From an uncultured Pseudomonadales bacterium (GTDB taxonomy: Bacteria; Patescibacteriota; Microgenomatia; UBA1400; UBA12028): DNA of 64,000 nucleotides. A model generated the notes under the pieces. The model did no database searches, was not told the DNA's origin, and saw only the letters and a list, made by a program, of their open reading frames with translations. The DNA lies in contig CAZWPK010000001.1 of the NCBI GenBank assembly GCA_964635905.1, positions 155,863 through 219,862 of the forward strand, read 5' to 3'. Positions 1 to 64,000 of this stretch are shown here, in pieces; within the stretch, counting starts at the first letter, position 1; every line of letters begins with the position of its first letter. Position numbers and translations under genes: made by a program.

Positions 1-1
1 C

Positions 2-1525
2 TTGAATGCCGATATTGCCGACGTCTCGGTAAAATCAACCAGTTCATGGAAGTTAGCCATTTCTTGGGAGGCGCCAAGTGACGTAGGTTCTGGTGTGTCC
101 TCGTATGAGATCTATCGTTCCCCCGATGATTCCACCTACGCTAAAGTTGCAGAAACCACGGGGATAGCTTTTGTGGATACCGGACTGGCGCAATCGGAGT
201 ACTTCTACAAGGTTCGAGCGTGTGACAGCGTGAATAACTGTGGATCCTATAGCACGGCAGTATCATTGACCCCTACCGGAAAGTTCACAAGCGCCGCGAC
301 ACTCTCCACGGGACCCACGATTAGCAATATCACAACCAAACAAGCCAAAATCAGTTGGGGGACTGATCGAGCGTCGGATTCTAAAATCCAGTATGGAACC
401 AGTGCGGGATCGTACTTTACCTCCGAACCTAGTACCTCGACACAAACCACCGATCACAGCATCACGCTGACAAATCTGAGTCCGGGAACGACTTACTACT
501 ACAAAGCGAAATGGACCGATGAGGACGGAAACACTGGATCGAGTGCTGAAAAATCCTTTACCACCGAAGCAGCCCCCACGGTCAAAGATGTAAGTGTAAA
601 AAGCATCGGCTTAACCTCGGGAATCATTCAATTTACTTCCAGTGGCGCCTCAAAAGTAAAAATTTACTATGGCGAATCCACCGCCTTTGGCGGGGTGAAG
701 GAAGTCACGACCGGAACCTCGGAATCCACCTATACGGCACAAATTGAAGAGCTAGAAGATGGGGTGAAGTATTACTACAAAATCAATGCCTTTGACTCTG
801 AGAATGCGGAGTACGAAGGAACGATCCTAAATTTCTCCACGCTCCCACGTCCAAAGATTTCAACGGTACGTATCCAACAAGTCCGTAACACTGCGCAACC
901 CACAGTGTTGGTAAGTTGGGAAACCAATACGCCAACCTCCAGCATTATTTCCTACTATCCAACGTCAAATCCTGCGCAGGTGAAAGACGAAGTGAACGTG
1001 GAATTAAAAGAAGGGGAACATCAACTACTCATTCGTGGGTTACTACCGGAAACACCGTACACTTTGATTGTGAAGGGACGCGATCTAGCCGGGAATGAAG
1101 CAGCCTCGGATCCGCAGCGACTGACGACGGCGACCGATACGCGACCGGCGGCGATTACCGGCCTCACGGTCGAAGGTTCGGTGCAAGCATCGCAGAACAG
1201 CGAAGAATCCGTCGCACAACTCGTTGTCAGTTGGACGACGGATGAACCGGCAACCTCACAAGTAGAGTACGGGGAAGGAACAGGAACGTCCTATGCACAG
1301 AAAAGCCAGGAAGATGCAAATATGACCATCAATCATTTAGTCGTCATCACGGGTCTCTCACCCTCAAAGGTCTATCACTTGCGGGCCATCTCAAAAGATA
1401 AAGCAAACAATGAATCAAAATCCATTGATACCGTTACCATCACCGCCAAAGCCACGGATAACGCACTGGATTTAGTCATCACGAATTTGCGTCAGGTATT
1501 CGGTTTCTTAGGAGCTTTGCAATAA
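2..1525 (+). CDS. Fibronectin type III (FN3)-repeat surface protein, 5'-partial (runs off window start)
   Basis: ORF open to window edge. Repeated ~90-aa units with FN3-like signatures (W..P, SPGTTYYYK, Y.Y.V.A.D..GN.S). Ser/Thr-rich. Confidence 0.55.
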   Translation: MNADIADVSVKSTSSWKLAISWEAPSDVGSGVSSYEIYRSPDDSTYAKVAETTGIAFVDTGLAQSEYFYKVRACDSVNNCGSYSTAVSLTPTGKFTSAATLSTGPTISNITTKQAKISWGTDRASDSKIQYGTSAGSYFTSEPSTSTQTTDHSITLTNLSPGTTYYYKAKWTDEDGNTGSSAEKSFTTEAAPTVKDVSVKSIGLTSGIIQFTSSGASKVKIYYGESTAFGGVKEVTTGTSESTYTAQIEELEDGVKYYYKINAFDSENAEYEGTILNFSTLPRPKISTVRIQQVRNTAQPTVLVSWETNTPTSSIISYYPTSNPAQVKDEVNVELKEGEHQLLIRGLLPETPYTLIVKGRDLAGNEAASDPQRLTTATDTRPAAITGLTVEGSVQASQNSEESVAQLVVSWTTDEPATSQVEYGEGTGTSYAQKSQEDANMTINHLVVITGLSPSKVYHLRAISKDKANNESKSIDTVTITAKATDNALDLVITNLRQVFGFLGALQ

Positions 1526-1547
1526 TAAGCAGTAAGGAAACTCTCGT

Positions 1548-3680
1548 ATGCCTATTCGTTTATTTCAGCTTCAGGATAAGTCGCTGGAAAGTCATTTAAA
1601 AATCTTAGGTTCCTTAAGCCTCCTGGGAAATTTGTTGATTTTAACGGCAGTGATCGGTTTTGCCTTCTTTCAATTCCTCAATTTCAATCGTCGTGAGACG
1701 TCACACTATCGTGCATCGGTGCAGTACACGGTACAACGGGAAGAAAGACAACATCTACACTTTACCAGAGACTACGCAGTCTGGGATGACATGGTCGAAG
1801 CAGTGCGCAGGGAAGACACATCCTGGTTCGAATCGACGTTTTTTGGGACCTTATCTACTCTCGATATTCAATCCTTTTGGATTGTGAGTTCGCAGCGTGA
1901 ACTCTTTACTGTTAAAGCAGAAGGGTATGAAGAAGTCCAGTTGCCTGAATTTCAAGTTCCGGACGGGAAAAAGGATTTGGCATTCTTTGCCAGAATCCAA
2001 GGAAGAGTCTATCGCTTTCAAATCATCGAAATCGCCCCACACCTGTCGTCGCAACAACTGGTGGAACCAGCGTACCTAGTCTCTGCAGTGCACTGGGATG
2101 ATGCTTTGCTAGAGCATTTCGGAACTGTGACACAGTCATCTGTCGCCCTCACCTCCGCACCGCAACCAAAAGAGAGTCTGTTCTCAATGCAGTTCCAGCA
2201 TGAATTGGCGCAATTAGACACACAAGGAGATCCGATCTTTTTGGACATCCAACGGGAAAACTTGTTGCTAGTGTTATTCACTCAGTCGGTTACGTTAGCG
2301 ATTGTCTTGTTTATCGTGATTCTCATTCCAAGCATTGTTCTAAACTTAGTGCTCCAGCGAAAATGGATTGTGACACCACTTTCAACGATTCGTGCGATGC
2401 TATCCACCCATACCCATTTCTATTCTCCGGATGCGCACAATACGAAAAATGAATTAAAAATTCTTGCAACCCTCACCAAAGAATATATTGATCAGGAACA
2501 AGAAGCGGTGACCACATCCGAACACATGAAAGTACAAGCACAACGGTTAGTGGAAGCAAATAAACGCATCCGCGAAGAATTATTACATCGAGAACGCTTG
2601 TCGTTAGTGGTGGAAAACTCCACCAATGGGGTGCTCATTACGGACGAGAAAATGCAGATTGTGTATGTCAACCCGAGTTGGGAAAGGCTCAATGGTTATT
2701 CCTCCGCCGAAGTGCGCAATCAGACCCCTAGAATTGTGAAAAGCGGAAAGACAGATGTGAAGGTATATCAGGCGATGTGGGAAGCCTTAAATAACGGCAT
2801 TCCCTTTGTGACAGATGATATTGTAAACCGTCGTAAAGATGGCAAAGAATGGGAATGTCAGCTATCGGTCTATCCAATTCAAGAAGAGAATAGAACGATT
2901 AGTTATGTCGGGATTCAGCAAGATATTTCTAAACAAAAAGAAATCGATCGCATGAAAACAGATTTCATCTCGCTTGCATCCCATCAACTGCGGACCCCAT
3001 TATCTGCCTTACGTTGGTTTATCGAGTTGTTATTAAAAACAGCCCAATCCTTTTCCAAAGATCAGCAAGAACTGCTAGATAATTCCTATAAATCGACCTT
3101 GCGGATGATCTCCTTGGTAAACATGCTATTAAACATTTCTCGAATTGAGTCTGGACGATTGATTGTGGATTCAAAGTCCACAGATCTTGTTACGCTGGCC
3201 AAGGAAGTGATTACGGAACTGGAGCCTCGAATTCATCAAAAGCAAATTGAAATTCACACCACCTTCCCGGAGAATTTGGAGCCGGTGTTGACCGATCCCC
3301 AGTTAATCCGGGAGGTTTTTGCCAATTTGTTATCAAATGCTCTGAAATATTCCGCAGAAAAGAGTATGGTAGAACTAGGTATTACGCAGACTGATTCAAC
3401 GGTTCAAGTGTCCGTGAAGGATCAAGGCATCGGAATCCCACAGGAAGATCAAGATCATATCTTCCTGAAATTTTATCGCGGATCCAATGTGATGAAAACT
3501 GAAACGGATGGAACCGGACTTGGTCTGTATTTTATTAAAGAAATTATCCAAACCTGTGGAGGAAAGATCTGGTTTGAGAGTGTCAATGGGAAGGGAACAA
3601 CGTTTTTCTTTACGTTGCCACTCCATGGAAACCAAAGCCGTAGTGGAGAAGTGACGATTTCTCCTTCAGATCTGGGATAG
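1548..3680 (+). CDS. Sensor histidine kinase with N-terminal TM/periplasmic region and PAS domain
   Basis: H-box 'LASHQLRTPLSALRW'. HATPase_c G-boxes 'DQGIGIP' and 'GTGLGLYFIKEII...GKGTTFFFTLP'. PAS-like segment 'GVLITDEKMQIVYVNPSWERLNGY'. RBS AAGGAAA upstream. Confidence 0.85.
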   Translation: MPIRLFQLQDKSLESHLKILGSLSLLGNLLILTAVIGFAFFQFLNFNRRETSHYRASVQYTVQREERQHLHFTRDYAVWDDMVEAVRREDTSWFESTFFGTLSTLDIQSFWIVSSQRELFTVKAEGYEEVQLPEFQVPDGKKDLAFFARIQGRVYRFQIIEIAPHLSSQQLVEPAYLVSAVHWDDALLEHFGTVTQSSVALTSAPQPKESLFSMQFQHELAQLDTQGDPIFLDIQRENLLLVLFTQSVTLAIVLFIVILIPSIVLNLVLQRKWIVTPLSTIRAMLSTHTHFYSPDAHNTKNELKILATLTKEYIDQEQEAVTTSEHMKVQAQRLVEANKRIREELLHRERLSLVVENSTNGVLITDEKMQIVYVNPSWERLNGYSSAEVRNQTPRIVKSGKTDVKVYQAMWEALNNGIPFVTDDIVNRRKDGKEWECQLSVYPIQEENRTISYVGIQQDISKQKEIDRMKTDFISLASHQLRTPLSALRWFIELLLKTAQSFSKDQQELLDNSYKSTLRMISLVNMLLNISRIESGRLIVDSKSTDLVTLAKEVITELEPRIHQKQIEIHTTFPENLEPVLTDPQLIREVFANLLSNALKYSAEKSMVELGITQTDSTVQVSVKDQGIGIPQEDQDHIFLKFYRGSNVMKTETDGTGLGLYFIKEIIQTCGGKIWFESVNGKGTTFFFTLPLHGNQSRSGEVTISPSDLG

Positions 3681-3689
3681 GAGTTCGTT

Positions 3690-4070
3690 ATGGCGCAAAG
3701 TCCATCCGTTTTAATCGTGGAGGATGATCAGTTTTTAGGTTTAGCCTACACCCAATCATTCTCTACCAGTGGATTTCTTGTCCATCTGGTTACCGATGGA
3801 AAGGCGGCTCTGAGTGCAATTGCAGACCAGCGACCAGATCTGGTTATTTTGGATCTTGTCATGCCAACCATGAATGGAATGGATGTCCTGCGTGCGATCC
3901 GAAAAGATCCTAAAAATGCTGCCTTAAAAATCATTATTGCCACCAATGTCTCTTCACAGAAAGACGAAGAAGAATGCAAAACCTTAGGGGTGTGTGAGTA
4001 CCTCATCAAAACAAATAACTCGATCCATGATATTGTTACGCTTTCGAAAAAAGCGCTAGGTACACAATGA
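3690..4070 (+). CDS. Response regulator, receiver (REC) domain only
   Basis: CheY-like: 'VLIVEDD', phospho-acceptor region 'LVILDLVMP', conserved K-containing 'ATNVSSQKD'. 126 aa, no output domain. GGAG RBS. Confidence 0.8.
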   Translation: MAQSPSVLIVEDDQFLGLAYTQSFSTSGFLVHLVTDGKAALSAIADQRPDLVILDLVMPTMNGMDVLRAIRKDPKNAALKIIIATNVSSQKDEEECKTLGVCEYLIKTNNSIHDIVTLSKKALGTQ

Positions 4071-4430
4071 TTGCACTTTTGAAATCACCTCGGTAATTGG
4101 AGTTTGGCTTTTGGTGATAAATGCTTTCGCCCCTAGATCCATAGCTTTTTTAATCTCGGAATCTTGTCCCAAGTTAGAAGCGACGATCACGGGAATTTTT
4201 GATGTCGCCTCTGATACACGTAGTTGTTCTAGCACTTGAAAGCCATCGACTTTGGGCATGATCAAATCAAGCACAATACAGCAGGGTTGAAAGGTTTTAA
4301 TTTTCTCTAGCCCTTCTTGACCGTCATAAGCAATGTCGACTTCAAGTTTCTCGTTTTCAAATGCGAAGCGATAGGCACTCGCAAGAAAACGATCGTCTTC
4401 GATGATCAGTACTTTAGCCATGTTTCTCAT
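4056..4430 (-). CDS. Response regulator, receiver (REC) domain only
   Basis: 'KVLIIEDD...CIVLDLIMPKVDG...PVIVASN'. Start chosen at ATG 4430 (GGAG RBS 8 nt upstream); ORF track begins at TTG 4457. Convergent with 3690-4070. Confidence 0.75.
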   Translation of the reverse strand: MRNMAKVLIIEDDRFLASAYRFAFENEKLEVDIAYDGQEGLEKIKTFQPCCIVLDLIMPKVDGFQVLEQLRVSEATSKIPVIVASNLGQDSEIKKAMDLGAKAFITKSQTPITEVISKVQSLCT

Positions 4431-4495
4431 TGCAACATACTCCGATGCAAGAATCAATGTTGTCTCTTACATTCTAGATTTGATAGACTGAAACA

Positions 4496-5365
4496 ATGGA
4501 AGGTCGTAGCCTGGTTGAGGTCAAAGAGATTACAAAGACGTTTGTGGTTGGTGGACAGGAGATTCCGGTACTACGAGGAATCACTTTTTCAATCGAGCAA
4601 GGGGATTTTTGTATCCTTGTTGGTCCATCGGGATGTGGAAAATCTACGCTCCTGCATACCATTCTTGGACTCGAGCAACCCACAAGTGGGGAGGTCATTT
4701 TCTTAGGTGAGAATATTTATCATAATACCGATGAAGATTATCGCAGTAACTTTCGAAAAAAACATATTGGCATGATTTACCAGCAGCCAAACTGGATCAA
4801 ATCCATGAATGTGGTCGAAAATGTTGCTTTTCCGCTTATCTTATTGGGAATGGAAAAAGATCAGGCGTCGAAACGAGCATTGGACTTATTAACGGAAGTC
4901 AATTTAGCCGATTGGGCAAACTACATGCCCACAGAGCTATCTGGAGGACAACAACAGCGTATCGCTCTTGCGCGAGGTCTTGCGAATAATCCAGAAATTA
5001 TTATTGCCGACGAACCGACAGGAAACTTAGATTTCCAAGCAGGACAAAACGTGATGCAGCTACTGTCTGATTTAAACGTAAAACAGGGAAAAACGGTGAT
5101 CATGGTGACCCACGACTTGGAATATCTGCGCTATGCACGAAAAGCCGTGCGCTTGTTGGACGGGAGGGTCCTACAAATCTATACCGAAGAAACAATCCAT
5201 GAGTTAGTCAGTGAAGTGAAAACAAAACGCGGCGTCGGATCAAGTGCATCGTTGTCGTCGTTGGTTGATCCCATCGCGGAGCAACCTATTCAACCGACGC
5301 AACCCGTCACAACGAAGGTAGCAGTCCCAACAATGACAAAGAGCTCCACGAAAAAAACCGCATGA
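4496..5365 (+). CDS. ABC transporter ATP-binding protein (MacB/LolD/FtsE-like)
   Basis: Walker A 'GPSGCGKST', ABC signature 'LSGGQQQRIALARGL', Walker B 'IIIADEPTGNLD', H-loop 'VTHD'. Confidence 0.85.
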   Translation: MEGRSLVEVKEITKTFVVGGQEIPVLRGITFSIEQGDFCILVGPSGCGKSTLLHTILGLEQPTSGEVIFLGENIYHNTDEDYRSNFRKKHIGMIYQQPNWIKSMNVVENVAFPLILLGMEKDQASKRALDLLTEVNLADWANYMPTELSGGQQQRIALARGLANNPEIIIADEPTGNLDFQAGQNVMQLLSDLNVKQGKTVIMVTHDLEYLRYARKAVRLLDGRVLQIYTEETIHELVSEVKTKRGVGSSASLSSLVDPIAEQPIQPTQPVTTKVAVPTMTKSSTKKTA

Positions 5366-7455
5366 ATCTACCGACAGTACCCACCAGCACTACTCCAAAT
5401 GAACCTCGATTTTCTTGGATCCGTCATCCTGTCAAGACGATGAATCGAATTGGTGGAGGAATGCGATCTTTTCCATCTGGATTTGTTCGGTTTTTGCGCG
5501 TCTGGGTCTGGAGCATTGTAACCTTCACTGGACTGTTGCTGTTTTATTTACTCTACCGAATCTTTACCCGAATTACGTCGTTGCGGTTTTTCCCTGTGCC
5601 GTTAGGGAAGTTGATCATGCTCCCACTAACGAAAGTGTATCTCTACATCACCAATAGTAGTCGCTACGAGGAACGCACCATCAATCGCGTGAATTTAATC
5701 GAATTAGCCCTGCGCAACATGGTGTTTAAAAAATCCCGAGCAGTCATCACGGTGGGAGGCATGTCCATTGGAATTGGTGCGATTGTGTTTTTAGTGTCGG
5801 TCGGATACGGTATGCAGCAGCTGGTGATCAATCGCGTTGCGCGTTTGGATGAGTTACTCCAAGCCGATGTCAGTCCACAGCCGGGAAGTCGAGAACGCAT
5901 CAATGATGCTTCGATTGCCAAATTAAAAGATGTGGAAGAAGTGAAAGAAATTTTGCCGCTGATTGCCTCGGTGGCACGCGTCACCCTCAATAACTCTGTC
6001 TCCGATGTGCCTGTGTATGGGGTCACGACGACTTATTTACAGTCATCTGCGATTAAACCCACCCATGGAGAAATCTTCCAATCCGACGATTTATCCGTGG
6101 TACCCTCCACCGCAACGGTGGCTGGAATCAAAACCACACCAGAATTTAAAGAACCGCTCTATCCCGTCACTGCCAGATTTGTAGCGTCCTCGCTTGCCCG
6201 TATTCGAAAAGAACCGGCAAAAAGTGGGGCTCTTGAAGGATATGCCGTCATTGAGCAATCCATTCAAGCCACACTAGTGTGGGGAAAAAGCTTTCCGGAA
6301 GCCGAAACGATCGAAAAATCATCCGAAGGTGTGGCGCTCTCACCGTGGTTATTGGTGACTGTTCCAGTTTGGGAAGCGGCAAACTGTGATGAAACGTTAC
6401 CAAACTGTTACCAAGGAACGCATCAAAAAGTTGTCGATGATCTAGGTAACCCCGTCACGGTTCAAGGATATATTGCCCCGATTCAAGTCCTCATCGAACC
6501 CACAACGGCTGGGAGCGGGCGAGTGCTCGGAGAGATGGTCGAGGAAGAGCCAGGAACCGAAGGTCTAGTGTTGGCAGAGACGACCGAAGACGCTGGCTGG
6601 GTGGAAATCGCGTCGGAATCCTCACAGATTCAACAGGAAAAAGTTTCCAGCGTTCCCTTAGCCGCGAATGCCAAAAAAGTGGCCGTGGTAAACACCGCAA
6701 TGCTCAAGCTTCTCGGAATGACAGAAACGGAAGCTGTGGGGAAGACGATCCAAGCCTCCTTTATCGCCGTTGGCGATCTTATCGGCAAGGATGAGAAAGT
6801 AGAATCGATTGCGACCGATTACACGATCCTGGGCGTGGTTCCGGATGATAAGTCACCCTACTTCTATGTCCCATTTGTTGATCTGCGTGGAATTGGGATT
6901 GTGAACTATTCCCAACTTAAGGTGGTGACCTCCCAAAAGGAAAACTTGCCTGCGATGCGACAAAAAATTGAATCCATGGGATTTGCCACGCGCTCGGTAG
7001 CCGACACCGTCCAACAAATTGATCGCCTATTTGCGTCGGTCCGCGTGCTCCTTGGTATCTTAGGGATGGTCGCGCTGTCTGTCGCCGCGTTAGGCATGTT
7101 TAACACGCTGACCGTATCACTCTTGGAACGAACGCGCGAAGTGGGTCTGATGAAGGCCATGGGAATGAAATCGCATGAAGTACAAGAACTCTTTTTGACC
7201 GAATCCATGGTCATGGGATTTTTTGGTGGAATCTTGGGGATTGGCATGGGGTGGGGAGCAGGGAAGATGCTTGGGGTACTATTGTCCGCGCTCTCCCTGA
7301 CCAAAGGGCAAGGTTTTATCGACATTTCCTATTTACCCTTCTCGTTTACCGCATTTATCTTCCTCTTGTCATTAACAGTAGGAATTTGTACCGGTATCTA
7401 TCCAGCCAGGCGTGCAACGCGCATCAGTGCCCTGGACGCACTGCGCTATGAATAG
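5362..7455 (+). CDS. ABC transporter permease with FtsX/MacB-type C-terminal domain and large extracytoplasmic domain
   Basis: ATGA overlap with upstream ATPase. N-terminal TM, long central soluble region. C-terminal FtsX-like TM bundle 'LLGILGMVALSVAALGMFNT...ERTREVGLMKAMGM'. Confidence 0.75.
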   Translation: MNLPTVPTSTTPNEPRFSWIRHPVKTMNRIGGGMRSFPSGFVRFLRVWVWSIVTFTGLLLFYLLYRIFTRITSLRFFPVPLGKLIMLPLTKVYLYITNSSRYEERTINRVNLIELALRNMVFKKSRAVITVGGMSIGIGAIVFLVSVGYGMQQLVINRVARLDELLQADVSPQPGSRERINDASIAKLKDVEEVKEILPLIASVARVTLNNSVSDVPVYGVTTTYLQSSAIKPTHGEIFQSDDLSVVPSTATVAGIKTTPEFKEPLYPVTARFVASSLARIRKEPAKSGALEGYAVIEQSIQATLVWGKSFPEAETIEKSSEGVALSPWLLVTVPVWEAANCDETLPNCYQGTHQKVVDDLGNPVTVQGYIAPIQVLIEPTTAGSGRVLGEMVEEEPGTEGLVLAETTEDAGWVEIASESSQIQQEKVSSVPLAANAKKVAVVNTAMLKLLGMTETEAVGKTIQASFIAVGDLIGKDEKVESIATDYTILGVVPDDKSPYFYVPFVDLRGIGIVNYSQLKVVTSQKENLPAMRQKIESMGFATRSVADTVQQIDRLFASVRVLLGILGMVALSVAALGMFNTLTVSLLERTREVGLMKAMGMKSHEVQELFLTESMVMGFFGGILGIGMGWGAGKMLGVLLSALSLTKGQGFIDISYLPFSFTAFIFLLSLTVGICTGIYPARRATRISALDALRYE

Positions 7456-7470
7456 TCGTTTTCTCTTGGC

Positions 7471-7499
7471 TTCAAATCGCTGCGATCCTTTGGTACAAT
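7471..7499 (+). promoter_or_regulatory. Candidate sigma70 promoter for tRNA-Thr (-35 TTCAAA, 17-nt spacer, extended -10 TGgTACAAT)
   Basis: TTCAAA 7471-7476. TG at 7491-7492. TACAAT 7494-7499. tRNA 5' end at 7514. Confidence 0.35.
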
Positions 7500-7513
7500 C
7501 AACCCCTGGTGTT

Positions 7514-7589
7514 GCCACCTTAGCTCAGCTGGTAGAGCGTTCGCTTTGTAAGCGAAATGTCCAGGGTTCGAGTCCCTGAGGTGGCTCCA
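7514..7589 (+). tRNA. tRNA-Thr (anticodon UGU), CCA encoded
   Basis: Cloverleaf folded by eye: acceptor GCCACCT/AGGTGGC, D-stem GCTC/GAGC, anticodon stem TTCGC/GCGAA with loop TTTGTAA, T-stem CAGGG/CCCTG with loop TTCGAGT, then T-CCA. Confidence 0.85.
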
Positions 7590-7680
7590 ATACTTCTTGA
7601 GTTGTTTCTCCGTTTTTCTTTAAAAACTCTGTATGGAATGCGCCTGTTGGCCGATTCGGTCAGGAAGTTTCGGATGACCT

Positions 7681-7709
7681 TTGATAATCTGCTCGAGATT
7701 GTGTACAAT
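7681..7709 (+). promoter_or_regulatory. Candidate sigma70 promoter for rpmG (-35 TTGATA, 17-nt spacer, -10 TACAAT)
   Basis: TTGATA 7681-7686, TACAAT 7704-7709. AGGAGA RBS at 7734-7739, ATG 7744. Confidence 0.4.
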
Positions 7710-7743
7710 ACTTGTTCTTGACTTATCGCTATTAGGAGAAACT

Positions 7744-7935
7744 ATGGCAAAAGCTAAAAAAGGCCCACGCGGAACAATTGCACTCAAAAGCACCGAGAGT
7801 GGTCATATTACCCACTACACTTCCCGCAACAAGCGCAACGAACAGGAAAAAGGGCACGGTAAACTCGAACTGATGAAATACGATCCTACGCTTCGCAAAC
7901 ACGTGTTGCACAAAGAAGTTGAAAAACTCAAATAA
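7744..7935 (+). CDS. rpmG: 50S ribosomal protein L33
   Basis: 63-aa '[51 protein letters not shown]' matches L33 (K.K....G.H.YTT.KNKR...KLE..KYDP..R.HV..KE). ORF track used an upstream start; ATG 7744 has an RBS. Confidence 0.85.
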
Positions 7936-7952
7936 TCCTAGGTCGTCGTCGT

Positions 7953-8690
7953 ATGGCCATAAAACTACTCTCCCTCAATCTTGAAGGAGATAATCACTAC
8001 GAACGTGTTTTCCCATTTCTTTTAACCGAACGACCAGATGTCGTTTGTGTTCAGGAATTCTTTTTGGATGATCTGCCTCTATTTGAGGAGAAACTATCGA
8101 TGCACGGGTACGCGGTTGGCATGTGGACATGCTCACAAGAGAATGATGCGCGCATTTCTAAACGCGGACTAATGGGGGTGGCGATCTTTTCAAAACTCCC
8201 CCTGATTAACCCTGGTCATCAATGGTATGTCGGAGGAGAAGATCGCATTATTGAAATGTTTGTTCCTGAAAACTCTCCAGAAACCGTTAGTCGCGCGCTA
8301 CTGTATGCAGATATTCTAAAAGATGGGCAACTCTTCCGCATTGCCACCACGCACTTTACCTGGTCACCAGGTGGTAGTGTGACAGCGGTGCAGCACGAGC
8401 ATTTAGATCGATTACTTCCTATTTTGAAGTCAATTGAACCAGTTGTGATTGTGGGAGATTTCAATGCTCCACGCGGAAAAGCGATTTTTGAAACACTGGC
8501 ATCGCGGTATATCGATAACATTCCAGCCTCAATCACCACTACCATGGACCAACACTTACACCGTATGCCAGGACTACAATTTGTGGTCGATGTCTTATTC
8601 ACTAGTCCCTCCTACTTAGCATCGGACGTGCAAGTGGTCGACGGGGTATCGGATCACTGTGCAATCGTTGCCACAATTGATGTGCAATAA
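7953..8690 (+). CDS. Endonuclease/exonuclease/phosphatase (EEP, ExoIII/DNase I-like fold) family protein
   Basis: N-terminal 'VVCVQEF' (ExoIII catalytic Glu context), 'ATTHFTW', C-terminal 'SDHCAIV' (ExoIII SDHxPV). Confidence 0.7.
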   Translation: MAIKLLSLNLEGDNHYERVFPFLLTERPDVVCVQEFFLDDLPLFEEKLSMHGYAVGMWTCSQENDARISKRGLMGVAIFSKLPLINPGHQWYVGGEDRIIEMFVPENSPETVSRALLYADILKDGQLFRIATTHFTWSPGGSVTAVQHEHLDRLLPILKSIEPVVIVGDFNAPRGKAIFETLASRYIDNIPASITTTMDQHLHRMPGLQFVVDVLFTSPSYLASDVQVVDGVSDHCAIVATIDVQ

Positions 8691-8698
8691 GAGGGGAT

Positions 8699-9463
8699 AT
8701 GAGCGAAGTCATTACAGTTGCAACTCTTAACACAGAAGGTGGACAATGTGGACCACATAGCGCCAACATTCATCGATTCCTTCGTCAATTTTCGCCTCAA
8801 GTCCTAGGTGTTCAAGAAATTTTTCCTCCAGATACATCGTGGTTACAATCAACCTTGAATTCACAAGATGCTGCCTTTTTACCAAATTTTGAGGTTCGAG
8901 AGCCTCTTTCTGATCGGATTGCAGGTGTTGGATTGTATGGGGTTGCGTTGATTTCTGCATTTCGCCCTCTTGATGTGTCACAACACTATTTTACCGAAGA
9001 GAAATTTCCAAGTAGACCATTTGTCTCGGAGAAGGACTACCCAACTTCACGAGGAGTATTAACTGCAACCTATGCGGTGGGAAACAAAACTCTCCGCGTC
9101 GCAACCACGCACTTTACCTGGAGTCCCGATGGCAGCAATACTCCGGAACAGTGGGATGATTGGCATCGCCTGTCAACAGAGTTACGCAAACAGCAACCAG
9201 ATCTAATTATGGGTGATTTTAATGTCCCGCGCGGAACAAAATTAGGAACTACCATCACACGTACCTATCGGTCGGTGCTTCCCCCAACAATCCAAACAAC
9301 CATGGACCATCAATTGCATAAAGATCCACGCCTTCCACCGCGTGTGGTTGATTACATTTTGATTCCAAAACAGTCCCAAGTTACGATGGTTCCCCAAAGC
9401 GTGCACGTATGCTCAGGAGTATCGGATCACTGTGCTATAGTATGTGATATTAAATATAGATAA
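8699..9463 (+). CDS. EEP family protein, tandem paralog of 7953-8690
   Basis: 'LGVQEIF', 'ATTHFTWSPDGS', 'GDFNVPRG', 'SDHCAIV'. Collinear with upstream paralog (e.g. 'RIATTHFTWSPGGS' vs 'RVATTHFTWSPDGS'). Confidence 0.7.
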   Translation: MSEVITVATLNTEGGQCGPHSANIHRFLRQFSPQVLGVQEIFPPDTSWLQSTLNSQDAAFLPNFEVREPLSDRIAGVGLYGVALISAFRPLDVSQHYFTEEKFPSRPFVSEKDYPTSRGVLTATYAVGNKTLRVATTHFTWSPDGSNTPEQWDDWHRLSTELRKQQPDLIMGDFNVPRGTKLGTTITRTYRSVLPPTIQTTMDHQLHKDPRLPPRVVDYILIPKQSQVTMVPQSVHVCSGVSDHCAIVCDIKYR

Positions 9464-10274
9464 TATGTATTTAGAGCAAGAGCAAAAAACATTCCTTACA
9501 CGCAACTATGAGGTCGTTCATCTCAAGGAAAAGCGTACCCTTGATGCGGCACAGGCAGCTGCTGACCTTCTTAAGAAAGTGGATACACAAGGCTTTAGTG
9601 ATGTGTCGCAAGCCAACTGGCACGGGGAGTTATATTTTCAAGCAGTGACATTATTAACAAGTGCGGCAAAGGATGGCACCTCGTATGCGAAGGTTGCTCG
9701 GTTACTGGAGTACAGCGCGATGCTCCAATTTGCCCACGGTCCATTTGCGCAAACAACCGACGAAGCTAACAAACGCCTAGCCTATTTCACTACGGTGTTT
9801 GAAGGACGACATGACGCATCCGTGCGTGCCTTTCGAGAGTTTTTAAACGTCGTCGATTATCTCTCAATATTAGATACCAACGTAGAGACCGGTACTCAGT
9901 TACGCCATATCGTAGAACAACTACGCACAGATTTAACGCACCGGAGAGGTGAAAGTGGAATCTATATTATGCGCATTGAACGGGAACCACGCTTACGGGC
10001 CACGCAAGCCTGTATTGACTATCTAATTGATTATCGTTTAAAACACACCGACAACCCAACAGAACTGCGCAATGTGCTAAAAAAATACATCCAACGCATT
10101 GTCCCTAATGCTCCCGGAACCTCAGTTCAGGAAGCCCATCAGCATCTTGAAGCATTGATGCAGGCAAAAGGAAAAGAGGACAGTCTCGATCCCACAACGA
10201 TCCAAGAATTATTAACTGTTCGCTATATCGGAATTCAAGGGGAATTGTTACACCTTTCACCTAGTCGGTCCTAG
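9444..10274 (+). CDS. Hypothetical protein
   Basis: 276-aa ORF overlapping the stop of the EEP paralog. No motif recognised. Confidence 0.4.
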   Translation: MILNIDNMYLEQEQKTFLTRNYEVVHLKEKRTLDAAQAAADLLKKVDTQGFSDVSQANWHGELYFQAVTLLTSAAKDGTSYAKVARLLEYSAMLQFAHGPFAQTTDEANKRLAYFTTVFEGRHDASVRAFREFLNVVDYLSILDTNVETGTQLRHIVEQLRTDLTHRRGESGIYIMRIEREPRLRATQACIDYLIDYRLKHTDNPTELRNVLKKYIQRIVPNAPGTSVQEAHQHLEALMQAKGKEDSLDPTTIQELLTVRYIGIQGELLHLSPSRS

Positions 10275-11628
10275 GCATCAGCGCCAGAATATTGGAAGTT
10301 CCGTGCGTAAAGAGCGTAGGCAACTCCAGCGCGTTCTCAATCGCATGATCAATCCAGCTCTTGTCTCCATGTCGTTCAAGTAAGCTCTCTAACTGTTTTT
10401 CTAACTCTGTAGGGAGGGCTCGCCTGGAAATCGAACGTTGCTCAAAAATATCCCGAATGTTATGTTCCCATTCTCCCCAGGGTTCTAAGGTGAGGATAAA
10501 ACAGCCTGCTGCGGCAGCATCGTACGCCATATCCCCAGAAGGTTTGGTAATCACCCCATCTGCCCAAGGGAATCCATATCTGATCAAATATTCATTCGCC
10601 TGTACGACATGGGGAGAATAGAGAATGCGTAGAGGAGAGGACTCGTCATCCTTGGAACCCGTGGGGATTCCTTCCTGTTTGGCCACCGTATGCATCCGTT
10701 CGCGTAAATCATCATGCACTCCGACATACACAATGAGTTGAATTCCCGATTCATTTCCTCCGACAAGCTGCTCGCGAACCAGGGGAGCAAGGGAGCGTAC
10801 ACACGCCTCAATTTCATCTTGGTTATTTCCCAGTCCACCGGTGGTGATTAACAGACGCAGCTTGCGGGTATGATGTGCCGCTACGGTTTTGTGTTTTCGT
10901 GCTGCCACGATACGTGGATCGACTGGAGGACCGGTGACGATGACGCGTTTGGGGTCAACCTTTTTTTCTAACACATCTGCAAGTTCAAGAAAGGAGGTTT
11001 TTGTCGTGTCATCAAACACACAAAAACGCATGGAAGGAAGCTCCGCATGATCTAAGTATTGTGGACGTACGTGAGGATCTGTGACAACCTGCACGACATG
11101 TTTCCCCATGCCAGCCAGGATGTTCCCAGTTTCGTAATGAAACGAGAGAATTGGCGTCTGCACGTGCTCAAATAAATACAAGAGCGGGGTGGTGATGGCT
11201 TTGGTAATCGGTAACTTATTTCGTGCCTTCGTATCCACAAAATCTTTGAGCATTTTGAGGAGCTTATGACGTGCCATCGCTTTCCCCACTTCTTCGGTAA
11301 ACTCAATCGTATTCCAGTCTTTGCTCGAGACATAATTGGTGGGATCAACAAGCCAAGCTTTTTTTGGGTCCACCGCCTTCTTCCATACACCCATTGCCGC
11401 CGCCATGGCCATGGAATAATGGGCCCGTGAGAACAACACCTCCGGTCCATTTTCTCCAAAATAATCACTTACACCATGGAATCGTGCTAACTCATCACGA
11501 AAACTTGCGGCTACCGTCACAATGGGAATTCGTGTTTTTTCTAATAATGCCCGATCCTTTTTGAGCAAATGCAAATTTTCAGTGGCATTAAAGTCAAGTG
11601 ATGTGTCCATTACTATCGAGCATAGCAT
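10261..11628 (-). CDS. GT-B fold glycosyltransferase (MGDG synthase/UgtP/MurG-like, GT28-type)
   Basis: C-terminal 'RLLITTGGLGNN' and 'VITKPSGDMAYDAAAAGCFILTLEPWGEWEHN' resemble GT28 donor-binding motifs. Assignment by eye. Confidence 0.5.
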   Translation of the reverse strand: MLCSIVMDTSLDFNATENLHLLKKDRALLEKTRIPIVTVAASFRDELARFHGVSDYFGENGPEVLFSRAHYSMAMAAAMGVWKKAVDPKKAWLVDPTNYVSSKDWNTIEFTEEVGKAMARHKLLKMLKDFVDTKARNKLPITKAITTPLLYLFEHVQTPILSFHYETGNILAGMGKHVVQVVTDPHVRPQYLDHAELPSMRFCVFDDTTKTSFLELADVLEKKVDPKRVIVTGPPVDPRIVAARKHKTVAAHHTRKLRLLITTGGLGNNQDEIEACVRSLAPLVREQLVGGNESGIQLIVYVGVHDDLRERMHTVAKQEGIPTGSKDDESSPLRILYSPHVVQANEYLIRYGFPWADGVITKPSGDMAYDAAAAGCFILTLEPWGEWEHNIRDIFEQRSISRRALPTELEKQLESLLERHGDKSWIDHAIENALELPTLFTHGTSNILALMPRTD

Positions 11629-11711
11629 GAGCGGAAGAGAGAAGAAAAGGTAGTCATTAGCTTGTGCTTTACTTCGGGTTTTAAGACCTTCATACTGGAA
11701 TTACAGATACT

Positions 11712-12369
11712 ATGCATGACGAAAATCTGAGAAAAGAAATTGAGCGAAAACGCTTAGAAGGAATTAGTGCAGAAGAACTTGCCCAGTTGTACTCTGTGCC
11801 ACGAGGAACGGTGTATCAGTGGGTTAGAAACCTAACCTTATCTTCAGATGCGAGGAGCCGCTTGGAAAGTAATAGTATATTGGGGAGTAAGAAAGAGAGA
11901 GAGACCAGCCTAAAAAATAAACAGTTACAAGAACTCAAGATCAGGGAGACTGTTGTATCTGAGCTTGCCACGATCCAGTTACCCATATCAGTGGGGAAAC
12001 TACTGTGTGCATTTTTGTATTGGGCAGAGGGCGCAAAAGACAGAGTACCTTACTTTTATTAACTCTGATCCAAAAATGATTCATACATTTTTATACCTCT
12101 TTAGAAGGTTCTTTAATCCTGATGAAACGAAGTTTAGAGTAATCGTTCATTTACATCCGTATCACAATCCTACAGAAGTACTTTCTTTTTGGGCCACTAC
12201 TACAAAAATACCGTTATCTCAATTCAACAAACCCTACTTAAAGAAGAATTCTGGGATTAATAAAAAAGACGGATACCTAGGCTGCATAAGTGTCCGATAT
12301 TATGATGCCAAAATTGCCAAAGAGATATTCTGGCTATATACTACTTTTTCGAGCACATTAGGGGCGTAG
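11712..12369 (+). pseudogene. HTH-domain protein split by a +1 frameshift (two overlapping ORFs 11712-12062 and 11953-12369); stop codon overlaps tRNA-Trp 5' end
   Basis: N-terminal HTH 'ISAEELAQLYSVPRGTVYQWVRNL'. Frames switch near an A-run at ~12044-12050 ('gcaaaagacagag'). Second ORF continues 220 aa total. No DDE or recombinase motifs seen. Confidence 0.4.
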
Positions 12370-12430
12370 TTTAGTGGCAGAACAGGAGACTCCAAATCTC
12401 TTAGCGAGGGTCCGATTCCTTCCGCCCCTG
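12360..12430 (+). tRNA. tRNA-Trp (anticodon CCA), no encoded CCA end
   Basis: Acceptor AGGGGCG/CGCCCCT, U8. D-stem GTTT/GAAC. Anticodon stem GGAGA/TCTCT, loop CTCCAAA. T-stem GAGGG/CCTTC (one GU), loop TCCGATT. Discriminator G. Folded by eye. Confidence 0.75.
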
Positions 12431-12538
12431 CAAATATATTTAAGCTTGATTAATCAATGTAATTAATTCAATAAGAACGGTCTTTATCTTCCTTCGAACC
12501 TACTATATTTTGCGGAGTCTTTCGTTATAATACTCCAA

Positions 12539-13783
12539 ATGAATTACGAAAGAATGACTATTGATGAGCTAAAGATATTTTTGCAAGAATCTGTGCCATC
12601 TCAAGAATACTTCCAAAATCCGTATTTTTACTTAGAAAGGATGAGGGAAATAAGCGCAATCCTTTGGATGCCTAATCTAAAGTCTTGGCTGGTGACAGAC
12701 TATGCAACAGTAAATCAAGGTTTAAAAGACAAACGATTCTCAGTAAATAGAAAACAAAAATTCTTCGATAATCTCTCAACAAGTGAGTCTTCAGAACTAC
12801 AACCACTTAGGAACTTTTTTGAGCGATGGTTAATGTTTATAGATCCTCCTTATCATGAAAAACTGAAATCACTGCTGACAAAGTCATTTTCACCTGCATC
12901 GATGCGTCATTTTTCTGAACGCATCAGTAGCTCTGCAGAGAAAGTTTTGATTGATACCCCAAATGGTGAAGTTGATTTTCTCGAATCTTTTGCTATTCCC
13001 TATAGCGTGAATGCGCTGGCAGAAATCCTTGGGATCGATGCTGACGACTATATATCTATTGTTCATTGGACTGAGCAGTTATTGAGTTTCTATGGTGGAA
13101 ATTCGGCAGATATTAGTAAGGGTAGGGAAGCACTGCCTGCATATCATGGGCTAGTTCATTACATGAATAGTGTCATCGATTCAAAAAAAGAGAATGCTGG
13201 AGTAGATATTATCTCTGAACTTGTTCATTTTATGGATGAGGGCGTTATATCAAGAGATGAATTATCAGCTATCGTCGCAAACTTACTTGTAGATGGCCAC
13301 GAGCCTGTAGCTCATACGTTATCGAACGGAGTGTATGAATTGCTCCAAAATCCAGAGCAATTAAGAAAATTAAATGACAATCCAAGTTTAATTCCACAAA
13401 CTGCAGAGGAATTCCTGAGAATAAATCCATATTTCCAATATAGCGCTCGGAGAGCTACTGAAGATTTGGAATTAGGGGACGTGAGTATCAAGGAGAATGA
13501 AAGGGTGATGTTTATGTTGGGAGCTGCTAATAGAGATCCAAAGGTATTCGAGTCTCCAAACGAATTACAATTAGACCGTCAAGAAAATAAGCATCTGTCA
13601 TTTGGACAAGGAATTCATTTTTGTTTGGGTGCGGCACTTGGCAGAGCAACGACCAAGATTGCGCTCGAAAAAATTATTTCGACAAAAAATATTAGTACTA
13701 TCCCAAATCAACGATACGACTGGAAACAGTCCGTAGGCTACAGAGGGCTTCAGAGACTGCCATTGCATTGGGAATCAAAGTAA
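12539..13783 (+). CDS. Cytochrome P450
   Basis: Heme-thiolate loop 'FGQGIHFCLGAALGR', ExxR 'EEFLR', I-helix-like 'LLVDGHEPV'. 414 aa. Very low GC. Confidence 0.85.
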   Translation: MNYERMTIDELKIFLQESVPSQEYFQNPYFYLERMREISAILWMPNLKSWLVTDYATVNQGLKDKRFSVNRKQKFFDNLSTSESSELQPLRNFFERWLMFIDPPYHEKLKSLLTKSFSPASMRHFSERISSSAEKVLIDTPNGEVDFLESFAIPYSVNALAEILGIDADDYISIVHWTEQLLSFYGGNSADISKGREALPAYHGLVHYMNSVIDSKKENAGVDIISELVHFMDEGVISRDELSAIVANLLVDGHEPVAHTLSNGVYELLQNPEQLRKLNDNPSLIPQTAEEFLRINPYFQYSARRATEDLELGDVSIKENERVMFMLGAANRDPKVFESPNELQLDRQENKHLSFGQGIHFCLGAALGRATTKIALEKIISTKNISTIPNQRYDWKQSVGYRGLQRLPLHWESK

Positions 13784-14284
13784 ATCTTTTACAGTATATT
13801 CAATAAGAGCATTTTTCTTTTCATATAAAAAAGAAAAGATTTTTGGTGTATTTGACTGTATTGCATCTAGAAGGAAATGGGGAATATTTTCCACAACTTC
13901 TTTGTTTTTCGGATTCAAAGCCCAATCTACCTCTTTCCACTCCAATATACCTTCTTCTGAAGCAATCAAATCTCTTGTCTCGATGATATCTGGAATTTGA
14001 AATACAAAAAGGTGAGTTCCGCCAATGCGGTCTTCATCCTGTATGTACCATTGTACGATCCCTTTATAGTTTTCATTTTTAACTTCTACATGAAGACCTG
14101 ATTCCTCGAAAAGCTCCTTTTTAATATTCTGATCGGGTGTTTCATCTATTTCAATCTTTCCCCCTAAACCATTCCAGAGGAGAGCATTTGGTGGATAGTT
14201 TCGCAGCAACATAAGCACTCTATTTTTGGAAATACAAAAGCCAAGCGTGTATTTGACGTCAAAATTTACTTTGTTTTCAATCAT
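13775..14284 (-). CDS. NUDIX hydrolase
   Basis: Nudix box 'GGKIEIDETPDQNIKKELFEESGL' (Gx5Ex7REUxEExGU pattern). 169 aa. Convergent and overlapping the P450 3' end. Confidence 0.8.
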   Translation of the reverse strand: MIENKVNFDVKYTLGFCISKNRVLMLLRNYPPNALLWNGLGGKIEIDETPDQNIKKELFEESGLHVEVKNENYKGIVQWYIQDEDRIGGTHLFVFQIPDIIETRDLIASEEGILEWKEVDWALNPKNKEVVENIPHFLLDAIQSNTPKIFSFLYEKKNALIEYTVKDLL

Positions 14285-15531
14285 ATAATTTCTATGGTCT
14301 GACTTCTTTCAGGCCCTACAGAAATAATTCTAACAGGTATCTGGAGTTCATCTTCAATAAACTGCACATAATTCTGGCAATTTTTAGGAAGTTCCGAATA
14401 TTTTCTAGCTGAAGAAATATCAGTACTCCATCCTGGTAGGTCTTTATAGATTGGTCTCACGCTCAATAAGTTAAATATCTGGCCTGGTTGATCATTCTCG
14501 TCGTAGGATGTACAGACACGAATATTTTCAAAGCTGGAGAGCACATCTAATTTTGTGAGTGCTATTTCTTTTACCCCATTCATTTTAATTGCGTATTTCA
14601 ACATAGGGAGATCCAGCCATCCGCAGCGTCTTGGTCGTTTTGATATAGTCCCATACTCATGTCCAACCTCTCTCAATTTTGCTCCAGATTCATTTTCTTG
14701 CTCAGTTGGGAATGGGCCACTACCAACTCGTATCGTATAGGCTCTCACTATTCCCAAAACGTCTATCTCCAAAGGAGGAAGACCTACATTTGGAAATACT
14801 GATGATGCAAGTGTATTGTAAGCAACAGTGAAAGGGTATGTGCCAAAGGAATAATCGAGATAGAACGCTTGAGCAGACTCAAAAAGATACTTGCTTGTCT
14901 GAAAATTTTCAATAATGACTTCTGCGACTGGTCTGAAATATTTACTTAGAAGTTTTCCGTAGTGCAAATATTGTTCGACAATTTCTGATACATTTAGCTT
15001 TGTAGACTTTCCATATACATGTTCTAGTCTTCTCTTCTTTAACTCCCATACTTCATTTATTTTTGAAGCTAATATCTCTTTGTCTAAGAGGTCAACAAGT
15101 CGTATTCCATCTCTGTTAGTTTTGTCTTCATATGAGAATCCGACACCTAATTTTAGTGAACCAACTTTTTGTGAACGATATTCCTCTGACGCTTCATCCA
15201 GAGCAACATGATACGGCATGATTACATGGCATCTCGGATCGATAGAGAGTTTGAAGCTCGAGCTAAATGTTTTAACTTTTTCAATTTCTTTTAATAAAGT
15301 AGAGGGACTTATAGAACAGCCTTGAGCTATGAGCACAGGGTGACCAGAAAGTACTGAAGACGGTAAGTGAGAGAGGGGAAGTTTGTTTTCTCCGACAACA
15401 ACGGTATGTCCAGCATTGTTTGCCCCATTGAAACGAACGCCAGCATCAAAACGATTTCCAAGAAAATCTGCAATTTTCCCTTTACCTTCATCCCCAAATT
15501 GCAATCCGAGGAGGATTAATGAATTTGACAT
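14281..15531 (-). CDS. Adenylosuccinate synthetase homolog (PurA-like), divergent IMP-binding motifs
   Basis: 'GDEGKGKIADFL', 'NNAGHTV', 'TKLDVL', 'RVGSGPFPTE', 'GWLD', C-terminal 'SVGPERSQTI' all PurA-like. Canonical 'GTTGRGIGPAYEDK' is replaced by 'KLGVGFSYEDK'. Confidence 0.75.
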   Translation of the reverse strand: MSNSLILLGLQFGDEGKGKIADFLGNRFDAGVRFNGANNAGHTVVVGENKLPLSHLPSSVLSGHPVLIAQGCSISPSTLLKEIEKVKTFSSSFKLSIDPRCHVIMPYHVALDEASEEYRSQKVGSLKLGVGFSYEDKTNRDGIRLVDLLDKEILASKINEVWELKKRRLEHVYGKSTKLNVSEIVEQYLHYGKLLSKYFRPVAEVIIENFQTSKYLFESAQAFYLDYSFGTYPFTVAYNTLASSVFPNVGLPPLEIDVLGIVRAYTIRVGSGPFPTEQENESGAKLREVGHEYGTISKRPRRCGWLDLPMLKYAIKMNGVKEIALTKLDVLSSFENIRVCTSYDENDQPGQIFNLLSVRPIYKDLPGWSTDISSARKYSELPKNCQNYVQFIEDELQIPVRIISVGPERSQTIEII

Positions 15532-15766
15532 AGTAAGTCTACTTAAATGTTCGGATATAGTACAGTAAATTGATTCCAGATCGAATAGGAAGTTTTAGCT
15601 TGAAGAGTATTTTTTGTTAAATAGGTTCTGACGTCCTCCACTAAGCCCTGCAAAATAGAGATAGATTGATATTGCAATCTAAAAACCAACTTTCTCGAAT
15701 ATCGATCCACAAAGACATACAAAACTGGGTTCACAGTGACTTTGGGAAATGATATATTCTTCTTTT

Positions 15767-16113
15767 ATGTCTAATCTTTATAAAACAGTGGACTCTGTAC
15801 GAATAGAGTTTGAAAAGGGAGCATCTCAGCAAAACTATTAGCCTCTTTATACTCGAGTTATCACAAACTTGAAGACATTGATTCATTTATAGATAGCTCG
15901 GTTAAACTCTTCCCATCACTAAATTGTGGTATCGCAAGTGTGTATCTTAAACATCTTCTGGATCAAGGTGTGGTTATAAATGGTAAATATGATAACAATA
16001 ATCATACTTTTCTTGCGCTATGTGATGGAAAGATTGTCTACATAACTGCAGATCAATTTGGTGGACCAAAGATATATATAGGTCCGATGAATTTTGCTTG
16101 GAAGTTAAGGTAG
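15767..16113 (+). pseudogene. Frameshifted copy of the 114-aa protein family represented intact at 26945-27289
   Basis: Translation 'MSNLYKTVDSVRIEFEKG...' then -1 shift '...LFPSLNCGIASVYLKHLL..NHTFLAL.DGKIVYITADQFGGPKIYIGPMN' aligns with 26945-27289 product ('LFPTLNCGIASVYLEYVL..HHTFLFIDGITVVDITADQYAGPVIYIGPLN'). Confidence 0.55.
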
Positions 16114-16150
16114 GTTCGAACATCTTCCACGCACCCCAGTAGAATGTCCA
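16113..16150 (+). repeat. Degenerate copy of tRNA-Trp 3' end (T-arm/acceptor-like), repeat A
   Basis: 'GGTTCGAACATCTTCCACGCACCCCAGTAGAATG' begins at the stop codon of the pseudogene. Aligns to tRNA-Trp 3' half 'GGGTCCGATTCCTTCCGCCCCTGCA' and to repeats B-E. Confidence 0.45.
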
Positions 16151-16163
16151 TTGTCATGAAATA

Positions 16164-16778
16164 TTAATCTACGGTAGGAGATTGATGGTTCAAAAACCGG
16201 TCAATTTTATTTTCATGCAAAACAATAAATTCTTCATTGACAATATTGACCTCAGGATCTCTAAGTTCATCAATTAGTCCTACAGCTTGTAACTTTGTGA
16301 GAATCACCCCACTTCGAGTATGACCGTTCTTCCATTGTTCTTGATAAAAATGAATTGCATTAATCGCAGTTTCTCTATCCAATCTCATTCCTGAGAGTAT
16401 TTTTCTGACGGCTTCCCATTCATGGTAGCTATCATCTTCTTTAAATAAACCTAAATTCGCATCAATACTTTTTCGTACATCGCGCATTTCCATTGGGTTC
16501 AGGGGTATGAGAGTTGCCTCAGATGGACTATCGATCAGGCCAAGTAATTCAAGTTTAAGTAAAACCGTGCCTGCTGCTCCCGAACCATTTTTTCGATCTC
16601 TTACTAAAATGTCGATCATCTTTTGAGCTGAAAGATGATCGCCAATCTCTAGGTTGAAAAGGATCTTGTTGATTTCTTGCCAATCGACTGATTCAACATA
16701 CGCCTCACTCCACTCTCTTTTGTTAGAAAAACCTAATCGTTGCCAATCAGGAAGCTGTTGGTGTTGATCACCGTCCAT
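16164..16778 (-). CDS. Hypothetical protein with internal duplicated segment
   Basis: 204 aa. Two similar segments 'GTVLLKLELLGLIDSP' and 'GVILTKLQAVGLIDEL'. No known motif. Confidence 0.4.
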   Translation of the reverse strand: MDGDQHQQLPDWQRLGFSNKREWSEAYVESVDWQEINKILFNLEIGDHLSAQKMIDILVRDRKNGSGAAGTVLLKLELLGLIDSPSEATLIPLNPMEMRDVRKSIDANLGLFKEDDSYHEWEAVRKILSGMRLDRETAINAIHFYQEQWKNGHTRSGVILTKLQAVGLIDELRDPEVNIVNEEFIVLHENKIDRFLNHQSPTVD

Positions 16779-16949
16779 ATGTGATCAGATTAGCACGAAA
16801 TATTTGTGAGAAATAGGCTCCAACATCCATTTGTTTCCACGATATGCAAATGAAGACGCTCACTCCTATATGGGGTATAAGCGAAAGACGACTGGGGAGC
16901 AGTGTTTACGTTATGCCGAAAATATGCAATTGGCTCTAGAACGGAAATT

Positions 16950-16990
16950 GGTTCGAACATCCTCCACGAGTCCCTGCAAGGACATTTTTC
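16950..16990 (+). repeat. Degenerate copy of tRNA-Trp 3' end, repeat B
   Basis: 'GGTTCGAACATCCTCCACGAGTCCCTGCAAGGACAT' shares 'TCCCTGCAA' with the tRNA-Trp end 'CCCCTGCAAA'. Lies 9 nt after the stop of a 32-aa ORF remnant. Confidence 0.45.
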
Positions 16991-17027
16991 TCGAGTAAAA
17001 ACTTTTGACAGACGCGAGGAATCGAAC

Positions 17028-17771
17028 CTAAAACTCTTTTAGGTAACAGATTTTCTTTTCTCCATAAAATCGAAGATTCTTTGCTTTCCCAGCAAAACGT
17101 ATTTCTACAGCTGCAAAGTGTTCTTCAGAATGAAAGCTAAAAGTAAATCCTTTTGAAAAAGCAAGATGAAGAGTGTCTCTTTCTACTGCAAATGACTGGA
17201 ATGAGAGTAGTTTTTCAGCAAGAGAATCAAGAATAGAGTCAATTTCTTTTTTGGAATTTGATGAGCTTTCTATTAATGCTTTACCTTCTTCGTCTTTCAG
17301 ACTCCACTTCGCATAGGTACAAAATACTGAATCATTTGAAAACCGAGCTTGAAGGATGGTTCCATAAACGCGGAATATTTTTGTGATTGCTTGACCTTCA
17401 AGTGCTTGGAAATCTAGAGAGAGCTGGTTTTTCGTGATAGGAACCTTTTGTGCCAGTTGCTTCAACAAGTGGTATCTATCGAAACTATGACAAGCTTTTG
17501 GATTCAGAATCCCTCTATTTCCAACAGGTGACTTTTCAATCCTATCCAATGCATATGCATGGAGTTCGGTTGGGAATGAATAGAGTTCAAACTCTCCCTT
17601 ATCTGTTTCGATAAAATGGCGCCAAACTTTCCGTCCAATATAGTCAAAATAGGTAACGTAGGTGATCGTACCTACTCCGAAGTGGTCAAGGATACCTTGT
17701 AGCACTGGCAAGCTATAAATACTCTTCATGCAACTAATTATATCTTGGAATGGATAAATGGGCTCGATCAT
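17028..17771 (-). CDS. Hypothetical protein
   Basis: 247-aa ORF, AT-rich. No motif recognised. Confidence 0.4.
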   Translation of the reverse strand: MIEPIYPFQDIISCMKSIYSLPVLQGILDHFGVGTITYVTYFDYIGRKVWRHFIETDKGEFELYSFPTELHAYALDRIEKSPVGNRGILNPKACHSFDRYHLLKQLAQKVPITKNQLSLDFQALEGQAITKIFRVYGTILQARFSNDSVFCTYAKWSLKDEEGKALIESSSNSKKEIDSILDSLAEKLLSFQSFAVERDTLHLAFSKGFTFSFHSEEHFAAVEIRFAGKAKNLRFYGEKKICYLKEF

Positions 17772-17934
17772 CTCACGCCTTTGGCGGGCAAGCCTGCAAT
17801 GTTTTAGTTGTTCCCCAGGTGTTTAGAGAAAACCATCTCTAAGGTGGATTAGAATAAAATCTGCAACGGAATTTGATCACGTCGGTTACGTTCGAATTGT
17901 TTCAAGACAAGACCGTCTGTTGTATTGACAAAAC

Positions 17935-18246
17935 ATGTACAAAACCTATCATTCTTGTATGGCTTTAAAGCTTAGTTTTAATGAGGAAAAGAATCAAATA
18001 TTAAAAGCTACTCGCGGAATCTGTTTTGATGATGTGGTTGAAGCGATCAAGAAAAAGAAGCTTTTAGCTACTATTGCTCATCCAAGCACCAAACATTCAA
18101 ATCAGTGGATCTATATCATTGAGATTGAAGGCTATGCCTACGCAGTTCCGTACGTAAAAAACGCAAAAAAAAATGAAATATTTCTTAAAAGTGTCTATGC
18201 AAGTCGATTCATGACAAAAAAGTATATAAAAAGGAGAAGCAAATGA
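17935..18246 (+). CDS. BrnT-family (DUF497) type II toxin
   Basis: ~100-aa protein, 'FNEEKNQILKATRGICFDDVVEAI...IYIIEIEGYAYAVPYV', consistent with BrnT ribonuclease toxin. ATGA overlap with downstream BrnA-like gene. Confidence 0.6.
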   Translation: MYKTYHSCMALKLSFNEEKNQILKATRGICFDDVVEAIKKKKLLATIAHPSTKHSNQWIYIIEIEGYAYAVPYVKNAKKNEIFLKSVYASRFMTKKYIKRRSK

Positions 18247-18548
18247 AAAGAATCCAAGATCCTTTTATCAATCTGGTATTGGACGAAGAAGAGAAAGCAC
18301 TAGAAGAAACCTTTGAGCGCGGAGATTTTGAGGAAGATGCTCATCTTGAAGATACAAAGAAAATGCTGGAAGAAGCTGCTACACGCTATAGTCAGCTACA
18401 TACCTCAAAACCAGTTACCATTCGTATCAAGCAGCTAGATTTAATAAAAGTGAAATCAAGAGCGAAAGCCAAGAATATTCCCTATCAAACATTGATTGGT
18501 TCAGTTATCCATCAATATGCAGAGGGGAATGAAAAATTAAGTTTATAA
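18243..18548 (+). CDS. BrnA-family antitoxin (C-terminal RHH-like)
   Basis: C-terminal 'VTIRIKQLDLIKVKSRAKAKNIPYQTLIGSVIHQYAEG' matches BrnA hallmark (..ITIRLD.D....K..A...G.GYQT.IN..LREY). Confidence 0.65.
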   Translation: MKRIQDPFINLVLDEEEKALEETFERGDFEEDAHLEDTKKMLEEAATRYSQLHTSKPVTIRIKQLDLIKVKSRAKAKNIPYQTLIGSVIHQYAEGNEKLSL

Positions 18549-18550
18549 TA

Positions 18551-18593
18551 GGTTCAAACATTCTCCACGTGTCTTCTCCCAAGAAGTGCACAT
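18551..18593 (+). repeat. Degenerate copy of tRNA-Trp 3' end, repeat C
   Basis: 'GGTTCAAACATTCTCCACGTGTCTTCTCCCAAGAAGTGCACAT' directly after the BrnA stop codon. Confidence 0.45.
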
Positions 18594-18692
18594 CGACAAT
18601 ACGACTCTCCTCAACTAAAACTGCTATCAGAGCAATTGAGAGTATGCATAATAGTAGTTGCAATACTAATCCGCATAATGTATACTCAGTTC

Positions 18693-19868
18693 ATGATTAA
18701 CAGAGCAATTTCTCACAAAATCAAAGAGCTTCATCGAAAATACCCGGTGGTTTCTATCGTGGGCCCAAGACAATCTGGGAAAACTAGCTTGGCACAATAT
18801 CTTTTCCCTAACCATACTTACCATAATTTAGAAAATCTGGATATCTTGAGTCTGGCGAAGAGTGATCCAAAGGGTTTTCTTAAAATAGGCTCAGGAGAGC
18901 GTTTTGTTATTGATGAAATTCAAAAATTTCCAGATTTACTTTCTTATATTCAAGTTGAAGTTGATAGTCAAAAAAAAGATGGACAATTTGTCATCACTGG
19001 ATCACAGAATTTTTCAATTGCAGAAGGCATTTCACAATCATTGGCCGGGAGAGTTGCAAATTTTGTTTTATTACCTCTAACTCATGAAGAAATTACTACC
19101 AGTGAATATTCAAATCCTGTCGCAAACACAATCCAACAAATCATACTAAATGGTTTTTATCCTAGACCTCTGGTAAAAAATATCCAACCAGAGGATTTTT
19201 ATCGTGATTACTTAAGTACATACATCGAGCGAGATGTTCGGCAAATAAAAAACATCGGTGATCTGAGCACTTTTCAGAAATTCTTACAACTTTTAGCAGG
19301 GAGGGTAGGGCAACTTGTTAACTTTTCTTCCCTAGCCAATGATGTGGGGGTGAACTATAAAACGATCGAGTCTTGGTTAAGCATTTTGGAAGCCAGTTAT
19401 GTTGTTTACACGTTGCAGCCCTATTATGAGAATTATGGTAAAAGAGTCATTAAAAGTCCTAAAGTGTATTTTTATGATGTTGGTTTATTATGTCACCTCT
19501 TAAAAATTAATTCTGTTCATGAGCTTGAATCACATTTTGCATATGGTCAAATCTTTGAAAATTTTGTCATTACAGAAATGATTAAAACCAATTTCAATTT
19601 AAGAAAGAATGAGCAAGTCTACTTTTGGAGAGACAGTAATAGTAACGAGATTGATGCAGTGATTGATTCAGGCGAAAATAAACATGGAGTTGAGATCAAA
19701 GCTGGGAGTACTTTTAATATTGACATGCTTAAAGGACTATCGCAATGGCAATCACTAAATCCATCTAAAAATACTCCCACTCATCTGGTCTATAACGGAG
19801 AGCAGGAGCAAAAGGTACGAGATCATCAAGTTGTGAATTGGAAAACATTTCTAAGCAGTTTGAATTAA
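18693..19868 (+). CDS. AAA-family ATPase with DUF4143-type C-terminal domain (COG1373-like)
   Basis: Walker A 'GPRQSGKTSL'. Walker B-like 'RFVIDEIQKFPDL'. Overall architecture typical of the ATPase/DUF4143 family. Start moved to ATG 18693 ('MINRAISHKIKELHRKYPVVSIVGPRQSGKT'). Confidence 0.75.
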   Translation: MINRAISHKIKELHRKYPVVSIVGPRQSGKTSLAQYLFPNHTYHNLENLDILSLAKSDPKGFLKIGSGERFVIDEIQKFPDLLSYIQVEVDSQKKDGQFVITGSQNFSIAEGISQSLAGRVANFVLLPLTHEEITTSEYSNPVANTIQQIILNGFYPRPLVKNIQPEDFYRDYLSTYIERDVRQIKNIGDLSTFQKFLQLLAGRVGQLVNFSSLANDVGVNYKTIESWLSILEASYVVYTLQPYYENYGKRVIKSPKVYFYDVGLLCHLLKINSVHELESHFAYGQIFENFVITEMIKTNFNLRKNEQVYFWRDSNSNEIDAVIDSGENKHGVEIKAGSTFNIDMLKGLSQWQSLNPSKNTPTHLVYNGEQEQKVRDHQVVNWKTFLSSLN

Positions 19869-19870
19869 AG

Positions 19871-19910
19871 GGGTTGAATATCTTCTATTAACCCCTGCAA
19901 ACATAGGTTG
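19871..19910 (+). repeat. Degenerate copy of tRNA-Trp 3' end, repeat D (best match)
   Basis: 'GGGGTTGAATATCTTCTATTAACCCCTGCAAACAT' vs tRNA-Trp 'GAGGGTCCGATTCCTTCCGCCCCTGCAAATAT'. Begins 3 nt after the AAA ATPase stop. Confidence 0.5.
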
Positions 19911-20002
19911 AATCAAAATAATCGATTTTTCTATCAGTCATGCAACTCGCGCACCTTGCTCAAATTTCTTCTGATACTTGATCTGTATAGTATGCTTTAA
20001 CC

Positions 20003-20785
20003 ATGAGTAAAGATAAAATTCTTTCTCCACTTTTTTCAGAAAAGAATGTTAAAAAGAAAACACGTTTCAACTTTTTAGGCATTGGTATCGGCAGAGATAG
20101 GGATAAAAACGGCATTGATAACCAGCTAGACTCCGCGCGTTTTAGAGAATTGATGGGGGAATGGTATAAAGAGGAAAAAACGATACAAAGAGATCGTGAT
20201 GCGGGAAGAAAAGTCTCAAGGGAAGATGTTCAAAGAATTGACCGTCTCCGACTAAGAATTATCACTGAATGTATTCAGATTTTGGAGAAATGTAACAGTC
20301 CTAGATCCTACAGGAATTTATTAGAGACAGCAGCGTGCCTTTATTATGAGGCTGCAAGATTCCGTAGTTATGAGCTTATCGAAATTGCTCAGAAATACGA
20401 GCAAATAGCGGTACACCAACTTAAATTGCAAAAACCAACAGAAAATGTGAGCAATTTATTTAAAGGCTTGCCGAGAGCAAGGGACTTAAATCATGAGCTT
20501 AGTGCGATTGTAACTGGTGACGCTCGCTTTGACGAGGCTAAAATTAAAAGGATCTCAGGAGAGCTTATTGCACTTTACTATGCCTATGATGAGAACAAGT
20601 TAGCTCCCTATGACATGGGGAGAATTAAGTTTGACTATAGTACGGAACATATCGAGTTTAACGTCTTAAGTCTAGGAGGATGGATTATTGCTCAGCTAGT
20701 ATTAGAAGCACATAGTTTAGGTATCACGGATTTTTCCTCTTATATTCTCTTAAGGAACAGGATAGAGGACTTTCCGAAACGGTGA
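20003..20785 (+). CDS. Hypothetical protein
   Basis: 260-aa ORF. No motif recognised. Confidence 0.4.
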   Translation: MSKDKILSPLFSEKNVKKKTRFNFLGIGIGRDRDKNGIDNQLDSARFRELMGEWYKEEKTIQRDRDAGRKVSREDVQRIDRLRLRIITECIQILEKCNSPRSYRNLLETAACLYYEAARFRSYELIEIAQKYEQIAVHQLKLQKPTENVSNLFKGLPRARDLNHELSAIVTGDARFDEAKIKRISGELIALYYAYDENKLAPYDMGRIKFDYSTEHIEFNVLSLGGWIIAQLVLEAHSLGITDFSSYILLRNRIEDFPKR

Positions 20786-20867
20786 AACCTAAGAAATCGA
20801 AAGATTTTCTCTCAAGCAGAGAACCAATCAACAATCTCACTGAGTAAGGAACGTTCTAGTGAAATAA

Positions 20868-21545
20868 CCTGACCATCTAGTGCGGATACAGTCTCCAGTT
20901 ACTATTGCAGATTAAGAAGCAGAGAAGAGTATTCGCTCAATTATTTCCACTGCATTCCCAGACCATCGAATTCTAGGAGAGGAAGAGGGGACTAACACCT
21001 CGGATTTTTCGTATTTATGGATCATTGATCCAATTGATGCAACAAAGAACTATTTACGACACATCCCACTTTTTGCTACCCAGCTTGCGCTGATGAAGGA
21101 TGGAGAAGTGATTCTTGGAGTATCGAACTCTCCTGAAATTGGCGAACTGCTGTATGCGGAGAAAGGACAGGGAACCTATTGCAATGACACAAAAATCTCG
21201 GTCTCACAGAAGTCATCGATTCAAGAAGCATATCTAAGCTATCGTAGTGTCGGATATTTTCAGAGAAGCGGTCGCATGGAACAGTTTTTGAAGCTAGAAA
21301 ACGACACGCAGGCTCATCGTGGCTTTGGAGATTTTTGGGGATACCATCTATTGGCCCAAGGGAAAGTAGACATTATGCTGGAAGGGAATACGAAGCTGTG
21401 GGACGTTGCGGCAGTATCCATTCTTGTCAGCGAGGCAGGGGGAACGGTCACAGATTTTGAAGGGAACCCCATCAACGAATCCACAACATCCATTATTGCC
21501 ACAAATGGACACCTTCATACTGCAGTGGCAGGATACTTTTTCTAA
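20868..21545 (+). pseudogene. Inositol monophosphatase (SuhB/IMPase) family pseudogene: 5'-truncated with in-frame TAA
   Basis: In-frame translation '..PVTIAD*EAEKSIRSIISTAFPDHRILGEEEG...WIIDPIDATKNYL' matches IMPase motifs (DLVTEAD.AAE..I...YP.H.ILGEE; WIIDPIDGT.NF). TAA at 20913-20915. First ~40 codons absent. The intact-looking part is ORF 21093-21545. Confidence 0.6.
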
Positions 21546-21571
21546 TCTTGAACTAACTGGACAATATTTCC

Positions 21572-22570
21572 TTGCACCAATCATCGGTGGCTCGGCATGC
21601 AAAATTCCTCTGGTATACTCAAACAATGACAATTATTTCCTTTTTAAATCCAGTTAATCTTGCACAAGAAAAAGAAAAATTCTTCAATTCTGACTCGTAT
21701 CATCCGCAGCTTTGCTATGACTGGAATGAACAAGAGATCGCAGCCTGGATAAACCGGGAACCTGAATATGCTTCCTTTTCAAAAGCCATACTTTCACAAG
21801 ATAGCGACGCCATTGAAAAGGAGGGTAGACATGCGTTCTCAACTGTAATGGATCCTCAGTTGCTTAACCTAGCTACCACTGTTACTTCGAAGCCTCCACA
21901 ACTCTTTTCTACTCCGGATATAAGTAAAGTTGTATCCTCTTTTGAAGATGCCTTTTCCTTTTTTGGACTAGACTACACGATTGAAGTGAGCGAAGCACAT
22001 GGCTTTAACTTTAGACCTGTCCATGAGGAAAAGAAAATTGTTGTGAGTACACATCTAAACATGCAGTTTTTTTCCCTTGATGGAGAGATTAAGCACGAGT
22101 TGTTGCATGTGATTCGAAATGTAAACACACAATCTTCCTCTATTCCATTTTCAGCAAACTACTTACCAACCGAAGAAGGATTGGCAACCTACTTTCAAGA
22201 TTATGTGGGCTTACATGGCGAATCCTCGTTATTCCAACATGCGGCTGAATATGTCATGACGAACACTGCCTTACATGGGTCGTTACGCGATATCACTGCC
22301 TTTTTGCAAACCATTGGGTTTAGCAAAGAACTGGCATGGCAACGCGCTATTCGTCACAAATTCGGTTTCATTGATACGGCCCAACCCGGTGACAATCTGA
22401 AACCAAGTATGTATTTCTATTGGCAACAAAAAATAAAAGCCATCTCTGATGCCGAAAAGCTACGATTACTATCAGGAAAGATTAGGCTTGATGAGCTAAC
22501 AAACTATCCGACTTATTCAGGAATCATTCCCAAAGAGAAATGCATACAATTTTATGCGTTGTCCATCTAA
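21572..22570 (+). CDS. HExxH metallopeptidase-like protein resembling DUF1704 / QEGLA-motif family
   Basis: 'IKHELLHVIRN' (HExxH) followed by 'PTEEGLATYFQ' (QEGLA-like). 332 aa. Confidence 0.4.
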   Translation: MHQSSVARHAKFLWYTQTMTIISFLNPVNLAQEKEKFFNSDSYHPQLCYDWNEQEIAAWINREPEYASFSKAILSQDSDAIEKEGRHAFSTVMDPQLLNLATTVTSKPPQLFSTPDISKVVSSFEDAFSFFGLDYTIEVSEAHGFNFRPVHEEKKIVVSTHLNMQFFSLDGEIKHELLHVIRNVNTQSSSIPFSANYLPTEEGLATYFQDYVGLHGESSLFQHAAEYVMTNTALHGSLRDITAFLQTIGFSKELAWQRAIRHKFGFIDTAQPGDNLKPSMYFYWQQKIKAISDAEKLRLLSGKIRLDELTNYPTYSGIIPKEKCIQFYALSI

Positions 22571-22684
22571 AAAGGCATTCCGATCGCTTTGTTAGTTGCT
22601 AGCGGGGGGAAAAGAGAGCTTCTAGTGGGTCTAATGGACAACAGGCACTTGAAAAGCACATAGAAAGCACTATAATAGTCCCAT

Positions 22685-22939
22685 ATGGATACAACTGGAA
22701 CTCAAGTAAAAGTGACACTCCCTGATCCTCTCTACGAGTATGCAAGTAGTAAGGCAGGGAAGTTTGGGATTACCCTTTCCTCGTATATTAAAAACCTCAT
22801 TCTTAATGATGTTAAAGATATGGACTTTCCTGTCTATCAAGCATCCAAAAAGACTGAAGCGTCGTATCAGAAAGCAGTCCAAGAGAAAAACGAAGCTACT
22901 GAAGTTAAAAATATTAATGCTTTTTTTGACACGTTATGA
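22685..22939 (+). CDS. RHH-type antitoxin (ParD/RelB-like)
   Basis: 'VKVTLPDPLYEYASSKAGKFGITLSSYIKNLI' ribbon-helix-helix pattern. 84 aa. ATGA overlap with downstream toxin gene. Confidence 0.5.
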   Translation: MDTTGTQVKVTLPDPLYEYASSKAGKFGITLSSYIKNLILNDVKDMDFPVYQASKKTEASYQKAVQEKNEATEVKNINAFFDTL

Positions 22940-23202
22940 AAAGAATAACGTTTAGTCCAACGTTTCAAAAAAAACTGAAGATCCTTCACAGAAAAGATAA
23001 AAATCTTATTGAGAAGATTAGAAAACAGCTTCTTTTGTTTCAAGAGAACCCTAAGCATCCCTCATTACGTCTTCACAAATTGAAAGGCGACTTACAAAAT
23101 ACCTGGAGTTTATCTATAACAATGAGTTTCCGACTGCTTTATACTGAAGACACCGAATACTATTTTTTTGACATGGGCGAGCATGATGAGATTTATCGAT
23201 AA
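22936..23202 (+). CDS. RelE/ParE-family type II toxin
   Basis: 88 aa, '...NPKHPSLRLHKLKGDLQNTWSLSITMSFRLLY' typical RelE/ParE core. Operon partner of upstream RHH protein. Confidence 0.6.
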   Translation: MKRITFSPTFQKKLKILHRKDKNLIEKIRKQLLLFQENPKHPSLRLHKLKGDLQNTWSLSITMSFRLLYTEDTEYYFFDMGEHDEIYR

Positions 23203-23225
23203 GATAAATTTGCTACAATGCAGTT

Positions 23226-23876
23226 ATGATTAAAGCTGTTGTGTTCGATCTCGATGATACGTTGTTACAGACACGGGAGACAAAGTTTGCCGCCATCAAA
23301 TATGCGGGTGAGCACTTCTATGGTCAATCCATCTCCGATGAAACCATCAACAGCCACTGGGGAAAACCATTTCGCGAGTTCACCGCGTTAGTCTTTGGAG
23401 ATGTCGATTCCGTGGACGGCATTATTAGTAACTACAAATCCATTGTTCAGCAATTCAAAAACCGTGAGCATCCAGGTACCGGAGAAACACTTGAACTACT
23501 CTTCCCACACTACAACGTGTGTATCTTAAGCTCAGCCGCACAAAGCTTAGTAATGTACGATTTGGAGACTGCCGGGCTGCCCATCCAGAAGTTTACTTTT
23601 ATCCAGGCAGCCGAGGATACTAAGGTTCATAAACCTGATCCTAAAGTTTTTATTCCTACCTTAAAAGTTCTCCACGATCTTGAAATTGAACCAAACAATG
23701 TTCTCTATGTAGGTGACATTGTGTCTGACTATGTAGCAGCTAACGGGGCAGGAGTGCACTTTAGAGGAATTGCAGATCGGACCATTTCTCAGGCAGAATT
23801 TGAAAAAGCAGGTGCAACCACAATCTTAAGTATTCGTGAGTTACCTACGCTACTTTCTAACTGGACAGCGTCATAA
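23226..23876 (+). CDS. HAD-superfamily hydrolase (phosphatase)
   Basis: Motif I 'VVFDLDDTLL', motif IV 'YVGDIVSDYVAA'. Confidence 0.7.
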   Translation: MIKAVVFDLDDTLLQTRETKFAAIKYAGEHFYGQSISDETINSHWGKPFREFTALVFGDVDSVDGIISNYKSIVQQFKNREHPGTGETLELLFPHYNVCILSSAAQSLVMYDLETAGLPIQKFTFIQAAEDTKVHKPDPKVFIPTLKVLHDLEIEPNNVLYVGDIVSDYVAANGAGVHFRGIADRTISQAEFEKAGATTILSIRELPTLLSNWTAS

Positions 23877-23892
23877 GAAAAAACTTTCCCAT

Positions 23893-24369
23893 ATGTTTAA
23901 TCATGTGACTTCACAGTATCAGTGTCCAATCTGTCTTGGGATCCGAGGCGGCAATGACAACAATACCCTTATTCGTCAGAGTGACATTGTGTATACCGAT
24001 GACCAAGTCATGGTATTCGTCGCTTCCTACTTTATTGAAAGTAACCTAGGACACTTGATTGTAGTTCCTAAACAGCATGTTGAGCACCTCTATGATCTCT
24101 CGGATGAGGTGGGAGCCAGAATTATCTCAGTAGCCCGACACATGGCAATTGCGATGAAACAGGCTTATGAATGTGAAGGGGTAATGCTACTTCAGAATAA
24201 CGAACCTGCTAGCGGACAACATGCATTCCATTTTCATCTCCACCTCTTTCCACGCTATTCCACTGATCAATTTTTTTCTCATGTAGAGAACAAACGTGAA
24301 ACTTCAGCAGAGGAACGATTGCCGTATGCTGAAAAGATTCGAGGGGCGTTATGTGGGCAATCTACCTGA
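23893..24369 (+). CDS. HIT (histidine triad) family protein with N-terminal CxxC
   Basis: Histidine triad 'HFHLHLFPR'. N-terminal 'CPICLG'. Start moved to ATG 23893. Confidence 0.65.
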   Translation: MFNHVTSQYQCPICLGIRGGNDNNTLIRQSDIVYTDDQVMVFVASYFIESNLGHLIVVPKQHVEHLYDLSDEVGARIISVARHMAIAMKQAYECEGVMLLQNNEPASGQHAFHFHLHLFPRYSTDQFFSHVENKRETSAEERLPYAEKIRGALCGQST

Positions 24370-24579
24370 GACGCACAATTGCAATTTAGTATCCACCTAG
24401 GAGGATACATTGTTAGGAAATACTCGTTTCTCAACACGACGTCCATCCTGGGCGAACAACATTCTGCCTTCAGCAAACTAGCAAACTGTACCATTCCATA
24501 ATAAATGTATCTAGACCCATAATTAGAAAGATTGAGTTGTTTGTGTTAAAATGCTCCTCTTATCTGTAGAAAGATTTCT

Positions 24580-24861
24580 ATGACAAAAGAACAACTTACT
24601 GACTTAATCTCCAGTGCAAGAACATATTATGGCTCTCTTGATATGGCCTCAATTCATCCTTTAGTAGTAGAACTATCTGAAGCATTCAGTATTGCTCCAA
24701 CTATTGCGCAAAAGTTAATCGTTGGATTTCCCGCACAAGTTATAGTAGATGGTATTGGACAAGTAACTGTCCCAGACTTAGTGGAAGATGATGACGCCGC
24801 AATACTTGTTCGAGAAGGTAAGATCACAGAATTGGTAAACCGGATCTGTGAACGAAGGTAA
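24580..24861 (+). CDS. Hypothetical protein
   Basis: 93-aa ORF. No motif recognised. Confidence 0.3.
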   Translation: MTKEQLTDLISSARTYYGSLDMASIHPLVVELSEAFSIAPTIAQKLIVGFPAQVIVDGIGQVTVPDLVEDDDAAILVREGKITELVNRICERR

Positions 24862-24934
24862 CGTACGCAGTTCAAACGTCCTCTGTATGAAATAGTTAAA
24901 GTAGTGTACATATGTAGAGGGATCATCACTCACT

Positions 24935-25867
24935 ATGTCACACACTTTCTTTACACGCCCTCCCGACCAGATTGAGAAACGAACCATTGGGAGAGGGAAA
25001 ACCACCACGATTACCATTTACTCCTTTTTAAAGTCAACGCATGCCTATGCAGAGTCGTTTGGTTTTCAATGGAAACGCTATGCGAAAGTTCAAATTGATC
25101 GTTTCAACGGCACCAAGATTACCAAAAGCCATTTAGAGCAGTTGTTAGGATTCCCGTTATCGAAGCTTAAAAACCAGACAGTGTTGGAAATAGGCTCTGG
25201 AGCCGGCCGCTATACCGATCTTTTTCGTACCCTTGCTCACCATGTCATCACCGTGGACCCCAGCGCTATCGACAGTAATGTCGGAATTGGATCAAGCTCG
25301 GTTACTGCTGTGCGTGCAGACCTCTTTGATCTGCCGATACAACCGGAGAAAATCGACCTGGTGTTCTGTCGAGGAGTCCTGCAGCATACCCAAGATCCCA
25401 TCGCGGCGATTGAGCAACTGTGTAGGTATGCAAAGGTCGGAGGACTGGTAGCCTTTGACGTCTATCCCCGTAACTGGCAATCACTCTTCTATACCAAGTA
25501 TTATCTCCGTGCCATCACCAAACGATTACCCAAAAAACAGTTTGCTAAGTTTCTGGAGCGCAATATCCCGTGGATGCTACGACTAAAAGTAAAATTTCTG
25601 AATCCGCTCTTTCCCGACATCCGTTTCATTCGTGAGATCCCCAACATCGTGTTTCCCATTGCAGACTACACTCGATATAAGCCACTGGCTAGTCTATCGT
25701 TTGAACAGCAGGTCCAATGGTCAATCTTAGATACCTTTGACATGTATACCCCGGAATTTGACACTCCACTCTCGTTTGAAGAAGTCCTTGCAAACCTACC
25801 CAAAAACATGGAAGTTGTTCGAGCGGATCGGGATCAATATCATTTTGTTTTCAAACGGGTGAAATAA
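24935..25867 (+). CDS. Class I SAM-dependent methyltransferase
   Basis: Motif I 'VLEIGSGAGRYTDLF', acidic loop 'VITVDP', motif 'FCRGVLQH'. Confidence 0.7.
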   Translation: MSHTFFTRPPDQIEKRTIGRGKTTTITIYSFLKSTHAYAESFGFQWKRYAKVQIDRFNGTKITKSHLEQLLGFPLSKLKNQTVLEIGSGAGRYTDLFRTLAHHVITVDPSAIDSNVGIGSSSVTAVRADLFDLPIQPEKIDLVFCRGVLQHTQDPIAAIEQLCRYAKVGGLVAFDVYPRNWQSLFYTKYYLRAITKRLPKKQFAKFLERNIPWMLRLKVKFLNPLFPDIRFIREIPNIVFPIADYTRYKPLASLSFEQQVQWSILDTFDMYTPEFDTPLSFEEVLANLPKNMEVVRADRDQYHFVFKRVK

Positions 25868-25922
25868 CACTGTTACCAAGCACACATTTCTTCTTTGAAC
25901 TCCTTTTGGTATTATCCTGATA

Positions 25923-26261
25923 ATGATCATCACAACATCAACGCCATTTACTCTCGAAGAAATTGAACAGTTAAAAGAGCAATTTGAAGTCTATGTGAAA
26001 ACAGTTATCGACATAGAACTGAAACAGTGTAGTGCAGGAATGAATCGTCACTTTCAAGGAGAACAGATTCTGTTATCAACGGGATCCAAACAGAGTAATC
26101 TATGGGGAGGCGGAATTGATTTGGAGACGCTAGAAATTGATTTTAACTCCTTCATTAATATCCGTCCACGAGACAAGAATACGAAAAATGAAATACAAAG
26201 TGAAGAAATTAAAGCACAGTACGAAAAACTGACAAAATATTTTTTCCAGGAAATAGTATGA
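25923..26261 (+). CDS. Hypothetical protein
   Basis: 112-aa ORF. Confidence 0.3.
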   Translation: MIITTSTPFTLEEIEQLKEQFEVYVKTVIDIELKQCSAGMNRHFQGEQILLSTGSKQSNLWGGGIDLETLEIDFNSFINIRPRDKNTKNEIQSEEIKAQYEKLTKYFFQEIV

Positions 26262-26533
26262 ATTCCACACAGATGTTACTCGGCTCATTATCAAATGATC
26301 TTTTTCGAGTTGCTAGTTGCGCTCAACGAGGATCAACGCAAGCTGCATCGAGGTTTTTGACTGAAGCCAAGCGATGGGCAATTTCATTGCAATCACAAAC
26401 CGTGGCTGCGTATATCAAAACTATTGCAAACGATATTGCGCAAAGAGAGGTGAGTGATATCTCAATTGAATCTGCTGAACGGTACCTAATGTACGGAATT
26501 TTGTTGCAAAACTATACGCTTCATCACACCTAG
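26258..26533 (+). CDS. Hypothetical protein
   Basis: 91-aa ORF, ATGA overlap with upstream ORF. Its TAG stop overlaps repeat E. Confidence 0.3.
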   Translation: MNSTQMLLGSLSNDLFRVASCAQRGSTQAASRFLTEAKRWAISLQSQTVAAYIKTIANDIAQREVSDISIESAERYLMYGILLQNYTLHHT

Positions 26534-26565
26534 GTTCAAACGTGTCCCATGAATCCTAATACGCC
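26533..26565 (+). repeat. Degenerate copy of tRNA-Trp 3' end, repeat E
   Basis: 'GGTTCAAACGTGTCCCATGAATCCTAATACGCC' shares the GGTTCRAAC head with repeats A-C. Confidence 0.4.
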
Positions 26566-26883
26566 ATGTCATCCTCACAAAAAACCATAGACTACCTAAT
26601 AGACCAGATGTCGCAAGCAGGGCAAATTCGTACTCGCAAACTGTTTAGTGAGTACGCAATCTATTGCGATTCGAAAGTGGTCGCTTTTGTCTGCGACGAT
26701 GAACTGTTTGTTAAACCTACAGATGCGGGTCGACAGTCTATTGGCTCCGTCGTTGAAAAGCCCGCCTATCCTGGAAGTAAACTATACTTTTGGATCTCTG
26801 GCGATCAATGGGAAGATCCTGACTGGTTATCCCAATTAATTCAACGAACAGCCACAGTCCTACCACTTCCTACCAAGAAATAG
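26566..26883 (+). CDS. TfoX/Sxy N-terminal domain-like protein
   Basis: 'RKLFSEYAIYCDSKVVAFVCDDELFVK' resembles TfoX_N (RKMFGGYGLY.DGKMFALI.DD.LYLK). Confidence 0.45.
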   Translation: MSSSQKTIDYLIDQMSQAGQIRTRKLFSEYAIYCDSKVVAFVCDDELFVKPTDAGRQSIGSVVEKPAYPGSKLYFWISGDQWEDPDWLSQLIQRTATVLPLPTKK

Positions 26884-26944
26884 AAAGTGGAATAGTCAAC
26901 AACTCAAATTAGATACAAAAAACAGCAACGGGGTCATTTTTTGT

Positions 26945-27289
26945 ATGAGAGATTTTTTGGAAGTAATACAACACGCTCGATTTGAGTTTCAAAACCGTAG
27001 AGTCTCAAAGAGTCTTCTTTCCATGTTGTATCAAAAGTACCAGCACATAGAAAATATCGAATTATTTATTGAGAGAGCTTCTGTTTTATTCCCAACTCTT
27101 AATTGTGGAATTGCAAGCGTGTATCTTGAGTATGTACTAGGAACTGGAAGGGTAGTCCAAGGGAAATTCAACACACATCATCACACGTTTCTGTTTATCG
27201 ATGGGATAACCGTCGTAGACATAACTGCTGATCAGTACGCAGGACCAGTAATCTATATTGGCCCACTGAATGTTCCCAGGACAATTTGA
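26945..27289 (+). CDS. Hypothetical protein (intact member of family with pseudogene copy at 15767-16113)
   Basis: 114 aa. 'LFPTLNCGIASVYL...ITADQYAGPVIYIGP' conserved with the pseudogene copy. Confidence 0.45.
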   Translation: MRDFLEVIQHARFEFQNRRVSKSLLSMLYQKYQHIENIELFIERASVLFPTLNCGIASVYLEYVLGTGRVVQGKFNTHHHTFLFIDGITVVDITADQYAGPVIYIGPLNVPRTI

Positions 27290-27298
27290 GCTAGTGTC

Positions 27299-27328
27299 TC
27301 TCCTTCTTTACAGAAGGAGAACATTTTT
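27299..27328 (+). terminator. Candidate intrinsic terminator
   Basis: 8-bp stem TCTCCTTC/GAAGGAGA (27299-27306 / 27313-27320), loop TTTACA, then ACATTTTT. 10 nt after the stop at 27289. Confidence 0.35.
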
Positions 27329-27483
27329 AACTTCAATGAGAATAGCGGTACACTCTCTCTACTTGCAACAAATGGAATATTGCATGACGCCGGATCAAAT
27401 TGTTTCAGCACCTCAACTACAACACCTAAATATTCCTACATTGACATCCTTCTGCACGACCTGTTTTACTTAACCATAGTAGT

Positions 27484-27966
27484 TTGAATAACCCTTTTAG
27501 GAGCGGTATGACACTTTCTCGATTTGCAGCATCCATGAGTATGGCTGCCGTTGTTCTTCTCACGATCTCTGTTTCCCCTTCTTTTGCTGCTCCGCGTACA
27601 GGGACACTGTACACTTCGAAAGAAAAGGGCATGGGTGTGCAAGTGATCCCGTATGTGACAGCCGATAAACATAGTGTTTTTCTGGATTTTTCAGCGACCA
27701 ATCTTTCCTCAGTTGAGTACATTAAATACAACCTAAACTACGACACCTCCAAAGGACTTCGAGGAGCGGAAGGGATGAAGTGGCCACTAAAAGCAGAGTA
27801 CAAGCTCTTTAAAGGTGTTCCCTATGTTCGTCAACATATTTTATTAGGAACCTGTTCAAAGAACATCTGTAGTTATGATTCTAACGTCAAAAACTTCCGT
27901 TTGACCGTAACGACCAAATATAAAGGTAAAGCTGCCGAACAAACCAGAGTTGTATCGTTTAACTAA
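27484..27966 (+). CDS. Secreted hypothetical protein (signal peptide)
   Basis: N-terminal 'MSMAAVVLLTISVSPSFAAP' signal-like. Confidence 0.4.
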   Translation: MNNPFRSGMTLSRFAASMSMAAVVLLTISVSPSFAAPRTGTLYTSKEKGMGVQVIPYVTADKHSVFLDFSATNLSSVEYIKYNLNYDTSKGLRGAEGMKWPLKAEYKLFKGVPYVRQHILLGTCSKNICSYDSNVKNFRLTVTTKYKGKAAEQTRVVSFN

Positions 27967-27976
27967 CCTTTGACTG

Positions 27977-28426
27977 TTATTTTTCCTGAGAGGAAGCGCC
28001 GACAAAACGCTCGGTATCTACGGATGGGGTTTGGGATGCAACATCTAGGGGCTCCAACGATGCGCGCATGTGAGCGATGATCTCTCGTAGAGATTCAGGC
28101 TCTACCATTGTCGTTGCCGGCATAATCGAAATTTTACCAGAAGTGGATGCAGCAATCACAATCCGTTCTCCATTTGGGAACGTAATTTGTGTTCCAGAGG
28201 CCCCTTGTGAAAGGGTAGAGCCACTCGGGTATTCTAGCGCGTACCCGGATTCTAGATTTTCCAATAGTGCCCAAGTAATTGGACTTGGACTTCTGATCGG
28301 TACGGCCGTTCTAGTAAAGGAAGGTAACTGCGCAGTTCCCAGGACAATCCCAAGAATCCCAACAACAATTAAACCAACACAGACAATGGCACGAACGCGC
28401 ATAGGAAGTGACATAGGTAGATGCAT
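27977..28426 (-). CDS. Hypothetical membrane-anchored protein
   Basis: N-terminal TM 'AIVCVGLIVVGILGIVLG'. Confidence 0.35.
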   Translation of the reverse strand: MHLPMSLPMRVRAIVCVGLIVVGILGIVLGTAQLPSFTRTAVPIRSPSPITWALLENLESGYALEYPSGSTLSQGASGTQITFPNGERIVIAASTSGKISIMPATTMVEPESLREIIAHMRASLEPLDVASQTPSVDTERFVGASSQEK

Positions 28427-28611
28427 ACAATCAATCTTCGTTCGATTGGCAACATCTCTTCTTTGTATACAAGATCACAGCATTCTTCGTCAAACCTTGA
28501 TTTACTCATACGATCCCTGTACGTGTATCGGAAGTAAACGACCTCACCAGAGATGTGATCAAAATCACTTCAATGCTACCTCCATTCAGGTATATTCAAC
28601 GAGGTGAATAT

Positions 28612-29088
28612 ATGAAACAAAAGAACATTATTGTCCTCGAATCTCAGATCTATTCTTGTTTGTCGCATCCTAAGCGGCTAGAGATCCTCAACTTTCTTTC
28701 ATCGCAGCCGCGTACCGTGATGGAAATTGTAAAAAGCATGCACCTCTCGCAATCCAATGTTTCCCAGCATCTGGCACTTTTAAAGAAAATGGATTTAGTC
28801 GTCTGCCAAAAGGACGCTCAACATCGCGTATATCAGTTACGCTCGAAGGAAATTCAGGAGCTTTTTGCACGAACTCGTCATCTTATTTTGGATAGCGTAG
28901 GTCTACAAGAAGTCGATGATGTTAATCGACTACAACTGCATGTTGATCCCATCTGTGGCATTGAGCTTACGGTGAAAGCAGCGGCTAGCTCTGTGCTGCA
29001 TGACCATCATCGCTACTATTTTTGCGGATACGGATGTGAAAAACAATTCCGTTCCAGCATGAATCCTTCCAAAGAAATGACGATTTAG
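28612..29088 (+). CDS. ArsR/SmtB-family transcriptional regulator fused to C-terminal YHS/TRASH metal-binding domain
   Basis: wHTH 'PKRLEILNFLSSQPRTVMEIVKSMHLSQSNVSQHLALLKKMDLV'. C-terminal 'DPICGIEL......YYFCGYGCEKQF' (YHS). Start at ATG 28612 with GAGGTG RBS. Confidence 0.65.
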   Translation: MKQKNIIVLESQIYSCLSHPKRLEILNFLSSQPRTVMEIVKSMHLSQSNVSQHLALLKKMDLVVCQKDAQHRVYQLRSKEIQELFARTRHLILDSVGLQEVDDVNRLQLHVDPICGIELTVKAAASSVLHDHHRYYFCGYGCEKQFRSSMNPSKEMTI

Positions 29089-29158
29089 AAGCATTGCCAT
29101 TGTGTGGTGCTGTAATTGGTCTCCTGTAAGGAAGTGCGTTCTTGTACAATACAAAAAC

Positions 29159-30394
29159 ATGACCGTTACCTCGACCCATATTCAGCGGGTGTATCTTTCC
29201 TTATTACTCTGTAATACCTTGGCCGCTTCCCTGATCTGGGGTGTGAATACCTTATTTCTGTTAGAAGCGGGACTCAGTAATACTCAGGCGTTTTTAGCCA
29301 ACGCGTTTTTTACCATCGGACAGGTACTCTTTGAAGTTCCAACAGGAATGCTTGCAGATTTGAAAGGGCGTAGATTCTCTTATCTATTAGGAACACTTAC
29401 TTTAGCTGTTTCTACATTCTTCTATTTGCTGGCGTGGATGCTGCATGCTCCGTTTTGGGCGTGGGCGATTGCTTCGATGGTCTTAGGATTGGGATTTACA
29501 TTTTTTTCTGGAGCAACCGAAGCATGGCTAGTCGATGCCTTAACGCATGCTCGTCACAAGGGAAGTTTAGAAGTCGTGTTTGCAAAAGGTCAGATGGCTT
29601 CTGGAGTCGCAATGCTTGTTGGGTCAGTCTTTGGAGGGATACTTGCGCAACGCACAACCTTAGGAGGACCCTATATCCTCCGATCATTGTTACTTCTTGG
29701 TACGTTCGTCATTGCCTGGCTCTATATGAAAGATTGGGGCTTTACCCCCAAAAAGAGAACTTCGCTTTCCAATGACATCCATGAACTGTTTTCGAATTCT
29801 ATGACCTATGGACTACGCCGTCCTTCAGTATCCTGGGTCATGCTATCGGCACCGTGGATCTCCGGTGTTTCTTTCTATGCCTTTTATGCGCTTCAACCCT
29901 ACTTATTAGAGCTCTATAAGGATCCGAAAGCCTATACCATCGCTGGACTGGCGGCCGCAATCGTAGCTGGTTCACAAATTCTGGGAGGAGCATTGGCTGG
30001 AAAACTTGGAGTACTGTTTTCTCAGCGCACACAAGTACTGCTCGTCGCCACCATTGCAGGAGCCATGGCATTACTTCTCGTGGGTCTTGTTTCGCAGTTT
30101 TGGCTGGCAATCGTACTATTATCTGCGTGGGGATTAGTTTCCGCAGCTGCACTTCCTGTGCGTCAAGCCTATTTAAACGGCTTAATTCCGACACAACAAC
30201 GAGCCACAGTACTCTCGTTCGACTCGTTAGTTGGATCGCTGGGTGGGGTCGTTATCCAACCAATTCTGGGGCGGGTTGCAGACACTACCAGTTATGGGTG
30301 GTCTTTTATTTCTGCCGCTGGTATTCAAGTTTTCTCGTTGCCGTTCTTATGGAAAGCAAAACAACAGAACGCAGTGTCCGATCCATTGTCGTAG
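29159..30394 (+). CDS. MFS transporter
   Basis: 12 predicted TM segments. Loop 2-3 motif 'GMLADLKGRR'. Start at ATG 29159. Confidence 0.65.
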   Translation: MTVTSTHIQRVYLSLLLCNTLAASLIWGVNTLFLLEAGLSNTQAFLANAFFTIGQVLFEVPTGMLADLKGRRFSYLLGTLTLAVSTFFYLLAWMLHAPFWAWAIASMVLGLGFTFFSGATEAWLVDALTHARHKGSLEVVFAKGQMASGVAMLVGSVFGGILAQRTTLGGPYILRSLLLLGTFVIAWLYMKDWGFTPKKRTSLSNDIHELFSNSMTYGLRRPSVSWVMLSAPWISGVSFYAFYALQPYLLELYKDPKAYTIAGLAAAIVAGSQILGGALAGKLGVLFSQRTQVLLVATIAGAMALLLVGLVSQFWLAIVLLSAWGLVSAAALPVRQAYLNGLIPTQQRATVLSFDSLVGSLGGVVIQPILGRVADTTSYGWSFISAAGIQVFSLPFLWKAKQQNAVSDPLS

Positions 30395-30775
30395 ATGCGC
30401 TATCCTGTAATTCTTATGCCAGATCAATCCGCATTAGTCCATCAACACTGTGTGCCTTGTGAAGGGGGGACCGCTCCTCTTACAAAAGAGGAATACAGCG
30501 TCTATCTTCCCCAGGTTTCATCCTGGGCTATTACTCCCGATGAGAAACGGATCGAAAAGGAATTTAGCTTTCAGCACTTTTTGGATGGAGTTGCCTTTAT
30601 GAATGCGGTTGCCACACTAGCAGAATCCCAAGGACACCATCCCGATCTCTTTTTACATGATTTTAAACAGGTCAGGGTATCGTTGTGGACGCATGCCATT
30701 GGAGGGCTGTCCATTAACGACTTTGTGCTGGCGACCAAAATCGACCAACTAAAACTTCCCGTTCAATCGAAGTAG
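30395..30775 (+). CDS. Pterin-4a-carbinolamine dehydratase (PCD/DCoH)
   Basis: Signature 'ESQGHHPDLFLHDFKQVRVSLWTHAIGGLSINDF' (E..HHP...........H..GG.S..D). Confidence 0.8.
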   Translation: MRYPVILMPDQSALVHQHCVPCEGGTAPLTKEEYSVYLPQVSSWAITPDEKRIEKEFSFQHFLDGVAFMNAVATLAESQGHHPDLFLHDFKQVRVSLWTHAIGGLSINDFVLATKIDQLKLPVQSK

Positions 30776-30786
30776 AAGCTATTAGC

Positions 30787-31608
30787 TTGGGCATGCGGTA
30801 TACTATACCGCTTATGCCGCATAAAGAGATCGAGATTGCCGCACTGTCAAATCTACCCATCGCAGAAAAGGGAAACGCACAACGACGATTCTCCACTGCG
30901 TTTTGGGAGAGTGTTTTTAAAGAACTGTCAAAATTTCCAGTACTTATTCTTGCGGGAAACCTGTTTGTTTCGTGCCCGGATGATACCGAAGAAATTGTGC
31001 AACGGCGTCTGGATCTGCTGCTACATCTTCTAAAACACGTTCACTCGATTCCAATTGCCATACTTGGGCAGAGAGAAGGAGAGCATGGCCACGCTGACTT
31101 GATAAAGAAGCAACTTCGTAGAGCAGGGGTTAATGTGCTTACGGGATCACCCAAACACCATGTCGTGTCCGTTCGATTTAGAACACATGCGCGATTCCCA
31201 GGTCAGACAATTCGCTTTCTTGGACTATCAGGAGAACGAGCGGGAGTTCGTGTCAGCGTTTCTGATGTTGGGACGGCACAATCGCCAGAAATTCCGCAGA
31301 TTGCAGTCGATGAAGGTCTTCTTCAAACCTATTTGTCTGAGCTTGAATCCACTGAAACAGTGACTCCAGTGATCCCGATCCTTCCGATGGTGATTGATAG
31401 AACGCTTTCCGAAATGCTTGATCAGCATACAACAATGCTCCATTCCGTAATTGTTGGAGCAGGGGACAGACTACATACACCACGCAGCACTACAGGAGGG
31501 GTTCCCATTTACTCTGTGTCGGTACCGACAATGGAGCAACTTCAATTTCGAGATGAAATTAAGCCAATAGATCTGATTACACGCATTCCACTGCATCCAC
31601 GCGACTAG
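30787..31608 (+). CDS. Hypothetical protein
   Basis: 273-aa ORF. Weak 'ILAGNLF' only. No firm family. Confidence 0.3.
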   Translation: MGMRYTIPLMPHKEIEIAALSNLPIAEKGNAQRRFSTAFWESVFKELSKFPVLILAGNLFVSCPDDTEEIVQRRLDLLLHLLKHVHSIPIAILGQREGEHGHADLIKKQLRRAGVNVLTGSPKHHVVSVRFRTHARFPGQTIRFLGLSGERAGVRVSVSDVGTAQSPEIPQIAVDEGLLQTYLSELESTETVTPVIPILPMVIDRTLSEMLDQHTTMLHSVIVGAGDRLHTPRSTTGGVPIYSVSVPTMEQLQFRDEIKPIDLITRIPLHPRD

Positions 31609-31713
31609 AAGTATGTGTTTTAGGTGTATAGTAGGAACAAAACGCTCGTGGAGAACGAGGGAAAACTAAATATTCCTGTATACTAAAAAAACAAGAAAAG
31701 GAGCTTTCGTCCT

Positions 31714-32454
31714 ATGAAAGGTGTCATTCTCGCTGGTGGATTAGGAACACGACTATATCCTCTCACCCATGTAACCAACAAACATTTGCTTCCCATCTAC
31801 AACAAACCGATGGTGTTTTATCCAATCGACACCTTAGTCAAAGCAGGGATCACGGAAATCCTCATTGTAACTAGTGGCCCACACGTTGGACACTTTTTAG
31901 GGGTTCTTAAAAATGGAGCGGAGTTGGGTGTGACTCATCTAGAGTACGCCTATCAAGAGAAACCCAATGGTGGAATTGCGGATGCGTTGGCGTTGGCCGA
32001 AGATTTTGCCGATGGTGAAGATATCGCAGTGATTCTGGGAGACAACACCACGGATGCGGATATTAAAGCAGCTGTGTCTAATTTCACACAAGGTTCTGTT
32101 GTCTTCCTTCGACAAGTTGATGATCCTCATCGCTTTGGAGTTGCGGAATTTGATTCGAAGGATAACCAAAAGATTGTTGGAATTCAAGAAAAACCCAAAG
32201 ACCCTAAATCCAACTTTGCGGTGACCGGTTTGTACTTGTATGACAATAAGGTCTTTGAGTACATCAAGAAATGTGATCCCAACTTTGCTGGACGTGGAGA
32301 ACTCGAAATTACCGAAGTAAACAATTTCTATATTGCCGACGGCAAGCTTTCCTGGGAAGAACTTAAAGGCTTCTGGAGTGATGCAGGAACCTTTAAATCC
32401 ATGCATGCTGCCTCCACCTACTGGGCACAAAAAGACACACCAGAAACAACGTAA
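31714..32454 (+). CDS. Sugar-phosphate nucleotidyltransferase (NDP-sugar pyrophosphorylase, RfbA/GlmU-N-like)
   Basis: N-terminal 'MKGVILAGGLGTRLYPLT' (G.G.RL.PLT). Confidence 0.75.
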   Translation: MKGVILAGGLGTRLYPLTHVTNKHLLPIYNKPMVFYPIDTLVKAGITEILIVTSGPHVGHFLGVLKNGAELGVTHLEYAYQEKPNGGIADALALAEDFADGEDIAVILGDNTTDADIKAAVSNFTQGSVVFLRQVDDPHRFGVAEFDSKDNQKIVGIQEKPKDPKSNFAVTGLYLYDNKVFEYIKKCDPNFAGRGELEITEVNNFYIADGKLSWEELKGFWSDAGTFKSMHAASTYWAQKDTPETT

Positions 32455-32718
32455 CAAAAGCTACAAAAAGGAGTTTGCTATGGGAACTATGGATCAAGGT
32501 GAATCATGGAATGGGCAGGAATCCGCAGATTTTCAACCGTCAAAAATTGACAGAATCTTGCTAAGAGCGCTACATGATAACTCTATACAATCACGAGTTC
32601 TAAAAGCTGTTGGCGCGGAAACAATTGCTGCTGTTGCAACACTTGTTACTGCACAAGACCAAAACACCATTCAAAAACTGGAAGAAGAATTTAAAGACGA
32701 CACAGTCTAAAGCCATTT

Positions 32719-34461
32719 TTGTTCTACATCGATCCACTGTGCTATACTGATTTTCTTATGCTAAAAAAACTTTTGGCAGTGGTAATAGCGGTGATCGGAG
32801 CAAATTGGCTAGTCTACGGAAATGGTCTCCCAGTGGATGGATCCCTTGGTTCGTTTTATTTCATTCTTCTTGGTAATCTCTGTATTCACTTGGCGTTTTT
32901 TTCGAAACAAGCAACCTCCAAGCAACATCTAGCTAGAGTGGTTTCCGTCCTTTCAGTTGCTTCCTCTTTTCTTGCACTCTTTCGAGCAAGTAACATTGAT
33001 ACCTTTTGGTTGACCGCGCAGTCGTATGGTCTGTCGATGCTGGCTTTGTATGTAAGCGCTCTGTCCCATCTTCAATTTGGTTCCATCGTCGAACTACTGA
33101 TGGTTCCATTCCGGTTATTTTCTGCCTGGATTGATGCCGCAGGGCATCTTCTACATCATGAACTTTCAGCTCTCATTCAACGTAGCACTCAGGGTTTTCG
33201 TACGCATCCCAAAACAGTAAATTTTCGCCAAGAGACCGTATCCGCTCTTCTTCGTGGGGTAGCTATCACGGTTCCCGTGGTCATTGTGGTCGTGAGCCTT
33301 CTGGCGCAGGCAGATCCCATTTTTTCCAACACCATTGAAAATCTCTTTCGACTTCCACATCTGTCCATTAGCATCCCCGGTCGAGTGATCTTTAGCCTCA
33401 TCGTTGCCGCCGTACTAGCGCCCGTGGCATTTTTGCGTATTTCAAGAGAGTTTCATTCACCACTGATGCGATCGGACTATAAGAAATTCGGATTAGAATT
33501 TTCAATGCTCGCTGGAGCGGTAGCTAGTGTATTGGCACTCTTTCTCGTCATTCAATTCCGTTATCTCTTCCTAGTTGTACCTGATCAATCCTTGCAGTCC
33601 TTTGGCATGGCCACCTACTCTGACTATGTGCGCAAAGGCTTTGGCGAACTCCTCGTTGTAGCCATGATTGTGTATAGCGTGGTTGCCACAAGCTATGTGG
33701 TGTTTCGAGCGCAAGGAGCAACGGGCACGCTTCTCAAGCGACTTAATTTAGTCCTGCTCACAGAAATGGGTATTTATATTCTCTCGATTCTTCGGCGCGT
33801 CATGCTCTATCAAGCAGAGCATGGGTTAACCCGAGTGCGTGTCTATGGAACGTTATTCTTAGGGATGTTAATTGCGTTGACTGTGGTTCTTCTACTGCGC
33901 TATCTGGCAACCAAGAAACGAGCTTGGTATCGAATGGAAGCGGGGATTGTGATCAGTACGGTGCTTCTTTCTGGGCTGCTGAATGTGGATCATTTGATTG
34001 CCACTGTCTGGAAACCCACGGTAAACAAGGAGGTTGACTATATGTATATCGCCCGGTTATCTGCGGATGCCAGTGAGGGCTGGATCCAAGCTGTCGAAGA
34101 GATCAAACAACTTCCATCTCCCCGTTGGTTAACGCAAACACGTTACACCGACGAGGAAGCCCGACAAATTGTCTATAGCTACCGGACCTTAAACCAGCTC
34201 ATCGATACCTATGGAGTATTGGCATGGGATTACGGAACGAGGCTTGATCAAGTTGTCTTTCATCCCGACTACACCAAACCCACTTCGCCACTACGGTATA
34301 ACATTGCCAAAGCACGCGCATACCAACAACTGCACGCAACCATTCCTCCTAGTACCATGCAGGAGTATGTTTCGATCTATCGACAACTGTATGCAAAACT
34401 GTCACCAAAGCAAAAGAACATGCTCTATGATCGTTCCTACGAGTCACCGTTAACGCAGTAA
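32719..34461 (+). CDS. Polytopic membrane protein, unknown function
   Basis: 580 aa with >10 hydrophobic segments. Confidence 0.35.
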   Translation: MFYIDPLCYTDFLMLKKLLAVVIAVIGANWLVYGNGLPVDGSLGSFYFILLGNLCIHLAFFSKQATSKQHLARVVSVLSVASSFLALFRASNIDTFWLTAQSYGLSMLALYVSALSHLQFGSIVELLMVPFRLFSAWIDAAGHLLHHELSALIQRSTQGFRTHPKTVNFRQETVSALLRGVAITVPVVIVVVSLLAQADPIFSNTIENLFRLPHLSISIPGRVIFSLIVAAVLAPVAFLRISREFHSPLMRSDYKKFGLEFSMLAGAVASVLALFLVIQFRYLFLVVPDQSLQSFGMATYSDYVRKGFGELLVVAMIVYSVVATSYVVFRAQGATGTLLKRLNLVLLTEMGIYILSILRRVMLYQAEHGLTRVRVYGTLFLGMLIALTVVLLLRYLATKKRAWYRMEAGIVISTVLLSGLLNVDHLIATVWKPTVNKEVDYMYIARLSADASEGWIQAVEEIKQLPSPRWLTQTRYTDEEARQIVYSYRTLNQLIDTYGVLAWDYGTRLDQVVFHPDYTKPTSPLRYNIAKARAYQQLHATIPPSTMQEYVSIYRQLYAKLSPKQKNMLYDRSYESPLTQ

Positions 34462-34521
34462 TCTGGAGGGCATGGAAGGAAGACTGCAACTTGTGCTACT
34501 GTGTAAGAAGAGCGCAATGGT

Positions 34522-35313
34522 ATGAACTACCCACAAATATTCTTGGAATCTTTTGATGTTCTTACGTTATTGATGGCCACAACCGTATTTTTTTGGCTAA
34601 TTCTGGTTGCATCTTGGGTTGTGATTCTTGTTTTTTTCATTATCACCAGAGGGAAATTTCTCAAAAAAAGTCAGAAAAAAGTGGAAGCTGTCAAAAAACT
34701 GACAAAGAAAGAGAAAAATATCATTCTGGAAAGGCAAAGTCGATACTTCCTTGGCGTGGTAGGTGGTGCTTTGTTTCTATCGATTAGTATCGGTCATTTT
34801 GTCGGTTGGTATTTGCAGGAGAGTGTTCTTATTGCAATCTTGTCTTTGGGCCTACTTTGGATTCTATGGATGCTCCGATCGATGAAGCTTCCAGCGTGGA
34901 TAATGGCCACTCCACTTATCTTGGCGATCACTCTGGCTGTGGTGATCACAGCTAATCAAGGGATACTCGTGTATCCTGATCGGGTAGTGTATAAAAGTGT
35001 CACCAGTGACAAGGGTTCTTTCTCCCGAGAGTTTTTCGCTACACCCAAGATGCAACTGATTATTTACTGTTGGAAAAACCCTCGAAGAGGTGGATACCGA
35101 CGAGTGGAACTACCACGACTTTGTGGGAGTTATTTAAACTCGCCAACAGTCGCCCGTTTTGGTGTGGTAGGAGATATCAACACCCGTCGCATTGATGACA
35201 TTAATGCGGTCATCATTTCCACGTTCAATCTTGTCTGCACTGGTTCCCCCTATATCGATGACAATCCCTTCTTCTTTGAAGTTATCTGCCGCAAAAATCC
35301 GACCCTTGATTAG
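34522..35313 (+). CDS. Membrane protein, unknown function
   Basis: Four N-terminal TM segments then soluble C-terminal region. Confidence 0.35.
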   Translation: MNYPQIFLESFDVLTLLMATTVFFWLILVASWVVILVFFIITRGKFLKKSQKKVEAVKKLTKKEKNIILERQSRYFLGVVGGALFLSISIGHFVGWYLQESVLIAILSLGLLWILWMLRSMKLPAWIMATPLILAITLAVVITANQGILVYPDRVVYKSVTSDKGSFSREFFATPKMQLIIYCWKNPRRGGYRRVELPRLCGSYLNSPTVARFGVVGDINTRRIDDINAVIISTFNLVCTGSPYIDDNPFFFEVICRKNPTLD

Positions 35314-35615
35314 GCGAACCTAGCGTGTGCCATGCACGCAGTATGACTCTGCATTTTGACAATACCGTCGACCCTCTAAAAGTGGTCGCACGCGATCAAG
35401 CTAGCTGTTTCTAGTGTGAAGAGCATTAATGAGCATCTAACTATGATATAGTCATTCAATATGGTTCAGTGCGGAGTGAGAAGAAGTCCGAAAATTCTGC
35501 CAATTTCTCGAGAACAGGGTCACTTTATTCTTACATGTCGCTTACTCCCTTGTGGTGGGGGATTGTCCAAGAGAAGTCATGCTATACAATCATCATCAGC
35601 AATCGTGGAGTATCT

Positions 35616-36218
35616 ATGAAAAACAATTTGTTTCACCGCAGTACCTATCTTTCGATTCCGCTAGCCCTACTCCTTGCAGCAACCCCAGTTCAGGCAGCCA
35701 CCATACAAGACCTCTCTGCAGAATCCTCGTATTGGTGTAATACCAAGGTCACCATTCCCATCGATGGCTTGGATCCGGATTTTCGCTATCAAGTCCGCGT
35801 AGAGCAAATCTCCACCAGAAGCTGTCGTACGGGCACCGATACCTCTGGCTCGTGGACCAATAACGGAAAGATTGTCTCTCCCACTGGCTCTACAATCTGG
35901 AACTACAATTTCGGTGAATATGGCACCTTTCGAGCCAGTGTCTGGCAAGAAGGGAAGGAACTCAGTTCTATCTGCTTTGAAATTGCCGCCCAAGGACAGC
36001 TAAAAAATGTGGAAAAAGGCTGTGGCACTCGAGTAAACTTGTCAACAACCGGTTTCTCAACTCCCACCCCAACCCCCAGAGTCGTCTATGTTTATCCGAC
36101 CACCTCTATCAACCGACCTTCGGATACTGTGCTTTCTGACATTCAAAAGGCATTTGATGAGTTCCTGCGACGCTACTACCCAAGCCTCGTCAGTGACGTA
36201 AGAGTCTATCGAAACTAA
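35616..36218 (+). CDS. Secreted hypothetical protein (signal peptide)
   Basis: 'MKNNLFHRSTYLSIPLALLLAATPVQAAT' signal-like. Start at ATG 35616 after GGAG. Confidence 0.4.
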   Translation: MKNNLFHRSTYLSIPLALLLAATPVQAATIQDLSAESSYWCNTKVTIPIDGLDPDFRYQVRVEQISTRSCRTGTDTSGSWTNNGKIVSPTGSTIWNYNFGEYGTFRASVWQEGKELSSICFEIAAQGQLKNVEKGCGTRVNLSTTGFSTPTPTPRVVYVYPTTSINRPSDTVLSDIQKAFDEFLRRYYPSLVSDVRVYRN

Positions 36219-36495
36219 GACCAGAAGTTCCTTCTCTCACTTCCTCAAGAACTTGCTTTCCAGATAGGCCTGTAATATAATAGAACGCTTGGTTATAAGG
36301 CTAATTGCCTGTATCCAAGTTGTCTTGTTTTTCCTAGCGTATCGACACGATACACCCAGGGAATACACCGACAAATTGCCCTTTTCCATGTGTGATCAAT
36401 AAACCCAATTTCCAGGTGGAACCAGTGGGGATACATCAAGTGTCCCTAGTATTCCGCCTGGAAAGCAGTCCAGGGGATGAGCGAAAGAGGGAAAG

Positions 36496-37161
36496 TTGAA
36501 GACAGATCGCGTCTTTAAGTTCGCAATCGTACTGATTCTAGCGCTGATTGCGTTAGCATCGGTGCTGATGTTCGTTGTTTCAGAGGTCGGTGCTCAAGGG
36601 CACCCGATCATCACAATTTTGCGGACAGAGCCCCGTGATCCAGGGGCTAGGGTTTGGTTCAATGTCCAGAACATGCCCGCCGGTTGGCGGGTCTTGTTCG
36701 ACGACGGGCGCGCCGCCTACCCGTCGAGCGTTGAAACCAGCTCCGAAGTTTGGAGCTGGTGGTTTTACCCAGGGCAGTATCAACTGTCCTTCGGAGTTCC
36801 GGGTAACACCAGGACAATGTGTCTGGTGGTGGGCCCAGACCACCAGGTAAGCTTTTGTCCGGTAGTTTCCGCAGCGACGTTGACGCCCATCCCTGCCCAA
36901 GCTCCTGCGGAAGGTCTCGTGGGGTTCAACGCCCCTCCTCCGGATCAAAACTGGGTTCAGGTTTTGGCTCCCAGGCTCAGAATTCGGGAATGCCCAGCGC
37001 TCTCTTGCCAGGTTGTCGCGCGTGCAACCTGGCACTCGTACCTTATTCAACTGGCCGCTGAGCCGGTCCTCGCGGACGGCTACACCTGGGTCCCCGTCTC
37101 TTGGGGACCCGGGCTGCAAGGTTGGACCGCGGCGGAGTACACGACGTACGCCGCCGGCTAG
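36496..37161 (+). CDS. Membrane-anchored protein with C-terminal SH3b-like domain; body encoded by a ~65% GC segment
   Basis: N-terminal TM 'FAIVLILALIALASVLMFVV'. C-terminal 'YLIQLAAEPVLADGYTWVPVSWGPGLQGWTAAEY' SH3b-like. GC3-rich codons from ~36590. Confidence 0.45.
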   Translation: MKTDRVFKFAIVLILALIALASVLMFVVSEVGAQGHPIITILRTEPRDPGARVWFNVQNMPAGWRVLFDDGRAAYPSSVETSSEVWSWWFYPGQYQLSFGVPGNTRTMCLVVGPDHQVSFCPVVSAATLTPIPAQAPAEGLVGFNAPPPDQNWVQVLAPRLRIRECPALSCQVVARATWHSYLIQLAAEPVLADGYTWVPVSWGPGLQGWTAAEYTTYAAG

Positions 37162-37287
37162 AATCACATGGAAGAGGATCTCCCGTGCCCCGAAAGGGGT
37201 GCGGGAGAATCCGAGAAATTTATCGTAGTTGTTTAACGTAATGAAGACAAACTTGTCACCCATGCATCATAAGAAATTTAAAACCAT

Positions 37288-37773
37288 ATGTCGAAAAATG
37301 AACGATTAATCCTTCCAAATAAGCGTGTCCTTACAGACCCGAGGGAGGTTGCCAAATTTGAACGCATTGCCTCCACTCCGAATCCGTATGCAATTGATAC
37401 GCTCTATGCAGGTCGTTTTGCTGCAGATCAATTCAAAATGGTCACAGGAATCGTAGCGGTCTATGAAGAAGATGATCCAGAGTATGGAACGATACGTGGG
37501 CATGTCCATCGGGTTCCAGATGTGGAAGTTACCAAACCTAGTAAGACTCGACCCGATGCACACTATTATTTTTTGGTAAAACCAAAAATAGGAAAAACGA
37601 TTTTAATTAGACTGACTGCGACGAATTCCTTAAAAGTTATTCAGTATTCGCTAGATGAATTTCCAGCGAATGGATCAACTTTCCTTAAAGGAAATCTGGA
37701 AGAACAGCGTGATTTTATGATACGAACGTATCATAATTTTTTAGCGTCCTATTTTCAAAATCATCGAGAATAA
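37288..37773 (+). CDS. Hypothetical protein (paralog of 37795-38271)
   Basis: 161 aa. 'PNPYAIDTLYAGR' and 'HRVPDVEVTKPSKTRPD' align with the next ORF. Confidence 0.4.
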   Translation: MSKNERLILPNKRVLTDPREVAKFERIASTPNPYAIDTLYAGRFAADQFKMVTGIVAVYEEDDPEYGTIRGHVHRVPDVEVTKPSKTRPDAHYYFLVKPKIGKTILIRLTATNSLKVIQYSLDEFPANGSTFLKGNLEEQRDFMIRTYHNFLASYFQNHRE

Positions 37774-37794
37774 GGTTCTTTAAAAGCAGTACCT

Positions 37795-38271
37795 ATGACT
37801 GAATCCATGTATCGACTTGTAACCGCAACCGCAGTCATTACGGATGAAGATCTGCAGCTTGAATTTATTCGACGTGCTGGGATCCCAAACCCACAAGCGT
37901 CAACCTTGCTCTTGCGTAAGAGACCTGTTGCGCTAGAATTTACCCCGGTTGTGCCAAAAGTAGCTCAAGTTCAAAGAAATGATCCTCAAAGAGGGTGGGT
38001 CAATGATCAACCGGTGTATAGAGTGCCTGATCTATGGATTACCCATCCTGACTATCCTGATTTCAAGGACAGTCTGATTTTTCAGGTACTGACCGGTCAA
38101 CACCAATCTATTTTGGTTCAATTAAGTGTCAGTCATGTGCTAGAAAATATTCAAGCTCAGCTTCGGCAAGAACGAAGTCTTGTAAATAGGAATAGTCTAT
38201 TAGTAAAAGAACAACAAATCCTGTATAAGTACCAATCGTATTTGGCATTCCGCTTCGGACGCCGCAGTTAA
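37795..38271 (+). CDS. Hypothetical protein (paralog of 37288-37773)
   Basis: 158 aa. 'PNPQASTLLLRKR' and 'YRVPDLWITHPDYPDF' align with the upstream ORF. Confidence 0.4.
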   Translation: MTESMYRLVTATAVITDEDLQLEFIRRAGIPNPQASTLLLRKRPVALEFTPVVPKVAQVQRNDPQRGWVNDQPVYRVPDLWITHPDYPDFKDSLIFQVLTGQHQSILVQLSVSHVLENIQAQLRQERSLVNRNSLLVKEQQILYKYQSYLAFRFGRRS

Positions 38272-38282
38272 AAAAGAACCCT

Positions 38283-38666
38283 ATGAAACTTATTGAAGCC
38301 GCTGGACAACGAACACAAAATAAAACATTTAATAGACCGCCCATTACCCATGGATATGCCTTCAACGCACAGCATCAAAAAATTCCATCTGAAATATCTC
38401 AGGCGGATGTCTATCAAGCGATTGCGGATGCTCGGAAAGATGGAACACTAATCCGTTTGGATAAAGGAAAATATGTTTTTGATTACAACAGCTTTTCTTC
38501 ATTGCAAGAACTGATTGCAACGCTGTATCAATTAGAACCAAACTCCGATCGAGAAATTCACTATGTTATTTTGCCCCTTGATCTTAAGGAGGATCAGAAG
38601 GTAGCTCCTTCCCGAAGTCAAGAATTTTGGAACACTGTTCCCACTCTTTCCCGTCCCCGGGATTAG
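38283..38666 (+). CDS. Hypothetical protein
   Basis: 127-aa ORF, 11 nt after the previous gene. Confidence 0.35.
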   Translation: MKLIEAAGQRTQNKTFNRPPITHGYAFNAQHQKIPSEISQADVYQAIADARKDGTLIRLDKGKYVFDYNSFSSLQELIATLYQLEPNSDREIHYVILPLDLKEDQKVAPSRSQEFWNTVPTLSRPRD

Positions 38667-38683
38667 CGAGTACACTGTAGCGT

Positions 38684-39034
38684 ATGGCTTCGCGTGTCTT
38701 TCACAATCTCATTTGGACTAATCATGCGCTCGATCGACTCGAAGAACGCAAACTTTCCCAATCCATTGCCTGGACTGCGTTTCGCTATCCCGACAAGGTC
38801 CTGAAGGGACGCCTCCCAGGTTCCTTTGAATACCAAAAACGCTATCAATCCTCTCTCATTACCCTCATTGCTAAGAAAAATGATCAAGGGGAATGGGTGG
38901 TGCTCTCTGTCTGGATCGATCCACCGCTAGCCGGTACCTGGGATGCCAAGAAGAAAGCCTACTGGAAGGAATATCAAAAAGCCGGATTTTTTGGCAAATG
39001 GTGGGTGATCTTTAAACAAACACTACATATCTAG
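38684..39034 (+). CDS. Small protein resembling DUF4258 family
   Basis: 'NHALDRLEERKLS' near N-terminus (H-A..R..ER pattern). Weak by-eye assignment. Confidence 0.3.
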   Translation: MASRVFHNLIWTNHALDRLEERKLSQSIAWTAFRYPDKVLKGRLPGSFEYQKRYQSSLITLIAKKNDQGEWVVLSVWIDPPLAGTWDAKKKAYWKEYQKAGFFGKWWVIFKQTLHI

Positions 39035-39047
39035 GCATTCTCTTTCT

Positions 39048-39257
39048 ATGAACAGAACTGTATTTAGCTACCAGTGGATAGCCTCCTTTCTTAAACCAAG
39101 CTCACAGGTCTCGGAGCAGCAAATGAAGTCTGCTATTGAGAATAATGTAAAAAAGTTTGGAAAAACCTACGATCTACTATCTGAATATGACAGAAAGAAT
39201 CTTCGAGATCCCGAAGTTTTGGCTAAGCCTTTACAGTTGCAGAATATTTCACTGTAA
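39048..39257 (+). CDS. Hypothetical small protein
   Basis: 69 aa, last gene of the tight 37288-39257 same-strand array. Confidence 0.25.
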   Translation: MNRTVFSYQWIASFLKPSSQVSEQQMKSAIENNVKKFGKTYDLLSEYDRKNLRDPEVLAKPLQLQNISL

Positions 39258-39665
39258 CGCATTTGCAATATTGCTAATGCTATAACAGTAATCATTGCAT
39301 CCTTCTGATATACTATCGCAAGGAAGTGACCATAATCACAAAAAGAATGACGTATTGAATTGGCGTGTGGCCCTAGGTAATTTCTTGGGGAGACGAGGAG
39401 AGGGGCGAATCTTTGAATGAGATTCGCAATCGGACTGAATAGTTGGAAAACCAACGATTCAAGTATCTGCGGGAACCCTCCGGTGCATGAACATCGTTAC
39501 GACGGTCAGTTAAACCTCTTTTGTAAAAAAGAGAACAAAGCTGTCTTCCGGATTCATCTTCTTTTTGATTCGCTTGCTTCTTTCAATAGATCCACTGTTT
39601 AACGTGGCGGTATAACGCTGCAGTTAACTTTGGTGACTTTTTATAGCGCCCTAAGGAGCTAAACT

Positions 39666-41408
39666 ATGTGTGGAATTTTTTGTACCGTGGGAACCAACCC
39701 GACAGCCGCCCAACGCACGCTTGAAGGATTAAAAACTCTAGAATATCGTGGGTATGACAGTTGGGGAGTAGCATTTGCAGACCTTCGTTCTCAAGTGGAA
39801 GTGTATAAACAAGTTGGCAAGATCGGAAAAGCGACGCTTCCAGCGATTCCGGATAACACCATCGCGATTGGACATACCCGTTGGGCAACCCACGGGGGAG
39901 TGACGGTAGAAAATGCCCATCCCCATACCGATTGTTCTGGACGCTTTGCAATCGTGCATAACGGCATTGTGGAAAACTACCAGGAACTCAAAAACGAACT
40001 AACAGCAGTAGGGCACACGTTTACTTCCACGACGGACTCTGAGACCATCGCCCATCTAGTCGAAGAACTTTCCAAGACCGACGCCATCGATCAAGCGGTG
40101 CTGCACACCGCCAAACGCTTACGGGGACTAAACGCCATCATTGTCTTGGATGCAAAAACTCAACGGCTGTATGCAGTTTGCCAAGGATCCCCCTTAGTCG
40201 TTGCCAAGAATGATCAAGGATATCAATTGGCCAGTGATGCGGTCGCCTTCACCGATCCATTAACCCAAGTCCTCTACCTGTCCCCAGGATACATGGTGGA
40301 ACTTTCGCTAGATTTCTGTCGACTCAGTACCATTGACACGAACTCCGAAGAACCCTTAGCCTGGCAACCACTTCCTAAGCTCAATGCCAGTACCCAGTTA
40401 GGCCCACATCCGCATTACCTGATCAAAGAGATCCATGAGCAGCCAGGACTGGTTCGTACCCTAGCCGGAAGTGAAAGTACTCCGATTGCATTCTCTCCTA
40501 GTGGTCGAGTCTTCCTAATCGGTTGTGGAACGGCCTATCATGCCGCATTGCTGGCAACCTACTGGTTTGCCCAAACAGGAAAACTTGCGTCGGCATATAG
40601 CGGCAGTGAGTTCTTTTCGATTCGTCATGTCGTAAGCTCGAAAGATACTGTGATCTTTTATTCCCAGAGTGGAGAGACGATTGATGTGGTTGAACATGCA
40701 CGGTATTTGGCAGAGAAGAAGATTTCCACAATCGCCATCACCAACAACGCCCATTCCTCGCTGGCACGCATCGTACACACCGTCATACCCTTGGACGCCG
40801 GAACTGAGCAATCGGTCTTGGCAACCAAGTCATTCACGCTAATGCTGGCGCATTCCTTGCGATTACTGCACCCCATGGAAACACTCAAAAGTGACTTCCT
40901 GGCTGCAGCCAACGCGATGGACGCGCTCGTTTCGGTTCCAGCCTTGGAACAAACAATCACCCCGGTTGCGAATCTGATCAAGTCGACCCAGCATTTATTT
41001 GTCATCGGACGTGGTGTCTGGTATCCCTTGGCTCTCGAAGCTGCCTTAAAAATAAAAGAGGTGACCTACATCCATGCGGAAGGATTTGCGGGAGGGGAAC
41101 TCAAACATGGAGCAATCGCCCTCATTTCAACGGGAACCCCATGTTTGGTCTTTGTCCCGAACGATGACTCTAGAGAGATCATTCTCTCCAATGCAATGGA
41201 ACTGAAGGCCCGCGGAGCAGTGTTAATTGGAATATCGTCCACCAATGAAGAAATGTTTGATTTCCACATTCCGGTTGCCTGGACCAACCAAGCGGCGCCA
41301 CTGACCGCCATTGTGCCGATGCAGCTGTTGGCTTATCAACTCGCAATTCTCTTGGGACGCGATCCGGATAAACCACGTAACTTAGCAAAATCTGTCACTG
41401 TACGCTAG
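39666..41408 (+). CDS. glmS: Glutamine--fructose-6-phosphate aminotransferase (isomerizing)
   Basis: N-terminal nucleophile 'MCGIFCTVG', GATase-2 'RGYDSWGVA', 'HTRWATHG', two SIS domains, C-terminal 'GELKHGAIALI' and 'LAYQLA..LGRDPDKPRNLAKSVTV'. Confidence 0.9.
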   Translation: MCGIFCTVGTNPTAAQRTLEGLKTLEYRGYDSWGVAFADLRSQVEVYKQVGKIGKATLPAIPDNTIAIGHTRWATHGGVTVENAHPHTDCSGRFAIVHNGIVENYQELKNELTAVGHTFTSTTDSETIAHLVEELSKTDAIDQAVLHTAKRLRGLNAIIVLDAKTQRLYAVCQGSPLVVAKNDQGYQLASDAVAFTDPLTQVLYLSPGYMVELSLDFCRLSTIDTNSEEPLAWQPLPKLNASTQLGPHPHYLIKEIHEQPGLVRTLAGSESTPIAFSPSGRVFLIGCGTAYHAALLATYWFAQTGKLASAYSGSEFFSIRHVVSSKDTVIFYSQSGETIDVVEHARYLAEKKISTIAITNNAHSSLARIVHTVIPLDAGTEQSVLATKSFTLMLAHSLRLLHPMETLKSDFLAAANAMDALVSVPALEQTITPVANLIKSTQHLFVIGRGVWYPLALEAALKIKEVTYIHAEGFAGGELKHGAIALISTGTPCLVFVPNDDSREIILSNAMELKARGAVLIGISSTNEEMFDFHIPVAWTNQAAPLTAIVPMQLLAYQLAILLGRDPDKPRNLAKSVTVR

Positions 41409-41425
41409 GTATATACTAGGGCTTA

Positions 41426-42631
41426 ATGTCGGAACTGTTGCGTTCTACGTTGGGTGACTATGCTCTTTCCCAAGAGTTGTGGGGGGCATGGAGTGGAATT
41501 TTCATCCAGCGTGAAAACAAAACCGCCAGCCCTCCCATGTCCCGACGTGCATTCCTTGGTCTTCTTGCCCAAGCAGGGGTAGCCACCGGAGGACTGCTAG
41601 CCGCGCGTAGCGTGGAAAATTATTCCGTCCCCTGGGAACTTACCGATGACGAACGGCAGCAGTTTATTAACAAAGCCGCGCAATTTCCGGACCAAGAATA
41701 TGGGATCCACCCGGATTTTGAATATCCCAGCCTGGAAGATCCTGATCCAGAGGCTTGGACCAAATCGTCAGATTTTTTGCATGCATTAGAAGGCGATCAT
41801 TTTGCCACCGTATTTGTGGCGTTGCAGGATTGTGAAATTCCTGTTGCCATGGAAAAGACCCGCCGGCGTATCCACATGATGCTCAAACGCAACATTCGAC
41901 CGCTTATAAGTTTGGGGCTGCGAAAGCGCGGAATGGTAGGACATCCGTTTGACGCAGTGAATGAACGTCAGCTGATCGACTGGATGAAGCGGTGGGCGCA
42001 GTTTCTGCACGGATTTAAAGATGTCCCGATGGATATTCGTTTCTTATTTGAAATGCAGGTTCCACCCTTAAGCTGGGTAACCTATGCGCGATCCTGGAAC
42101 ATGGATGAGCAGTTTCATGCAGAACGTTTTCGCTACCTGCATACCCAGATGTATCACTTCACCCAGACACTGGGAATTAGTAACCTTCGTTTTGTATTGT
42201 GTGGGTCTTCAGCCGGTGGATCCTTACTTCCTTATGTTCCCAATGAAGGAGTAGGTGCTATCGGAACCGACCTGTTTGATTTCTCTGGAGGAAAGACGAA
42301 TCTTTTTGCTGCGTTTAATTTGGTGTTTGGTCTCTCCTATGTCACCCGGGAGGTGGATCGAACCTTGGCAGATGTGCAAGAAGCTTCCATTCTTGCCGGC
42401 AATGTTCCGATGTACTTGTCTGAAATTGGCTCACTAACCCATGATGTTGCCTGGACGGAGTCGGTACTCCTGAAAGCCTTTTCTAAGGGCTTTAACGGTG
42501 CGGGGTGGCTCAATTACAATAAGACGTATACCAATCGGCCCACAGAAACCGATTGGAACGTTACCCCAGAAATTCTTTCGATGTTGGTCAACTTGCAGAA
42601 AGCCATCAACGCACAGCGCGTGCGCAACTAA
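41426..42631 (+). CDS. Hypothetical exported protein with Tat-type signal
   Basis: 'MSRRAFLGLLAQAGVATGGLLAARS' twin-arginine motif S-R-R-x-F-L. Confidence 0.4.
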   Translation: MSELLRSTLGDYALSQELWGAWSGIFIQRENKTASPPMSRRAFLGLLAQAGVATGGLLAARSVENYSVPWELTDDERQQFINKAAQFPDQEYGIHPDFEYPSLEDPDPEAWTKSSDFLHALEGDHFATVFVALQDCEIPVAMEKTRRRIHMMLKRNIRPLISLGLRKRGMVGHPFDAVNERQLIDWMKRWAQFLHGFKDVPMDIRFLFEMQVPPLSWVTYARSWNMDEQFHAERFRYLHTQMYHFTQTLGISNLRFVLCGSSAGGSLLPYVPNEGVGAIGTDLFDFSGGKTNLFAAFNLVFGLSYVTREVDRTLADVQEASILAGNVPMYLSEIGSLTHDVAWTESVLLKAFSKGFNGAGWLNYNKTYTNRPTETDWNVTPEILSMLVNLQKAINAQRVRN

Positions 42632-45261
42632 ATCTTGGAGGGATACACCCGTTTACGAATTTCCTCAACGATAATAATTGTCGCTCCAGTCGCAATACAG
42701 AGTGCCCATTCCGATAACGAGAGGGAAGTAGTGTGGAGGAAACGCTGCATAAAAGGGAGAGAAACCGCACCGATGTGTAGTAGTACGACGGTAAAGGTAG
42801 CTAGCAGAAGCGGCTTATTTCCAAATAGTGGCAAGGTAAACAGCGAGCGATTACTGCGACAGTTCCAGGCATTAAACCACTGGAATGCTGCAAGTGTAGT
42901 CAGAGACATGGTCAGGGCTTTAATGTGATCGCCGCCATCGGATGCAATATAGACTCCGATGGTTCCCGCCATCATCGTCAATCCCAGAATTCCAATTCGA
43001 ATCCAAGCAGCGCGATCAATGAGGGCTGTTTCTGATTTACCCCAATTGCGTTTTAGTAATCCATGTTCGCGTGGCTCCATCGACAGGGCCACATCCAAAA
43101 ATCCGTCTGTTACTAAGTTAAGCCAAATGATTTGCACCGGGAGGAGGGGAGCCGCAAGTCCCAAGAGTAAGGCAACCGCTAAGGTAAGGGCTTCGCCCAC
43201 ACCCGTGGAGAGCAAATAGGAGATCACATGCTTGATGGTTAAGTAGAGTCCACGACCTTCTTTAATTGCAGCGGTGATGCTTTTAAAGTTGTCATCCAGG
43301 AGGACAATATCTGCCGCTTCTTTAGCTACTTCGGTTCCGATCCGTCCCATTGCAATTCCTAAATCTGCTGCCACTAACGATGCCGCATCATTGACCCCAT
43401 CACCGGTCATGGCAATGGTTTCCCCCAACGCGCGATATGCGGTGATCAATCGTAATTTATCTTCCGGAGCGACACGGGCGAACACGGTCGTGGAGCGTAA
43501 ATAGGTTGGCAACTTCTCCTCGGGAATCGAGGACAATTGATCGCCGGTAATGACCCCATCCTCTGGACTATAGATTCCCACACTGGTAGCGATGGCAATC
43601 GCGGTATTGGGATGATCTCCCGTAATCATGACCACGCGAATTCCAGCTGCTTTTGCCAGTCCAATTGCTTCTTTTGCTTCAGGATGAATCGTATCTTGCA
43701 TGGCAACAATGGCCAGTAATGAGAGGTGGTCGAGTGTTTTGTGACTGGCTTGAAGTCTAGACGACTTCGTGGCAATTGCCACACAGCGTAACCCTTGGGA
43801 GGTGAGTTTCTCCATGGATTCTTCTAATCGACGTTGTTCAGTTTGGGTGAGGGCACAATGCGATAACACACGCTCGGGGGCTCCGATCAGTGCCGTGATG
43901 AAACATCCATCTTGATCAAAGACATGGGTGGAATATTTGGTGGAGTAATCGAAGGGAACATGCGAAATCGATTGCAGTGGAGGGGGCGTTGGGAGTTTGT
44001 GCGCAACCACCAAGAGCGCTCCTTCGGTGGGATCCCCAATTACATTCCAGCGTTTTGTGGTTGAATCTTGAACGACTTGCGCGGAGGCAGCGGCAGATAA
44101 AATCCCTGAAAGTAACGACAATGATTTTTTTTCAGACGCACTTGCTGGGTCTGGGGTCATGGATCCGGTGGGTTGATAGCCTTCTCCAGTGACCGCATAG
44201 GTAGCATCCAAGGTTTGAATTGTGATCACCGCCAATTGATTGAGCGTAATGGTTCCGGTCTTATCGACTGCGATGATACTGGCTTGACCCAATGCTTCGA
44301 CAGCGGCTAATTTTTTGACCAATGCCTGATGTTTGCTCATGCGTGACACACTTTGGGCAAGCACCAAGGTCAAAATGACTGGGAGACCCTCCGGTATTAA
44401 GGAAACAGCCATCGAAATAACGGTAAAAAAGGTTTCCATCCAGGGGCGATTCTTGAATAGAGAAATCGTAAAGAACACCACGCTAAATACCCCAACGGCA
44501 ATCACAATCCCTCTGGAGAGTTCATCCAATTTCCGCTTGAGCGGTACTTGCGTATCGAGCTGCGAGAGTTCCTGGGCAAGCGATCCAATATGAGTGTTGG
44601 TCCCAGTGGCCACGACGATTGCCGTTGCCATCCCGGAAGAAACATACGTTCCACTAAAGATCATGTTTTTACGATCAGCGACTGGGAGTTTTTCGACATC
44701 CAATTTGTCGGTGGTTTTGTGGATGGGATACGATTCTCCGGTTAATGATGATTCATCCACAGAGAATCGATTGATCGAAAGCAAGCGACAGTCCGCGGCA
44801 ACTTTTTCTCCTTCTCGTAACACAATCACATCACCGGGAACCAGCCGCGTGGAATCAATCGTTTGTGGTTCTGATTGGCGGAGTACCGTGGCGGTGGTTC
44901 CGGATAACTGACGTAAGGATTCCAAGGTCTTTTGCGCTTTGCCTTCTTGAAACGTGCCAATGAGGGCATTAAAGAGCAACACGATCCCAATAATGATGCT
45001 GTCCAAGTGCTCTCCAAAAAGTGCCATGAGCACGGCACTTCCCAGTAAGACCAAAATCAAGGGTGAGGCAAACTGTGAGGCAAACACCACCCATAAAGGT
45101 TTACTGGGGCTCCCAGGCAGGCGATTTTCCCCGAACTCGGATAGCCGGCGTTTGGCTTCCGCAGCCGAAAGCCCATCCGGGGCTGATTCTAAATGCGCAA
45201 CGACCGCATCACTTGATACCGAGTGCCAAGATACTAGGGTGCGAAGCGTACCAGGTTGCAT
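42628..45261 (-). CDS. P-type cation-transporting ATPase (type II, Ca2+/Mg2+-like)
   Basis: 'AVDKTGTITLN' (DKTGT phosphorylation site), 'MTGDGVNDAASL', 'TGES'-region, 10 TM segments. 877 aa. Confidence 0.85.
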   Translation of the reverse strand: MQPGTLRTLVSWHSVSSDAVVAHLESAPDGLSAAEAKRRLSEFGENRLPGSPSKPLWVVFASQFASPLILVLLGSAVLMALFGEHLDSIIIGIVLLFNALIGTFQEGKAQKTLESLRQLSGTTATVLRQSEPQTIDSTRLVPGDVIVLREGEKVAADCRLLSINRFSVDESSLTGESYPIHKTTDKLDVEKLPVADRKNMIFSGTYVSSGMATAIVVATGTNTHIGSLAQELSQLDTQVPLKRKLDELSRGIVIAVGVFSVVFFTISLFKNRPWMETFFTVISMAVSLIPEGLPVILTLVLAQSVSRMSKHQALVKKLAAVEALGQASIIAVDKTGTITLNQLAVITIQTLDATYAVTGEGYQPTGSMTPDPASASEKKSLSLLSGILSAAASAQVVQDSTTKRWNVIGDPTEGALLVVAHKLPTPPPLQSISHVPFDYSTKYSTHVFDQDGCFITALIGAPERVLSHCALTQTEQRRLEESMEKLTSQGLRCVAIATKSSRLQASHKTLDHLSLLAIVAMQDTIHPEAKEAIGLAKAAGIRVVMITGDHPNTAIAIATSVGIYSPEDGVITGDQLSSIPEEKLPTYLRSTTVFARVAPEDKLRLITAYRALGETIAMTGDGVNDAASLVAADLGIAMGRIGTEVAKEAADIVLLDDNFKSITAAIKEGRGLYLTIKHVISYLLSTGVGEALTLAVALLLGLAAPLLPVQIIWLNLVTDGFLDVALSMEPREHGLLKRNWGKSETALIDRAAWIRIGILGLTMMAGTIGVYIASDGGDHIKALTMSLTTLAAFQWFNAWNCRSNRSLFTLPLFGNKPLLLATFTVVLLHIGAVSLPFMQRFLHTTSLSLSEWALCIATGATIIIVEEIRKRVYPSKI

Positions 45262-45373
45262 GCTCTCTAGCCTAGCAGATGGACACCCCAGGTGACTAGA
45301 GGAAATCGTTCGTACAACATCTACTCAAGAAACCAATTTTTACTGTTGTAGTCATCCAAATCAAGCTGCTAGG

Positions 45374-47137
45374 ATGGGGGGTATGGCAGAAAAAAAAGAA
45401 CACGGACTTCTAGACGCATTTTCCTCCACGGCGATTGCAGGCAATGATATTTTGTCGTCGTGTTTGTATGTGTGTGGAATCGCGATTATTTTCGCGGGTG
45501 TTTGGGCACCGCTCGTCTTCGTTGTGATTGGGCTGGTGCTCTATCTGTATAAGCACGTGTATACCGAAGTGGTCGAAGCACTCCCTCTAAATGGCGGAGC
45601 CTACAACTGTCTACTCAATGCCTCCACGAAATCCCTCGCAGCAGTCGCGGGCGTGATGACCACGCTTTCGTATGTTGCTACCAGTGTGATCTCTGCAAAA
45701 ACTGCTTCTGAATATGTGCACACGGTTTGGCACGGATTACCAGTGCTGCCAATGACAGCCGGGATCATCGTCTTTTTTGCAATTCTGGTGATTTTGGGAG
45801 TAAAAGATAGTGCCAAGGTTGCCAAAGGAATCTTTACTCTACATATCTTTACCTTGACACTCTTTGTAACCATTGGAGTTTTGGGGATCATTAATAACGG
45901 TGTCGGTTTTCTAGCGGAAGGATTCTTTAAAACGCAGGAATTATTTGCACAGGAAGGCGCCGCAAAGATGTTGTTCTTTGCATTTTCAGCATCGCTGCTA
46001 GGAGTCTCAGGATTTGAAAGCAGTGCCAACTTTGTTGAAGAACAAGCTCCGGGCGTGTTTCGAAAAACACTCAAAAGCATGCTTCTAGGAGTTGTGCTGT
46101 TTAATCCCCTGATTACCATCGTGGTGTTACAGTCGTTAGACTTACACACCATTGCCCAAGTCAAAGACTTTGTCCTAGCCGATAGCGCGCTCCAAATTGG
46201 AGGTGTGGGCCTAAAATACCTCGTGGTTGCGGATGCTTTCCTAGTGCTTTCCGGTGCGGTCCTTGCCTCCTTTGTGGGAGCCTCCGGACTACTCTATCGA
46301 ATGACCTTAGATCATTGTTTGCCCAGTACAATCTTGTTACCTAAGTTGCGCTCTCGGAATCAAAATACCACACGAATTATCGTGGCCTTTGCACTTTTAT
46401 GTCTCTCGATCCTATTTGTTACCAAAGGGGCGCTCTTGTCCCTAGCAGGGGTCTATACTATTAGTTTCTTGGGAGTTATGACGCTGTTTGCCTTTGGAAA
46501 TGTGATCTTGCGAATGACACGACCGGATCTAAAACGCACGTATCGCGGACCATTGTTGTATGCCTTTATTGCAGCTGCAGCAACTGGGGCGGGAATTGTA
46601 GGGAATATCTTAATTGATCCCAAAAATCTTGTTTACTTTCTAACCTACTTTATCCCGGCGATCGCGCTCGTGATGACTATGATTTTTCGCGACTATGTAC
46701 TGGAAGCGATTCTGCATGCCGTGGAGCAATTCCCATTGCTGCATAACCGAGTGCGTCCCTGGTTTGAGCACGTAATTCGCCCAAGGATCATCTTATTTGC
46801 CCATCATCCGCATAAGCTGTATCACTCGTTAGAATACATCCGCAAAAATGAAACAAGTCGGAACATTACCGTCGTCTTTTGCAAGGAATCCGGCGAACGC
46901 AGTGAAGTGTTGCTTTCAAAGTTTGAGCAGTATATCGCAACGTTCAAAGAGGCCAGTGTGTTTGAAAATTTGTCGATCTCACTTGTCGTTGAAGAGCAAC
47001 AAACCTTTGGGCCAGAAGTAGTCAAAGCCTATGCCAATCGCTATCGTATTCAACGGAATAATGTCTTTATCGGCTCCATTCATGATTCCCATGACTTTAG
47101 CTTCGAACAGCTTGGGGGAGTGCGGATCATCCAATAG
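45374..47137 (+). CDS. APC-family amino acid/polyamine permease with C-terminal cytoplasmic extension
   Basis: ~12 TM segments, then ~140-aa soluble tail. Confidence 0.65.
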   Translation: MGGMAEKKEHGLLDAFSSTAIAGNDILSSCLYVCGIAIIFAGVWAPLVFVVIGLVLYLYKHVYTEVVEALPLNGGAYNCLLNASTKSLAAVAGVMTTLSYVATSVISAKTASEYVHTVWHGLPVLPMTAGIIVFFAILVILGVKDSAKVAKGIFTLHIFTLTLFVTIGVLGIINNGVGFLAEGFFKTQELFAQEGAAKMLFFAFSASLLGVSGFESSANFVEEQAPGVFRKTLKSMLLGVVLFNPLITIVVLQSLDLHTIAQVKDFVLADSALQIGGVGLKYLVVADAFLVLSGAVLASFVGASGLLYRMTLDHCLPSTILLPKLRSRNQNTTRIIVAFALLCLSILFVTKGALLSLAGVYTISFLGVMTLFAFGNVILRMTRPDLKRTYRGPLLYAFIAAAATGAGIVGNILIDPKNLVYFLTYFIPAIALVMTMIFRDYVLEAILHAVEQFPLLHNRVRPWFEHVIRPRIILFAHHPHKLYHSLEYIRKNETSRNITVVFCKESGERSEVLLSKFEQYIATFKEASVFENLSISLVVEEQQTFGPEVVKAYANRYRIQRNNVFIGSIHDSHDFSFEQLGGVRIIQ

Positions 47138-47506
47138 TTATTGACGAATGTTGGGTGGAAGCTTACTTAACGAGGTTTTTAGCTGTTCTGTGAAGATGCC
47201 ACTGATCGCACGGACCCACTCTTCAAGACTTCTATAATCGTGCTCAGTTCCGTTCTGGTCCACTTGGGGAACCTGAGACTTTGATAGCGAAATCGTCCAT
47301 TGGTTGACGACGGCTACAGCAATCCTTTTTTCTCGCATGGTCTTCTCATTGAGACGGGTCACCCAGGTAATGTATTCGTTAAATTGGACTAACTCAGTGG
47401 CAGTAATCGCCGGTGTATCAATAGATCCACGATGCGCGATAGAGTCGCGAAGACGAGCCTCTCGTTGTTTGCCGCTAGGAGCTAGCACGTCAATACGTGT
47501 CATAGG
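47138..47506 (-). CDS. Hypothetical protein
   Basis: Start trimmed to 'MTRIDVLAPS' to avoid overlap with the M50 peptidase gene. Confidence 0.3.
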   Translation of the reverse strand, partial: PMTRIDVLAPSGKQREARLRDSIAHRGSIDTPAITATELVQFNEYITWVTRLNEKTMREKRIAVAVVNQWTISLSKSQVPQVDQNGTEHDYRSLEEWVRAISGIFTEQLKTSLSKLPPNIRQ

Positions 47507-48117
47507 AGGATCTTTAAAATAGCTGTAATAATTGGTGAAAGCAATGAGCTGGCTGCAGAGGTGCCATTCCAGGGAACAATCAAAAAGATCAATATCAGAG
47601 TGCCATACTGATGCAACAGGGCATCCCATTCTGTGGCAACGGATTTTGGTGCGAGTCCAATCAGAATCTTGCCCCCATCTAAAGGATGAACGGGAATCAA
47701 GTTAAACATAGCCAGCCCCACGTTAGTGTAGACCGTAATCATGATTGCCTCCGCAACGACTGCGGGCAAGGGAAGCGCATGAAATGCTAGCGATAAGAGG
47801 ACTGCTAAGATTAAGTTGCTTGCGGGACCGGCGGCTGCAATCAGCGCTGAATCCCGCTTGGGGTTTTGGAGGTTGTAGGGGTCAAAAGGTACCGGTTTTC
47901 CCCATCCTAGACCCACAAACAGTAGTGCCAGTGTTCCCAACGGATCCAAATGAACCAGGGGATTTAAGGATAATCGTCCTTGTAATCTGGCCGTAGGATC
48001 CCCCAGGCGATCCGCCATGAAGGCGTGCGCAAACTCATGAATGGTCAAGGTGACGATCAGAGCTCCTGCTACGAGGATAAACTCGAAGGGGTTTTCGGTC
48101 AGTAGTCGTAATAACAT
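47500..48117 (-). CDS. Site-2 protease family (peptidase M50) membrane metalloprotease
   Basis: 'LTIHEFAHAFMA' HExxH in TM helix, 'NLIPVHPLDGGKIL' LDG motif. Confidence 0.7.
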   Translation of the reverse strand: MLLRLLTENPFEFILVAGALIVTLTIHEFAHAFMADRLGDPTARLQGRLSLNPLVHLDPLGTLALLFVGLGWGKPVPFDPYNLQNPKRDSALIAAAGPASNLILAVLLSLAFHALPLPAVVAEAIMITVYTNVGLAMFNLIPVHPLDGGKILIGLAPKSVATEWDALLHQYGTLILIFLIVPWNGTSAASSLLSPIITAILKILL

Positions 48118-48213
48118 CCACCTATCATACCATCTCCAACGCCTTCCCTGAGTAGTTTTTTTGAGGAACTTCTGATAGAATAGCCGTTCAACTGAATTTT
48201 AAGGAAGTCTTGT

Positions 48214-48408
48214 ATGGCAACTCACTGCTTTTTATGTCTGAAAAATGCGGATGTCGGAAATAATGTTTCCCACGCAAAAAACCGAACGAAGCGTCTGCGC
48301 AAACCAAACTTGCATCGTTCAACCTTGTCAATCAACGGCGCAAAAAAGAAAATTTCTTTGTGTACCCGTTGTCTTCGCATGGTTAAAGCCCCTGCAGTCC
48401 AGGCATAA
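48214..48408 (+). CDS. rpmB: 50S ribosomal protein L28
   Basis: 'CFLCLKNADVGNNVSHAKNRTKRLRKPNLH' matches L28 (C...GK....GNN.SHA.N.TKRRF.PNL). AAGGAAG RBS. Confidence 0.8.
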   Translation: MATHCFLCLKNADVGNNVSHAKNRTKRLRKPNLHRSTLSINGAKKKISLCTRCLRMVKAPAVQA

Positions 48409-48557
48409 TCCTCGTGCAATATATTTACATTCGTTGCCCATTTCAACAGCTCTTTAATGGATTTGTAGTGCGAAAGAAACAATGGATCCGATCGGTCGGA
48501 GTAATGGCAGACGGTCATAGTATCGTACGATCCCTTCGCCAGTGTGACTCCAATCCA

Positions 48558-49484
48558 CTAGGAATCAAACTGGACCTGCGAAAATGGTTGTGGAGTTTTT
48601 CCTTCCACTTGAACTTGGGTGATGTGTAATTGATCATTTTTCACTTCACACGCTAGAATCTTGACTCTCTTTTGGGTTTTGCCAATTGGAGATAACGTCC
48701 AGATTCCTGGCCAAGGATGAAATCCTCTCCACAGGTTGACAACAGTCTGTGGGGTGGTGTCGATACCTAACAGCGTGTGGATGGGTAGTGGTGCTGGACT
48801 TAGGTTTCCCATCCGTAGGGCAGTCAGGACGTCCCAAGGGATAAAACCGTCTTCTCGTTGCAGCATTCGAGCCACTGGCGTAGGGGAAAGATCCGGCTGT
48901 GGGGTACTGGTTTTTTTCTCTGCAAACGCTGCAATCGAATCAGCCAGTGTGGTTCCTACCACTTCAAAGGCAGCCTGGTAGTACTCGCTTGCTGTCCAAT
49001 CTTTCTGCACCACAAAGGGAAACTGGGCCACGATGGGACCATGATCCAGCTTGGCATCCATCACCATGAGGGTAACGGCAGAATCCGTTAGACCTGAGGC
49101 AAGCACAAACTGACCCGGTGAGGAACCACGAAAGGCAGGAAGAGCAGAAGGGTGCACGTTTAAGGGAGCAATGATCGGAAGATCTAATAGCCACTGGGGA
49201 ACAATGTATCCAAAATCCACAACTAACAAGAAATCTGGTCGAGCCTGCGCTTGGAGTTTCTCCTGAAGAGGCTGATCAATCTTTCGCTGTACGAGTTCAA
49301 CGAGAAGTTGGTGTGCAGTTCCAAATTGATGAAGGGGATTTGGGGTAATCTGTTGAAGGCGTCCAACTGGTTTTGGCTGTGGGGTGATGATCAAACGAAT
49401 CGCAAACCGCGAATCATTTAATAGCGCTTGTGCGCAGGAAACGGTGCGAGTGGTGGTGCCGGCAATCCAAACAGAATATGCCAT
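48558..49484 (-). CDS. fmt: Methionyl-tRNA formyltransferase
   Basis: 'NVHPSALPAFRGSSPGQ' (Fmt NVH.SLLP.WRGAAPI.), N-terminal 'ITPQPKPVGR'. Downstream of def on the same strand. Confidence 0.8.
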   Translation of the reverse strand: MAYSVWIAGTTTRTVSCAQALLNDSRFAIRLIITPQPKPVGRLQQITPNPLHQFGTAHQLLVELVQRKIDQPLQEKLQAQARPDFLLVVDFGYIVPQWLLDLPIIAPLNVHPSALPAFRGSSPGQFVLASGLTDSAVTLMVMDAKLDHGPIVAQFPFVVQKDWTASEYYQAAFEVVGTTLADSIAAFAEKKTSTPQPDLSPTPVARMLQREDGFIPWDVLTALRMGNLSPAPLPIHTLLGIDTTPQTVVNLWRGFHPWPGIWTLSPIGKTQKRVKILACEVKNDQLHITQVQVEGKTPQPFSQVQFDS

Positions 49485-49488
49485 AGGG

Positions 49489-50070
49489 TTAAAATGCTTC
49501 TAAGACTTCTTTGTCCATTGCAACTAATTTTTTCCCAACATACTCATAGACAGGCAGATCATATTTTAAGGAATAGTCGGTAAACAAGATTCCTTCTAAG
49601 TGATCAAATTCATGTTGGATCACGCGGGCCAAAAAACCATCTGCGCGTTCTTCTTTGGTCACCATCGTGTCATTTTCCATCGTCTCAAACGCAATCTCTA
49701 TCCATTCATAACGGGGAACCGGACCATAGATTTTAGGAATGGAGAGACAGCCTTCTAAGATGGGATCTTCAGGGTCGGGTCCCAATGTGACATCCGCAGA
49801 GTGTGAAGTAAACACGGGATTTGCGTAGACTTTCAAATCTAAGACACTCGGATCCGCTTCCGGATCGGCAGATAACCAGGTGACAAAGAGGCGAGCATTT
49901 TTTCCAATTTGTGGGGCGGAGAGTCCCACTCCTTGAGGATTGGTTTGTGCCATGACCGTATCTTGGAGTGCGGTGATCATTTCTTGCGTTTTTTTGTCCC
50001 AGACAATCGGCTTACACACCGTACGCAAGATTTCGTTGGGAACAATGGTGAGGGGACGAACATCGGGCAT
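49489..50070 (-). CDS. def: Peptide deformylase
   Basis: 'GVGLSAPQIG', 'EGCLSIP', 'QHEFDHLEG' (three PDF motifs). Confidence 0.85.
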   Translation of the reverse strand: MPDVRPLTIVPNEILRTVCKPIVWDKKTQEMITALQDTVMAQTNPQGVGLSAPQIGKNARLFVTWLSADPEADPSVLDLKVYANPVFTSHSADVTLGPDPEDPILEGCLSIPKIYGPVPRYEWIEIAFETMENDTMVTKEERADGFLARVIQHEFDHLEGILFTDYSLKYDLPVYEYVGKKLVAMDKEVLEAF

Positions 50071-50076
50071 AGGGAA

Positions 50077-52266
50077 TTATTTCTTGGCTGGAGTTGCAGA
50101 GAGACTGGCAATCCGATCCTTGGCTACTTGACTAGACGCGTTGATAAATTCTATCACATACTGATACTGTTCCTTCGCTTGTTGGGTTTTTTCTTGGGCT
50201 TGATAGAGTTCGGCCAACTGAATCCGCGCATTCTCATCCACCGGTCGCAAGCGCAACGCCTCCAGCAGGTACGTTTCTTCCTCATTCGATTTCCCTTGGG
50301 CACGGGCGATGACTGCCAGACTATAGACAAGTTTTGAATCCGTGGGAGCCAACAAGCGAGCTGCAGTTAACGTCTTGATGGCTTCCTCATAAAAGCTTGG
50401 GTTTAATTGTGACAGTAATAAAAAGATGCGTGCGCGTGTTTTGTAGAAATTTAAATGCGCGGGATTCTGACTAATTACTTCATCGGACATCGAAATGGAA
50501 TACTGCGTAAGCGTTGCCGCATTGGTACTATCTTTCCCAACGGATAAGGCATACGCCATACGGGCAGAGATATACGCCAGCTCATCCCGGAAAACTGGCT
50601 CATTGGGCAGCATATCCACGGCCTGTTGTGACGCATAGAATGCGCTTTGCAGACTTGTACCACTTGCCGCTTTGGCCTGACTGTGGAAGGTATCGGCAAT
50701 ATAGAGTTTTCGAATGGAATTTCCCAAAAGTATCCCAACCAGACAGACCCCAGCAAGTTGTGCCCACTGCACCATGGTAAAGTCTGCGGTGGTTTTTGCA
50801 TGGCTGTCACGGACGGCCACAGCCGTTTCGTGGCTAGAATACAGCTGCCAGGCAATGGCAGGAAAGAGAAAGGTCAACAGCGACACCATGACCGTCGAGA
50901 ATCCAAAAAAGTTGGACACGGACAGGGCGACTAATCCGGACGAGAGGGAAAGTAAGAGAAGTGCATTCTCCGACGATACTGGTTTAGAAGTGGTTTTCCT
51001 GACGGCCCAAAAAAAAGGCAGGAGTGTAAAGGAACCAATCATGACACTATAACTTAACAATCCCACCATTCCCGTGGTTGCCAAGTAATTTAAAAATTCG
51101 TTGTGGGCTTTGTTGTAGAGGAAATCCCACTCTGACAAAAGGTTGTGGGCCAGGGGACGATCGCGATAATAACTGTAGGCAAACGTTTCGACACCGGAGC
51201 CAAGGAGTGGATGACGTTTGAAGACATCAATTGCTCCTTGCCAGACGACTTTACGGATATCACCGGATTCAGAACCGCCCACTTCTAACGCGGGTCCTGC
51301 CACCGGAGCCGGAGTAGGGGCGATGGAAACGCTCGAACTTGGGAGGAGACGCGCTGTTAGCTGTGTCACCTTGCTGTTAAACGGGGTGCCAATGACTGCC
51401 ATCAGGACAACAAACAGTAGTCCAGTTCCAAGAAAGGGGAGAAGGACTGATTGGGGCTTCACGAGTTGTCGTTGCCGTACAACAATTCCCACTCCCAAGA
51501 CGCCAAATCCTACGACTGCCCCTAAGATTCCGGAGCGTGACTGGGTAAAAAACAAGACACTTGTACACAACGCACACACGAGAAACCAAGCAGCCGGTTG
51601 CAGGTAGCGTTGTAGAGTTGGGCGAGCGGATGAGCGCGCGGCTGACAACGATGTCAGGAAGGTCGCAATCGCCAACGGTAGGGCGACGATCAAATAGGCA
51701 GCTAGCCAGTTGGGCTGGCCAAACGTCCCAAAGACTCTTGATTGTACATCCTGCACCCAACAGGACACCGTAAAGTCACCTGAAATCAGCACACAGCTGG
51801 GTGATACTCCAAAGTGTTCAGGGAAGGCATACGCCGCCGCAATCACTGCCCCGATCAGGAACGAGCGTAGCAAACGGAGGAGATCTTTTTTCGAGACAAA
51901 ATGTAACCAGCCACTAAATAGAATTGCATAGGAAAGTGTAGAGAACAGTCCACCATTGAAGCGCGAATAGTATCCCAGCCAGGACGTCCGACTGTGGAGG
52001 GTAACGAGCGTCGACAATAATTGTGAGACCACAAAGGCAGCAATCGGCACCGTAAATGGAGTCTTCGGGAGCTGGATTTTTTGCTGTTTAATCCATTCCA
52101 CACTAAGACAAAACAGCACGATGCTGGCGGAAAGATAGACTAAAAGCATCTTGGGAAATTCAAACAATTCATCCGACTGAAAGGAGACTGCCAGAGGTAA
52201 ACCTAAGAACAGCAGATGATAGATCATCACAGGAATACGGTGAAGAGTGGCAAGAAATTTGGACAT
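50077..52266 (-). CDS. O-antigen ligase/polymerase-like polytopic membrane protein with C-terminal TPR repeats
   Basis: ~10 TM N-terminal half with Wzy_C-like region. C-terminal repeat helices 'YEEAIKTLTAARLLAP', 'LAVIARAQGKSNEEETYLLEALRLRP'. Confidence 0.5.
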   Translation of the reverse strand: MSKFLATLHRIPVMIYHLLFLGLPLAVSFQSDELFEFPKMLLVYLSASIVLFCLSVEWIKQQKIQLPKTPFTVPIAAFVVSQLLSTLVTLHSRTSWLGYYSRFNGGLFSTLSYAILFSGWLHFVSKKDLLRLLRSFLIGAVIAAAYAFPEHFGVSPSCVLISGDFTVSCWVQDVQSRVFGTFGQPNWLAAYLIVALPLAIATFLTSLSAARSSARPTLQRYLQPAAWFLVCALCTSVLFFTQSRSGILGAVVGFGVLGVGIVVRQRQLVKPQSVLLPFLGTGLLFVVLMAVIGTPFNSKVTQLTARLLPSSSVSIAPTPAPVAGPALEVGGSESGDIRKVVWQGAIDVFKRHPLLGSGVETFAYSYYRDRPLAHNLLSEWDFLYNKAHNEFLNYLATTGMVGLLSYSVMIGSFTLLPFFWAVRKTTSKPVSSENALLLLSLSSGLVALSVSNFFGFSTVMVSLLTFLFPAIAWQLYSSHETAVAVRDSHAKTTADFTMVQWAQLAGVCLVGILLGNSIRKLYIADTFHSQAKAASGTSLQSAFYASQQAVDMLPNEPVFRDELAYISARMAYALSVGKDSTNAATLTQYSISMSDEVISQNPAHLNFYKTRARIFLLLSQLNPSFYEEAIKTLTAARLLAPTDSKLVYSLAVIARAQGKSNEEETYLLEALRLRPVDENARIQLAELYQAQEKTQQAKEQYQYVIEFINASSQVAKDRIASLSATPAKK

Positions 52267-52311
52267 AGTCTGACACGTATCATAGCAAGGGATAGAAAGA
52301 GGCGATAGAGT

Positions 52312-53328
52312 TTGCTAGGATGGGCATCCATGAGACTCTTTGCTTCTGAGTTGTTCACCTTTGATCTGGGCACACAAAACTCTCTCTTGATGGGAGAAAA
52401 AAAGACCATTAATGCGTATGTGCCGTCGGTGGTCTTTGCCGATCCCTTGGGAAACACGACGTTTGTGGGTGATGATGCACTCGTGCATCAAAGTGATGGG
52501 AGTGTCCTGACATCCACCTGTCTACATCAGGGACACATCGTCGATCGACAAAACGTGCTCACTTTGTTGGAGTCGATGGTGGCAACCGTCGCCAGACCCA
52601 TGGTGGCAAAGCTTTTACCCGTTCCCTGTATCGTGGCTGTGTCGTCCACCTTTTCTCCCACCGATGCATTTTTGTATAAAGAGGTCTTTCGATCCGTAGG
52701 ATTCCTGCCAATTTTTGTACCCAGTAGCGTGGGCATTGCGGCCGCCGTGCATGTCAAAAAGAAAGCAGCGGTGCAGCTGGTACTGGATTGTGGGGCCAGC
52801 AAACTGGAACTTGCAGTGATCAAATCCGGTCAACTGAGTCGAAGTGCAATGCTCTCCTGGGGAGGAGAAGCCCTTGATCAGCAGATTCAGTCAGCCTTCG
52901 TGATCGAACTGCAAACGATTTTCCCCCTTCGTGATGTCCGTAGCTTAAAGCACATGCTTTCCCCGTTAAAGGCCGCCAATGAAGCATCCCATGTGTTGCG
53001 AGGAAAACATACCAAGACAGGAAAAGTTGTCTCGGTACGCTTGACTAGTGATCATCTCAAATCTGCAACGACACAGTGGCTCTCCATTGTTACAGCGTGG
53101 ATTCAAGCGTTCTTAGCGGAGTTGCCGGCGGGGACACTGTCCGCCCTCTCACAGGAAGGACTCGTGATTTCTGGGGGCTTGTCACAACTGCAAGGGTTGG
53201 AACACGCGCTCGAAGACGCACTGTCGTTAAAAGTTACCTCCATCTCACGTCCACAGGTCGCTGCGGGGATGGGCTTGCAAACACTACAGGCACAATCTGC
53301 ACTATCCGACCATCGAATTGTCATTTAA
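52312..53328 (+). CDS. mreB: Rod shape-determining protein MreB (divergent actin-like ATPase)
   Basis: Phosphate-1 'FDLGTQNSLL' (MreB DLGTANT), 'PSVVF', 'LVLDCGASKLELAVI' (phosphate-2). Followed by mreC/mreD/PBP2. Start could be the Met 6 codons downstream. Confidence 0.6.
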   Translation: MLGWASMRLFASELFTFDLGTQNSLLMGEKKTINAYVPSVVFADPLGNTTFVGDDALVHQSDGSVLTSTCLHQGHIVDRQNVLTLLESMVATVARPMVAKLLPVPCIVAVSSTFSPTDAFLYKEVFRSVGFLPIFVPSSVGIAAAVHVKKKAAVQLVLDCGASKLELAVIKSGQLSRSAMLSWGGEALDQQIQSAFVIELQTIFPLRDVRSLKHMLSPLKAANEASHVLRGKHTKTGKVVSVRLTSDHLKSATTQWLSIVTAWIQAFLAELPAGTLSALSQEGLVISGGLSQLQGLEHALEDALSLKVTSISRPQVAAGMGLQTLQAQSALSDHRIVI

Positions 53329-53331
53329 CGT

Positions 53332-54081
53332 ATGCGGTCATCATCGTTGTACTGGATCATCCTCACTAGCGTCGCATTCCTCCTGCTCATTGTTTCCTAT
53401 CTTCCCGGTGTACAGGGTGCCACCCAACCACTCCATCGGGAAAAAGAAAAGCAGCGTGCCGCGATCGTCGCGGTTTTGTGGAGAGAGTATGAATCGATGC
53501 GATTACAAACGTTCCAAGACAAACTCCAACATCGTCTAGAACTGTTGGAACGTGAGAACCGCATGTTGTATGCTGCCCTGGCAACAGTGTCGGCACAACG
53601 CGATTTACTAGATGGCGCTAGTGTAAGTGCCACCCGGGATGCTTCCCGAAGTGGAGTATTGTCACGAGATCTTTCAGGCTGGTTTGTTATTCAAGAAACT
53701 CCAGCAGTGATTGCCGCATCCACACTAATCTATCAAGACGGTGTTGTGATCGGGGAAGTAAATGCGACAAGCTCCGCAGTGATCCCAGTTGTATTGGTTT
53801 CCAAGCGCAACACACCGATGCTTGTAATGCACCAACCGACCGCCTTGGTGGGAACGCTGACAATCCAAGGACAAACACCGAACGTAGAATTCTTCCAACG
53901 TGTAGAAGGGATTGCGGTAGGGGATTTGTTTACCACCTTGCCGACCAGAAACTTAGAACACGCTGCGGCGCTCGGAACAGTCGCATCCATCCAAACACAG
54001 CCATCGGATCCGGTGTCTGTCGTACAGCTCCAGTTTATTGCACACCCGGGTGTGGGTGAGCGTGTGGAGGTGGGACAATGA
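53332..54081 (+). CDS. mreC: Rod shape-determining protein MreC
   Basis: N-terminal TM, coiled-coil 'LQHRLELLERENRMLYAALA', beta-rich C-terminus. Position between mreB and mreD. Confidence 0.55.
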   Translation: MRSSSLYWIILTSVAFLLLIVSYLPGVQGATQPLHREKEKQRAAIVAVLWREYESMRLQTFQDKLQHRLELLERENRMLYAALATVSAQRDLLDGASVSATRDASRSGVLSRDLSGWFVIQETPAVIAASTLIYQDGVVIGEVNATSSAVIPVVLVSKRNTPMLVMHQPTALVGTLTIQGQTPNVEFFQRVEGIAVGDLFTTLPTRNLEHAAALGTVASIQTQPSDPVSVVQLQFIAHPGVGERVEVGQ

Positions 54082-54473
54082 GAGAAACCCAGAACTGGTT
54101 ACTGCTTATCGTCGTCTGGATCCTTGAACATGCCCTCGGAGTTCCATTTCTGTCTACGCTTGCTGTTGCCAAACACCCACTGGATCGTTTCCCATGGGGA
54201 TGGGTTGTCTTGTCCCTTGGAAATGATGTGCTCGGCGGATACCGACTTGGTAGTACGTTGGGTGTTCTCGCACTCGCACTCTTTCTTAAACCCCTCCAAA
54301 AAAACAGTGCAGGGATACTGTTCTTTGCGGTAAGTATCACCACGCTCGTTGCGATTCTGCAACTACTTTCCGGGAATTTTAATGGAGTCACCGTTGCACT
54401 CTTTTTGTGTGTAAGTATAGGAGGACCGCTGTGGGCAGGAAAACGCGCCGCTTCATTCATCGAAATCGGATAA
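54078..54473 (+). CDS. mreD: Rod shape-determining protein MreD (small polytopic membrane protein)
   Basis: 131-aa hydrophobic protein, ATGA overlap with mreC. Assigned by position. Confidence 0.4.
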   Translation: MRETQNWLLLIVVWILEHALGVPFLSTLAVAKHPLDRFPWGWVVLSLGNDVLGGYRLGSTLGVLALALFLKPLQKNSAGILFFAVSITTLVAILQLLSGNFNGVTVALFLCVSIGGPLWAGKRAASFIEIG

Positions 54474-56122
54474 CAGAAATTGGCTTTTCACCAGTCTTTG
54501 CGCCGGTCGTGCCGCGACTCCGGTTGTGGATTGGGGTGGCGCTTTCGATCCTGATTGTGTTTGGTCTGCGGTTAACCGATATTATGGTCCTTCGGGGAAA
54601 GAATTTTCGGGCAATGGCAGATTCCAATCGTCTGCAGACATTGTCAGTTCTACCTAGTCGTGGAATCCTAACCGATCGAAAAGGAATTGCTCTTACCGAG
54701 AATGGGCGGCAATTCTATGCGGTGGCTACAGCCTCGGCGCAATCGCTGTATCCAAAAAAAACACATCCCATTACTTCCTCTGAGGCTGCAAGTCTTCAAC
54801 TGGAACGCTTATCGAGTGTGCTGGCGGTTCCCACTCGCTCCTATCCCTTCGCTCCAGCCCTCACCCACGTGGTCGGATATATTGGCTTTCCGACACGCAG
54901 CGATATTACCCAAAAATATATTGGAGTAGATGAACGGGTCGGAAAAACGGGAGCAGAATACCTCTTTGATTCCACGCTGCGTGGTGTTTCCGGAAGTGAC
55001 ACGTATGAACTATCGTCCAACGGGAAAGTCACTAGCAAAGTGTCCCAACAGTTGCCACTGCGGGGAAAAAGTCTCACACTCTCAATTGACGCCGCGTTAA
55101 CCAACACCTCCTATGAGGCACTCGGGGAGTATACGGGAGCAGTGGTCGTAGTGGATATTTCGAGTTCTTCGTTACTTGCACTTACGAGCAAGCCTTCCTT
55201 TGAACTCTCCTCGTTAGGGCAGGCGTTATCGGATCCAAAAAAACCATTGCTCAATCGAGCGGTTTCCAACTATCCTCCTGGAAGTACGTTCAAGCTCATC
55301 ACCGCGCTGGCTGCACTCGAAACAGGCAAGATGACAGCTGACACTACCGTGGTAGATGAAGGACAACTCAAGGTGGGAGAGCAAACGTTTGGAAACTGGT
55401 ATTTCCGTCAATACGGAAGAACGGAAGGAGCCATCAGTCTGACTCGAGCCTTAGCCCGAAGTAACGATATTTATTTTTATACCGCAGCCCAGCAGGTGGG
55501 TCCGGAAGCCATGGATGATATTGCATTCAAACTAGGGCTGGGCCGACCAACCGGAATCGGATTAATGGAAGAACAGACGGGACTGCTTCCCACACCCGAA
55601 TGGAAAGAAAAAGAAGTTGGAACCAAATGGTACTTGGGAGACACGTATCATATGGGAATTGGACAAGGTTTTGTTCTAGCTACTCCGGTGCAAATTGCCA
55701 ATATGACGGCTGCCATCGGCCGGAGTGGTCAGTGGTGTGAATTGTCGTTAACACCCCATTCCCAGCCCACCTGCGAGGATAGTGAGATCAAACCAGAGAG
55801 CCTTCAAACGGTGGTCACGGGGATGGTGCAAGCCTGTAGCAACGGTGGTACTGCGTTTCCATTTTTCCCACACAATGAAGTTGCCAGCGAAGATCTAAAA
55901 GTAGCCTGTAAAACTGGAACAGCAGAATACGGTCCCTCGGATGAGAAAGGACATAAGAAAACCCATGGCTGGTTTACCATGTTCTATCCGACCAACGAAC
56001 CGGAAGTTGCGATCACCGTGTTGGTAGAATCCACACCAGAAAAACAGTTCTTAGAAGGCTCCGCCGATGCTGCCCCAATTGCTCTCAAAGTCTTTGAAGA
56101 ATGGAAAAAAATGGGAAAGTAA
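54407..56122 (+). CDS. mrdA: Penicillin-binding protein 2 (peptidoglycan D,D-transpeptidase)
   Basis: 'PPGSTFKLITALAAL' (SxxK), 'SND', 'KTGTAEYG' (KTG). True start probably GTG ~54509 just after the mreD stop. ORF-track start lies inside mreD. Confidence 0.8.
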   Translation: MCKYRRTAVGRKTRRFIHRNRITEIGFSPVFAPVVPRLRLWIGVALSILIVFGLRLTDIMVLRGKNFRAMADSNRLQTLSVLPSRGILTDRKGIALTENGRQFYAVATASAQSLYPKKTHPITSSEAASLQLERLSSVLAVPTRSYPFAPALTHVVGYIGFPTRSDITQKYIGVDERVGKTGAEYLFDSTLRGVSGSDTYELSSNGKVTSKVSQQLPLRGKSLTLSIDAALTNTSYEALGEYTGAVVVVDISSSSLLALTSKPSFELSSLGQALSDPKKPLLNRAVSNYPPGSTFKLITALAALETGKMTADTTVVDEGQLKVGEQTFGNWYFRQYGRTEGAISLTRALARSNDIYFYTAAQQVGPEAMDDIAFKLGLGRPTGIGLMEEQTGLLPTPEWKEKEVGTKWYLGDTYHMGIGQGFVLATPVQIANMTAAIGRSGQWCELSLTPHSQPTCEDSEIKPESLQTVVTGMVQACSNGGTAFPFFPHNEVASEDLKVACKTGTAEYGPSDEKGHKKTHGWFTMFYPTNEPEVAITVLVESTPEKQFLEGSADAAPIALKVFEEWKKMGK

Positions 56123-56254
56123 GAAAAAGTAGTTCTTAACCAAATAGTATATCAAAATCAGTCAATCAAAGACATGTTTGCAATCACATCCTGCATTCAG
56201 TAAACTTCCAAAGTTCCCAAGAAAATTATTCTTTGAACACACGAAATAATCCGT

Positions 56255-56500
56255 GTGACTATTTTGGGTTTGGGAATGGAAAGGATTACTATGAACTTGA
56301 CAGAGACTACGCAAGCGGGTCTAATGATCGAAACCGTTGTGGCTCAGAAGACTAGGACCGAAATGACTGTAGGCAACGCAACGTTACGACGCGAAGATAC
56401 AAAGGAAGGGGCGATCTATACGTTAAACGATCAGGAACTCAAGGCTAATGAAATTACTACGAAAGTAGTTTTAGCAGCAATGCGTTCGACACGACAGTAA
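56255..56500 (+). CDS. Hypothetical small protein
   Basis: 81-aa ORF. Confidence 0.25.
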   Translation: MTILGLGMERITMNLTETTQAGLMIETVVAQKTRTEMTVGNATLRREDTKEGAIYTLNDQELKANEITTKVVLAAMRSTRQ

Positions 56501-56511
56501 AGAATTTCTTA

Positions 56512-56543
56512 AAAAACCGGTCTTTTAGAGGCCGGTTTTTTTA
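56512..56543. terminator. Candidate bidirectional intrinsic terminator
   Basis: 'AAAACCGGTCTTTTAGAGGCCGGTTTTTTT': hairpin AACCGG..CCGGTT flanked by A-run and T-run, between convergent genes. Confidence 0.4.
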
Positions 56544-58256
56544 TGGCCAAACAGATGCGATCCACTTCGCCCAAAATGGGGAAGTATCCGCTGCCACTTT
56601 TACCGGAATGGTAATCGTTTGCGGCTGCGAAGAGGTATTTTTTCTCCCATCACATCCAATGTTCTGTACCATCCAGGTATACGTTCCGGGATTGAGTGTG
56701 GTTGGGAAAGAAACTTGAGTGTCGGTGGGACTCAGATCAATACTATGGATTGGTTTCTTTGATGGTGAGGCTACGAATCCTTCATACACTACAATGCGCT
56801 GTTGTTCCGCTTTGTCACTAACTTCCCACTGCAAGGCACTTGGATTATGAACGAGGCGCATTCCAACAGCTTTGGGTTCCGACATCGTACAACGATCGAC
56901 AGGTTCTTGGGATCGTAAGACAGTCTGGATGGCAGGGATGGCCGCTGGTGGCAATCCGTCCCAGTTATAGATCACCGAGAGGGCAGCAGACGCCGTCGCG
57001 TTAAATAACGAGGACTGTAATCCCGAGATCCAGTCTTTTGTTTCAAACCCCGCAGAGTATTCAATCGCTCCCCAGATTGGATTTCCATTCCAGGCAATCA
57101 TTCTGGAAAAATCCGGATGTGAGAGAGGGTTTTTGGCATACCCATAAAAGCTCATCCCTGGTTGGGAATAGAAGTTATATGCTCCCGCCGCGTAATTGGT
57201 GTAGCGTGGTTCCCCGGCCAGTGCTTCGCTCCACACATGAGTATAGATCTTTGACTTCTCAATCCCAAGTTTTGTAATGTTGCGGGCGTTCTCTTCTAAG
57301 TACTGGGCAACTACCTTTGTACGGGTGGTCAACAGACACTCTGCGGTGTCTGTAAACCCAGAACAGGCTGCACGTTCTCCGCAGGTTGGCTGACCAACAG
57401 GACAGGAGTAGTCTTGGATCCCGCGATATCCATAGGGTTTGAATTCATCAGCGGGCGTGACCGATGCGTTTAACGAGACTTCGGTTCCAATCGACAGACC
57501 CACAAAGAGATCTTCTTTTCCTTGGGCTTCCCATTCCTCACGTTTCTTGGCAATCTCTTCGACGATCACGGCCAAGCGCTGACCTTGAATATCCCGATAC
57601 GTTGTACTCCGTAATGGATTGTTGAGCAGATTGGGTGGAGGAGCAATCCTGAAACCACCACCACCCCAGTTACGGATATTTAGTGTCATGGGTGTCGTCC
57701 AATTTTGCCACTCTACATTCCATTTGTTGTCCGGATTGTATCCAGCAATGAATCGACGTTTAAAATCCTCAGGATTTTTTTGACGACTAAAGAATTTGGG
57801 ATCTGTCTTGGTTCCATCGGAATCCCACCAGTTATAGAGCTCTGGCAAATTATCCCACCATTGGAATCCATTCAAGGGTACAAAGACAGGGAAGTTTTGC
57901 TCCTCGGCAATCTCTAATATTCGTCGCATTTTGATGGCATAGACAGAATCACTTGATGGCGTATCCATGGGAGTATTCATGTACTCCATCAATGTGGACC
58001 ACGAAAGCGTAGCAGATGACCTCTGCTCCAAAGAAGGGGTATTGAGAATAGTTGATCGCATCGAGGTAATTGCCGCAACAACCTTTGGCTTTACCTCCAA
58101 CTTCCAGGTCTCTTCTTCCACTGACCAATCCAACTCATTAATGGAAGCAAAATTCAGCACGATATGCGGCTTTGTGGAAGCAAAGACAGAAGAAGGAACA
58201 ACACCCATCAAGACTAGGACAAAAAGAAATGCCAGGAACACACGAAAAAGCCTCAT
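56541..58256 (-). CDS. Secreted hypothetical protein (possible carbohydrate-active enzyme)
   Basis: Signal peptide 'MRLFRVFLAFLFVLVLMGVVPSSVFAST'. 571 aa. No catalytic motif assigned. Confidence 0.4.
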   Translation of the reverse strand: MRLFRVFLAFLFVLVLMGVVPSSVFASTKPHIVLNFASINELDWSVEEETWKLEVKPKVVAAITSMRSTILNTPSLEQRSSATLSWSTLMEYMNTPMDTPSSDSVYAIKMRRILEIAEEQNFPVFVPLNGFQWWDNLPELYNWWDSDGTKTDPKFFSRQKNPEDFKRRFIAGYNPDNKWNVEWQNWTTPMTLNIRNWGGGGFRIAPPPNLLNNPLRSTTYRDIQGQRLAVIVEEIAKKREEWEAQGKEDLFVGLSIGTEVSLNASVTPADEFKPYGYRGIQDYSCPVGQPTCGERAACSGFTDTAECLLTTRTKVVAQYLEENARNITKLGIEKSKIYTHVWSEALAGEPRYTNYAAGAYNFYSQPGMSFYGYAKNPLSHPDFSRMIAWNGNPIWGAIEYSAGFETKDWISGLQSSLFNATASAALSVIYNWDGLPPAAIPAIQTVLRSQEPVDRCTMSEPKAVGMRLVHNPSALQWEVSDKAEQQRIVVYEGFVASPSKKPIHSIDLSPTDTQVSFPTTLNPGTYTWMVQNIGCDGRKNTSSQPQTITIPVKVAADTSPFWAKWIASVWP

Positions 58257-58377
58257 ATGCTCTTATTGTACGAAAGACCTCAAGAAATAGGAAATAGTAG
58301 TTGCAGTATTCTCAAGTTGACATAGCCTATAGTAAGAACTAAAATATATAGACTGTCCGCTTACAGGGCGAAACCCC

Positions 58378-58626
58378 ATGGCATCACGCCTGGGAAAGTG
58401 CTCTGTGAAAACAGGAGATGAGGAATTGGAATTCGAGTTAGGCAAGACCTATGTGGCAAAGGCCAAGAGAAATGGTTTTCAGGTGGGAGGCAAGTATTTG
58501 ATCACTGACATCAAAGGTTGCCGTGTAACTGTCACTCCCCAGGGGAACACCCCCGGGGTTAGGTTCACTGTCAACCCGGCAGATGTTCGCCGCGGTGACC
58601 TGCAGTCAGCAGGGCTCGATGCCTAA
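58378..58626 (+). CDS. Hypothetical small protein
   Basis: 82-aa ORF. Confidence 0.3.
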   Translation: MASRLGKCSVKTGDEELEFELGKTYVAKAKRNGFQVGGKYLITDIKGCRVTVTPQGNTPGVRFTVNPADVRRGDLQSAGLDA

Positions 58627-58647
58627 ACATTTTTTTCTCATCGCTGT

Positions 58648-58674
58648 CGGCACCCTACGGGGTGCCGATTTTCC
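58648..58674. terminator. Candidate intrinsic terminator
   Basis: Perfect 8-bp stem CGGCACCC/GGGTGCCG with TACG loop, followed by ATTTTCC. Between convergent genes. Confidence 0.4.
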
Positions 58675-58676
58675 AT

Positions 58677-59150
58677 CTACTGACGTTTTACTTTATATAC
58701 CACTGGAGGATTCTCTCTAAGCGTTCGCTCTCTTTTATCAACTGGGACGAGTTGACGACGTGTATTTATTCGTTTGGCAGGGAAGTTGACCTTTAATTCC
58801 TCCAATACCTCTAGAATTAACAAAAAGACTTGATCACCACTAAGACCTTCTTTGGCTTGTTTTTCTTGAACATCTTTGAGAAGTCGGAGTAAAGTCAGAG
58901 TGTCATCCGTTTCTCGATGACCTAGTCCACCTGGAGGCGCATTCGAAACGATACGATACCAGCCAATCGCATTGAGAGCTTCCAATCGATCAGCAGAAAT
59001 CTGACCTTTGGAAATCGCCTCTAGAAGGGAAAATTCTACCGTTGAAGGGGGGATATCGTTTCCGAATTGTCCAATTCTGCTTTGTAAAATCCATTCCCGT
59101 ATTTCCTCTTTTAATCCTGAGCGGGTCTCTTGATTGATCCGAAGTGACAT
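58677..59150 (-). CDS. Hypothetical protein
   Basis: 157-aa ORF. Confidence 0.3.
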   Translation of the reverse strand: MSLRINQETRSGLKEEIREWILQSRIGQFGNDIPPSTVEFSLLEAISKGQISADRLEALNAIGWYRIVSNAPPGGLGHRETDDTLTLLRLLKDVQEKQAKEGLSGDQVFLLILEVLEELKVNFPAKRINTRRQLVPVDKRERTLRENPPVVYKVKRQ

Positions 59151-59433
59151 ATCTCCTTTTACATTTCTACTATCCTATCCAATTTTCTATGGCAGAAGAG
59201 CTCAGCTTTTTGTATGAGAAGCGTAATTTCGGGAGTAGGTTACCCAAAAGTGCTTGTGATAATTCTATTTCGATTGAGTGAAGAGAATTTTCGCTTTAAA
59301 TGTAAGAAATATCTTATCAGACCGATTGTATTACTGGAAGTAGAAAATATATTTCTTTCGCAAAATATTGAGTGAAAAATTTGCAGTAATCAAAAACTTA
59401 TATATGCGAACTTAGGAATGATATAATTTCGTC

Positions 59434-59745
59434 ATGGCTCTTGCATCCGAATATGATAACTCACCTGACGAGATGATTCTTTGGGAAGACAGAGAGTACC
59501 GATTTAAAAGATTTCAACAGCTGACAGAGGGACAATCTATGCAGCTTAAAATCTCTGATCTCACGCCTTCTCAAACAAAGGATGGTCTTCGTAGTGCTAC
59601 CAGCCAAGATCCAATTTCTGCATATTATGATGTAAACACAGGGAAAATCATCATTTGTGATGGGAATCATCGCTATTATGATTTTAAGCCGGATAATGAT
59701 TGGAACAGAAAAATATTGGTAAAAAAAACAACGCAGCCACTGTAA
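59434..59745 (+). CDS. Small ParB/sulfiredoxin-fold-like protein (PSQ ... DGNHR motif)
   Basis: 'LTPSQTKD' and 'ICDGNHRYY' resemble ParB-N/Srx motifs. Paralog of the next ORF. Confidence 0.35.
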   Translation: MALASEYDNSPDEMILWEDREYRFKRFQQLTEGQSMQLKISDLTPSQTKDGLRSATSQDPISAYYDVNTGKIIICDGNHRYYDFKPDNDWNRKILVKKTTQPL

Positions 59746-59749
59746 AACT

Positions 59750-60088
59750 ATGTCAGAAATAACCGCACCGCAGAGTTACGAAAGCTATCAGCAAGCAAAC
59801 AGTGAGAAATACAGGGGATGTTTGGAAGAATTTCTACAATTAAAAGTTGGAGGTGAAATGAAAATTGAAATTGGGTTTCTTCATCCCAGTCAAAAACCTC
59901 CCGATAAAACTGAAGCGATAGTACCGATTGATAGTCGGCGAATTGAAGTATTTGAAAATACGGTAGCAGGCAAACGTCGAATTACTCTCCAAGGTGGAAA
60001 TCATCGCTTTTGGAACGCGGTAAGAACGGGATTCTATGATACTCAGGTCACCGTTGTTAAAGTTCCGAATCCATATATCGAGTATTAG
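59750..60088 (+). CDS. Small ParB/sulfiredoxin-fold-like protein, tandem paralog
   Basis: 'LHPSQKPPD' and 'LQGGNHRFW'. Collinear with upstream ORF. Confidence 0.35.
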   Translation: MSEITAPQSYESYQQANSEKYRGCLEEFLQLKVGGEMKIEIGFLHPSQKPPDKTEAIVPIDSRRIEVFENTVAGKRRITLQGGNHRFWNAVRTGFYDTQVTVVKVPNPYIEY

Positions 60089-60132
60089 TGGTAACCAAAC
60101 ACCTTTGAATTTTTTATTTTCGGTTGCGTTTT

Positions 60133-60444
60133 TTACATTCTTTCTCGTTGGTCAAATCTCTTATACAACCCTGTAACTTGTCCAGCTGCAGAATACAGAT
60201 CTAATTCAGTTTGTGTCTTAGTCTGATTCGAAACCAGCTTTCGATCAATACTCGAGAGTATTACGGAATAATCGAACATCCTTGAGTTCACAATGAGATG
60301 TCGGAATAAAGGGTACACCGGTAGCAGCCAAGCAAGCGCTGCTACAGGATCAAACTTACTCAAATCATCAGGAAAAAGCTGATCTGCCTTCTCCAGATGT
60401 TCTTGTACAATTCGAATTGCACTTTCTCTATTAATAATTTCCAT
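60133..60444 (-). CDS. Hypothetical protein
   Basis: 103-aa ORF. Confidence 0.3.
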   Translation of the reverse strand: MEIINRESAIRIVQEHLEKADQLFPDDLSKFDPVAALAWLLPVYPLFRHLIVNSRMFDYSVILSSIDRKLVSNQTKTQTELDLYSAAGQVTGLYKRFDQRERM

Positions 60445-60492
60445 ACGGTGTACGTATTTCGTGGTTATAAGAACCGATGTAAAACGTTGGTG

Positions 60493-61026
60493 TTAGAATC
60501 GCGCCAATATCTCGTTTACTCCACCACCTTTCCATGTTGATAACGCTCCCCCTGATTGATCAATCACAACAAAGGTGTGCGCTGAGGTGACATTGTATTT
60601 GGATTTGAGCGTTTGCGCCGTATCAAAATTCACCGTCACAATCGTCATTCCGGCAGGAAGGTCAGAAATATTCTCATTAAAGTCCCGGGTTGCTTGAGTA
60701 CAGCTGGTACAACTTGGTGCGGTAAAGAAATATAGAGTAGGTCCGACCTTTGCATAGTCCAATGCAGCTGCCTCAGAGGTAAAGTCCACCCGTCTAGCAG
60801 AAGGCAGTCCACCTTTTCCAACTTCGCCATTTGCCATCACGCTCTCCTCTATGCCAGTACCATTTCCATTTTCATCCTTAGACGAATCCAGGAGCGATCC
60901 CAAGGAAGCAGAATCTGCAGTTAAAGAAGCAGGAGTTGGTGAAGGCAAAAGACTAGTGCGAATTCGAGCACAACCTGTTAAAGTAAATGACAAAACGAGG
61001 AGTGTAAGAAGCAGTTTTTTATTCAT
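60493..61026 (-). CDS. Thioredoxin-fold lipoprotein (CxxC)
   Basis: Lipobox 'LTGC' after signal peptide. 'FTAPSCTSCTQ' CxxC motif. Confidence 0.55.
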   Translation of the reverse strand: MNKKLLLTLLVLSFTLTGCARIRTSLLPSPTPASLTADSASLGSLLDSSKDENGNGTGIEESVMANGEVGKGGLPSARRVDFTSEAAALDYAKVGPTLYFFTAPSCTSCTQATRDFNENISDLPAGMTIVTVNFDTAQTLKSKYNVTSAHTFVVIDQSGGALSTWKGGGVNEILARF

Positions 61027-61095
61027 AGAATCCTTGAGTAATATTTGTGGATAACTATAGCATTCAAGGATAAATAGTAAAGAGAAGGAGCAACT

Positions 61096-61626
61096 GTGGA
61101 ATTAACATTTGGAACACAAGCTGGTTACAACGATAAGAAAATCTTTGTGCGTACCGATCACTACGCCCGAAATGAATCGAAAAGTGGTATACCTGTTCCT
61201 CAAGTGATTTCAGACGAAGTCAGAGAAAAGCTTTTCGTTAAAGGCAACTACACGGATGTAAAAGGGGGCAGATATCTTTCTACTGATAAACTACTTGATG
61301 TTGCTGCTACTCCCGATGGACTTTTTCAGGTCCTCAACTTATTACGACATGAGACAGGAAATGTTGCCAACGAAGTAATGTCAGTGAACTTTGGATACAA
61401 ACCTGAACAAAATGAAGCACTATTGCCCATCATCAACAACTACAATGCAATGCTTCGAGCAATCAATACGATTCTCATCTCCCTACAACCACAAATCAGT
61501 GGTCAAGAAGTCCTAGCATCTGTTCAAAAAGCAAAGAATGATATTGAGAAATCGCTATCTTTGCTCGAACGGGAGTTGAGAGGATTAACTGAGAAAGTAA
61601 CTTCAACAACGGACAAAAGAGCTTAA
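61096..61626 (+). CDS. Hypothetical protein
   Basis: 176-aa ORF. Confidence 0.3.
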   Translation: MELTFGTQAGYNDKKIFVRTDHYARNESKSGIPVPQVISDEVREKLFVKGNYTDVKGGRYLSTDKLLDVAATPDGLFQVLNLLRHETGNVANEVMSVNFGYKPEQNEALLPIINNYNAMLRAINTILISLQPQISGQEVLASVQKAKNDIEKSLSLLERELRGLTEKVTSTTDKRA

Positions 61627-61883
61627 GTACGTGTTCTTTTTGGATTTAACGCTGTATGTATCTCGCTGATTTCCAGCCGCATTTCGTTGAGCGCAGCGAT
61701 TAATTGATTGCGGTGATGGTCATCTTCCGTCTTTTCTTCACCAAGTTTTGAGATAAACACGGATACCACTAGGGGGTTTGACCTTGCAAACAAGGAAAGC
61801 ATTTCTTCTGGTGCTGATCCATTTGCATATGCATGGAATAATTCTTTTAGTGATGCCATACTGCGTTTACCTGTGACAAGCAA
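61623..61883 (-). CDS. Hypothetical small protein
   Basis: 86-aa ORF. Confidence 0.25.
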   Translation of the reverse strand: MLVTGKRSMASLKELFHAYANGSAPEEMLSLFARSNPLVVSVFISKLGEEKTEDDHHRNQLIAALNEMRLEISEIHTALNPKRTRT

Positions 61884-62733
61884 ACAATCTGTTCAGACTG
61901 CTTGGTTTCAATCCATACCGGAACTAAAAACGAGTATCCGATTCCAGATGAGTGCAGAGGTTACTCCTGCATCTCTGAAAGTTTTGGGATTCAGCGAACG
62001 TGAAACAGACATCATTATACGCTATGCCAATCAACACCCCATACAAGAACTGGGAGAATGGTGTCAAAAAAATGCAATCTCGATCGTAACTAATTCCGAT
62101 ACCGTATATCCACATCTTCTTTCACAAATCGCTGATCCTCCAGAAGCTCTCTATAGTAAAGGAGCATTACCTAGTGACTTGGTTCCCAAAATTGCAGTAG
62201 TCGGGACACGACACGTCACTTCGTACGGAAGAATGGTTACAGAACGGCTCACGAGTCAGTTAGTCGAACTTGGATTCACAATTGTATCGGGCATGATGTA
62301 TGGCGTAGACACCATTGCGCATGTAACAACGGTAAAAAGCAAGGGAACAACCATTGGTGTTCTTGGGTATGGGTTTGGTGTTCCGTACTATCCTAGAGAA
62401 CAACAACACGTAGCAGAAGCAATTCTATCTTCAGGTGGATGTTTGATTTCTGAGTATCCACCCTGGCAACCACCTACACGCTATACCTTTCCACAACGTA
62501 ACCGTATTGTTTCAGGTCTCAGTCTTGGTGTGATTGTTACAGAGGCAGCTGCGAAAAGTGGAAGCAAGATTACTGCACGACTGGCAGCAGAGCAGGGGCG
62601 CGAAGTGTTCGCAATTCCTGGTCCGATTGATTCTCCCTACAGTGAAGGAACCAAAGAACTGATCAATCTAGGGGCAACTCTAGTGTCGAATGCTGATGAC
62701 ATTCTAGAACAACTACGCTTGGAAACTAGCTGA
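61873..62733 (+). CDS. dprA: DNA processing protein A (DprA/Smf)
   Basis: Rossmann-like 'IAVVGTRHVTSYGRMVTERL', 'IVSGMMYGVDTIAH', 'IVTEAAAKSGSKITAR'. Followed by topA, the usual gene order. Confidence 0.75.
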   Translation: MTSKQSVQTAWFQSIPELKTSIRFQMSAEVTPASLKVLGFSERETDIIIRYANQHPIQELGEWCQKNAISIVTNSDTVYPHLLSQIADPPEALYSKGALPSDLVPKIAVVGTRHVTSYGRMVTERLTSQLVELGFTIVSGMMYGVDTIAHVTTVKSKGTTIGVLGYGFGVPYYPREQQHVAEAILSSGGCLISEYPPWQPPTRYTFPQRNRIVSGLSLGVIVTEAAAKSGSKITARLAAEQGREVFAIPGPIDSPYSEGTKELINLGATLVSNADDILEQLRLETS

Positions 62734-62778
62734 CAACATTTCAGCTCAATTAGTCTAGGTGACCAATTGCAGCCGTGT

Positions 62779-63009
62779 TTAGGAACGGGTCACAGTAACG
62801 AGAAGTCCATCTCGTCGCAGACTAACCTGCGCCTGTGTAAGCTGCTGGTATTCCTTGGGAAGAGTTGCTAAGAGCAGTAGTCCAAGTGCTTGGGATTTTG
62901 TCGGTGTGAGATTGCGATCCATATCATCTTTTGGAGAAAAGATGGCTTCAAACTCTTCTGCTACATATTCTTTGTCAAGAAAAAATTGTAAGGAATCAGT
63001 ATCTGTCAT
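62779..63009 (-). CDS. Hypothetical small protein
   Basis: 76-aa ORF. Confidence 0.25.
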   Translation of the reverse strand: MTDTDSLQFFLDKEYVAEEFEAIFSPKDDMDRNLTPTKSQALGLLLLATLPKEYQQLTQAQVSLRRDGLLVTVTRS

Positions 63010-63215
63010 AGGTCCTTTCTGTTAAAACTACGTTATTAGTATACACTTTTGTCGCATTCTATCTAAAAAACACACTACTATAGCTAGAATTTCCTCTCTC
63101 CTGCTACAATATATCCTTTCCGATGCGGTATGCTTAGTGCTTGGCGGTTTCAAACAATAGGGTCGCCAACTCCTACAGTGTGGTCGTAGAACAGATAGAC
63201 AAGAAGAGTACGTGT

Positions 63216-64000
63216 ATGAAAAATTTGGTTATTGTTGAATCACCGACGAAAGCTCGAACTCTCAAGAAATTCTTGGGAGCTGACTTTGCCATCGAAGCCT
63301 CCATGGGGCATATTCGTGATCTTCCAAAGAGTAAATTAGGAATCGATGTTGCGCATGACTTTGAGCCGGACTATGTTCGCTCTGAAGGAAAAACAGCGGT
63401 CATCACCAAACTTAAAAAACTCGCCAAAGACGCAGACATGATCTATCTCGCAACTGACCCTGACCGAGAAGGAGAAGCAATCTCCTGGCATATTAAGTCG
63501 ATCATTGAAGATTCTGCCAAAACCAAGAAAGAGAAAGATTCTCTTAAGACCAAGTTTGCCCGAGCAACCTTTCACGAAATTACAAAGAGCGCAATCTTGG
63601 ATGCAATCGCACATCCCAGCACCCTCAATATGGCGCTGGTGGATGCACAACAAGCACGACGCGTTTTGGATCGATTAGTCGGATACTATCTCTCTCCAGT
63701 CTTATGGAAAAAAGTGCGACGTGGACTCTCAGCTGGCCGTGTGCAATCGGTGGCGTTACGTCTGATTGTCGACCGAGAGCGCGAACGTGAAGCCTTTGTG
63801 CCTGTGGAATACTGGGAAGTCTTTGTGGACGTTACCACGCAAGCTTCGGAAGCCCTGCGCATCCAGCTCTTTAAAGTTGCGGGAAAAGAATTTGTGGCGG
63901 ATACGAAGGCATTGGTGGATCCGATTGTTGCGGATCTAAAAGTGGCCAATTATACGGTAGCCGACATTCAGGAGACCAAGCGCATTCGAGCCCCCTACGC
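63216..64000 (+). CDS. topA: DNA topoisomerase I, 3'-partial (runs off window end)
   Basis: Toprim N-terminus 'MKNLVIVESPTKARTLKKFLG...SMGHIRDLP', 'DPDREGEAISWH'. No stop before window end. Confidence 0.85.
   Translation, partial: MKNLVIVESPTKARTLKKFLGADFAIEASMGHIRDLPKSKLGIDVAHDFEPDYVRSEGKTAVITKLKKLAKDADMIYLATDPDREGEAISWHIKSIIEDSAKTKKEKDSLKTKFARATFHEITKSAILDAIAHPSTLNMALVDAQQARRVLDRLVGYYLSPVLWKKVRRGLSAGRVQSVALRLIVDREREREAFVPVEYWEVFVDVTTQASEALRIQLFKVAGKEFVADTKALVDPIVADLKVANYTVADIQETKRIRAPY

Follow-up and report, generated by a model that had tools for sequence, protein, structure and literature searches.

A putative tRNA-Trp-anchored array of small gene cassettes in a low-GC region of a Microgenomates genome

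Complete integrons have the integrase IntI, a tyrosine recombinase with an extra domain, adjacent to an array of cassettes, and clusters of attC sites lacking an integron-integrase are known as CALIN (PMC4889954). The attC sites are imperfect palindromes that form an R''-L''/L'-R' hairpin, in which the structure and not the sequence is conserved, and complete integrons have been reported absent from very small genomes (PMC4889954). A tycheposon consists of an inward-facing site-specific integrase, hallmark replication genes, and cargo (10.1101/2020.12.28.424599). The array described here shares features with both systems and with a third one, the Xer-dependent modules. In the IMEX elements found at dif and the pdif modules of Acinetobacter plasmids, small cargo including toxin-antitoxin pairs is moved by a recombinase encoded elsewhere. 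The dif and pdif sites are 28-bp dyads (11-6-11, the XerC and XerD arms with a spacer), and their orientation alternates in pdif modules.

The window, which is the whole 64-kb stretch of DNA that was analyzed, contains a low-GC region next to an intact tRNA-Trp gene. We read this region as the local version of a gene-cassette array anchored at tRNA-Trp and found widely in Microgenomates, a group of CPR bacteria, and we give this reading a probability of roughly 60%. The best reading of the array itself is an integron-like acquisition platform that has its recombinase encoded elsewhere and is decaying in this genome. The features of the locus are given below, with the units named according to this reading.

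10261 to 11628 (-): conserved GT-B glycosyltransferase-like gene of 455 aa, the left anchor of the locus, outside the array
11712 to 12369 (+): frameshifted HTH and LAGLIDADG-like gene, low in GC, native to its position and not in the insert
12360 to 12431 (+): tRNA-Trp (CCA), gene intact (ARAGORN; Rfam 61.5 bits)
12432 to 15657 (+): cassette 1, 3.2 kb, with P450 (12539-13783, +), NUDIX (13775-14284, -), and PurA (14281-15531, -) by Pfam/NCBIfam, and a terminal site at 15619-15657 (35 bits)
15658 to 16145 (+): cassette 2, with a 57-aa C-terminal fragment (15940-16113) and a site at 16108-16145 (24 bits)
16146 to 16985 (+): cassette 3, with a 204-aa gene on the opposite strand (16164-16778), a partial site at 16811-16828 (11 bits), and a full site at 16945-16985 (42 bits)
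16986 to 18582 (+): cassette 4, with an uncharacterized 247-aa gene (17028-17771, -), a toxin-antitoxin pair (BrnT-like, 17935-18246; CopG-like, 18243-18548), and a site at 18547-18573 (23 bits)
18583 to 19903 (+): cassette 5, with an AAA_14/DUF4143 ATPase (18636-19868) and a degenerate site at 19866-19903
19904 to 26556 (+): eroded part of the array, with uncharacterized genes (20003-20785 and 21572-22570), a pseudogene of inositol monophosphatase (about 20870-21545) that is interrupted by an in-frame TAG and degraded at its N-terminus, a toxin-antitoxin pair (22685-23202) made up of a YafQ/ParE-type toxin (22936-23202) and an unrecognized partner, HAD (23226-23876) and HIT (23836-24369) genes by Pfam, an ORF (24580-24861) with a site remnant at 24870-24883, a methyltransferase (24935-25867), and DUF5674 (25923-26261) with a 91-aa gene (26258-26533) and a degenerate site at 26531-26556
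26557 to 28550 (+): distal variable genes, with TfoX_N (26566-26883), a 114-aa gene (26945-27289), small uncharacterized ORFs up to 28607, and no recognizable sites
28555 to 30775 (+): conserved right flank, with an ArsR-type regulator, an MFS transporter (29102-30394), and a pterin-4a-carbinolamine dehydratase

GC content was scanned in 1-kb pieces and tetranucleotide usage was correlated with that of the flanks. Composition was not uniform, as both measures shifted across the region. GC was 0.392 at 12-27 kb (Mann-Whitney p=4e-8 compared to the rest of the window), with 0.372 at 12-20 kb and 0.414 at 20-27 kb (p=1e-4), versus 0.467±0.030 (n=47) for the pieces outside the region. The correlation of tetranucleotide usage with the flanks fell from 0.82-0.90 to 0.64-0.72 across 12.5-27.5 kb, and GC3 was about 0.30 in the genes at 12.5-20.8 kb versus 0.42-0.52 in the flank genes. 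The initial annotation had described a drop in GC at the tRNA-Trp gene. The low GC is real, but its onset is not at the tRNA: the fall begins at about 11.65 kb, some 700 nt upstream, over the frameshifted HTH/LAGLIDADG-like gene. A GC of 0.39-0.43 persists to about 27.7 kb, and recovery is seen only there. The two overlapping frames of the HTH/LAGLIDADG-like gene meet at about 12040, and the N-terminal part matches HTH_23. An intact 217-aa homologue is found at the same place in one related locus (L006), and there are further homologues in L001, L005, L009, L020, and L046. The 455-aa gene has 927 homologues, mostly named Woesebacteria, Pacebacteria, or Patescibacteria, and adjoins tRNA-Trp in nearly all of the 49 related loci.

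The accessory genes listed by the initial annotation were all found (P450, NUDIX, PurA, AAA_14/DUF4143, HAD, HIT, methyltransferase, and TfoX_N, by Pfam/NCBIfam), and its view that the region is accessory DNA anchored at the 3' end of tRNA-Trp held up; the DNA looks foreign and abuts exactly on that end. PurA had been called divergent. Since it passes the equivalog cut-offs of NCBIfam, it is not very divergent. The BrnT-like/CopG-like pair scores below Pfam cut-offs, and the 204-aa gene of cassette 3 had no match in Pfam or NCBIfam.

The units are separated by a site of about 34 nt with the consensus TAGGTTCnAACATCCTyCACkAGTCCCTGCAAA. The window contains four clear sites (starting at 15619, 16108, 16945, and 18547) and about four eroded ones (16811, 19866, 24870, and 26531), compared to a chance expectation of 0.03 matches. 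All are on the + strand, which is the orientation of the tRNA, and none occurs elsewhere in the 64 kb. Just one of them is close to the consensus. Beyond 18.6 kb the sites are eroded or lost and the calls are weak (1.7-7.3 bits), including the two remnants scoring 7.3 and 1.7 bits at 19904-26556. The remnant in cassette 5, TAGGGGTTGAATATCTTCTATTAACCCCTGCAAACA, begins at the stop codon of the ATPase.

Of 49 related Microgenomates genomes, 27 carry the same site at intervals downstream of tRNA-Trp, as do 69 metagenome contigs, and 205 sites were counted in 88 sequences, which are independent contigs from many studies. These relatives are metagenome-assembled and distant, with at most 70% amino acid identity in the anchor gene apart from one 3-kb contig. 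Across the 49 genome loci, nearly all hits follow tRNA-Trp and share its orientation; the exceptions are two hits of about 9 bits and two hits in L005, which represent a palindromic variant element immediately after the sites at 5212 and 8131. The unique cassettes (n=106) have a median length of 760 nt, and the median leader is 68 nt. The units span 0.2-3.8 kb and hold one to three accessory genes, mostly co-oriented (164 of 183 ORFs, with 19 opposite), and an ORF ends at the TAG of the site in 36 cassettes. The arrays are poorer in GC than the flank upstream of the tRNA in 20 of 21 genomes, by a mean of 0.061 (p=2e-6).

Homologous cassettes were found at different array positions with unrelated neighbors. 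For example, the fifth cassettes of L026 and L085 are 85.6% identical in nucleotides over their full length, and cassette 2 of L017 matches cassette 4 of L026 at 79% and L099 at 88%; the neighbors differ in each case. The homology between mobile cassettes switches inside the site, and the sites are highly uniform where they were compared between homologous cassettes. Several pieces of the window occur elsewhere as well. The P450-NUDIX-PurA module recurs with the same kind of terminal site in contig L119 (81% amino acid identity), and the trio is also present in L120-L123. The toxin-antitoxin part of cassette 4 has 67% nucleotide identity to a complete 708-nt cassette in L105, and AAA_14/DUF4143 homologues lie downstream of tRNA-Trp in L027, L029, and L035. 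A site directly follows 15 of the 22 homologues of the toxin at 22936-23202 found elsewhere. DUF5674 with the 91-aa gene makes up a complete 674-nt cassette in L002, and a TfoX_N homologue is a 359-nt cassette adjoining tRNA-Trp in L019. The fragment in cassette 2 belongs to the same gene family as the gene at 26945-27289 (direct repeat D1, 71% over 63 nt), and both matched the same L006 gene by tblastn. Near-identical arrays from different samples (L085/L102 and L078/L104) showed no gain or loss of cassettes, and neither circular cassettes nor empty-site polymorphism was observed in the sequences compared.

It had been asked whether the whole region is present with the same gene order in all relatives. 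This was not seen: in most relatives the locus has none of the genes at 12.5-20.8 kb, and each genome has a different content. The MFS gene is 16.7 kb from tRNA-Trp in the window, compared to distances of 0.8 kb in L007, 1.1 kb in L045, and 6.6 kb in L020 for its homologue (about 60% amino acid identity). A single unrelated ORF lies between the tRNA and the MFS homologue in L007, and an ArsR homologue directly follows the tRNA in L006. The secE-nusG genes, suggested earlier as a possible conserved neighbor of tRNA-Trp, were found there in no relative.

We propose that the last bases of tRNA-Trp, CCCTGC, followed by AAA, are the primary attachment site. Among the loci with a visible start, the array begins directly after tRNA-Trp in 37, and the other visible anchors are tRNA-Ser (6) and tRNA-Ala (1). 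The 3' 9-mer of the site and the local tRNA 3' end agree at 7.3 of 9 positions, compared to 6.44±0.13 in shuffled pairs, and none of 2000 shuffles reached the observed value in this test, which ignores relatedness among the genomes. Site and tRNA variants are matched, with CCCTGC in both or CCCCGC in both (L066, L095, and L103), and both end in CCGT in L097. In some loci, for example L075, L066, L097, and L060, a second copy of the flank that follows the tRNA is found behind the site, and the duplicated tRNA end plus flank amounts to 11-42 nt in some loci other than that of the window. Within the window, GGTTCGA and the terminal CCCTGCAAA are common to the internal sites and the tRNA, and about five inserted bases set the sites apart from the tRNA. 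The site was also considered as a true tRNA 3' half, and the pairing of the T-arm and acceptor failed when checked by hand.

Like integrons and CALIN, the arrays consist of small, mostly co-oriented, mostly promoterless cassettes of similar size, at least two in a row with one 3' site each. The cassette-terminal site starts at or near a stop codon, the site variants are lineage-specific and homogeneous within an array, and the cargo includes toxin-antitoxin pairs, GNAT, methyltransferases, and uncharacterized genes. As in CALIN, there is no adjacent integrase. Unlike integrons, the hosts of the present arrays have very small genomes, no intI or attI was found here, and it is a tRNA gene whose 3' end would act as the primary site. 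The site itself is also different, being a conserved sequence of about 34 bp without the R''-L''/L'-R' hairpin. Its primary sequence is strongly conserved (per-column conservation in 157 copies), also across hosts that differ in tRNA-Trp and GC content. Folding was no better than for shuffled sequences with the 48-nt core (mean z +0.39) or with a 155-nt context (z -0.29), RNAalifold predicted no pairs for the long site variant, and an inverted arm lies downstream of only 14 of the 157 copies. These results rule out a hairpin or attC-like element; without a hairpin, the site is therefore not an attC. Small cargo bounded by short conserved sites, including toxin-antitoxin pairs, is also a feature of the Xer-dependent modules. 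In contrast to those, all copies of the present site point in one direction, the array is tied to a tRNA end, and inspection of the consensus and per-column conservation of the 157 copies revealed no dyad symmetry, including the 28-bp dif type. Among known recombinase substrates, a site with neither a dyad nor a hairpin would be unusual.

The absence of a recognizable integrase, transposase, or excisionase, as noted by the initial annotation, was confirmed with Pfam in every ORF of the region. Integrase domains were absent from all ORFs of 4.5-32.5 kb, and the top 25 families among the 33 window ORFs outside the region did not include an integrase. A regex scan for the HxLRH[ST] and serine-recombinase motifs found neither in the window nor in 118 loci, and no integron integrase was found adjacent to an array. 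No recombinase was linked to the site in about 1.2 Mb of loci. When 817 large ORFs from all loci were clustered and Pfam was run on 125 cluster representatives, only two rve matches were obtained, one of which is an IS30-like transposase. The families that recur near arrays are Fic, FtsX, uncharacterized families, and this one IS30-like transposase. Two neighbors were considered as the enzyme. The 455-aa gene is not a recombinase candidate because it is GT-B glycosyltransferase-like, with a weak PDB match to a processive diacylglycerol glucosyltransferase. The intact HTH/LAGLIDADG-like neighbor matched nothing in Pfam or PDB, and its occurrence does not follow that of the arrays. No recombinase was found next to any array, and therefore the catalytic step can only be inferred.

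The lack of a linked recombinase would also be expected if the 34-nt element served mainly in expression or at the RNA level, for instance as a 3'-end, processing, or stop module behind each gene, and the locus varied by RecA-mediated exchange after natural transformation. The repeats would then be portable homology, and no dedicated recombinase would be needed. The element opens with a stop codon that is used by 36 cassettes, and DprA is encoded in the window, which also has a TfoX_N cassette. In L049, a two-cassette unit is duplicated exactly in tandem, which fits unequal homologous exchange, and 34 nt is about the minimum length for RecA-dependent exchange. Nevertheless, we consider this explanation unlikely. 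Each sequence has the element at a single locus and in a single orientation, changes at the 3' end of the element go along with those at the acceptor end of the anchoring tRNA, and the arrays start exactly where the tRNA ends; a pure expression element would need none of these. The element also has no predicted structure, matches no Rfam family and so no known RNA, and is conserved in sequence across hosts of differing tRNA-Trp and GC.

The initial annotation had suggested an old, decayed island. The region does appear decayed, foreign, and without its own recombinase, but it is a series of small site-separated cassettes and not one island. A single classical island, derived from a phage or ICE, that integrated at the tRNA-Trp 3' end, later lost its integrase, and decayed would account for the abutment on the tRNA, the low GC, the accessory genes, the toxin-antitoxin pairs, the pseudogenes, and the missing integrase gene. 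It would, however, be expected to leave a distal copy of the tRNA 3' end as a direct repeat of tens of bp, and the 23-mer from this end was found only in the tRNA itself with up to three mismatches allowed. The sites are multiple, internal, and different from the tRNA by indels, single pieces are separate sub-kilobase cassettes in other genomes, and the system is common to many Microgenomates. Pfam detected no phage, conjugation, or replication genes among the region ORFs, and a scan of IMG/VR viral contigs for the site found nothing convincing. This origin is improbable. The tRNA 3' anchor, the presumed outward displacement of older material by successive insertions, the tRNA-like repeats between units, the degraded remnants, and the streamlined hosts resemble tRNA-anchored islands that grow by repeated integration, such as the tycheposon islands of Prochlorococcus and Islander-type islands (10.1101/2020.12.28.424599). 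Islander-type islands carry an integrase gene within them, beside one attachment site. Tycheposons, though, have their own integrase, replication genes, kilobase-scale modules, and true partial tRNA copies at their flanks. The units here are sub-kilobase, neither the region nor the cassettes of other arrays showed integrase, primase, helicase, or polymerase domains, and what the site has in common with the tRNA is limited to about 7-9 contiguous bases and the T-loop-like GGTTCGA motif. That the region is simply native, with low GC typical of variable, weakly expressed genes in this lineage and repeats due to chance or assembly artifacts, is very improbable even though milder GC dips occur at 37.5-38.5 kb and 59-61.6 kb, given the shift in tetranucleotide usage, the genome-specific content, and the repeats in 88 independent contigs.

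For the preferred cassette array, the comparisons above suggest the following mechanism. Recombination would join circular or transformed cassettes, each with one site, to the tRNA 3' end or to a site already in place. The exchange would fall in the core common to both partners (CCCTGCAAA in this window), and the recombinase would be encoded elsewhere in the genome. Each insertion would leave the tRNA intact and drive older cassettes outward. Expression of the cassettes could start in the short leader that each one has, or transcription could run on into them from the tRNA promoter. In this genome, the cassette nearest the tRNA, the 3.2-kb P450-NUDIX-PurA module, is probably the newest. The platform looks inactive or ageing in the window, where an unusual share of the array genes is inverted and pseudogenes are present. 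More generally, we tentatively propose, at somewhat less than even odds, a cassette-capture platform of CPR Microgenomates in which the 3' end of tRNA-Trp, or of tRNA-Ser or tRNA-Ala in some lineages, serves as the insertion site, a linear, hairpin-less 34-bp site whose last bases co-evolve with the tRNA acceptor end replaces attC, a recombinase encoded elsewhere replaces IntI, and a pool of low-GC accessory cassettes is shared and circulates between genomes of only about 1 Mb. We found no description of such arrays in CPR in the literature, and the integron-like layout after tRNA-Trp seems to be undescribed so far.

CPR bacteria have genomes of about 1 Mb with few recognized mobile elements, and little is understood of the ways in which they acquire and rearrange accessory genes. 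The 34-nt site explains the assembly breaks that occur just after tRNA-Trp in these genomes. It is also a simple probe for harvesting cassette pools from metagenomes, including toxin-antitoxin, Fic, GNAT, P450-NUDIX-PurA, and many uncharacterized genes. If our reading is true, integron-like arrays can arise without IntI or a folded attC, which would imply an unrecognized recombinase-site pair, and a dedicated cassette platform, present throughout the lineage at a tRNA gene, would be a main path for gene flow in a large share of bacterial diversity.

Downstream of tRNA-Trp, the window carries a series of small gene cassettes, each closed by a conserved site of ~34 nt. A search for repeats picked out a family of 19-nt matches at 16113, 16950, and 18551 (three compared to 0.03 expected by chance), which was widened to the ~34-nt element by fuzzy matching and then with a profile HMM. 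The resulting consensus is aaTAGGTTCnAACATCCTyCACkAGTCCCTGCAAa. All the window sites are on the + strand, the orientation of the tRNA, and no further copy was found elsewhere in the 64 kb. Site calls in the window's distal half are weak.

Features of the window, with strand where assigned
7514-7589, +, tRNA-Thr
10261-11628, -, 455-aa gene, left of tRNA-Trp
11712-12369, HTH/LAGLIDADG-like gene, frameshifted, left edge of low GC
12360-12431, +, tRNA-Trp
12432-15657, cassette 1 (C1), P450/NUDIX/PurA, 3.2 kb
15619-15657, +, site
to 16145, cassette 2, gene fragment
16108-16145, +, site
16811, +, partial or eroded site
to 16985, cassette 3, inverted 204-aa gene
16945-16985, +, site, sole window copy near consensus
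to ~18582, cassette 4, inverted 247-aa gene and BrnT/CopG-like pair
18547-18573, +, site
to 19903, cassette 5, AAA_14/DUF4143, degenerate site
19866-19903, +, partial or eroded site
to 26556, eroded stretch, site remnants only
24870, +, partial or eroded site
26531, +, partial or eroded site
to about 28.5 kb, variable tail without sites
right of the tail, conserved flank ArsR-MFS-PCD (MFS, 29102-30394; pterin dehydratase)

Homologues of the 455-aa gene number in the hundreds and carry the names Woesebacteria, Pacebacteria or Patescibacteria, which places the window in a Microgenomates (CPR) genome. Aligning these proteins gave 49 species-level genome loci (L001-L049) from distant, metagenome-assembled relatives. 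The order tRNA-Thr/Tyr/Thr, 455-aa gene, tRNA-Trp was seen in nearly all 49 loci, and the DNA downstream of tRNA-Trp was different in each genome examined. The distance from tRNA-Trp to the MFS/pterin dehydratase flank was 0.8 kb in L007, 1.1 kb in L045, 6.6 kb in L020, and 16.7 kb in the window, and in L006 an ArsR homologue directly follows the tRNA. In this comparison with relatives, proposed in the initial annotation, presence and content varied. The region is an insertion hotspot, and secE-nusG, suggested there as a possible native neighbor of tRNA-Trp, did not hold that place in the relatives' loci. A ribosomal protein L33 ORF (7681-7935; 85-90% identity in relatives) directly follows tRNA-Thr, and after it come two tandem Exo_endo_phos paralogues, not secE-nusG. 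A glmS-like gene (39666-41408) is preceded by an ordinary glmS ribozyme (39351-39557; 45 bits, gathering score 37).

The low GC content first noted for the region was borne out, with 0.392 at 12-27 kb compared to 0.467±0.030 outside it (1-kb windows, n=47; Mann-Whitney p=4e-8), and the correlation of tetranucleotide usage to the flanks fell from 0.82-0.90 to 0.64-0.72 over 12.5-27.5 kb. GC was 0.372 in the first half (12-20 kb; GC3 near 0.30) and 0.414 in the more patchy second half (20-27 kb). The drop that had been placed at tRNA-Trp is present, but its onset is at ~11.65 kb, left of the tRNA (12360). Cassette GC was 0.347±0.037 independent of host GC, and in 20 of 21 genomes the array had a lower GC than the flank upstream of the tRNA (mean gap 0.061; Wilcoxon p=2e-6). 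Since cassette GC is uniformly low across hosts, the window's low GC is a general trait of the cassette pool. The HTH/LAGLIDADG-like gene keeps the same neighbors in several relatives and, therefore, lies outside the insert. Its ~217-aa family, with an HTH and a LAGLIDADG-like motif ('YWAEGAK'), adjoins tRNA genes (tRNA-Trp, tRNA-Thr) in several relatives, with members in the window (11712-12369), L006 (9267-9920 and 12493-13095), and L004 (12906-13511); the stop of the frameshifted window copy overlaps the tRNA-Trp 5' end, and the intact form had no Pfam or PDB match. GC is low a second time at 59000-61600 (0.38-0.43), a patch of small unknown ORFs with a thioredoxin-like gene (60493-61026) and with neither cassette sites nor a tRNA.

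The site was present in 27 of the 49 loci, at up to 10 copies per locus, nearly all downstream of tRNA-Trp in the same orientation; the exceptions were two hits of ~9 bits and, in L005, two from a palindromic variant element immediately 3' of two sites. A single pattern scan of metagenome contigs added 69 contigs (L050-L118) with up to eight copies each. Overall, 205 copies were counted in 88 sequences, 157 of these copies unique with context. The co-oriented gene upstream of visible array starts was tRNA-Trp in 37 sequences, tRNA-Ser in six, and tRNA-Ala in one. The site was absent from IMG/VR viral contigs. Many contigs (L001 of 2970 nt, L119 of 3260 nt, and many of L050-L118) start or end a few dozen bases from a site or tRNA-Trp. 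Short-read assemblies seem to break at the arrays, which MAGs, therefore, probably under-represent.

The site is similar to the 3' part of tRNA-Trp, sharing the T-loop GGTTCGA and the terminal CCCTGCAAA; it has about five extra bases and can form neither a T-arm nor an acceptor stem. Sites end in CCCTGC where tRNA-Trp does, and in CCCCGC where tRNA-Trp ends that way (L066, L095, L103); tRNA-Ser anchors ending in CCGC go with sites in CCGC, and the sole CCGT anchor (L097) with a site in CCGT. In L075, L066, L060, and L097, a stretch of 6 to 38 nt directly behind the tRNA recurs behind the site. Over 40 distinct tRNA/site pairs, 7.3 of the 9 positions of the site's 3' 9-mer matched the tRNA end, compared to 6.44±0.13 in shuffled pairings (7.3 reached in 0 of 2000 shuffles), a control that ignores relatedness among genomes. 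These matches suggest that the site serves for attachment and is fitted to the tRNA end. Since the tRNA genes stay intact, the exchange point would have to lie in the last few gene bases or just beyond, in the core common to tRNA and site. A second variant, GGTTCTAACATCGTCCACTACTCCCCGC, was identical at 28/28 positions in 10 contigs and differed by one base in L065 and L097 (contigs listed: L058, L060, L065, L072, L094, L097, L052/L077/L103, L062, L074). It is usually a single copy 0.35-0.8 kb after a tRNA-Ser or a tRNA-Trp ending in CCCCGC, is preceded by ~66 conserved nt forming a 21-22-codon mini-ORF ((M/L)I(L/F)AKFSDKLGIKKRVVVVSK) that stops on the site TAG, and gave no RNA consensus structure.

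Between sites there are 106 unique units, with lengths from 222 to 3799 nt (median 760; IQR 626-1157). Among ORFs of at least 50 aa, 164 are co-oriented with site and tRNA and 19 opposite; the first starts a median of 68 nt after the preceding site, and in 36 cassettes the last ends on the site-opening TAG. The cargo is of the usual accessory kind, with toxin-antitoxin pairs, Fic, GIY-YIG, GNAT, HIT, histidine phosphatase, HD, AAA_33/zeta-like kinase, YCII, DUF1905, methyltransferases, and many unknowns. In L097 (reverse strand), an identical 38-nt block with a textbook sigma-70 promoter (TTGACA-N17-TATAAT) follows both tRNA-Ser (8929-9016) and the site at 8319; thus, some cassettes seem to open with a shared promoter. 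A shared hairpin-containing leader opens five cassettes in L049.

In the window, Pfam and NCBIfam confirmed the initial gene list, with P450, NUDIX, PurA (above the NCBIfam adenylosuccinate synthase equivalog cut-offs), a BrnT-like/CopG-like pair, AAA_14/DUF4143, HAD, HIT, methyltransferase, DUF5674, TfoX_N, and a YafQ/ParE-type toxin with a small partner. An inositol-monophosphatase is a pseudogene (in-frame TAG, degraded N-terminus). The window sites are more divergent than those of other arrays and, because of this, the pseudogenes, and the many inverted genes, the window array looks ageing or inactive, in agreement with the decay suggested earlier.

Homologous cassettes occur at differing positions with unrelated neighbors, and homology spans the whole unit. 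Cassette 5 of L026 and cassette 5 of L085 are 85.6% identical in nucleotides end to end, and L085 has two extra cassettes between the two homologous to L026; cassette 2 of L017 is 79% identical to cassette 4 of L026 and 88% to L099. At aligned junctions, upstream homology ends at the site and downstream homology begins directly after GCAAA. The window toxin-antitoxin pair (17935-18548) and its site form a complete 708-nt cassette in L105, the DUF5674 pair a 674-nt cassette in L002, and TfoX_N a 359-nt cassette in L019; homologues of the toxin at 22936-23202 have a site directly 3' in 15 of 22 cases. C1 recurs with the same terminal site on L119 (81% aa identity), and its trio is conserved in four contigs besides. 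This trio (12539-15531), found in at least five other contigs (L119, L120-L123) with P450 identities of 81%, 61%, and 48%, has an extra second NUDIX and a carbamoyltransferase in its most distant versions. It suggests a small nucleotide-/nucleoside-modifying pathway, not housekeeping purine synthesis; the window P450 is closest to, and under the cut-off of, the cyclodipeptide-synthase-associated subfamily. Within the 10-site array of L049, a two-cassette unit (616 + 1116 nt) is exactly (100%) duplicated in tandem at 4301-7765; the cause is unequal site-to-site exchange or else faulty assembly.

An integron attC identity was rejected, since the folded hairpin that defines attC sites (PMC4889954) is missing: folding of the 48-nt core was not better than that of shuffled sequences (z +0.39; 155-nt context, z -0.29), RNAalifold gave no pairs in the longer site variant, and an inverted arm, TCGAACCTA, is downstream of just 14 of 157 copies. 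No Rfam family matched the site and it has no dif-like dyad. As the initial annotation had reported, integrase, transposase, and excisionase domains are absent from the region's ORFs by Pfam, and neither Pfam nor motif scans over roughly 1.2 Mb found a tyrosine or serine recombinase in the window or adjoining any array. The Pfam search covered all region ORFs, the other window ORFs, and 125 large-ORF representatives from array-bearing loci; only an IS30-like transposase, near one array, came up. Genes at distal array ends are almost all singletons. As candidate recombinases, the 455-aa neighbor was rejected as glycosyltransferase-like, and the HTH/LAGLIDADG-like gene because only a minority of loci carry it, without correlation to arrays. 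We infer a recombination step in cassette exchange; the recombinase, if any, would act in trans.

It is unlikely that the element is mainly an expression module whose cassettes are shuffled by RecA after natural transformation, a reading that the DprA encoded in the genome favors. The TfoX_N gene (26566-26883) is cassette-borne in the window, L019, L020, and L046, and DprA is core-encoded (61873-62733); both are competence-related and could bear on cassette entry into the cell.

Tycheposon islands share the tRNA-anchored accretion but, unlike these arrays, have an integrase and replication genes of their own as defining features and true partial tRNAs at their flanks (10.1101/2020.12.28.424599). 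A full-text literature search of incomplete coverage turned up no account of cassette arrays or integron-like elements located at the tRNA genes of CPR bacteria. In function, the arrays come closest to sedentary chromosomal integrons or CALIN, which they resemble in cassette size, orientation, content, a stop codon placed at the site, and site variants specific to lineages. Two defining features, the folded attC and IntI/attI, were tested for and not found in the window and related arrays. We infer that the arrays were built by site-directed exchange of cassettes.

Follow-up and report, generated by a model that had tools for sequence, protein, structure and literature searches.

A PurA variant with a remodelled substrate pocket, encoded with a NUDIX hydrolase and a cytochrome P450: probably a working adenylosuccinate synthetase

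The 64-kb window, i.e. the whole stretch of DNA that was analysed, encodes a homologue of adenylosuccinate synthetase (PurA) with changed substrate-contact residues and, immediately downstream, a NUDIX hydrolase. This raises the question whether the protein, termed purA' here, still aminates IMP, acts on another purine nucleotide like the phage enzyme PurZ, or stems from a decaying gene; the last two possibilities had been put forward in the first-pass annotation. The locus contains the following features:

11600..21000, no strand: low-GC accessory stretch with the three-gene unit, 34-40% GC versus 45-50% in the flanks
12360..12431, plus strand: tRNA-Trp(CCA), bordering the low-GC stretch on its left (ARAGORN; Rfam tRNA, 61.5 bits)
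12539..13783, plus strand: cytochrome P450, CYP107-like, 414 aa, convergent with the NUDIX gene with a 3' overlap of 9 nt
13775..14284, minus strand: NUDIX hydrolase, MutT/MTH1-like, 169 aa, coupled to purA' by an ATGA overlap
14281..15531, minus strand: purA', an adenylosuccinate synthetase of 416 aa from the variant clade marked by 'GSLKLG / T-x-A / VSK'
15532..16163, minus strand: upstream non-coding region of purA', 632 nt

The two same-strand reading frames were as described before, and direct reading of their junction (...ATA TGA / ATG ATT...) confirmed the ATGA stop/start overlap. The compositional distinctness of the region was borne out as well by the GC values from about 11.6 to 21 kb; the three-gene unit itself has about 37% GC (36-40%) against a background of 45-50%. 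The 632-nt upstream region of purA' contained no Rfam family at E<=1, and promoter-like sites did not occur there above their frequency in shuffled sequence.

The purA' protein scored 463 bits against PF00709 (Adenylsucc_synt; GA 27) in a profile search. Both NCBIfam PurA equivalog cut-offs were exceeded, NF002223 with 446.1 versus 402 bits and TIGR00184 by a very slim margin with 395.7 versus 395.55, while the PurZ profile NF038379 gave 100.5 bits versus a cut-off of 300. The profile comparison proposed in the first-pass annotation spoke for PurA and against PurZ. All six GTP and P-loop motifs listed there were found in the translation (GDEGKGK, NNAGHT, TKLD, RVGSGPFPTE, GWLD and SVGPERSQTI). 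HMMER aligned the protein over its full length to at least 20 solved PurA sequences. An AF2 model (pLDDT 91.2, pTM 0.91) superimposed in Foldseek on PurA structures with TM values of 0.92-0.93, including ligated E. coli PurA (IMP/GDP/hadacidin complexes), at sequence identities to the solved structures of no more than 38%. The catalytic and GTP-binding elements D14, K17, H42, K327, D329 and S404/G406/P407 are present, equivalent to Asp13, Lys16, His41 (NNAGHT), Lys331/Asp333 of (T/N)KxD and SxGP of the E. coli enzyme. IMP contacts were taken from the list for the H. pylori AdSS-IMP structure (PMC11571797). The ligands of base and ribose are all present as D14, N39, G124, Q221, V269 and R299 (E. 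coli Asp13, Asn38, Gly127, Gln224, Val273 and Arg303). From E. coli PurA we take Gln224 to be a base contact. To judge from its sequence, the window gene is an intact member of the adenylosuccinate synthetase family.

That substrate-contact residues are non-canonical also held true, with one correction. The statement that GTTGRGIGPAYEDK is KLGVGFSYEDK, which implied a short loop, was due to a mis-slice. In the HMMER alignment to solved PurA structures KVGSLKLGVGFSYEDK pairs with KIGTTGRGIGPAYEDK without gaps, and the full-length loop reads GSLKLGVGF where canonical enzymes have GTTGRGIGP. The changes in E. coli numbering are T128S, T129L, G130K, R131L, P135F and A136S. The other two altered IMP-contacting segments were found as described: AQAFYLDYSFGTYPFTVAYNT stands in place of a canonical segment of 21 residues, and GATTGRRRR has become GTISKRPRR.

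Two of the changes concern the IMP 5'-phosphate, to which Thr129 and Thr239 donate hydrogen bonds (PMC11571797). Both side-chain ligands are replaced by hydrophobic residues in window purA' (Leu126 and Val236), and the 5'-phosphate ligands Asn38 and Arg143' are unchanged; position 238 is a threonine in every variant. In the aspartate-site loop (canonical G-x-T-T-G-R-x-R-R) we found T300I, T301S and G302K with Arg303 and Arg305 unchanged. Presumably, as we take from mutagenesis of E. coli PurA, positions 300-302 and 131 make up the loop over the aspartate/hadacidin site. Nearly all variants are basic at either 130 or 302. Among 107 canonical PurAs, Thr129, Thr239, Thr301 and Ser241 are invariant (107/107) and position 131 is basic (Arg/Lys) in 98%. 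Because about 90 of the best 120 database homologues carry the same substitutions as the window protein, these are well beyond chance expectation by sequence comparison.

The substitutions belong to a signature of 13 positions that are conserved one way in the variants and another way in the 107 canonical PurAs; it includes T128S, T129L, R131L, P135Y/F, V238T, S240A, T300V/I, T301S and G302K. The 151 motif-bearing sequences formed a single clade, with zero canonical sequences within, in a neighbour-joining distance tree without support values. Among members with a named source, Gottesmanbacteria and other Patescibacteria prevail. In the best-120 lists the named variant carriers (Gottesmanbacteria) did not overlap with the carriers of the nearest canonical-motif PurAs (Roizmanbacteria, Daviesbacteria). 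By these sequence criteria the clade is a large and previously undescribed branch of the PurA family. Public sources label its members plainly as 'adenylosuccinate synthase'.

The genomic context of the clade bears on its function. We considered 37 distinct variant genes, each with at least 1.5 kb of flank on both sides; in 31 of them both purB and guaB lie within 2.5 kb. In these 31 the variant gene sits between the two, often after purM-purP-purP, and eight loci display the string purM-purP-purP-purB-purA'-guaB (L004, L119, L133, L160, L181, L185, L198 and L199). PurB and PurA' are fused to a single protein of 896 aa in L195, and guaA is located beside the operon in L114 and L166. Because of the placement in purB/guaB operons, the PurB fusion and the nearby guaA, the clade most likely represents genuine adenylosuccinate synthetases, using IMP, aspartate and GTP, in which the pockets for 5'-phosphate and aspartate have been remodelled.

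For the window we consider it probable that purA' encodes a working GTP-dependent adenylosuccinate synthetase from this distinct monophyletic clade, carried as a purA'-NUDIX-P450 unit. The enzyme would phosphorylate O6 of IMP, and aspartate would displace the phosphate to yield adenylosuccinate. The clade appears to have kept the catalytic core (Asp13, Lys16, Asn38, His41, Gly127, Arg143', Leu228, Val273, Arg303, Arg305, Lys331 and Asp333) and to have rebuilt the side-chain ligands of the 5'-phosphate (T129L, T239V/T, V238T, S240A) and the loop closing over aspartate (R131L, T300V/I, T301S, G302K). In the majority of members, whose genomes are small and low in GC, it would be the purA gene within a purB-purA'-guaB operon. 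Canonical PurAs (E. coli 1CG0/1GIM, B. anthracis 4M9D, H. pylori 6ZXQ/8QWA) share with the window protein the fold, the length class, the P-loop, the catalytic pair Asp13/His41, the guanine-specific TKLD, Arg143' of the partner subunit and Arg303/Arg305, and with clade members the linkage to purB and guaB. They differ by the 13-position signature, including the changes of Thr129/Thr239 and of Arg131/Thr300/Thr301/Gly302, and the window copy differs by its location outside purine operons with NUDIX and P450 genes. A whole clade has replaced near-invariant residues in a coordinated way, yet in purine operons it fills the position of purA. If it truly makes adenylosuccinate, it would be a natural experiment in rebuilding the IMP-phosphate and aspartate sites, with relevance for the design of AdSS inhibitors and for annotation rules.

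Some observations count against this explanation. Thr129 and Thr239, invariant in canonical PurAs, are hydrophobic in the window protein. In three operons (L118, L197 and L203) a variant purA' stands in tandem with a canonical-motif gene, which is unexpected if the two were equivalent. Finally, the window's sub-branch of 15 leaves is found off-operon beside tailoring-type genes, and neither purB nor guaB was found within the 64-kb window.

The second gene of the unit scored 34.9 bits against PF00293 (cut-off 21.1). Compared with the reference Nudix box GX5EX7REUXEEXGU, the window protein has G-x5-E-x7-KELFEESGL, with lysine for the consensus arginine and intact glutamates. The best solved relatives were the sanitising hydrolases MutT (3fk9) and MTH1 with E values of 1e-8 to 1e-6; the Nudix-box glutamates are common to both sides, whereas the REUxEE arginine is not. 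The protein remained below every NCBIfam equivalog cut-off, including those for MutT/8-oxo-dGTPase (NF008044, 26.4 versus 148; TIGR00586, 22 versus 97.9), and by sequence its likeness to MutT seems to be at the superfamily level only. An orthologous NUDIX gene with 50-52% identity follows purA' in L212, L148 and L207, which upholds the earlier view that the link is not accidental. The translational coupling is kept in relatives. Translated in step with purA', the NUDIX hydrolase probably turns purine nucleoside tri- or diphosphates into monophosphates, candidate substrates being products of deamination or oxidation, for instance ITP, XTP or 8-oxo-GTP. Its action would then clean the nucleotide pool or feed the synthetase.

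The third gene encodes a cytochrome P450 (PF00067, 84.5 bits versus 22.8) with the haem-cysteine motif FGQGIHFCLG, corresponding to the reference FxxGxxxCxG. No subfamily-specific profile cut-off was reached; the closest PDB relatives are CftA, BioI, YjiB and EryF. This gene had not been mentioned in the first-pass annotation. P450 genes with 48-61% identity are located beside purA' in L212, L148 and L208.

When the window was compared with four diverged metagenomic loci (L212, L148, L207 and L208), the only common genes were purA', NUDIX and P450, with 48-70% identity. All three genes are intact in diverged loci. Where dS was unsaturated, dN/dS amounted to 0.09-0.22, with 0.09-0.15 for the purA' pairs. 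The contigs of all relatives of the unit have 30-40% GC. The low-GC stretch of the window also holds an AAA_14/DUF4143 ATPase (PADLOC PDC-S01) and reading frames that had no family match. Because of the GC contrast with the background, the adjacency to a tRNA gene, the low-GC relatives and the restriction of common genes to three, the unit was most likely carried horizontally into the window genome. The unit is compact and lies outside the purine operon: purA' is followed by NUDIX, the P450 gene converges on the pair, and tRNA-Trp stands beside the low-GC stretch.

As far as sequence and context tell, the window copy is part of a sub-branch that has departed from the purB-guaB operon and whose members stand repeatedly beside tailoring-type genes. 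In L214 and L215 the variant is accompanied by PurB and a MutT-like NUDIX together with one radical-SAM-like and one guanylate-kinase-like protein, in L208 by a carbamoyltransferase and two NUDIX genes, and in L087 it occurs as a methyltransferase fusion beside LOG and IPT. A purB gene adjoins the variant in L207, L214 and L215. These sister contexts may leave room for a modified-purine pathway.

Family membership, the signature, the operon contexts of the clade and the conservation of the unit are established. It is possible, though we do not favour it, that purA' of the sub-branch is a specialised paralogue that aminates, instead of plain IMP, a 6-oxopurine ribotide that has been oxidised, alkylated or tailored in another way, as part of a small mobile pathway to a modified adenine nucleotide or nucleoside. 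Tailoring of the base or nucleoside would fall to the P450, and the NUDIX hydrolase would make the monophosphate substrate from a triphosphate or dephosphorylate the product like TubG in tubercidin synthesis. The joint conservation of three genes in surroundings that are all different, the sister contexts of L214, L215, L208 and L087, and the sub-branch-specific changes G225A and T226F, which adjoin the presumed base contact Gln224, are consistent with such a role. On the other hand, housekeeping-looking members of the operon type have an identical pocket signature, and the ligands Asp13, Gln224, Gly127, Val273 and Arg303 are unaltered. The P450 is generic CYP107-like, genes for building a scaffold are absent near the unit, and neighbouring reading frames lack family matches.

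A precedent is provided by 7-deazapurine nucleosides: in the toyocamycin and tubercidin pathways PurA and PurB, either dedicated or borrowed, convert 6-oxo to 6-amino, and the small 168-aa NUDIX TubG acts on the nucleotide product (PMC6112128). However, the genes of those clusters for GTP cyclohydrolase I, QueD, QueE, (QueC), a phosphoribosyltransferase and a GMP-reductase homologue had no counterpart among the reading frames from 8.7 to 20.8 kb, and a P450 belongs to the window unit but not to those pathways. We regard it as rather unlikely that the specificity of the clade or the sub-branch has shifted and that the unit and its relatives with PurB, radical-SAM-like, guanylate-kinase-like or methyltransferase-fusion partners are mobile mini-pathways to a modified adenine nucleotide or nucleoside, in which a PurA/PurB-type amination may act on a tailored 6-oxopurine ribotide and NUDIX may set the phosphorylation state. 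In the window sub-branch, purA' and NUDIX may, as a less far-reaching idea, form a nucleotide-processing pair whose role is specialised. Should the sub-branch outside the operon act on a new substrate, its three-gene unit would open a new route to modified purine nucleotides, a discovery of the same kind as PurZ.

It is improbable that purA' is a duplicated target whose pocket escapes an AdSS inhibitor resembling hadacidin, alanosine or hydantocidin, made by the neighbouring genes or met in the environment. The gene does look like a horizontally carried accessory copy of an essential enzyme beside an oxygenase, carbamoyltransferase genes also occur in some relatives, and the changes at 300-302 and 131 are located in the loop that we assume to cover the aspartate/hadacidin site. 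Yet an inhibitor pathway was not recognisable, and the same pocket occurs in the apparently sole purA of operon-type loci. Because these operon-type members share it, the pocket does not seem to have evolved as a resistance allele.

A PurZ-type enzyme forming N6-succino-2-amino-(deoxy)adenylate from (d)GMP, with NUDIX in the role of MazZ as a (d)GTP pyrophosphatase, is very improbable. The gene logic is similar, since in Z-genome phages PurZ/PurZ0 also adjoins a nucleoside-triphosphate pyrophosphatase and the succinylated product would pass to a host or adjacent PurB; L214 and L215 add the guanylate-kinase-like gene and PurB, host functions that Z-phages borrow (PMC8342488). However, the fold of MazZ is of the MazG-HisE and not of the NUDIX type (PMC8342488), and PurZ enzymes carry Ser or Gly at Asp13, use ATP/dATP and dGMP, are of the short archaeal type and are phage-borne with DatZ/DpoZ (PMC8342488, PMC12884076). 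None of these features was found in window purA'. Asp13 is present, TKLD with Asp333 points to GTP rather than ATP, the protein is of the 416-aa long form instead of about 340-365 aa, and DatZ, MazZ and DpoZ are absent among the neighbouring reading frames. Foldseek TM was 0.63 to PurZ (7ODX/6FM1) compared with 0.93 to PurA, the clade motif had 0 matches in viral contigs, and phage PurAs were at most 39% identical. Together with the low PurZ profile score and the purB-purA'-guaB operons, these data speak against the proposal of a PurZ-like enzyme for a non-IMP nucleotide.

Least probable of all, and refuted by the conservation data, is the suggested decaying or non-functional purA duplicate: the 'universal' residues Thr129, Thr239, Thr301 and Arg131 are lost and the location is accessory and low in GC, but the substitutions are fixed in 151 sequences and conserved in their new states, the reading frame is intact in all relatives, catalytic residues and the coupling to the next gene are conserved, the structural model is confident, and dN/dS is low wherever dS was measurable.

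The variant purA gene (purA') of the window lies next to a NUDIX gene and a cytochrome P450 gene in a stretch of low GC content.

14281-15531, minus strand: purA', 416-aa ORF with the adenylosuccinate synthetase (AdSS) domain PF00709
13775-14284, minus strand: NUDIX gene, 169-aa ORF, directly after purA'
12539-13783, plus strand: cytochrome P450 gene, 414 aa
12360-12431: tRNA-Trp gene, at the left edge of the low-GC stretch

The stop codon of purA' and the start codon of the NUDIX gene share an ATGA, as the first-pass annotation had described for a purA-like gene with a downstream NUDIX gene on the same strand. The P450 gene, absent from that annotation, is convergent to the NUDIX gene, with which it shares 9 nt at the 3' end. 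PurA' was recognised as an AdSS by each of the profiles: it scored 463 bits with PF00709 and 446 with NF002223 (NCBIfam; cut-off 402), while the score of 395.7 with TIGR00184 was barely above the cut-off of 395.55. The Nudix box of the window NUDIX reads G-x5-E-x7-KELFEESGL. From about 11.6 to 21 kb, a range including all three genes, the GC content is 34-40% compared to 45-50% in the surrounding sequence. An Rfam search for a riboswitch or leader 5' of purA' gave no match at E<=1, and promoter and terminator scans upstream of the gene yielded nothing above chance. In PADLOC purA' had no match and the NUDIX only a weak one to the candidate family PDC-S07 (E 6e-8). These and the plasmid searches showed no link to a defence system, a plasmid or a riboswitch. 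Carriage by phage or plasmid was rejected, with best identities of 39% and 42%, all to canonical sequences.

The genes and substitutions reported in the first-pass annotation are real, while its shortened GTT.RGIGP loop was a by-eye mis-cut. In HMMER alignments with solved PurA structures the loop was ungapped (KVGSLKLGVGFSYEDK over KIGTTGRGIGPAYEDK) and thus had its full length with the substitutions T128S, T129L, G130K, R131L, P135F and A136S (E. coli numbering). Two further IMP-contacting segments differed as described. The pocket was mapped using the contacts tabulated for H. pylori AdSS with bound IMP, a structure in which two threonines form hydrogen bonds with the 5'-phosphate of IMP (PMC11571797). 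From this table Asp13, Asn38, Gly127, Val273, Arg303 and Arg143 of the partner subunit are retained; Lys16, His41, Gln224, Arg305, Lys331 and Asp333 are kept as well. Both phosphate-bonding threonines are lost and replaced by Leu126 and Val236 (numbering of the window protein). With Leu at 131, nearly all variants retain a basic residue at either 130 or 302, which looks like a relocated charge. The roles of Thr128/129, Thr300/301 and Arg131/303 are those we assume from the H. pylori table and from general background on PurA.

Among the top 120 homologues in the database, which were 44-100% identical, about 90 had the variant changes; canonical motifs first appeared below approximately 45% identity. 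A DNA pattern of the variant loop matched 118 metagenomic loci and 0 viral contigs; loci with variant genes are given by L-numbers below. A neighbour-joining tree was built from 258 sequences, and in it the 151 variants (the GSLKLG / T-x-A / VSK type) formed one clade without any canonical sequence. Thirteen positions were conserved in different states in the clade and in 107 canonical PurAs: H53S, N70Q, S100D, I106V, T128S, T129L, R131L, P135Y/F, V238T, S240A, T300V, T301S and G302K. Variant members with a named source were mostly Gottesmanbacteria or Patescibacteria; the nearest PurAs with canonical motifs came from Roizmanbacteria, Daviesbacteria and other Microgenomates. On balance we favor the view that purA' codes for a predicted functional AdSS of a distinct clade in which the pocket for phosphate and aspartate has been rebuilt, and that the gene is carried in a horizontally acquired three-gene unit.

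The window protein belongs to a 15-leaf sub-branch within a 27-leaf group that keeps Gln224. Members of the sub-branch are mostly located outside purB-guaB operons. L212 and L148 have the gene order of the window, i.e. purA', NUDIX and a convergent P450. In L208, purA' is accompanied by a convergent P450 on one side and by two NUDIX genes plus a carbamoyltransferase on the opposite side; L207 has purA' and a NUDIX plus a divergent NUDIX-purB pair. Only purA', NUDIX and P450 genes are common to the window and these four loci, and the contigs of the relatives all have 30-40% GC. Thus purA', the MutT-like NUDIX and the P450 move together, and this host probably acquired them horizontally.

An alternative is that purA' of the sub-branch acts on a specialised substrate in nucleotide tailoring. 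We consider this unlikely and retain it because of tailoring-like contexts at L214, L215 and L087. These three loci stand further out in the sub-branch. L214:480-6821 and L215:4373-10419 contain purA', a radical-SAM-like gene (545 aa, weak, PA0069/SPL-like), a guanylate-kinase-like gene and a MutT-like NUDIX, with purB divergent; the cluster resembles a pathway dedicated to the tailoring of purine nucleotides. L087:7404-12063 codes for a 679-aa protein in which a methyltransferase (PF09445/PF13649) is fused to PurA', beside the cytokinin-type genes LOG (PF03641) and isopentenyl transferase (PF01745), on a contig of 30% GC with many small ORFs lacking a family match. Functionally, the closest precedent for pairing purA with a NUDIX gene is given by the tubercidin and toyocamycin pathways, where a small NUDIX accompanies PurA/PurB chemistry (PMC6112128), yet none of their scaffold genes was found among the ORFs from 8.7 to 20.8 kb. 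In the literature searched we found nothing combining AdSS with NUDIX paralogues or with purine metabolism of the Candidate Phyla Radiation.

Among solved structures MutT and MTH1 were closest to the window NUDIX, which scored below every equivalog cut-off. MutT and MTH1 convert damaged purine triphosphates to monophosphates. A different, AdpP/NudE-like NUDIX of 185-186 aa was orthologous (41-45% identity) between L085:7444-8004, L089, L135, L167, L195, L207:6569-7129 and L208:2396-2953, adjoining a variant purA' or purB at each of these seven loci. The window NUDIX was rejected as an orthologue of the one upstream of purA' in L085-type operons, as the Nudix box alone aligned. Hence two unrelated, independent NUDIX families are each recurrently tied to the clade. 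The P450 is a generic CYP107-like enzyme with CftA, BioI, YjiB and EryF as its best solved relatives.

The strongest evidence on the function of the clade is its genomic context, which was counted for the 37 distinct variant genes whose flanks reached 1.5 kb or more on each side. Of these genes, 31 were situated between purB and guaB, and purM-purP-purP precedes several of them. The nearest canonical-motif purA genes occur with purB or in a full de novo purine cluster including guaA. The pattern fits an orthologous replacement in which the variant is predicted to still make adenylosuccinate. What does not fit are L118:2608-5280, L197:2426-5041 and L203:1174-3738, where a canonical and a variant gene stand in tandem in one purB-purA-purA'-guaB operon. 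There the first copy has GTTRRGIGP / GTTTGRPRR and falls within the PurA clade found in Roizmanbacteria, Daviesbacteria and further Microgenomates; the second copy shows the variant signature. At L195:2474-5164 (minus strand) a single 896-aa ORF fuses PurB to PurA', with an AdpP-like NUDIX upstream and guaB downstream; the fusion is from one metagenome contig and may be a sequencing or assembly error. Replacement of GuaA, i.e. XMP amination together with PurB, was considered because the variant abuts guaB and was rejected as a general explanation because L114 and L166 have a normal guaA near guaB.

That purA' might be a decaying purA copy, as the first-pass annotation had also proposed, is contradicted by the occurrence of the same changes throughout the clade, by the dN/dS ratios and by a confident AlphaFold model. 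For purA', NUDIX and P450 dN/dS was 0.09-0.22 in the 5 of 12 comparisons with unsaturated dS, dS being saturated in most pairs. The model had a pLDDT of 91.2 and was weak at residues 221-240 only. The substitutions are a trait of the clade, which is distinct and appears to be undescribed. A side branch with the proteins P0006 and P0007 (L210:5159-6406 and L084:8001-9248) has GDEAKGK and NNAVHT (P-loop G15A, G40V), keeps Thr129 and has YKRKARR as aspartate loop; purB, guaB, NUDIX and P450 are all absent among its neighbours. Whether this branch is catalytically competent is doubtful, or its catalysis may be changed.

A PurZ-type enzyme is not supported. Of the traits that define PurZ, i.e. Ser/Gly for Asp13, ATP as donor, a shorter protein and a phage setting with DatZ, MazZ and DpoZ (PMC8342488, PMC12884076), none was found for purA', and the model superposed with a TM of 0.92-0.93 on ligated PurA versus 0.63 on PurZ.

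Just 5' of the tRNA-Trp gene, two overlapping plus-strand ORFs (11712-12369; 116 and 138 aa) resemble one gene split by a frameshift, with a helix-turn-helix at the N-terminus and a LAGLIDADG-like segment; Pfam gave no match for the 138-aa ORF. Small plus-strand ORFs of 103 and 101 aa with a 4-nt overlap (17935-18548) have the appearance of a candidate toxin-antitoxin pair. They are followed at 18636-19868 (plus strand) by an AAA_14/DUF4143 ATPase with a PADLOC match to PDC-S01, a candidate defence family (E 1.9e-101); L214 has a homologue of this ATPase (32% identity) near purA'. Because the GlmS protein of the window (gene at 39666-41408) shares just 48% identity with the best named relative, from Candidatus Woesebacteria, the host would belong to a deep-branching, poorly sampled lineage. 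A glmS ribozyme (39351-39557, plus strand; 45.3 bits vs 37) is located upstream of this gene.

Follow-up and report, generated by a model that had tools for sequence, protein, structure and literature searches.

What a cytochrome P450 does in a bacterium that is probably CPR-like (Candidate Phyla Radiation), and how it came to be there, are the questions raised by this locus. An earlier note on the same DNA, a stretch of 64,000 nucleotides referred to here as the window, had read the gene as a horizontal acquisition, possibly part of a small-molecule modification module. The gene and its diagnostic motifs lie as follows:

12539 to 13783, plus strand: cytochrome P450 of 414 aa, member of the "DGHEP" family, intact ORF
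13280 to 13306, plus strand: I-helix motif N248-L-L-V-D252-G-H-E255-P256 (NLLVDGHEP), read from the translation
13409 to 13420, plus strand: ExxR motif of the K-helix, E291-F-L-R294
13601 to 13630, plus strand: heme-binding loop FGQGIHFCLG with the thiolate Cys362

The P450 is genuine, since both motifs quoted in the earlier note, the heme loop and E-F-L-R, were found and Pfam and PDB agree with them. The score against Pfam PF00067 is 84.5 bits (cut-off 22.8), and a PDB sequence search matched 401 P450 sequences, with CftA 8jnp at the top (1.7e-58) and BioI 3ejb at 2e-55. The protein has the FxxGxHxCxG heme-thiolate loop with its axial Cys, the ExxR motif, conserved in 10 of the 12 DGHEP family members, and the overall fold of the superfamily, the AlphaFold model being a P450 fold with a mean pLDDT of 82.4. 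G356, G358, H360, C362 and G364 are invariant in the P450 alignment, an ANRDP motif is present, and dN/dS against the ortholog in the related locus L001 is 0.11. The PDB fold search with the model returned CYP109, BioI and CYP107 as the closest folds, and neither it nor the predicted structure gave a hint of the substrate beyond these generic neighbours.

The class I P450s of the CYP107/CYP109 group (BioI CYP107H1, CYP109B4, PikC, EryF) share fold and length with the window P450 as well as the Cys loop, ExxR and ANRDP, and are its best matches in both sequence (28-33% identity) and fold (TM about 0.75). A CYP family is defined by 40% identity, and the identity to this group stays under that threshold. 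Whereas the group has an AGHETT I-helix, the window P450 has DGHEP together with family-specific motifs in likely substrate-contacting regions, and no biotin, polyketide or steroid genes are found near it. Identity with BioI as a pimeloyl-ACP synthase was rejected at about 30% to 3ejb, with no bio genes in the window or in related loci, and the JGI labels "pimeloyl-ACP synthase" and "PksS" on some family members and nearby homologs are unsupported. As to the CYP class, which the earlier note left unassigned, Pfam and PDB establish a P450, but the scores fall below the cut-offs of NCBIfam CypC (CYP152; 21 bits against 600) and of the best NCBIfam model, the cyclodipeptide-synthase-associated subfamily TIGR04538 (199.5 bits against 500), and membership of either was rejected.

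The DGHEP P450s are a small, rare and unstudied family, whose hallmark is an NxxxDGHEP I-helix with Pro in place of the conserved Thr. The non-canonical NLLVDGHEP (canonical: AGxETT) is a detail absent from the earlier note. It aligns to the AGHETT of BioI and of the outgroups P0010, P0011, P0020 and P0021, and its Glu-Pro stands where the acid-alcohol (Asp/Glu-Thr) pair is otherwise found. The I-helix is thus not that of a typical monooxygenase, reading D252-G-H-E255-P256 here and having Pro for Thr in 12 of 12 family members; in the model it breaks at residues 251-253. F93, M99, N248, D252, P256, F299 and G400 are invariant in all 12 members and occur in none of the outgroups, from which Y301, kept in 10 of the 12, is also absent. 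The family further conserves the stretches FYxxWLMYxD, PFQYxAR and WxxSxGYR, which we take, from the P450 fold in general, to lie in the usual substrate-contacting regions, and its members therefore probably share a similar polar substrate.

Carriers of NxxxDG[HY][ED]P form about 18 clusters at 50% identity among the best 150 matches, and more distant members exist. A motif-pattern scan of representative genomes of 185,579 species found no close P450 relative. Viral contigs and 50,697 phage records were without a family member in a scan and in tblastn, respectively, leaving a phage origin unsupported. Scanning metagenome contigs with the family alignment was dominated by the generic heme-loop pattern, and all 80 retained loci were canonical P450s with at most 34% identity.

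The setting of the gene is described by two further features:

12360 to 12431, plus strand: tRNA-Trp (CCA), found by ARAGORN and by Rfam RF00005 (61.5 bits), 107 bp upstream of the P450 start
12539 to 20785, no strand: low-GC3 block of eight consecutive genes, GC3 0.29-0.36 against about 0.44-0.48 elsewhere

The placing of the P450 as first gene after tRNA-Trp, convergent on a NUDIX/PurA pair, agrees with the coordinates and with ARAGORN and Rfam, and the very AT-rich segment described in the earlier note is borne out by a mean GC3 of 0.317 +/- 0.019 in the block against 0.436 +/- 0.073 in the other 49 ORFs (Mann-Whitney p = 8e-5). The shift in composition begins at tRNA-Trp, as in a genomic island. 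The block comprises the P450, NUDIX, PurA, two ORFs without a family match, a BrnT-like toxin, a DUF4143 ATPase that matches the PADLOC candidate PDC-S01 at 1.9e-101, and a 260-aa ORF; a P450 whose surroundings deviate in composition and include a BrnT-like toxin and a candidate defence ATPase fits acquired DNA. The other marks of a tRNA-linked integrative island were looked for in vain: none of the ORFs between 11.7 and 24.4 kb matched an integrase family, and the tRNA-Trp region (12341-12540) shares no repeat of at least 13 nt, whether att-type or of the tRNA 3' end, with the rest of the window. In the relatives L001-L009 this tRNA was not found upstream of the P450.

The lack of a redox partner in the window is real, neither ferredoxin, flavodoxin nor ferredoxin reductase being found by a six-frame Cys-motif scan or by Pfam scans that covered 59 of the 81 ORFs reaching 110 aa and the BrnT-like 103-aa ORF (most of the other 22 overlap a longer scanned gene). 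As a sign of import, which the earlier note had made of it, this absence weighs little, because no redox partner gene was found in any of 15 family contexts (the window and 14 related loci) and bacterial P450s commonly rely on unlinked partners.

Downstream of the P450 lie two genes on the opposite strand:

13775 to 14284, minus strand: NUDIX hydrolase of 169 aa with an MTH1/MutT-like N-terminal half (Pfam PF00293, 1.8e-8)
14281 to 15531, minus strand: adenylosuccinate synthetase (AdSS), PurA of the long canonical type, 416 aa (Pfam PF00709, 1e-138)

PurA and NUDIX form an operon, the stop codon of the first sharing 4 bp with the start of the second, and the 3' ends of P450 and NUDIX overlap by 9 bp in convergent orientation, so that the P450 is not co-transcribed with NUDIX-PurA in the window. 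PurA passes the NCBIfam purA equivalogs NF002223 (446 bits, cut-off 402) and TIGR00184 (395.7, cut-off 395.55), has a legible GDEGKGK P-loop and NAGHT motif in its translation, and matches PDB 4m0g at 7.5e-93. Its nearest named homologs are from Candidatus Gottesmanbacteria (47-50% identity), and that of GlmS is from Woesebacteria (about 48-50%), identities at which "CPR-like" is a label of moderate confidence; judged from its sequence, the PurA in the unit is CPR-type. A PurZ-like role was rejected for it, the score being 100.5 bits against the NF038379 cut-off of 300. NUDIX matches MutT 3fk9 at 1e-8 and MTH1 at about 1e-7 in the PDB, and all NCBIfam MutT models score far under their cut-offs. 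PADLOC assigned none of the three genes to a defence system: PurA had no match at all, the P450 a weak one to PD-Lambda-5_B (0.0022 over 44 residues), and NUDIX a generic NUDIX match to the candidate PDC-S07 (6e-8). The 204-aa and 247-aa ORFs upstream of PurA in the window had no match in any related locus.

In the earlier note NUDIX and PurA counted as neighbours without a link to the P450, and conservation of the same flanking genes beside P450 homologs was named as the observation that would tell against its reading. Such conservation was found, both genes being kept beside homologs at 81, 61, 48, 43, 39 and 37% identity, with outer flanks that differ in every AT-rich related locus. The order P450, NUDIX, AdSS, with the P450 facing the other two, recurs in L001 (81% P450 identity), L002/3 (61%), L008 (43%) and L006 (37%); L004/5 (48%) has the P450 facing PurA, then two NUDIX genes, and L009 (39%) has a short AdSS, NUDIX and P450 in this order on a single strand. 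NUDIX orthologs adjoin the P450 in L001, L002/3, L006, L008 and L009. The window, L001, L002/3, L004/5 and L008 have an AdSS of the long PurA type, and L006, L009, L011 and L015 a short archaeal-like one, with 27% identity between the two types. The nearest match of the short AdSS of L006 is archaeal PurA 2d7u (4e-67), PurZ 7odx being more remote (4e-26), and with 235 bits this AdSS does not reach the cut-off of 300 of the PurZ model NF038379. After the two NUDIX genes of L004/5 comes a carbamoyltransferase, and alkyltransferase-like (ATL) proteins stand beside the cassette in L006 and L009.

Such neighbours also recur in other phyla at 21-30% P450 identity, with non-orthologous AdSS and Ham1. 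In L011, a gammaproteobacterial MAG with a P450 27-30% identical, a 253-aa ORF and the P450 converge on short AdSS, guanylate kinase and Ham1, the latter replacing the NUDIX that serves as pyrophosphatase in most loci. In L015, a Parvibaculum MAG, a 255-aa ORF, the P450 and NUDIX converge on short AdSS and a kinase. The 253/255-aa protein upstream of the P450 had no match in Pfam, NCBIfam, PHROGs or PDB. Firmicutes plasmids carry a cassette of HAD-IIB, family P450 and NCS2 nucleobase permease, with all three on one strand in Staphylococcus hominis NZ_CP040733, and with P450 and permease co-directional and the HAD gene upstream and divergent in Bacillus toyonensis NZ_CP081874 and B. pseudomycoides (L012). 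A family P450 followed by a HAD hydrolase is found in Klebsiella, Kalamiella and Volucribacter. In L007 and L099 the contexts resemble biosynthetic clusters, and the P450 has no adjoining purine genes.

The loci retained in the metagenome contig scan were reused as a control set, which counted 81 canonical P450 loci (594 kb). A tblastn match to the family NUDIX, Ham1, guanylate kinase or either AdSS type was found in 0 of these 81 loci and in 8 of 13 family contexts (Fisher p about 1e-8), a count that leaves out the proteobacterial plasmid locus and two Firmicutes plasmid loci. P450, NUDIX and AdSS are collinear with L001 (dS 0.89-1.15, dN/dS 0.09-0.17), and the identity ranks of the three agree across relatives. 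Most likely they were gained together in this genome from an AT-rich relative, the direction of transfer being presumed. As PurA is CPR-type, the donor, if any, was probably a related AT-rich lineage and not a distant P450-rich phylum; the synteny among AT-rich loci may be partly inherited, since the loci behind it are mostly short metagenomic contigs with no taxonomic label. Of the horizontal acquisition first proposed, the deviant block and the lack of a close relative among the species scanned hold up, but the P450 did not arrive by itself, NUDIX and PurA being part of the acquired unit. That it serves in a small-molecule modification module is plausible.

From this gene neighbourhood, the source of all the functional evidence, the best explanation, to which we give about an even chance, is that the P450 is part of a compact accessory cassette handling non-canonical purines. 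Because the family adjoins purine-nucleotide or purine-transport genes in several phyla, we infer the substrate class of the P450, probably a purine, and with it the chemistry. The enzyme would hydroxylate a purine base, nucleoside or nucleotide, or dealkylate it oxidatively. The pyrophosphatase, which is NUDIX here and Ham1 elsewhere, would turn the matching non-canonical purine NTP back to the monophosphate and so keep it out of nucleic acids, and AdSS with PurB would re-aminate the 6-oxopurine monophosphate into the adenine pool. Counterpoints, besides the convergent orientation in the window and the contexts of L007 and L099, are that the window PurA resembles an ordinary housekeeping enzyme, which in a salvage-dependent genome could be present for that alone, and that acyl-ACP, macrolides, steroids or peptides are the substrates of the nearest P450s of known structure. 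Literature searches on the cassette, on P450s in CPR bacteria and on nucleobase-handling P450s brought up no paper describing it.

Oxygen activation by the P450 may be H2O2-driven or substrate-assisted. The replacement of the alcohol of the acid-alcohol pair by Pro makes a non-canonical activation probable, which would leave the P450 less dependent on a redox partner of its own, but the change by itself does not prove the use of peroxide. CYP152 peroxygenases (OleT, P450BSbeta) have Arg-Pro at the acid-alcohol position (PMC5377825), and the CYP255 enzymes SyoA and GcoA lack the pair and use H2O2 (PMC11842817). The pair is thus disrupted in both groups as in the window P450, with the Pro of CYP152 at the position of P256, and the lack of a redox partner gene nearby is likewise shared. 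The window P450 differs in its Glu-Pro, against the Arg-Pro or Gln-Glu of these enzymes, and it is this Glu before the Pro that, besides the CypC score, speaks against a CYP152 peroxygenase. In PtmB, adenine is both substrate and catalyst, activating H2O2 (PMC11573659), and PtmB, GutD and GymB are cyclodipeptide-pathway P450s that bind purine bases (PMC11573659, PMC9401060). The partners in DGHEP loci are instead nucleotide enzymes, and in the family contexts examined none of the annotated neighbours was a cyclodipeptide synthase.

If the purine reading is right, a substrate class would be assigned to an unstudied P450 family and an oxidative step added to bacterial purine salvage or sanitation, in which P450s do not usually figure. 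Members are found on Staphylococcus, Bacillus and Klebsiella plasmids and in CPR-like bacteria that live by scavenging nucleotides, and the reading may thus bear on symbiont nutrition, tolerance to purine antimetabolites and the search for redox-partner-free P450s. A bolder and more doubtful proposal, which we hold only tentatively, is that DGHEP P450s are an unrecognised purine-oxidising class, possibly peroxide-driven and independent of redox partners. They would anchor a portable non-canonical purine pathway of P450, NTP pyrophosphatase or phosphatase, and AdSS or nucleobase permease, by which bacteria, including CPR-like ones not expected to make heme, salvage or produce a modified purine missing from current maps of nucleotide metabolism.

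It is also conceivable, if unlikely, that the cassette serves to produce a modified purine, as nucleotide or nucleoside, either an antimetabolite or an unusual base. AdSS would then aminate a 6-oxopurine analogue and the P450 would tailor the base, with the pyrophosphatase or phosphatase setting the level of phosphorylation or protecting the producer. The proteobacterial MAGs point this way, with short AdSS beside the P450, nucleotide kinases and two conserved proteins to which no function is assigned; such proteobacteria generally also carry a canonical long-type purA, and the short AdSS would then be an extra copy. AdSS paralogs with phosphatases or pyrophosphatases occur in the toyocamycin, formycin and phage Z-base pathways, as ToyG/ToyF/ToyI, ForA/ForB and PurZ with MazZ/DatZ, and these clusters and the DGHEP cassette alike place a pyrophosphatase or phosphatase beside an AdSS-family enzyme aminating a 6-oxopurine monophosphate, to which L011 adds guanylate kinase. 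The biosynthetic-looking clusters of L007 and L099 are a further point for production. To our knowledge no P450 belongs to the Z-base or nucleoside-antibiotic AdSS clusters, and the window enzyme, unlike that of the Z-base cluster, is a canonical PurA and not PurZ, passing the purA cut-offs and staying far under that for PurZ (100 vs 300 bits). No scaffold-forming enzyme is found in the cassette of the window and the CPR-like loci, L004/5 having the carbamoyltransferase, and the NCS2 permease of the Firmicutes cassettes, from a family of mostly importers, fits uptake better than production.

A lone acquired P450 that modifies an unrelated small molecule, with NUDIX and PurA incidental, was the view of the earlier note; it is improbable and, given the conserved neighbourhood, largely refuted. 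The low-GC3 block next to a tRNA gene, the convergent orientation, the lack of a close homolog among representative genomes of 185,579 species and the hydrophobic substrates of the closest solved relatives agree with it. It does not account for the same neighbours, rearranged, down to 37% P450 identity, for non-orthologous AdSS and Ham1 at 21-30% identity in other phyla and in none of the 81 control loci, or for NUDIX and PurA matching the P450 in low GC3 and in divergence from L001. Equally improbable is a shared stress response, in which the P450 would consume or detoxify an oxidant or nitrosating agent (H2O2, NO) while its neighbours repair the purine pool by hydrolysing deaminated or oxidised NTPs and re-aminating IMP, for MTH1-like NUDIX and Ham1 as house-cleaning enzymes for such NTPs, the ATL proteins and the non-canonical I-helix would suit it, but no similarity to P450nor was observed beyond the common fold, and the cassettes of HAD, P450 and NCS2 permease and the strong conservation of likely substrate-contacting stretches across the family are left unexplained.

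The likeness of NUDIX to MTH1/NUDT1 and MutT was found in the N-terminal half of the protein. NUDIX is 40% identical to a human MTH1 sequence over 57 residues including WNGxGGK, and has YTL, WNGxGGK and the Nudix box in common with it, the last lying within 14093-14176: WNGLGGKIEIDETPDQNIKKELFEESGL. MTH1 recognises the base through Asp119 and Asp120 of its C-terminal half, and this half of NUDIX has no significant alignment to MTH1; its orthologs conserve NxEVVENIPxFL there. In the NUDIX of the window and of L001 a Lys occupies the Arg position of the REUxEE consensus, which is Arg in the other orthologs.

The gene at 12539-13783 is a cytochrome P450, as an earlier note made from the sequence had held, matching Pfam p450 at 84.5 bits (cut-off 22.8) and 401 solved P450 sequences, with CftA (1.7e-58) and BioI (2e-55) at the top, and carrying both the heme loop FGQGIHFCLG and the ExxR motif where that note had placed them. 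Its convergence on a NUDIX/PurA pair, PurA being adenylosuccinate synthetase (AdSS), was likewise confirmed from ORF coordinates and Pfam:

12360-12431, tRNA-Trp
12539-13783, plus strand, cytochrome P450, an uninterrupted ORF of 414 aa
13775-14284, minus strand, NUDIX, convergent with the P450, the 3′ ends overlapping by 9 bp
14281-15531, minus strand, PurA, overlapping the NUDIX start by 4 bp

The 4-bp overlap indicates that PurA and NUDIX form an operon. PurA is canonical, scoring above the NCBIfam purA cut-offs and far under the PurZ cut-off, and in the NUDIX protein the Nudix box is intact and a WNGxGGK motif of MTH1 type is present. The closest named homologs of PurA belong to Candidatus Gottesmanbacteria (47-50%) and that of GlmS to Candidatus Woesebacteria (48%); many window ORFs have no Pfam family. 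On this basis the organism is judged, with moderate confidence, to be CPR-like (Candidate Phyla Radiation; Patescibacteria, resembling Microgenomates). The reported lack of a redox partner was upheld, as neither a six-frame scan for Cys motifs nor Pfam, run for 59 of the window's 81 ORFs of at least 110 aa plus a BrnT-like ORF of 103 aa, showed a ferredoxin, flavodoxin or reductase. Most of the 22 ORFs outside the Pfam scan overlap a longer scanned gene.

The P450 had been read as horizontally acquired, a claim against which conserved flanking genes were to count, and the same flanking genes are kept in the contigs of its closest homologs. In the related loci L001 (81% P450 identity), L002/3 (61%), L008 (43%) and L006 (37%) the P450 gene converges on NUDIX followed by AdSS, and in L004/5 (48%) on PurA followed by two NUDIX genes, while L009 (39%) has a short-AdSS fragment, NUDIX and P450 on the same strand, the last two 8 bp apart. 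PurB adjoins in L006 and L017. Beyond P450, NUDIX and AdSS genes no common flanking content was found among these contigs. The three genes are collinear between the window and L001 (dS 0.89-1.15, dN/dS 0.09-0.17). The shared neighbours, the collinearity and the similar dS identify the unit as P450 plus NUDIX plus AdSS, and not the P450 by itself.

The AT-rich setting is real: GC3 is 0.317 +/- 0.019 in the eight consecutive genes of 12539-20785 versus 0.436 +/- 0.073 in the other 49 ORFs (p = 8e-5), and the GC of all AT-rich cassette relatives (0.31-0.41) resembles this block and differs from the 0.45-0.50 backbone. Horizontal acquisition is plausible on these grounds, as a joint transfer of three genes from an AT-rich relative, but neither integrase nor att repeat was found at the block and the tRNA is not kept 5′ of the P450 in relatives. 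The block also carries a BrnT-like toxin ORF (17935-18246, plus strand) and a DUF4143/AAA_14 ATPase (18636-19868, plus strand) matching the PADLOC candidate PDC-S01 (1.9e-101). At its edge, an HTH-domain gene (11712-12369, plus strand) is broken up into overlapping ORFs at 11712-12062 and 11953-12369 and reaches with its 3′ end into the first bases of tRNA-Trp, as if frameshifted or in decay.

The window P450 is intact and constrained, with a non-canonical I-helix. The motif NxxxDGHEP is found in it and in all these relatives (the DGHEP family) versus AGHETT in the nearest canonical relatives, meaning that Glu-Pro replaces the acid-alcohol pair. Residues F93, M99, N248, D252, P256, F299 and G400 are invariant across 12 members and without match in the outgroups, and Y301 is common to 10 of the 12 and likewise not in outgroups. 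These family-specific residues map to the B-C loop, the I-helix, the stretch after the K-helix and the C-terminal hairpin, which we take, from the P450 fold in general and not from model coordinates, to be the usual substrate-contacting regions. The family is rare. Searched with a profile, 1.84 billion cluster representatives gave about 18 proteins with the motif, which headed the best 150 matches and were followed by AGxETT-type P450s, and a motif-pattern scan of representative genomes from 185,579 species gave no close relative. The window P450 reaches the curated cut-off of none of the specific NCBIfam P450 models. JGI labels some members of the family and homologs near it "pimeloyl-ACP synthase" or "PksS", names for which there is no support.

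Distant members (21-30% identity) were recovered by genome scan. In L011, a gammaproteobacterial MAG, a 253-aa ORF and the P450 converge on short AdSS, guanylate kinase and Ham1, listed outward from the P450; in L015, a Parvibaculum MAG, a 255-aa ORF, P450 and NUDIX converge on short AdSS and a kinase. The short AdSS, also beside the P450 in L006 and L009, shares only 27% identity with the window PurA, and an archaeal PurA (2d7u, 4e-67) is its nearest solved relative. The association thus extends across phyla and persists when genes are replaced: the neighbourhood can hold either of two AdSS types, which are non-orthologous, and either of two unrelated pyrophosphatases for non-canonical NTPs (NUDIX and Ham1). 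The 253/255-aa proteins (L011 9207-9968 and L015 9036-9803, both plus strand; 36% mutual identity) lie directly 5′ of the P450, overlapping its start, and have an N-terminal YFGDxxDYxKY and an FLDPDNG motif, with no match in Pfam, NCBIfam, PHROGs or PDB. In L007 and L099 the P450 lies in biosynthetic-looking clusters with purine genes absent beside it.

On the Staphylococcus hominis plasmid NZ_CP040733 (653-3848) one strand carries a family P450 together with HAD-IIB and an NCS2 nucleobase permease. In B. pseudomycoides and on the Bacillus toyonensis plasmid NZ_CP081874 (4030-9881) the permease comes after the P450, with HAD upstream and divergent. A HAD hydrolase lies 3′ of the P450 in Klebsiella, Kalamiella and Volucribacter. 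Lantibiotic-dehydratase-like genes adjoin the S. hominis cassette and a YqcI/YcgG-family gene lies near that of B. toyonensis. On the Klebsiella michiganensis plasmid NZ_CP048111 (7019-8212) IS256 and IS5 transposases border the P450, whose annotation as two CDSs ("hypothetical protein" and "cytochrome P450") makes a frameshifted pseudogene probable.

Of 81 canonical P450 loci (594 kb), not one had a NUDIX, Ham1 or guanylate kinase of the family or an AdSS of either type. The corresponding count among family contexts, drawn up without the three plasmid loci, which were read later, was 8 of 13 (Fisher p ~1e-8), or 7 of 11 once contexts are merged into lineages less than 50% identical in their P450. 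A neighbourhood of purine-nucleotide and nucleobase-transport genes recurs around family P450s.

The most likely function, from comparative genomics throughout, is one in which the P450 would oxidise a purine, as base, nucleoside or nucleotide, the pyrophosphatase would keep the corresponding non-canonical nucleotide in monophosphate and not NTP form, and AdSS with PurB would re-aminate the 6-oxopurine monophosphate. The Thr-to-Pro change in the I-helix suggests non-canonical oxygen activation, with precedents in CYP152 with Arg-Pro (PMC5377825), CYP255 peroxygenases (PMC11842817) and PtmB, an adenine-driven P450 peroxidase (PMC11573659), and this could be why none of 15 contexts (the window and 14 related loci) encodes a redox partner. 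Synthesis of a modified purine by the cassette, to which the short AdSS and kinases in Proteobacteria point, is unlikely with the canonical PurA of the window. A lone imported P450, contradicted by the conserved neighbourhood, and genes tied by a stress response instead of a common substrate, which leaves the permease cassettes unexplained, are each quite improbable. A search of the available literature found no published description of the cassette or of a P450 conserved in CPR bacteria.

Beside the cassette in L006 (12868-13254, minus strand) and L009 (1905-2291, plus strand) are 128-aa MGMT DNA-binding family proteins with 56% mutual identity. As PWWR replaces the active-site PCHR, these are alkyltransferase-like and would bind O6-alkylguanine without repair; their presence fits a damaged-purine theme.

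Elsewhere in the window, an endonuclease/exonuclease/phosphatase family forms a tandem paralog pair (7953-8690 and 8699-9463, plus strand), and a 150-aa ORF (21093-21545, plus strand) that covers positions 113-263 but no more of the inositol monophosphatase profile (271 positions) is probably what remains of a truncated gene. The ORF at 36496-37161 (plus strand; GC 0.595, GC3 0.66 versus a background of about 0.45) has no Pfam match, and an antisense ORF of 227 aa (36580-37263) overlaps it. A glmS ribozyme (39351-39557, plus strand; Rfam RF00234, 45.3 bits, gathering score 37) lies directly 5′ of glmS (39666-41408) and is notable in a CPR-like genome.
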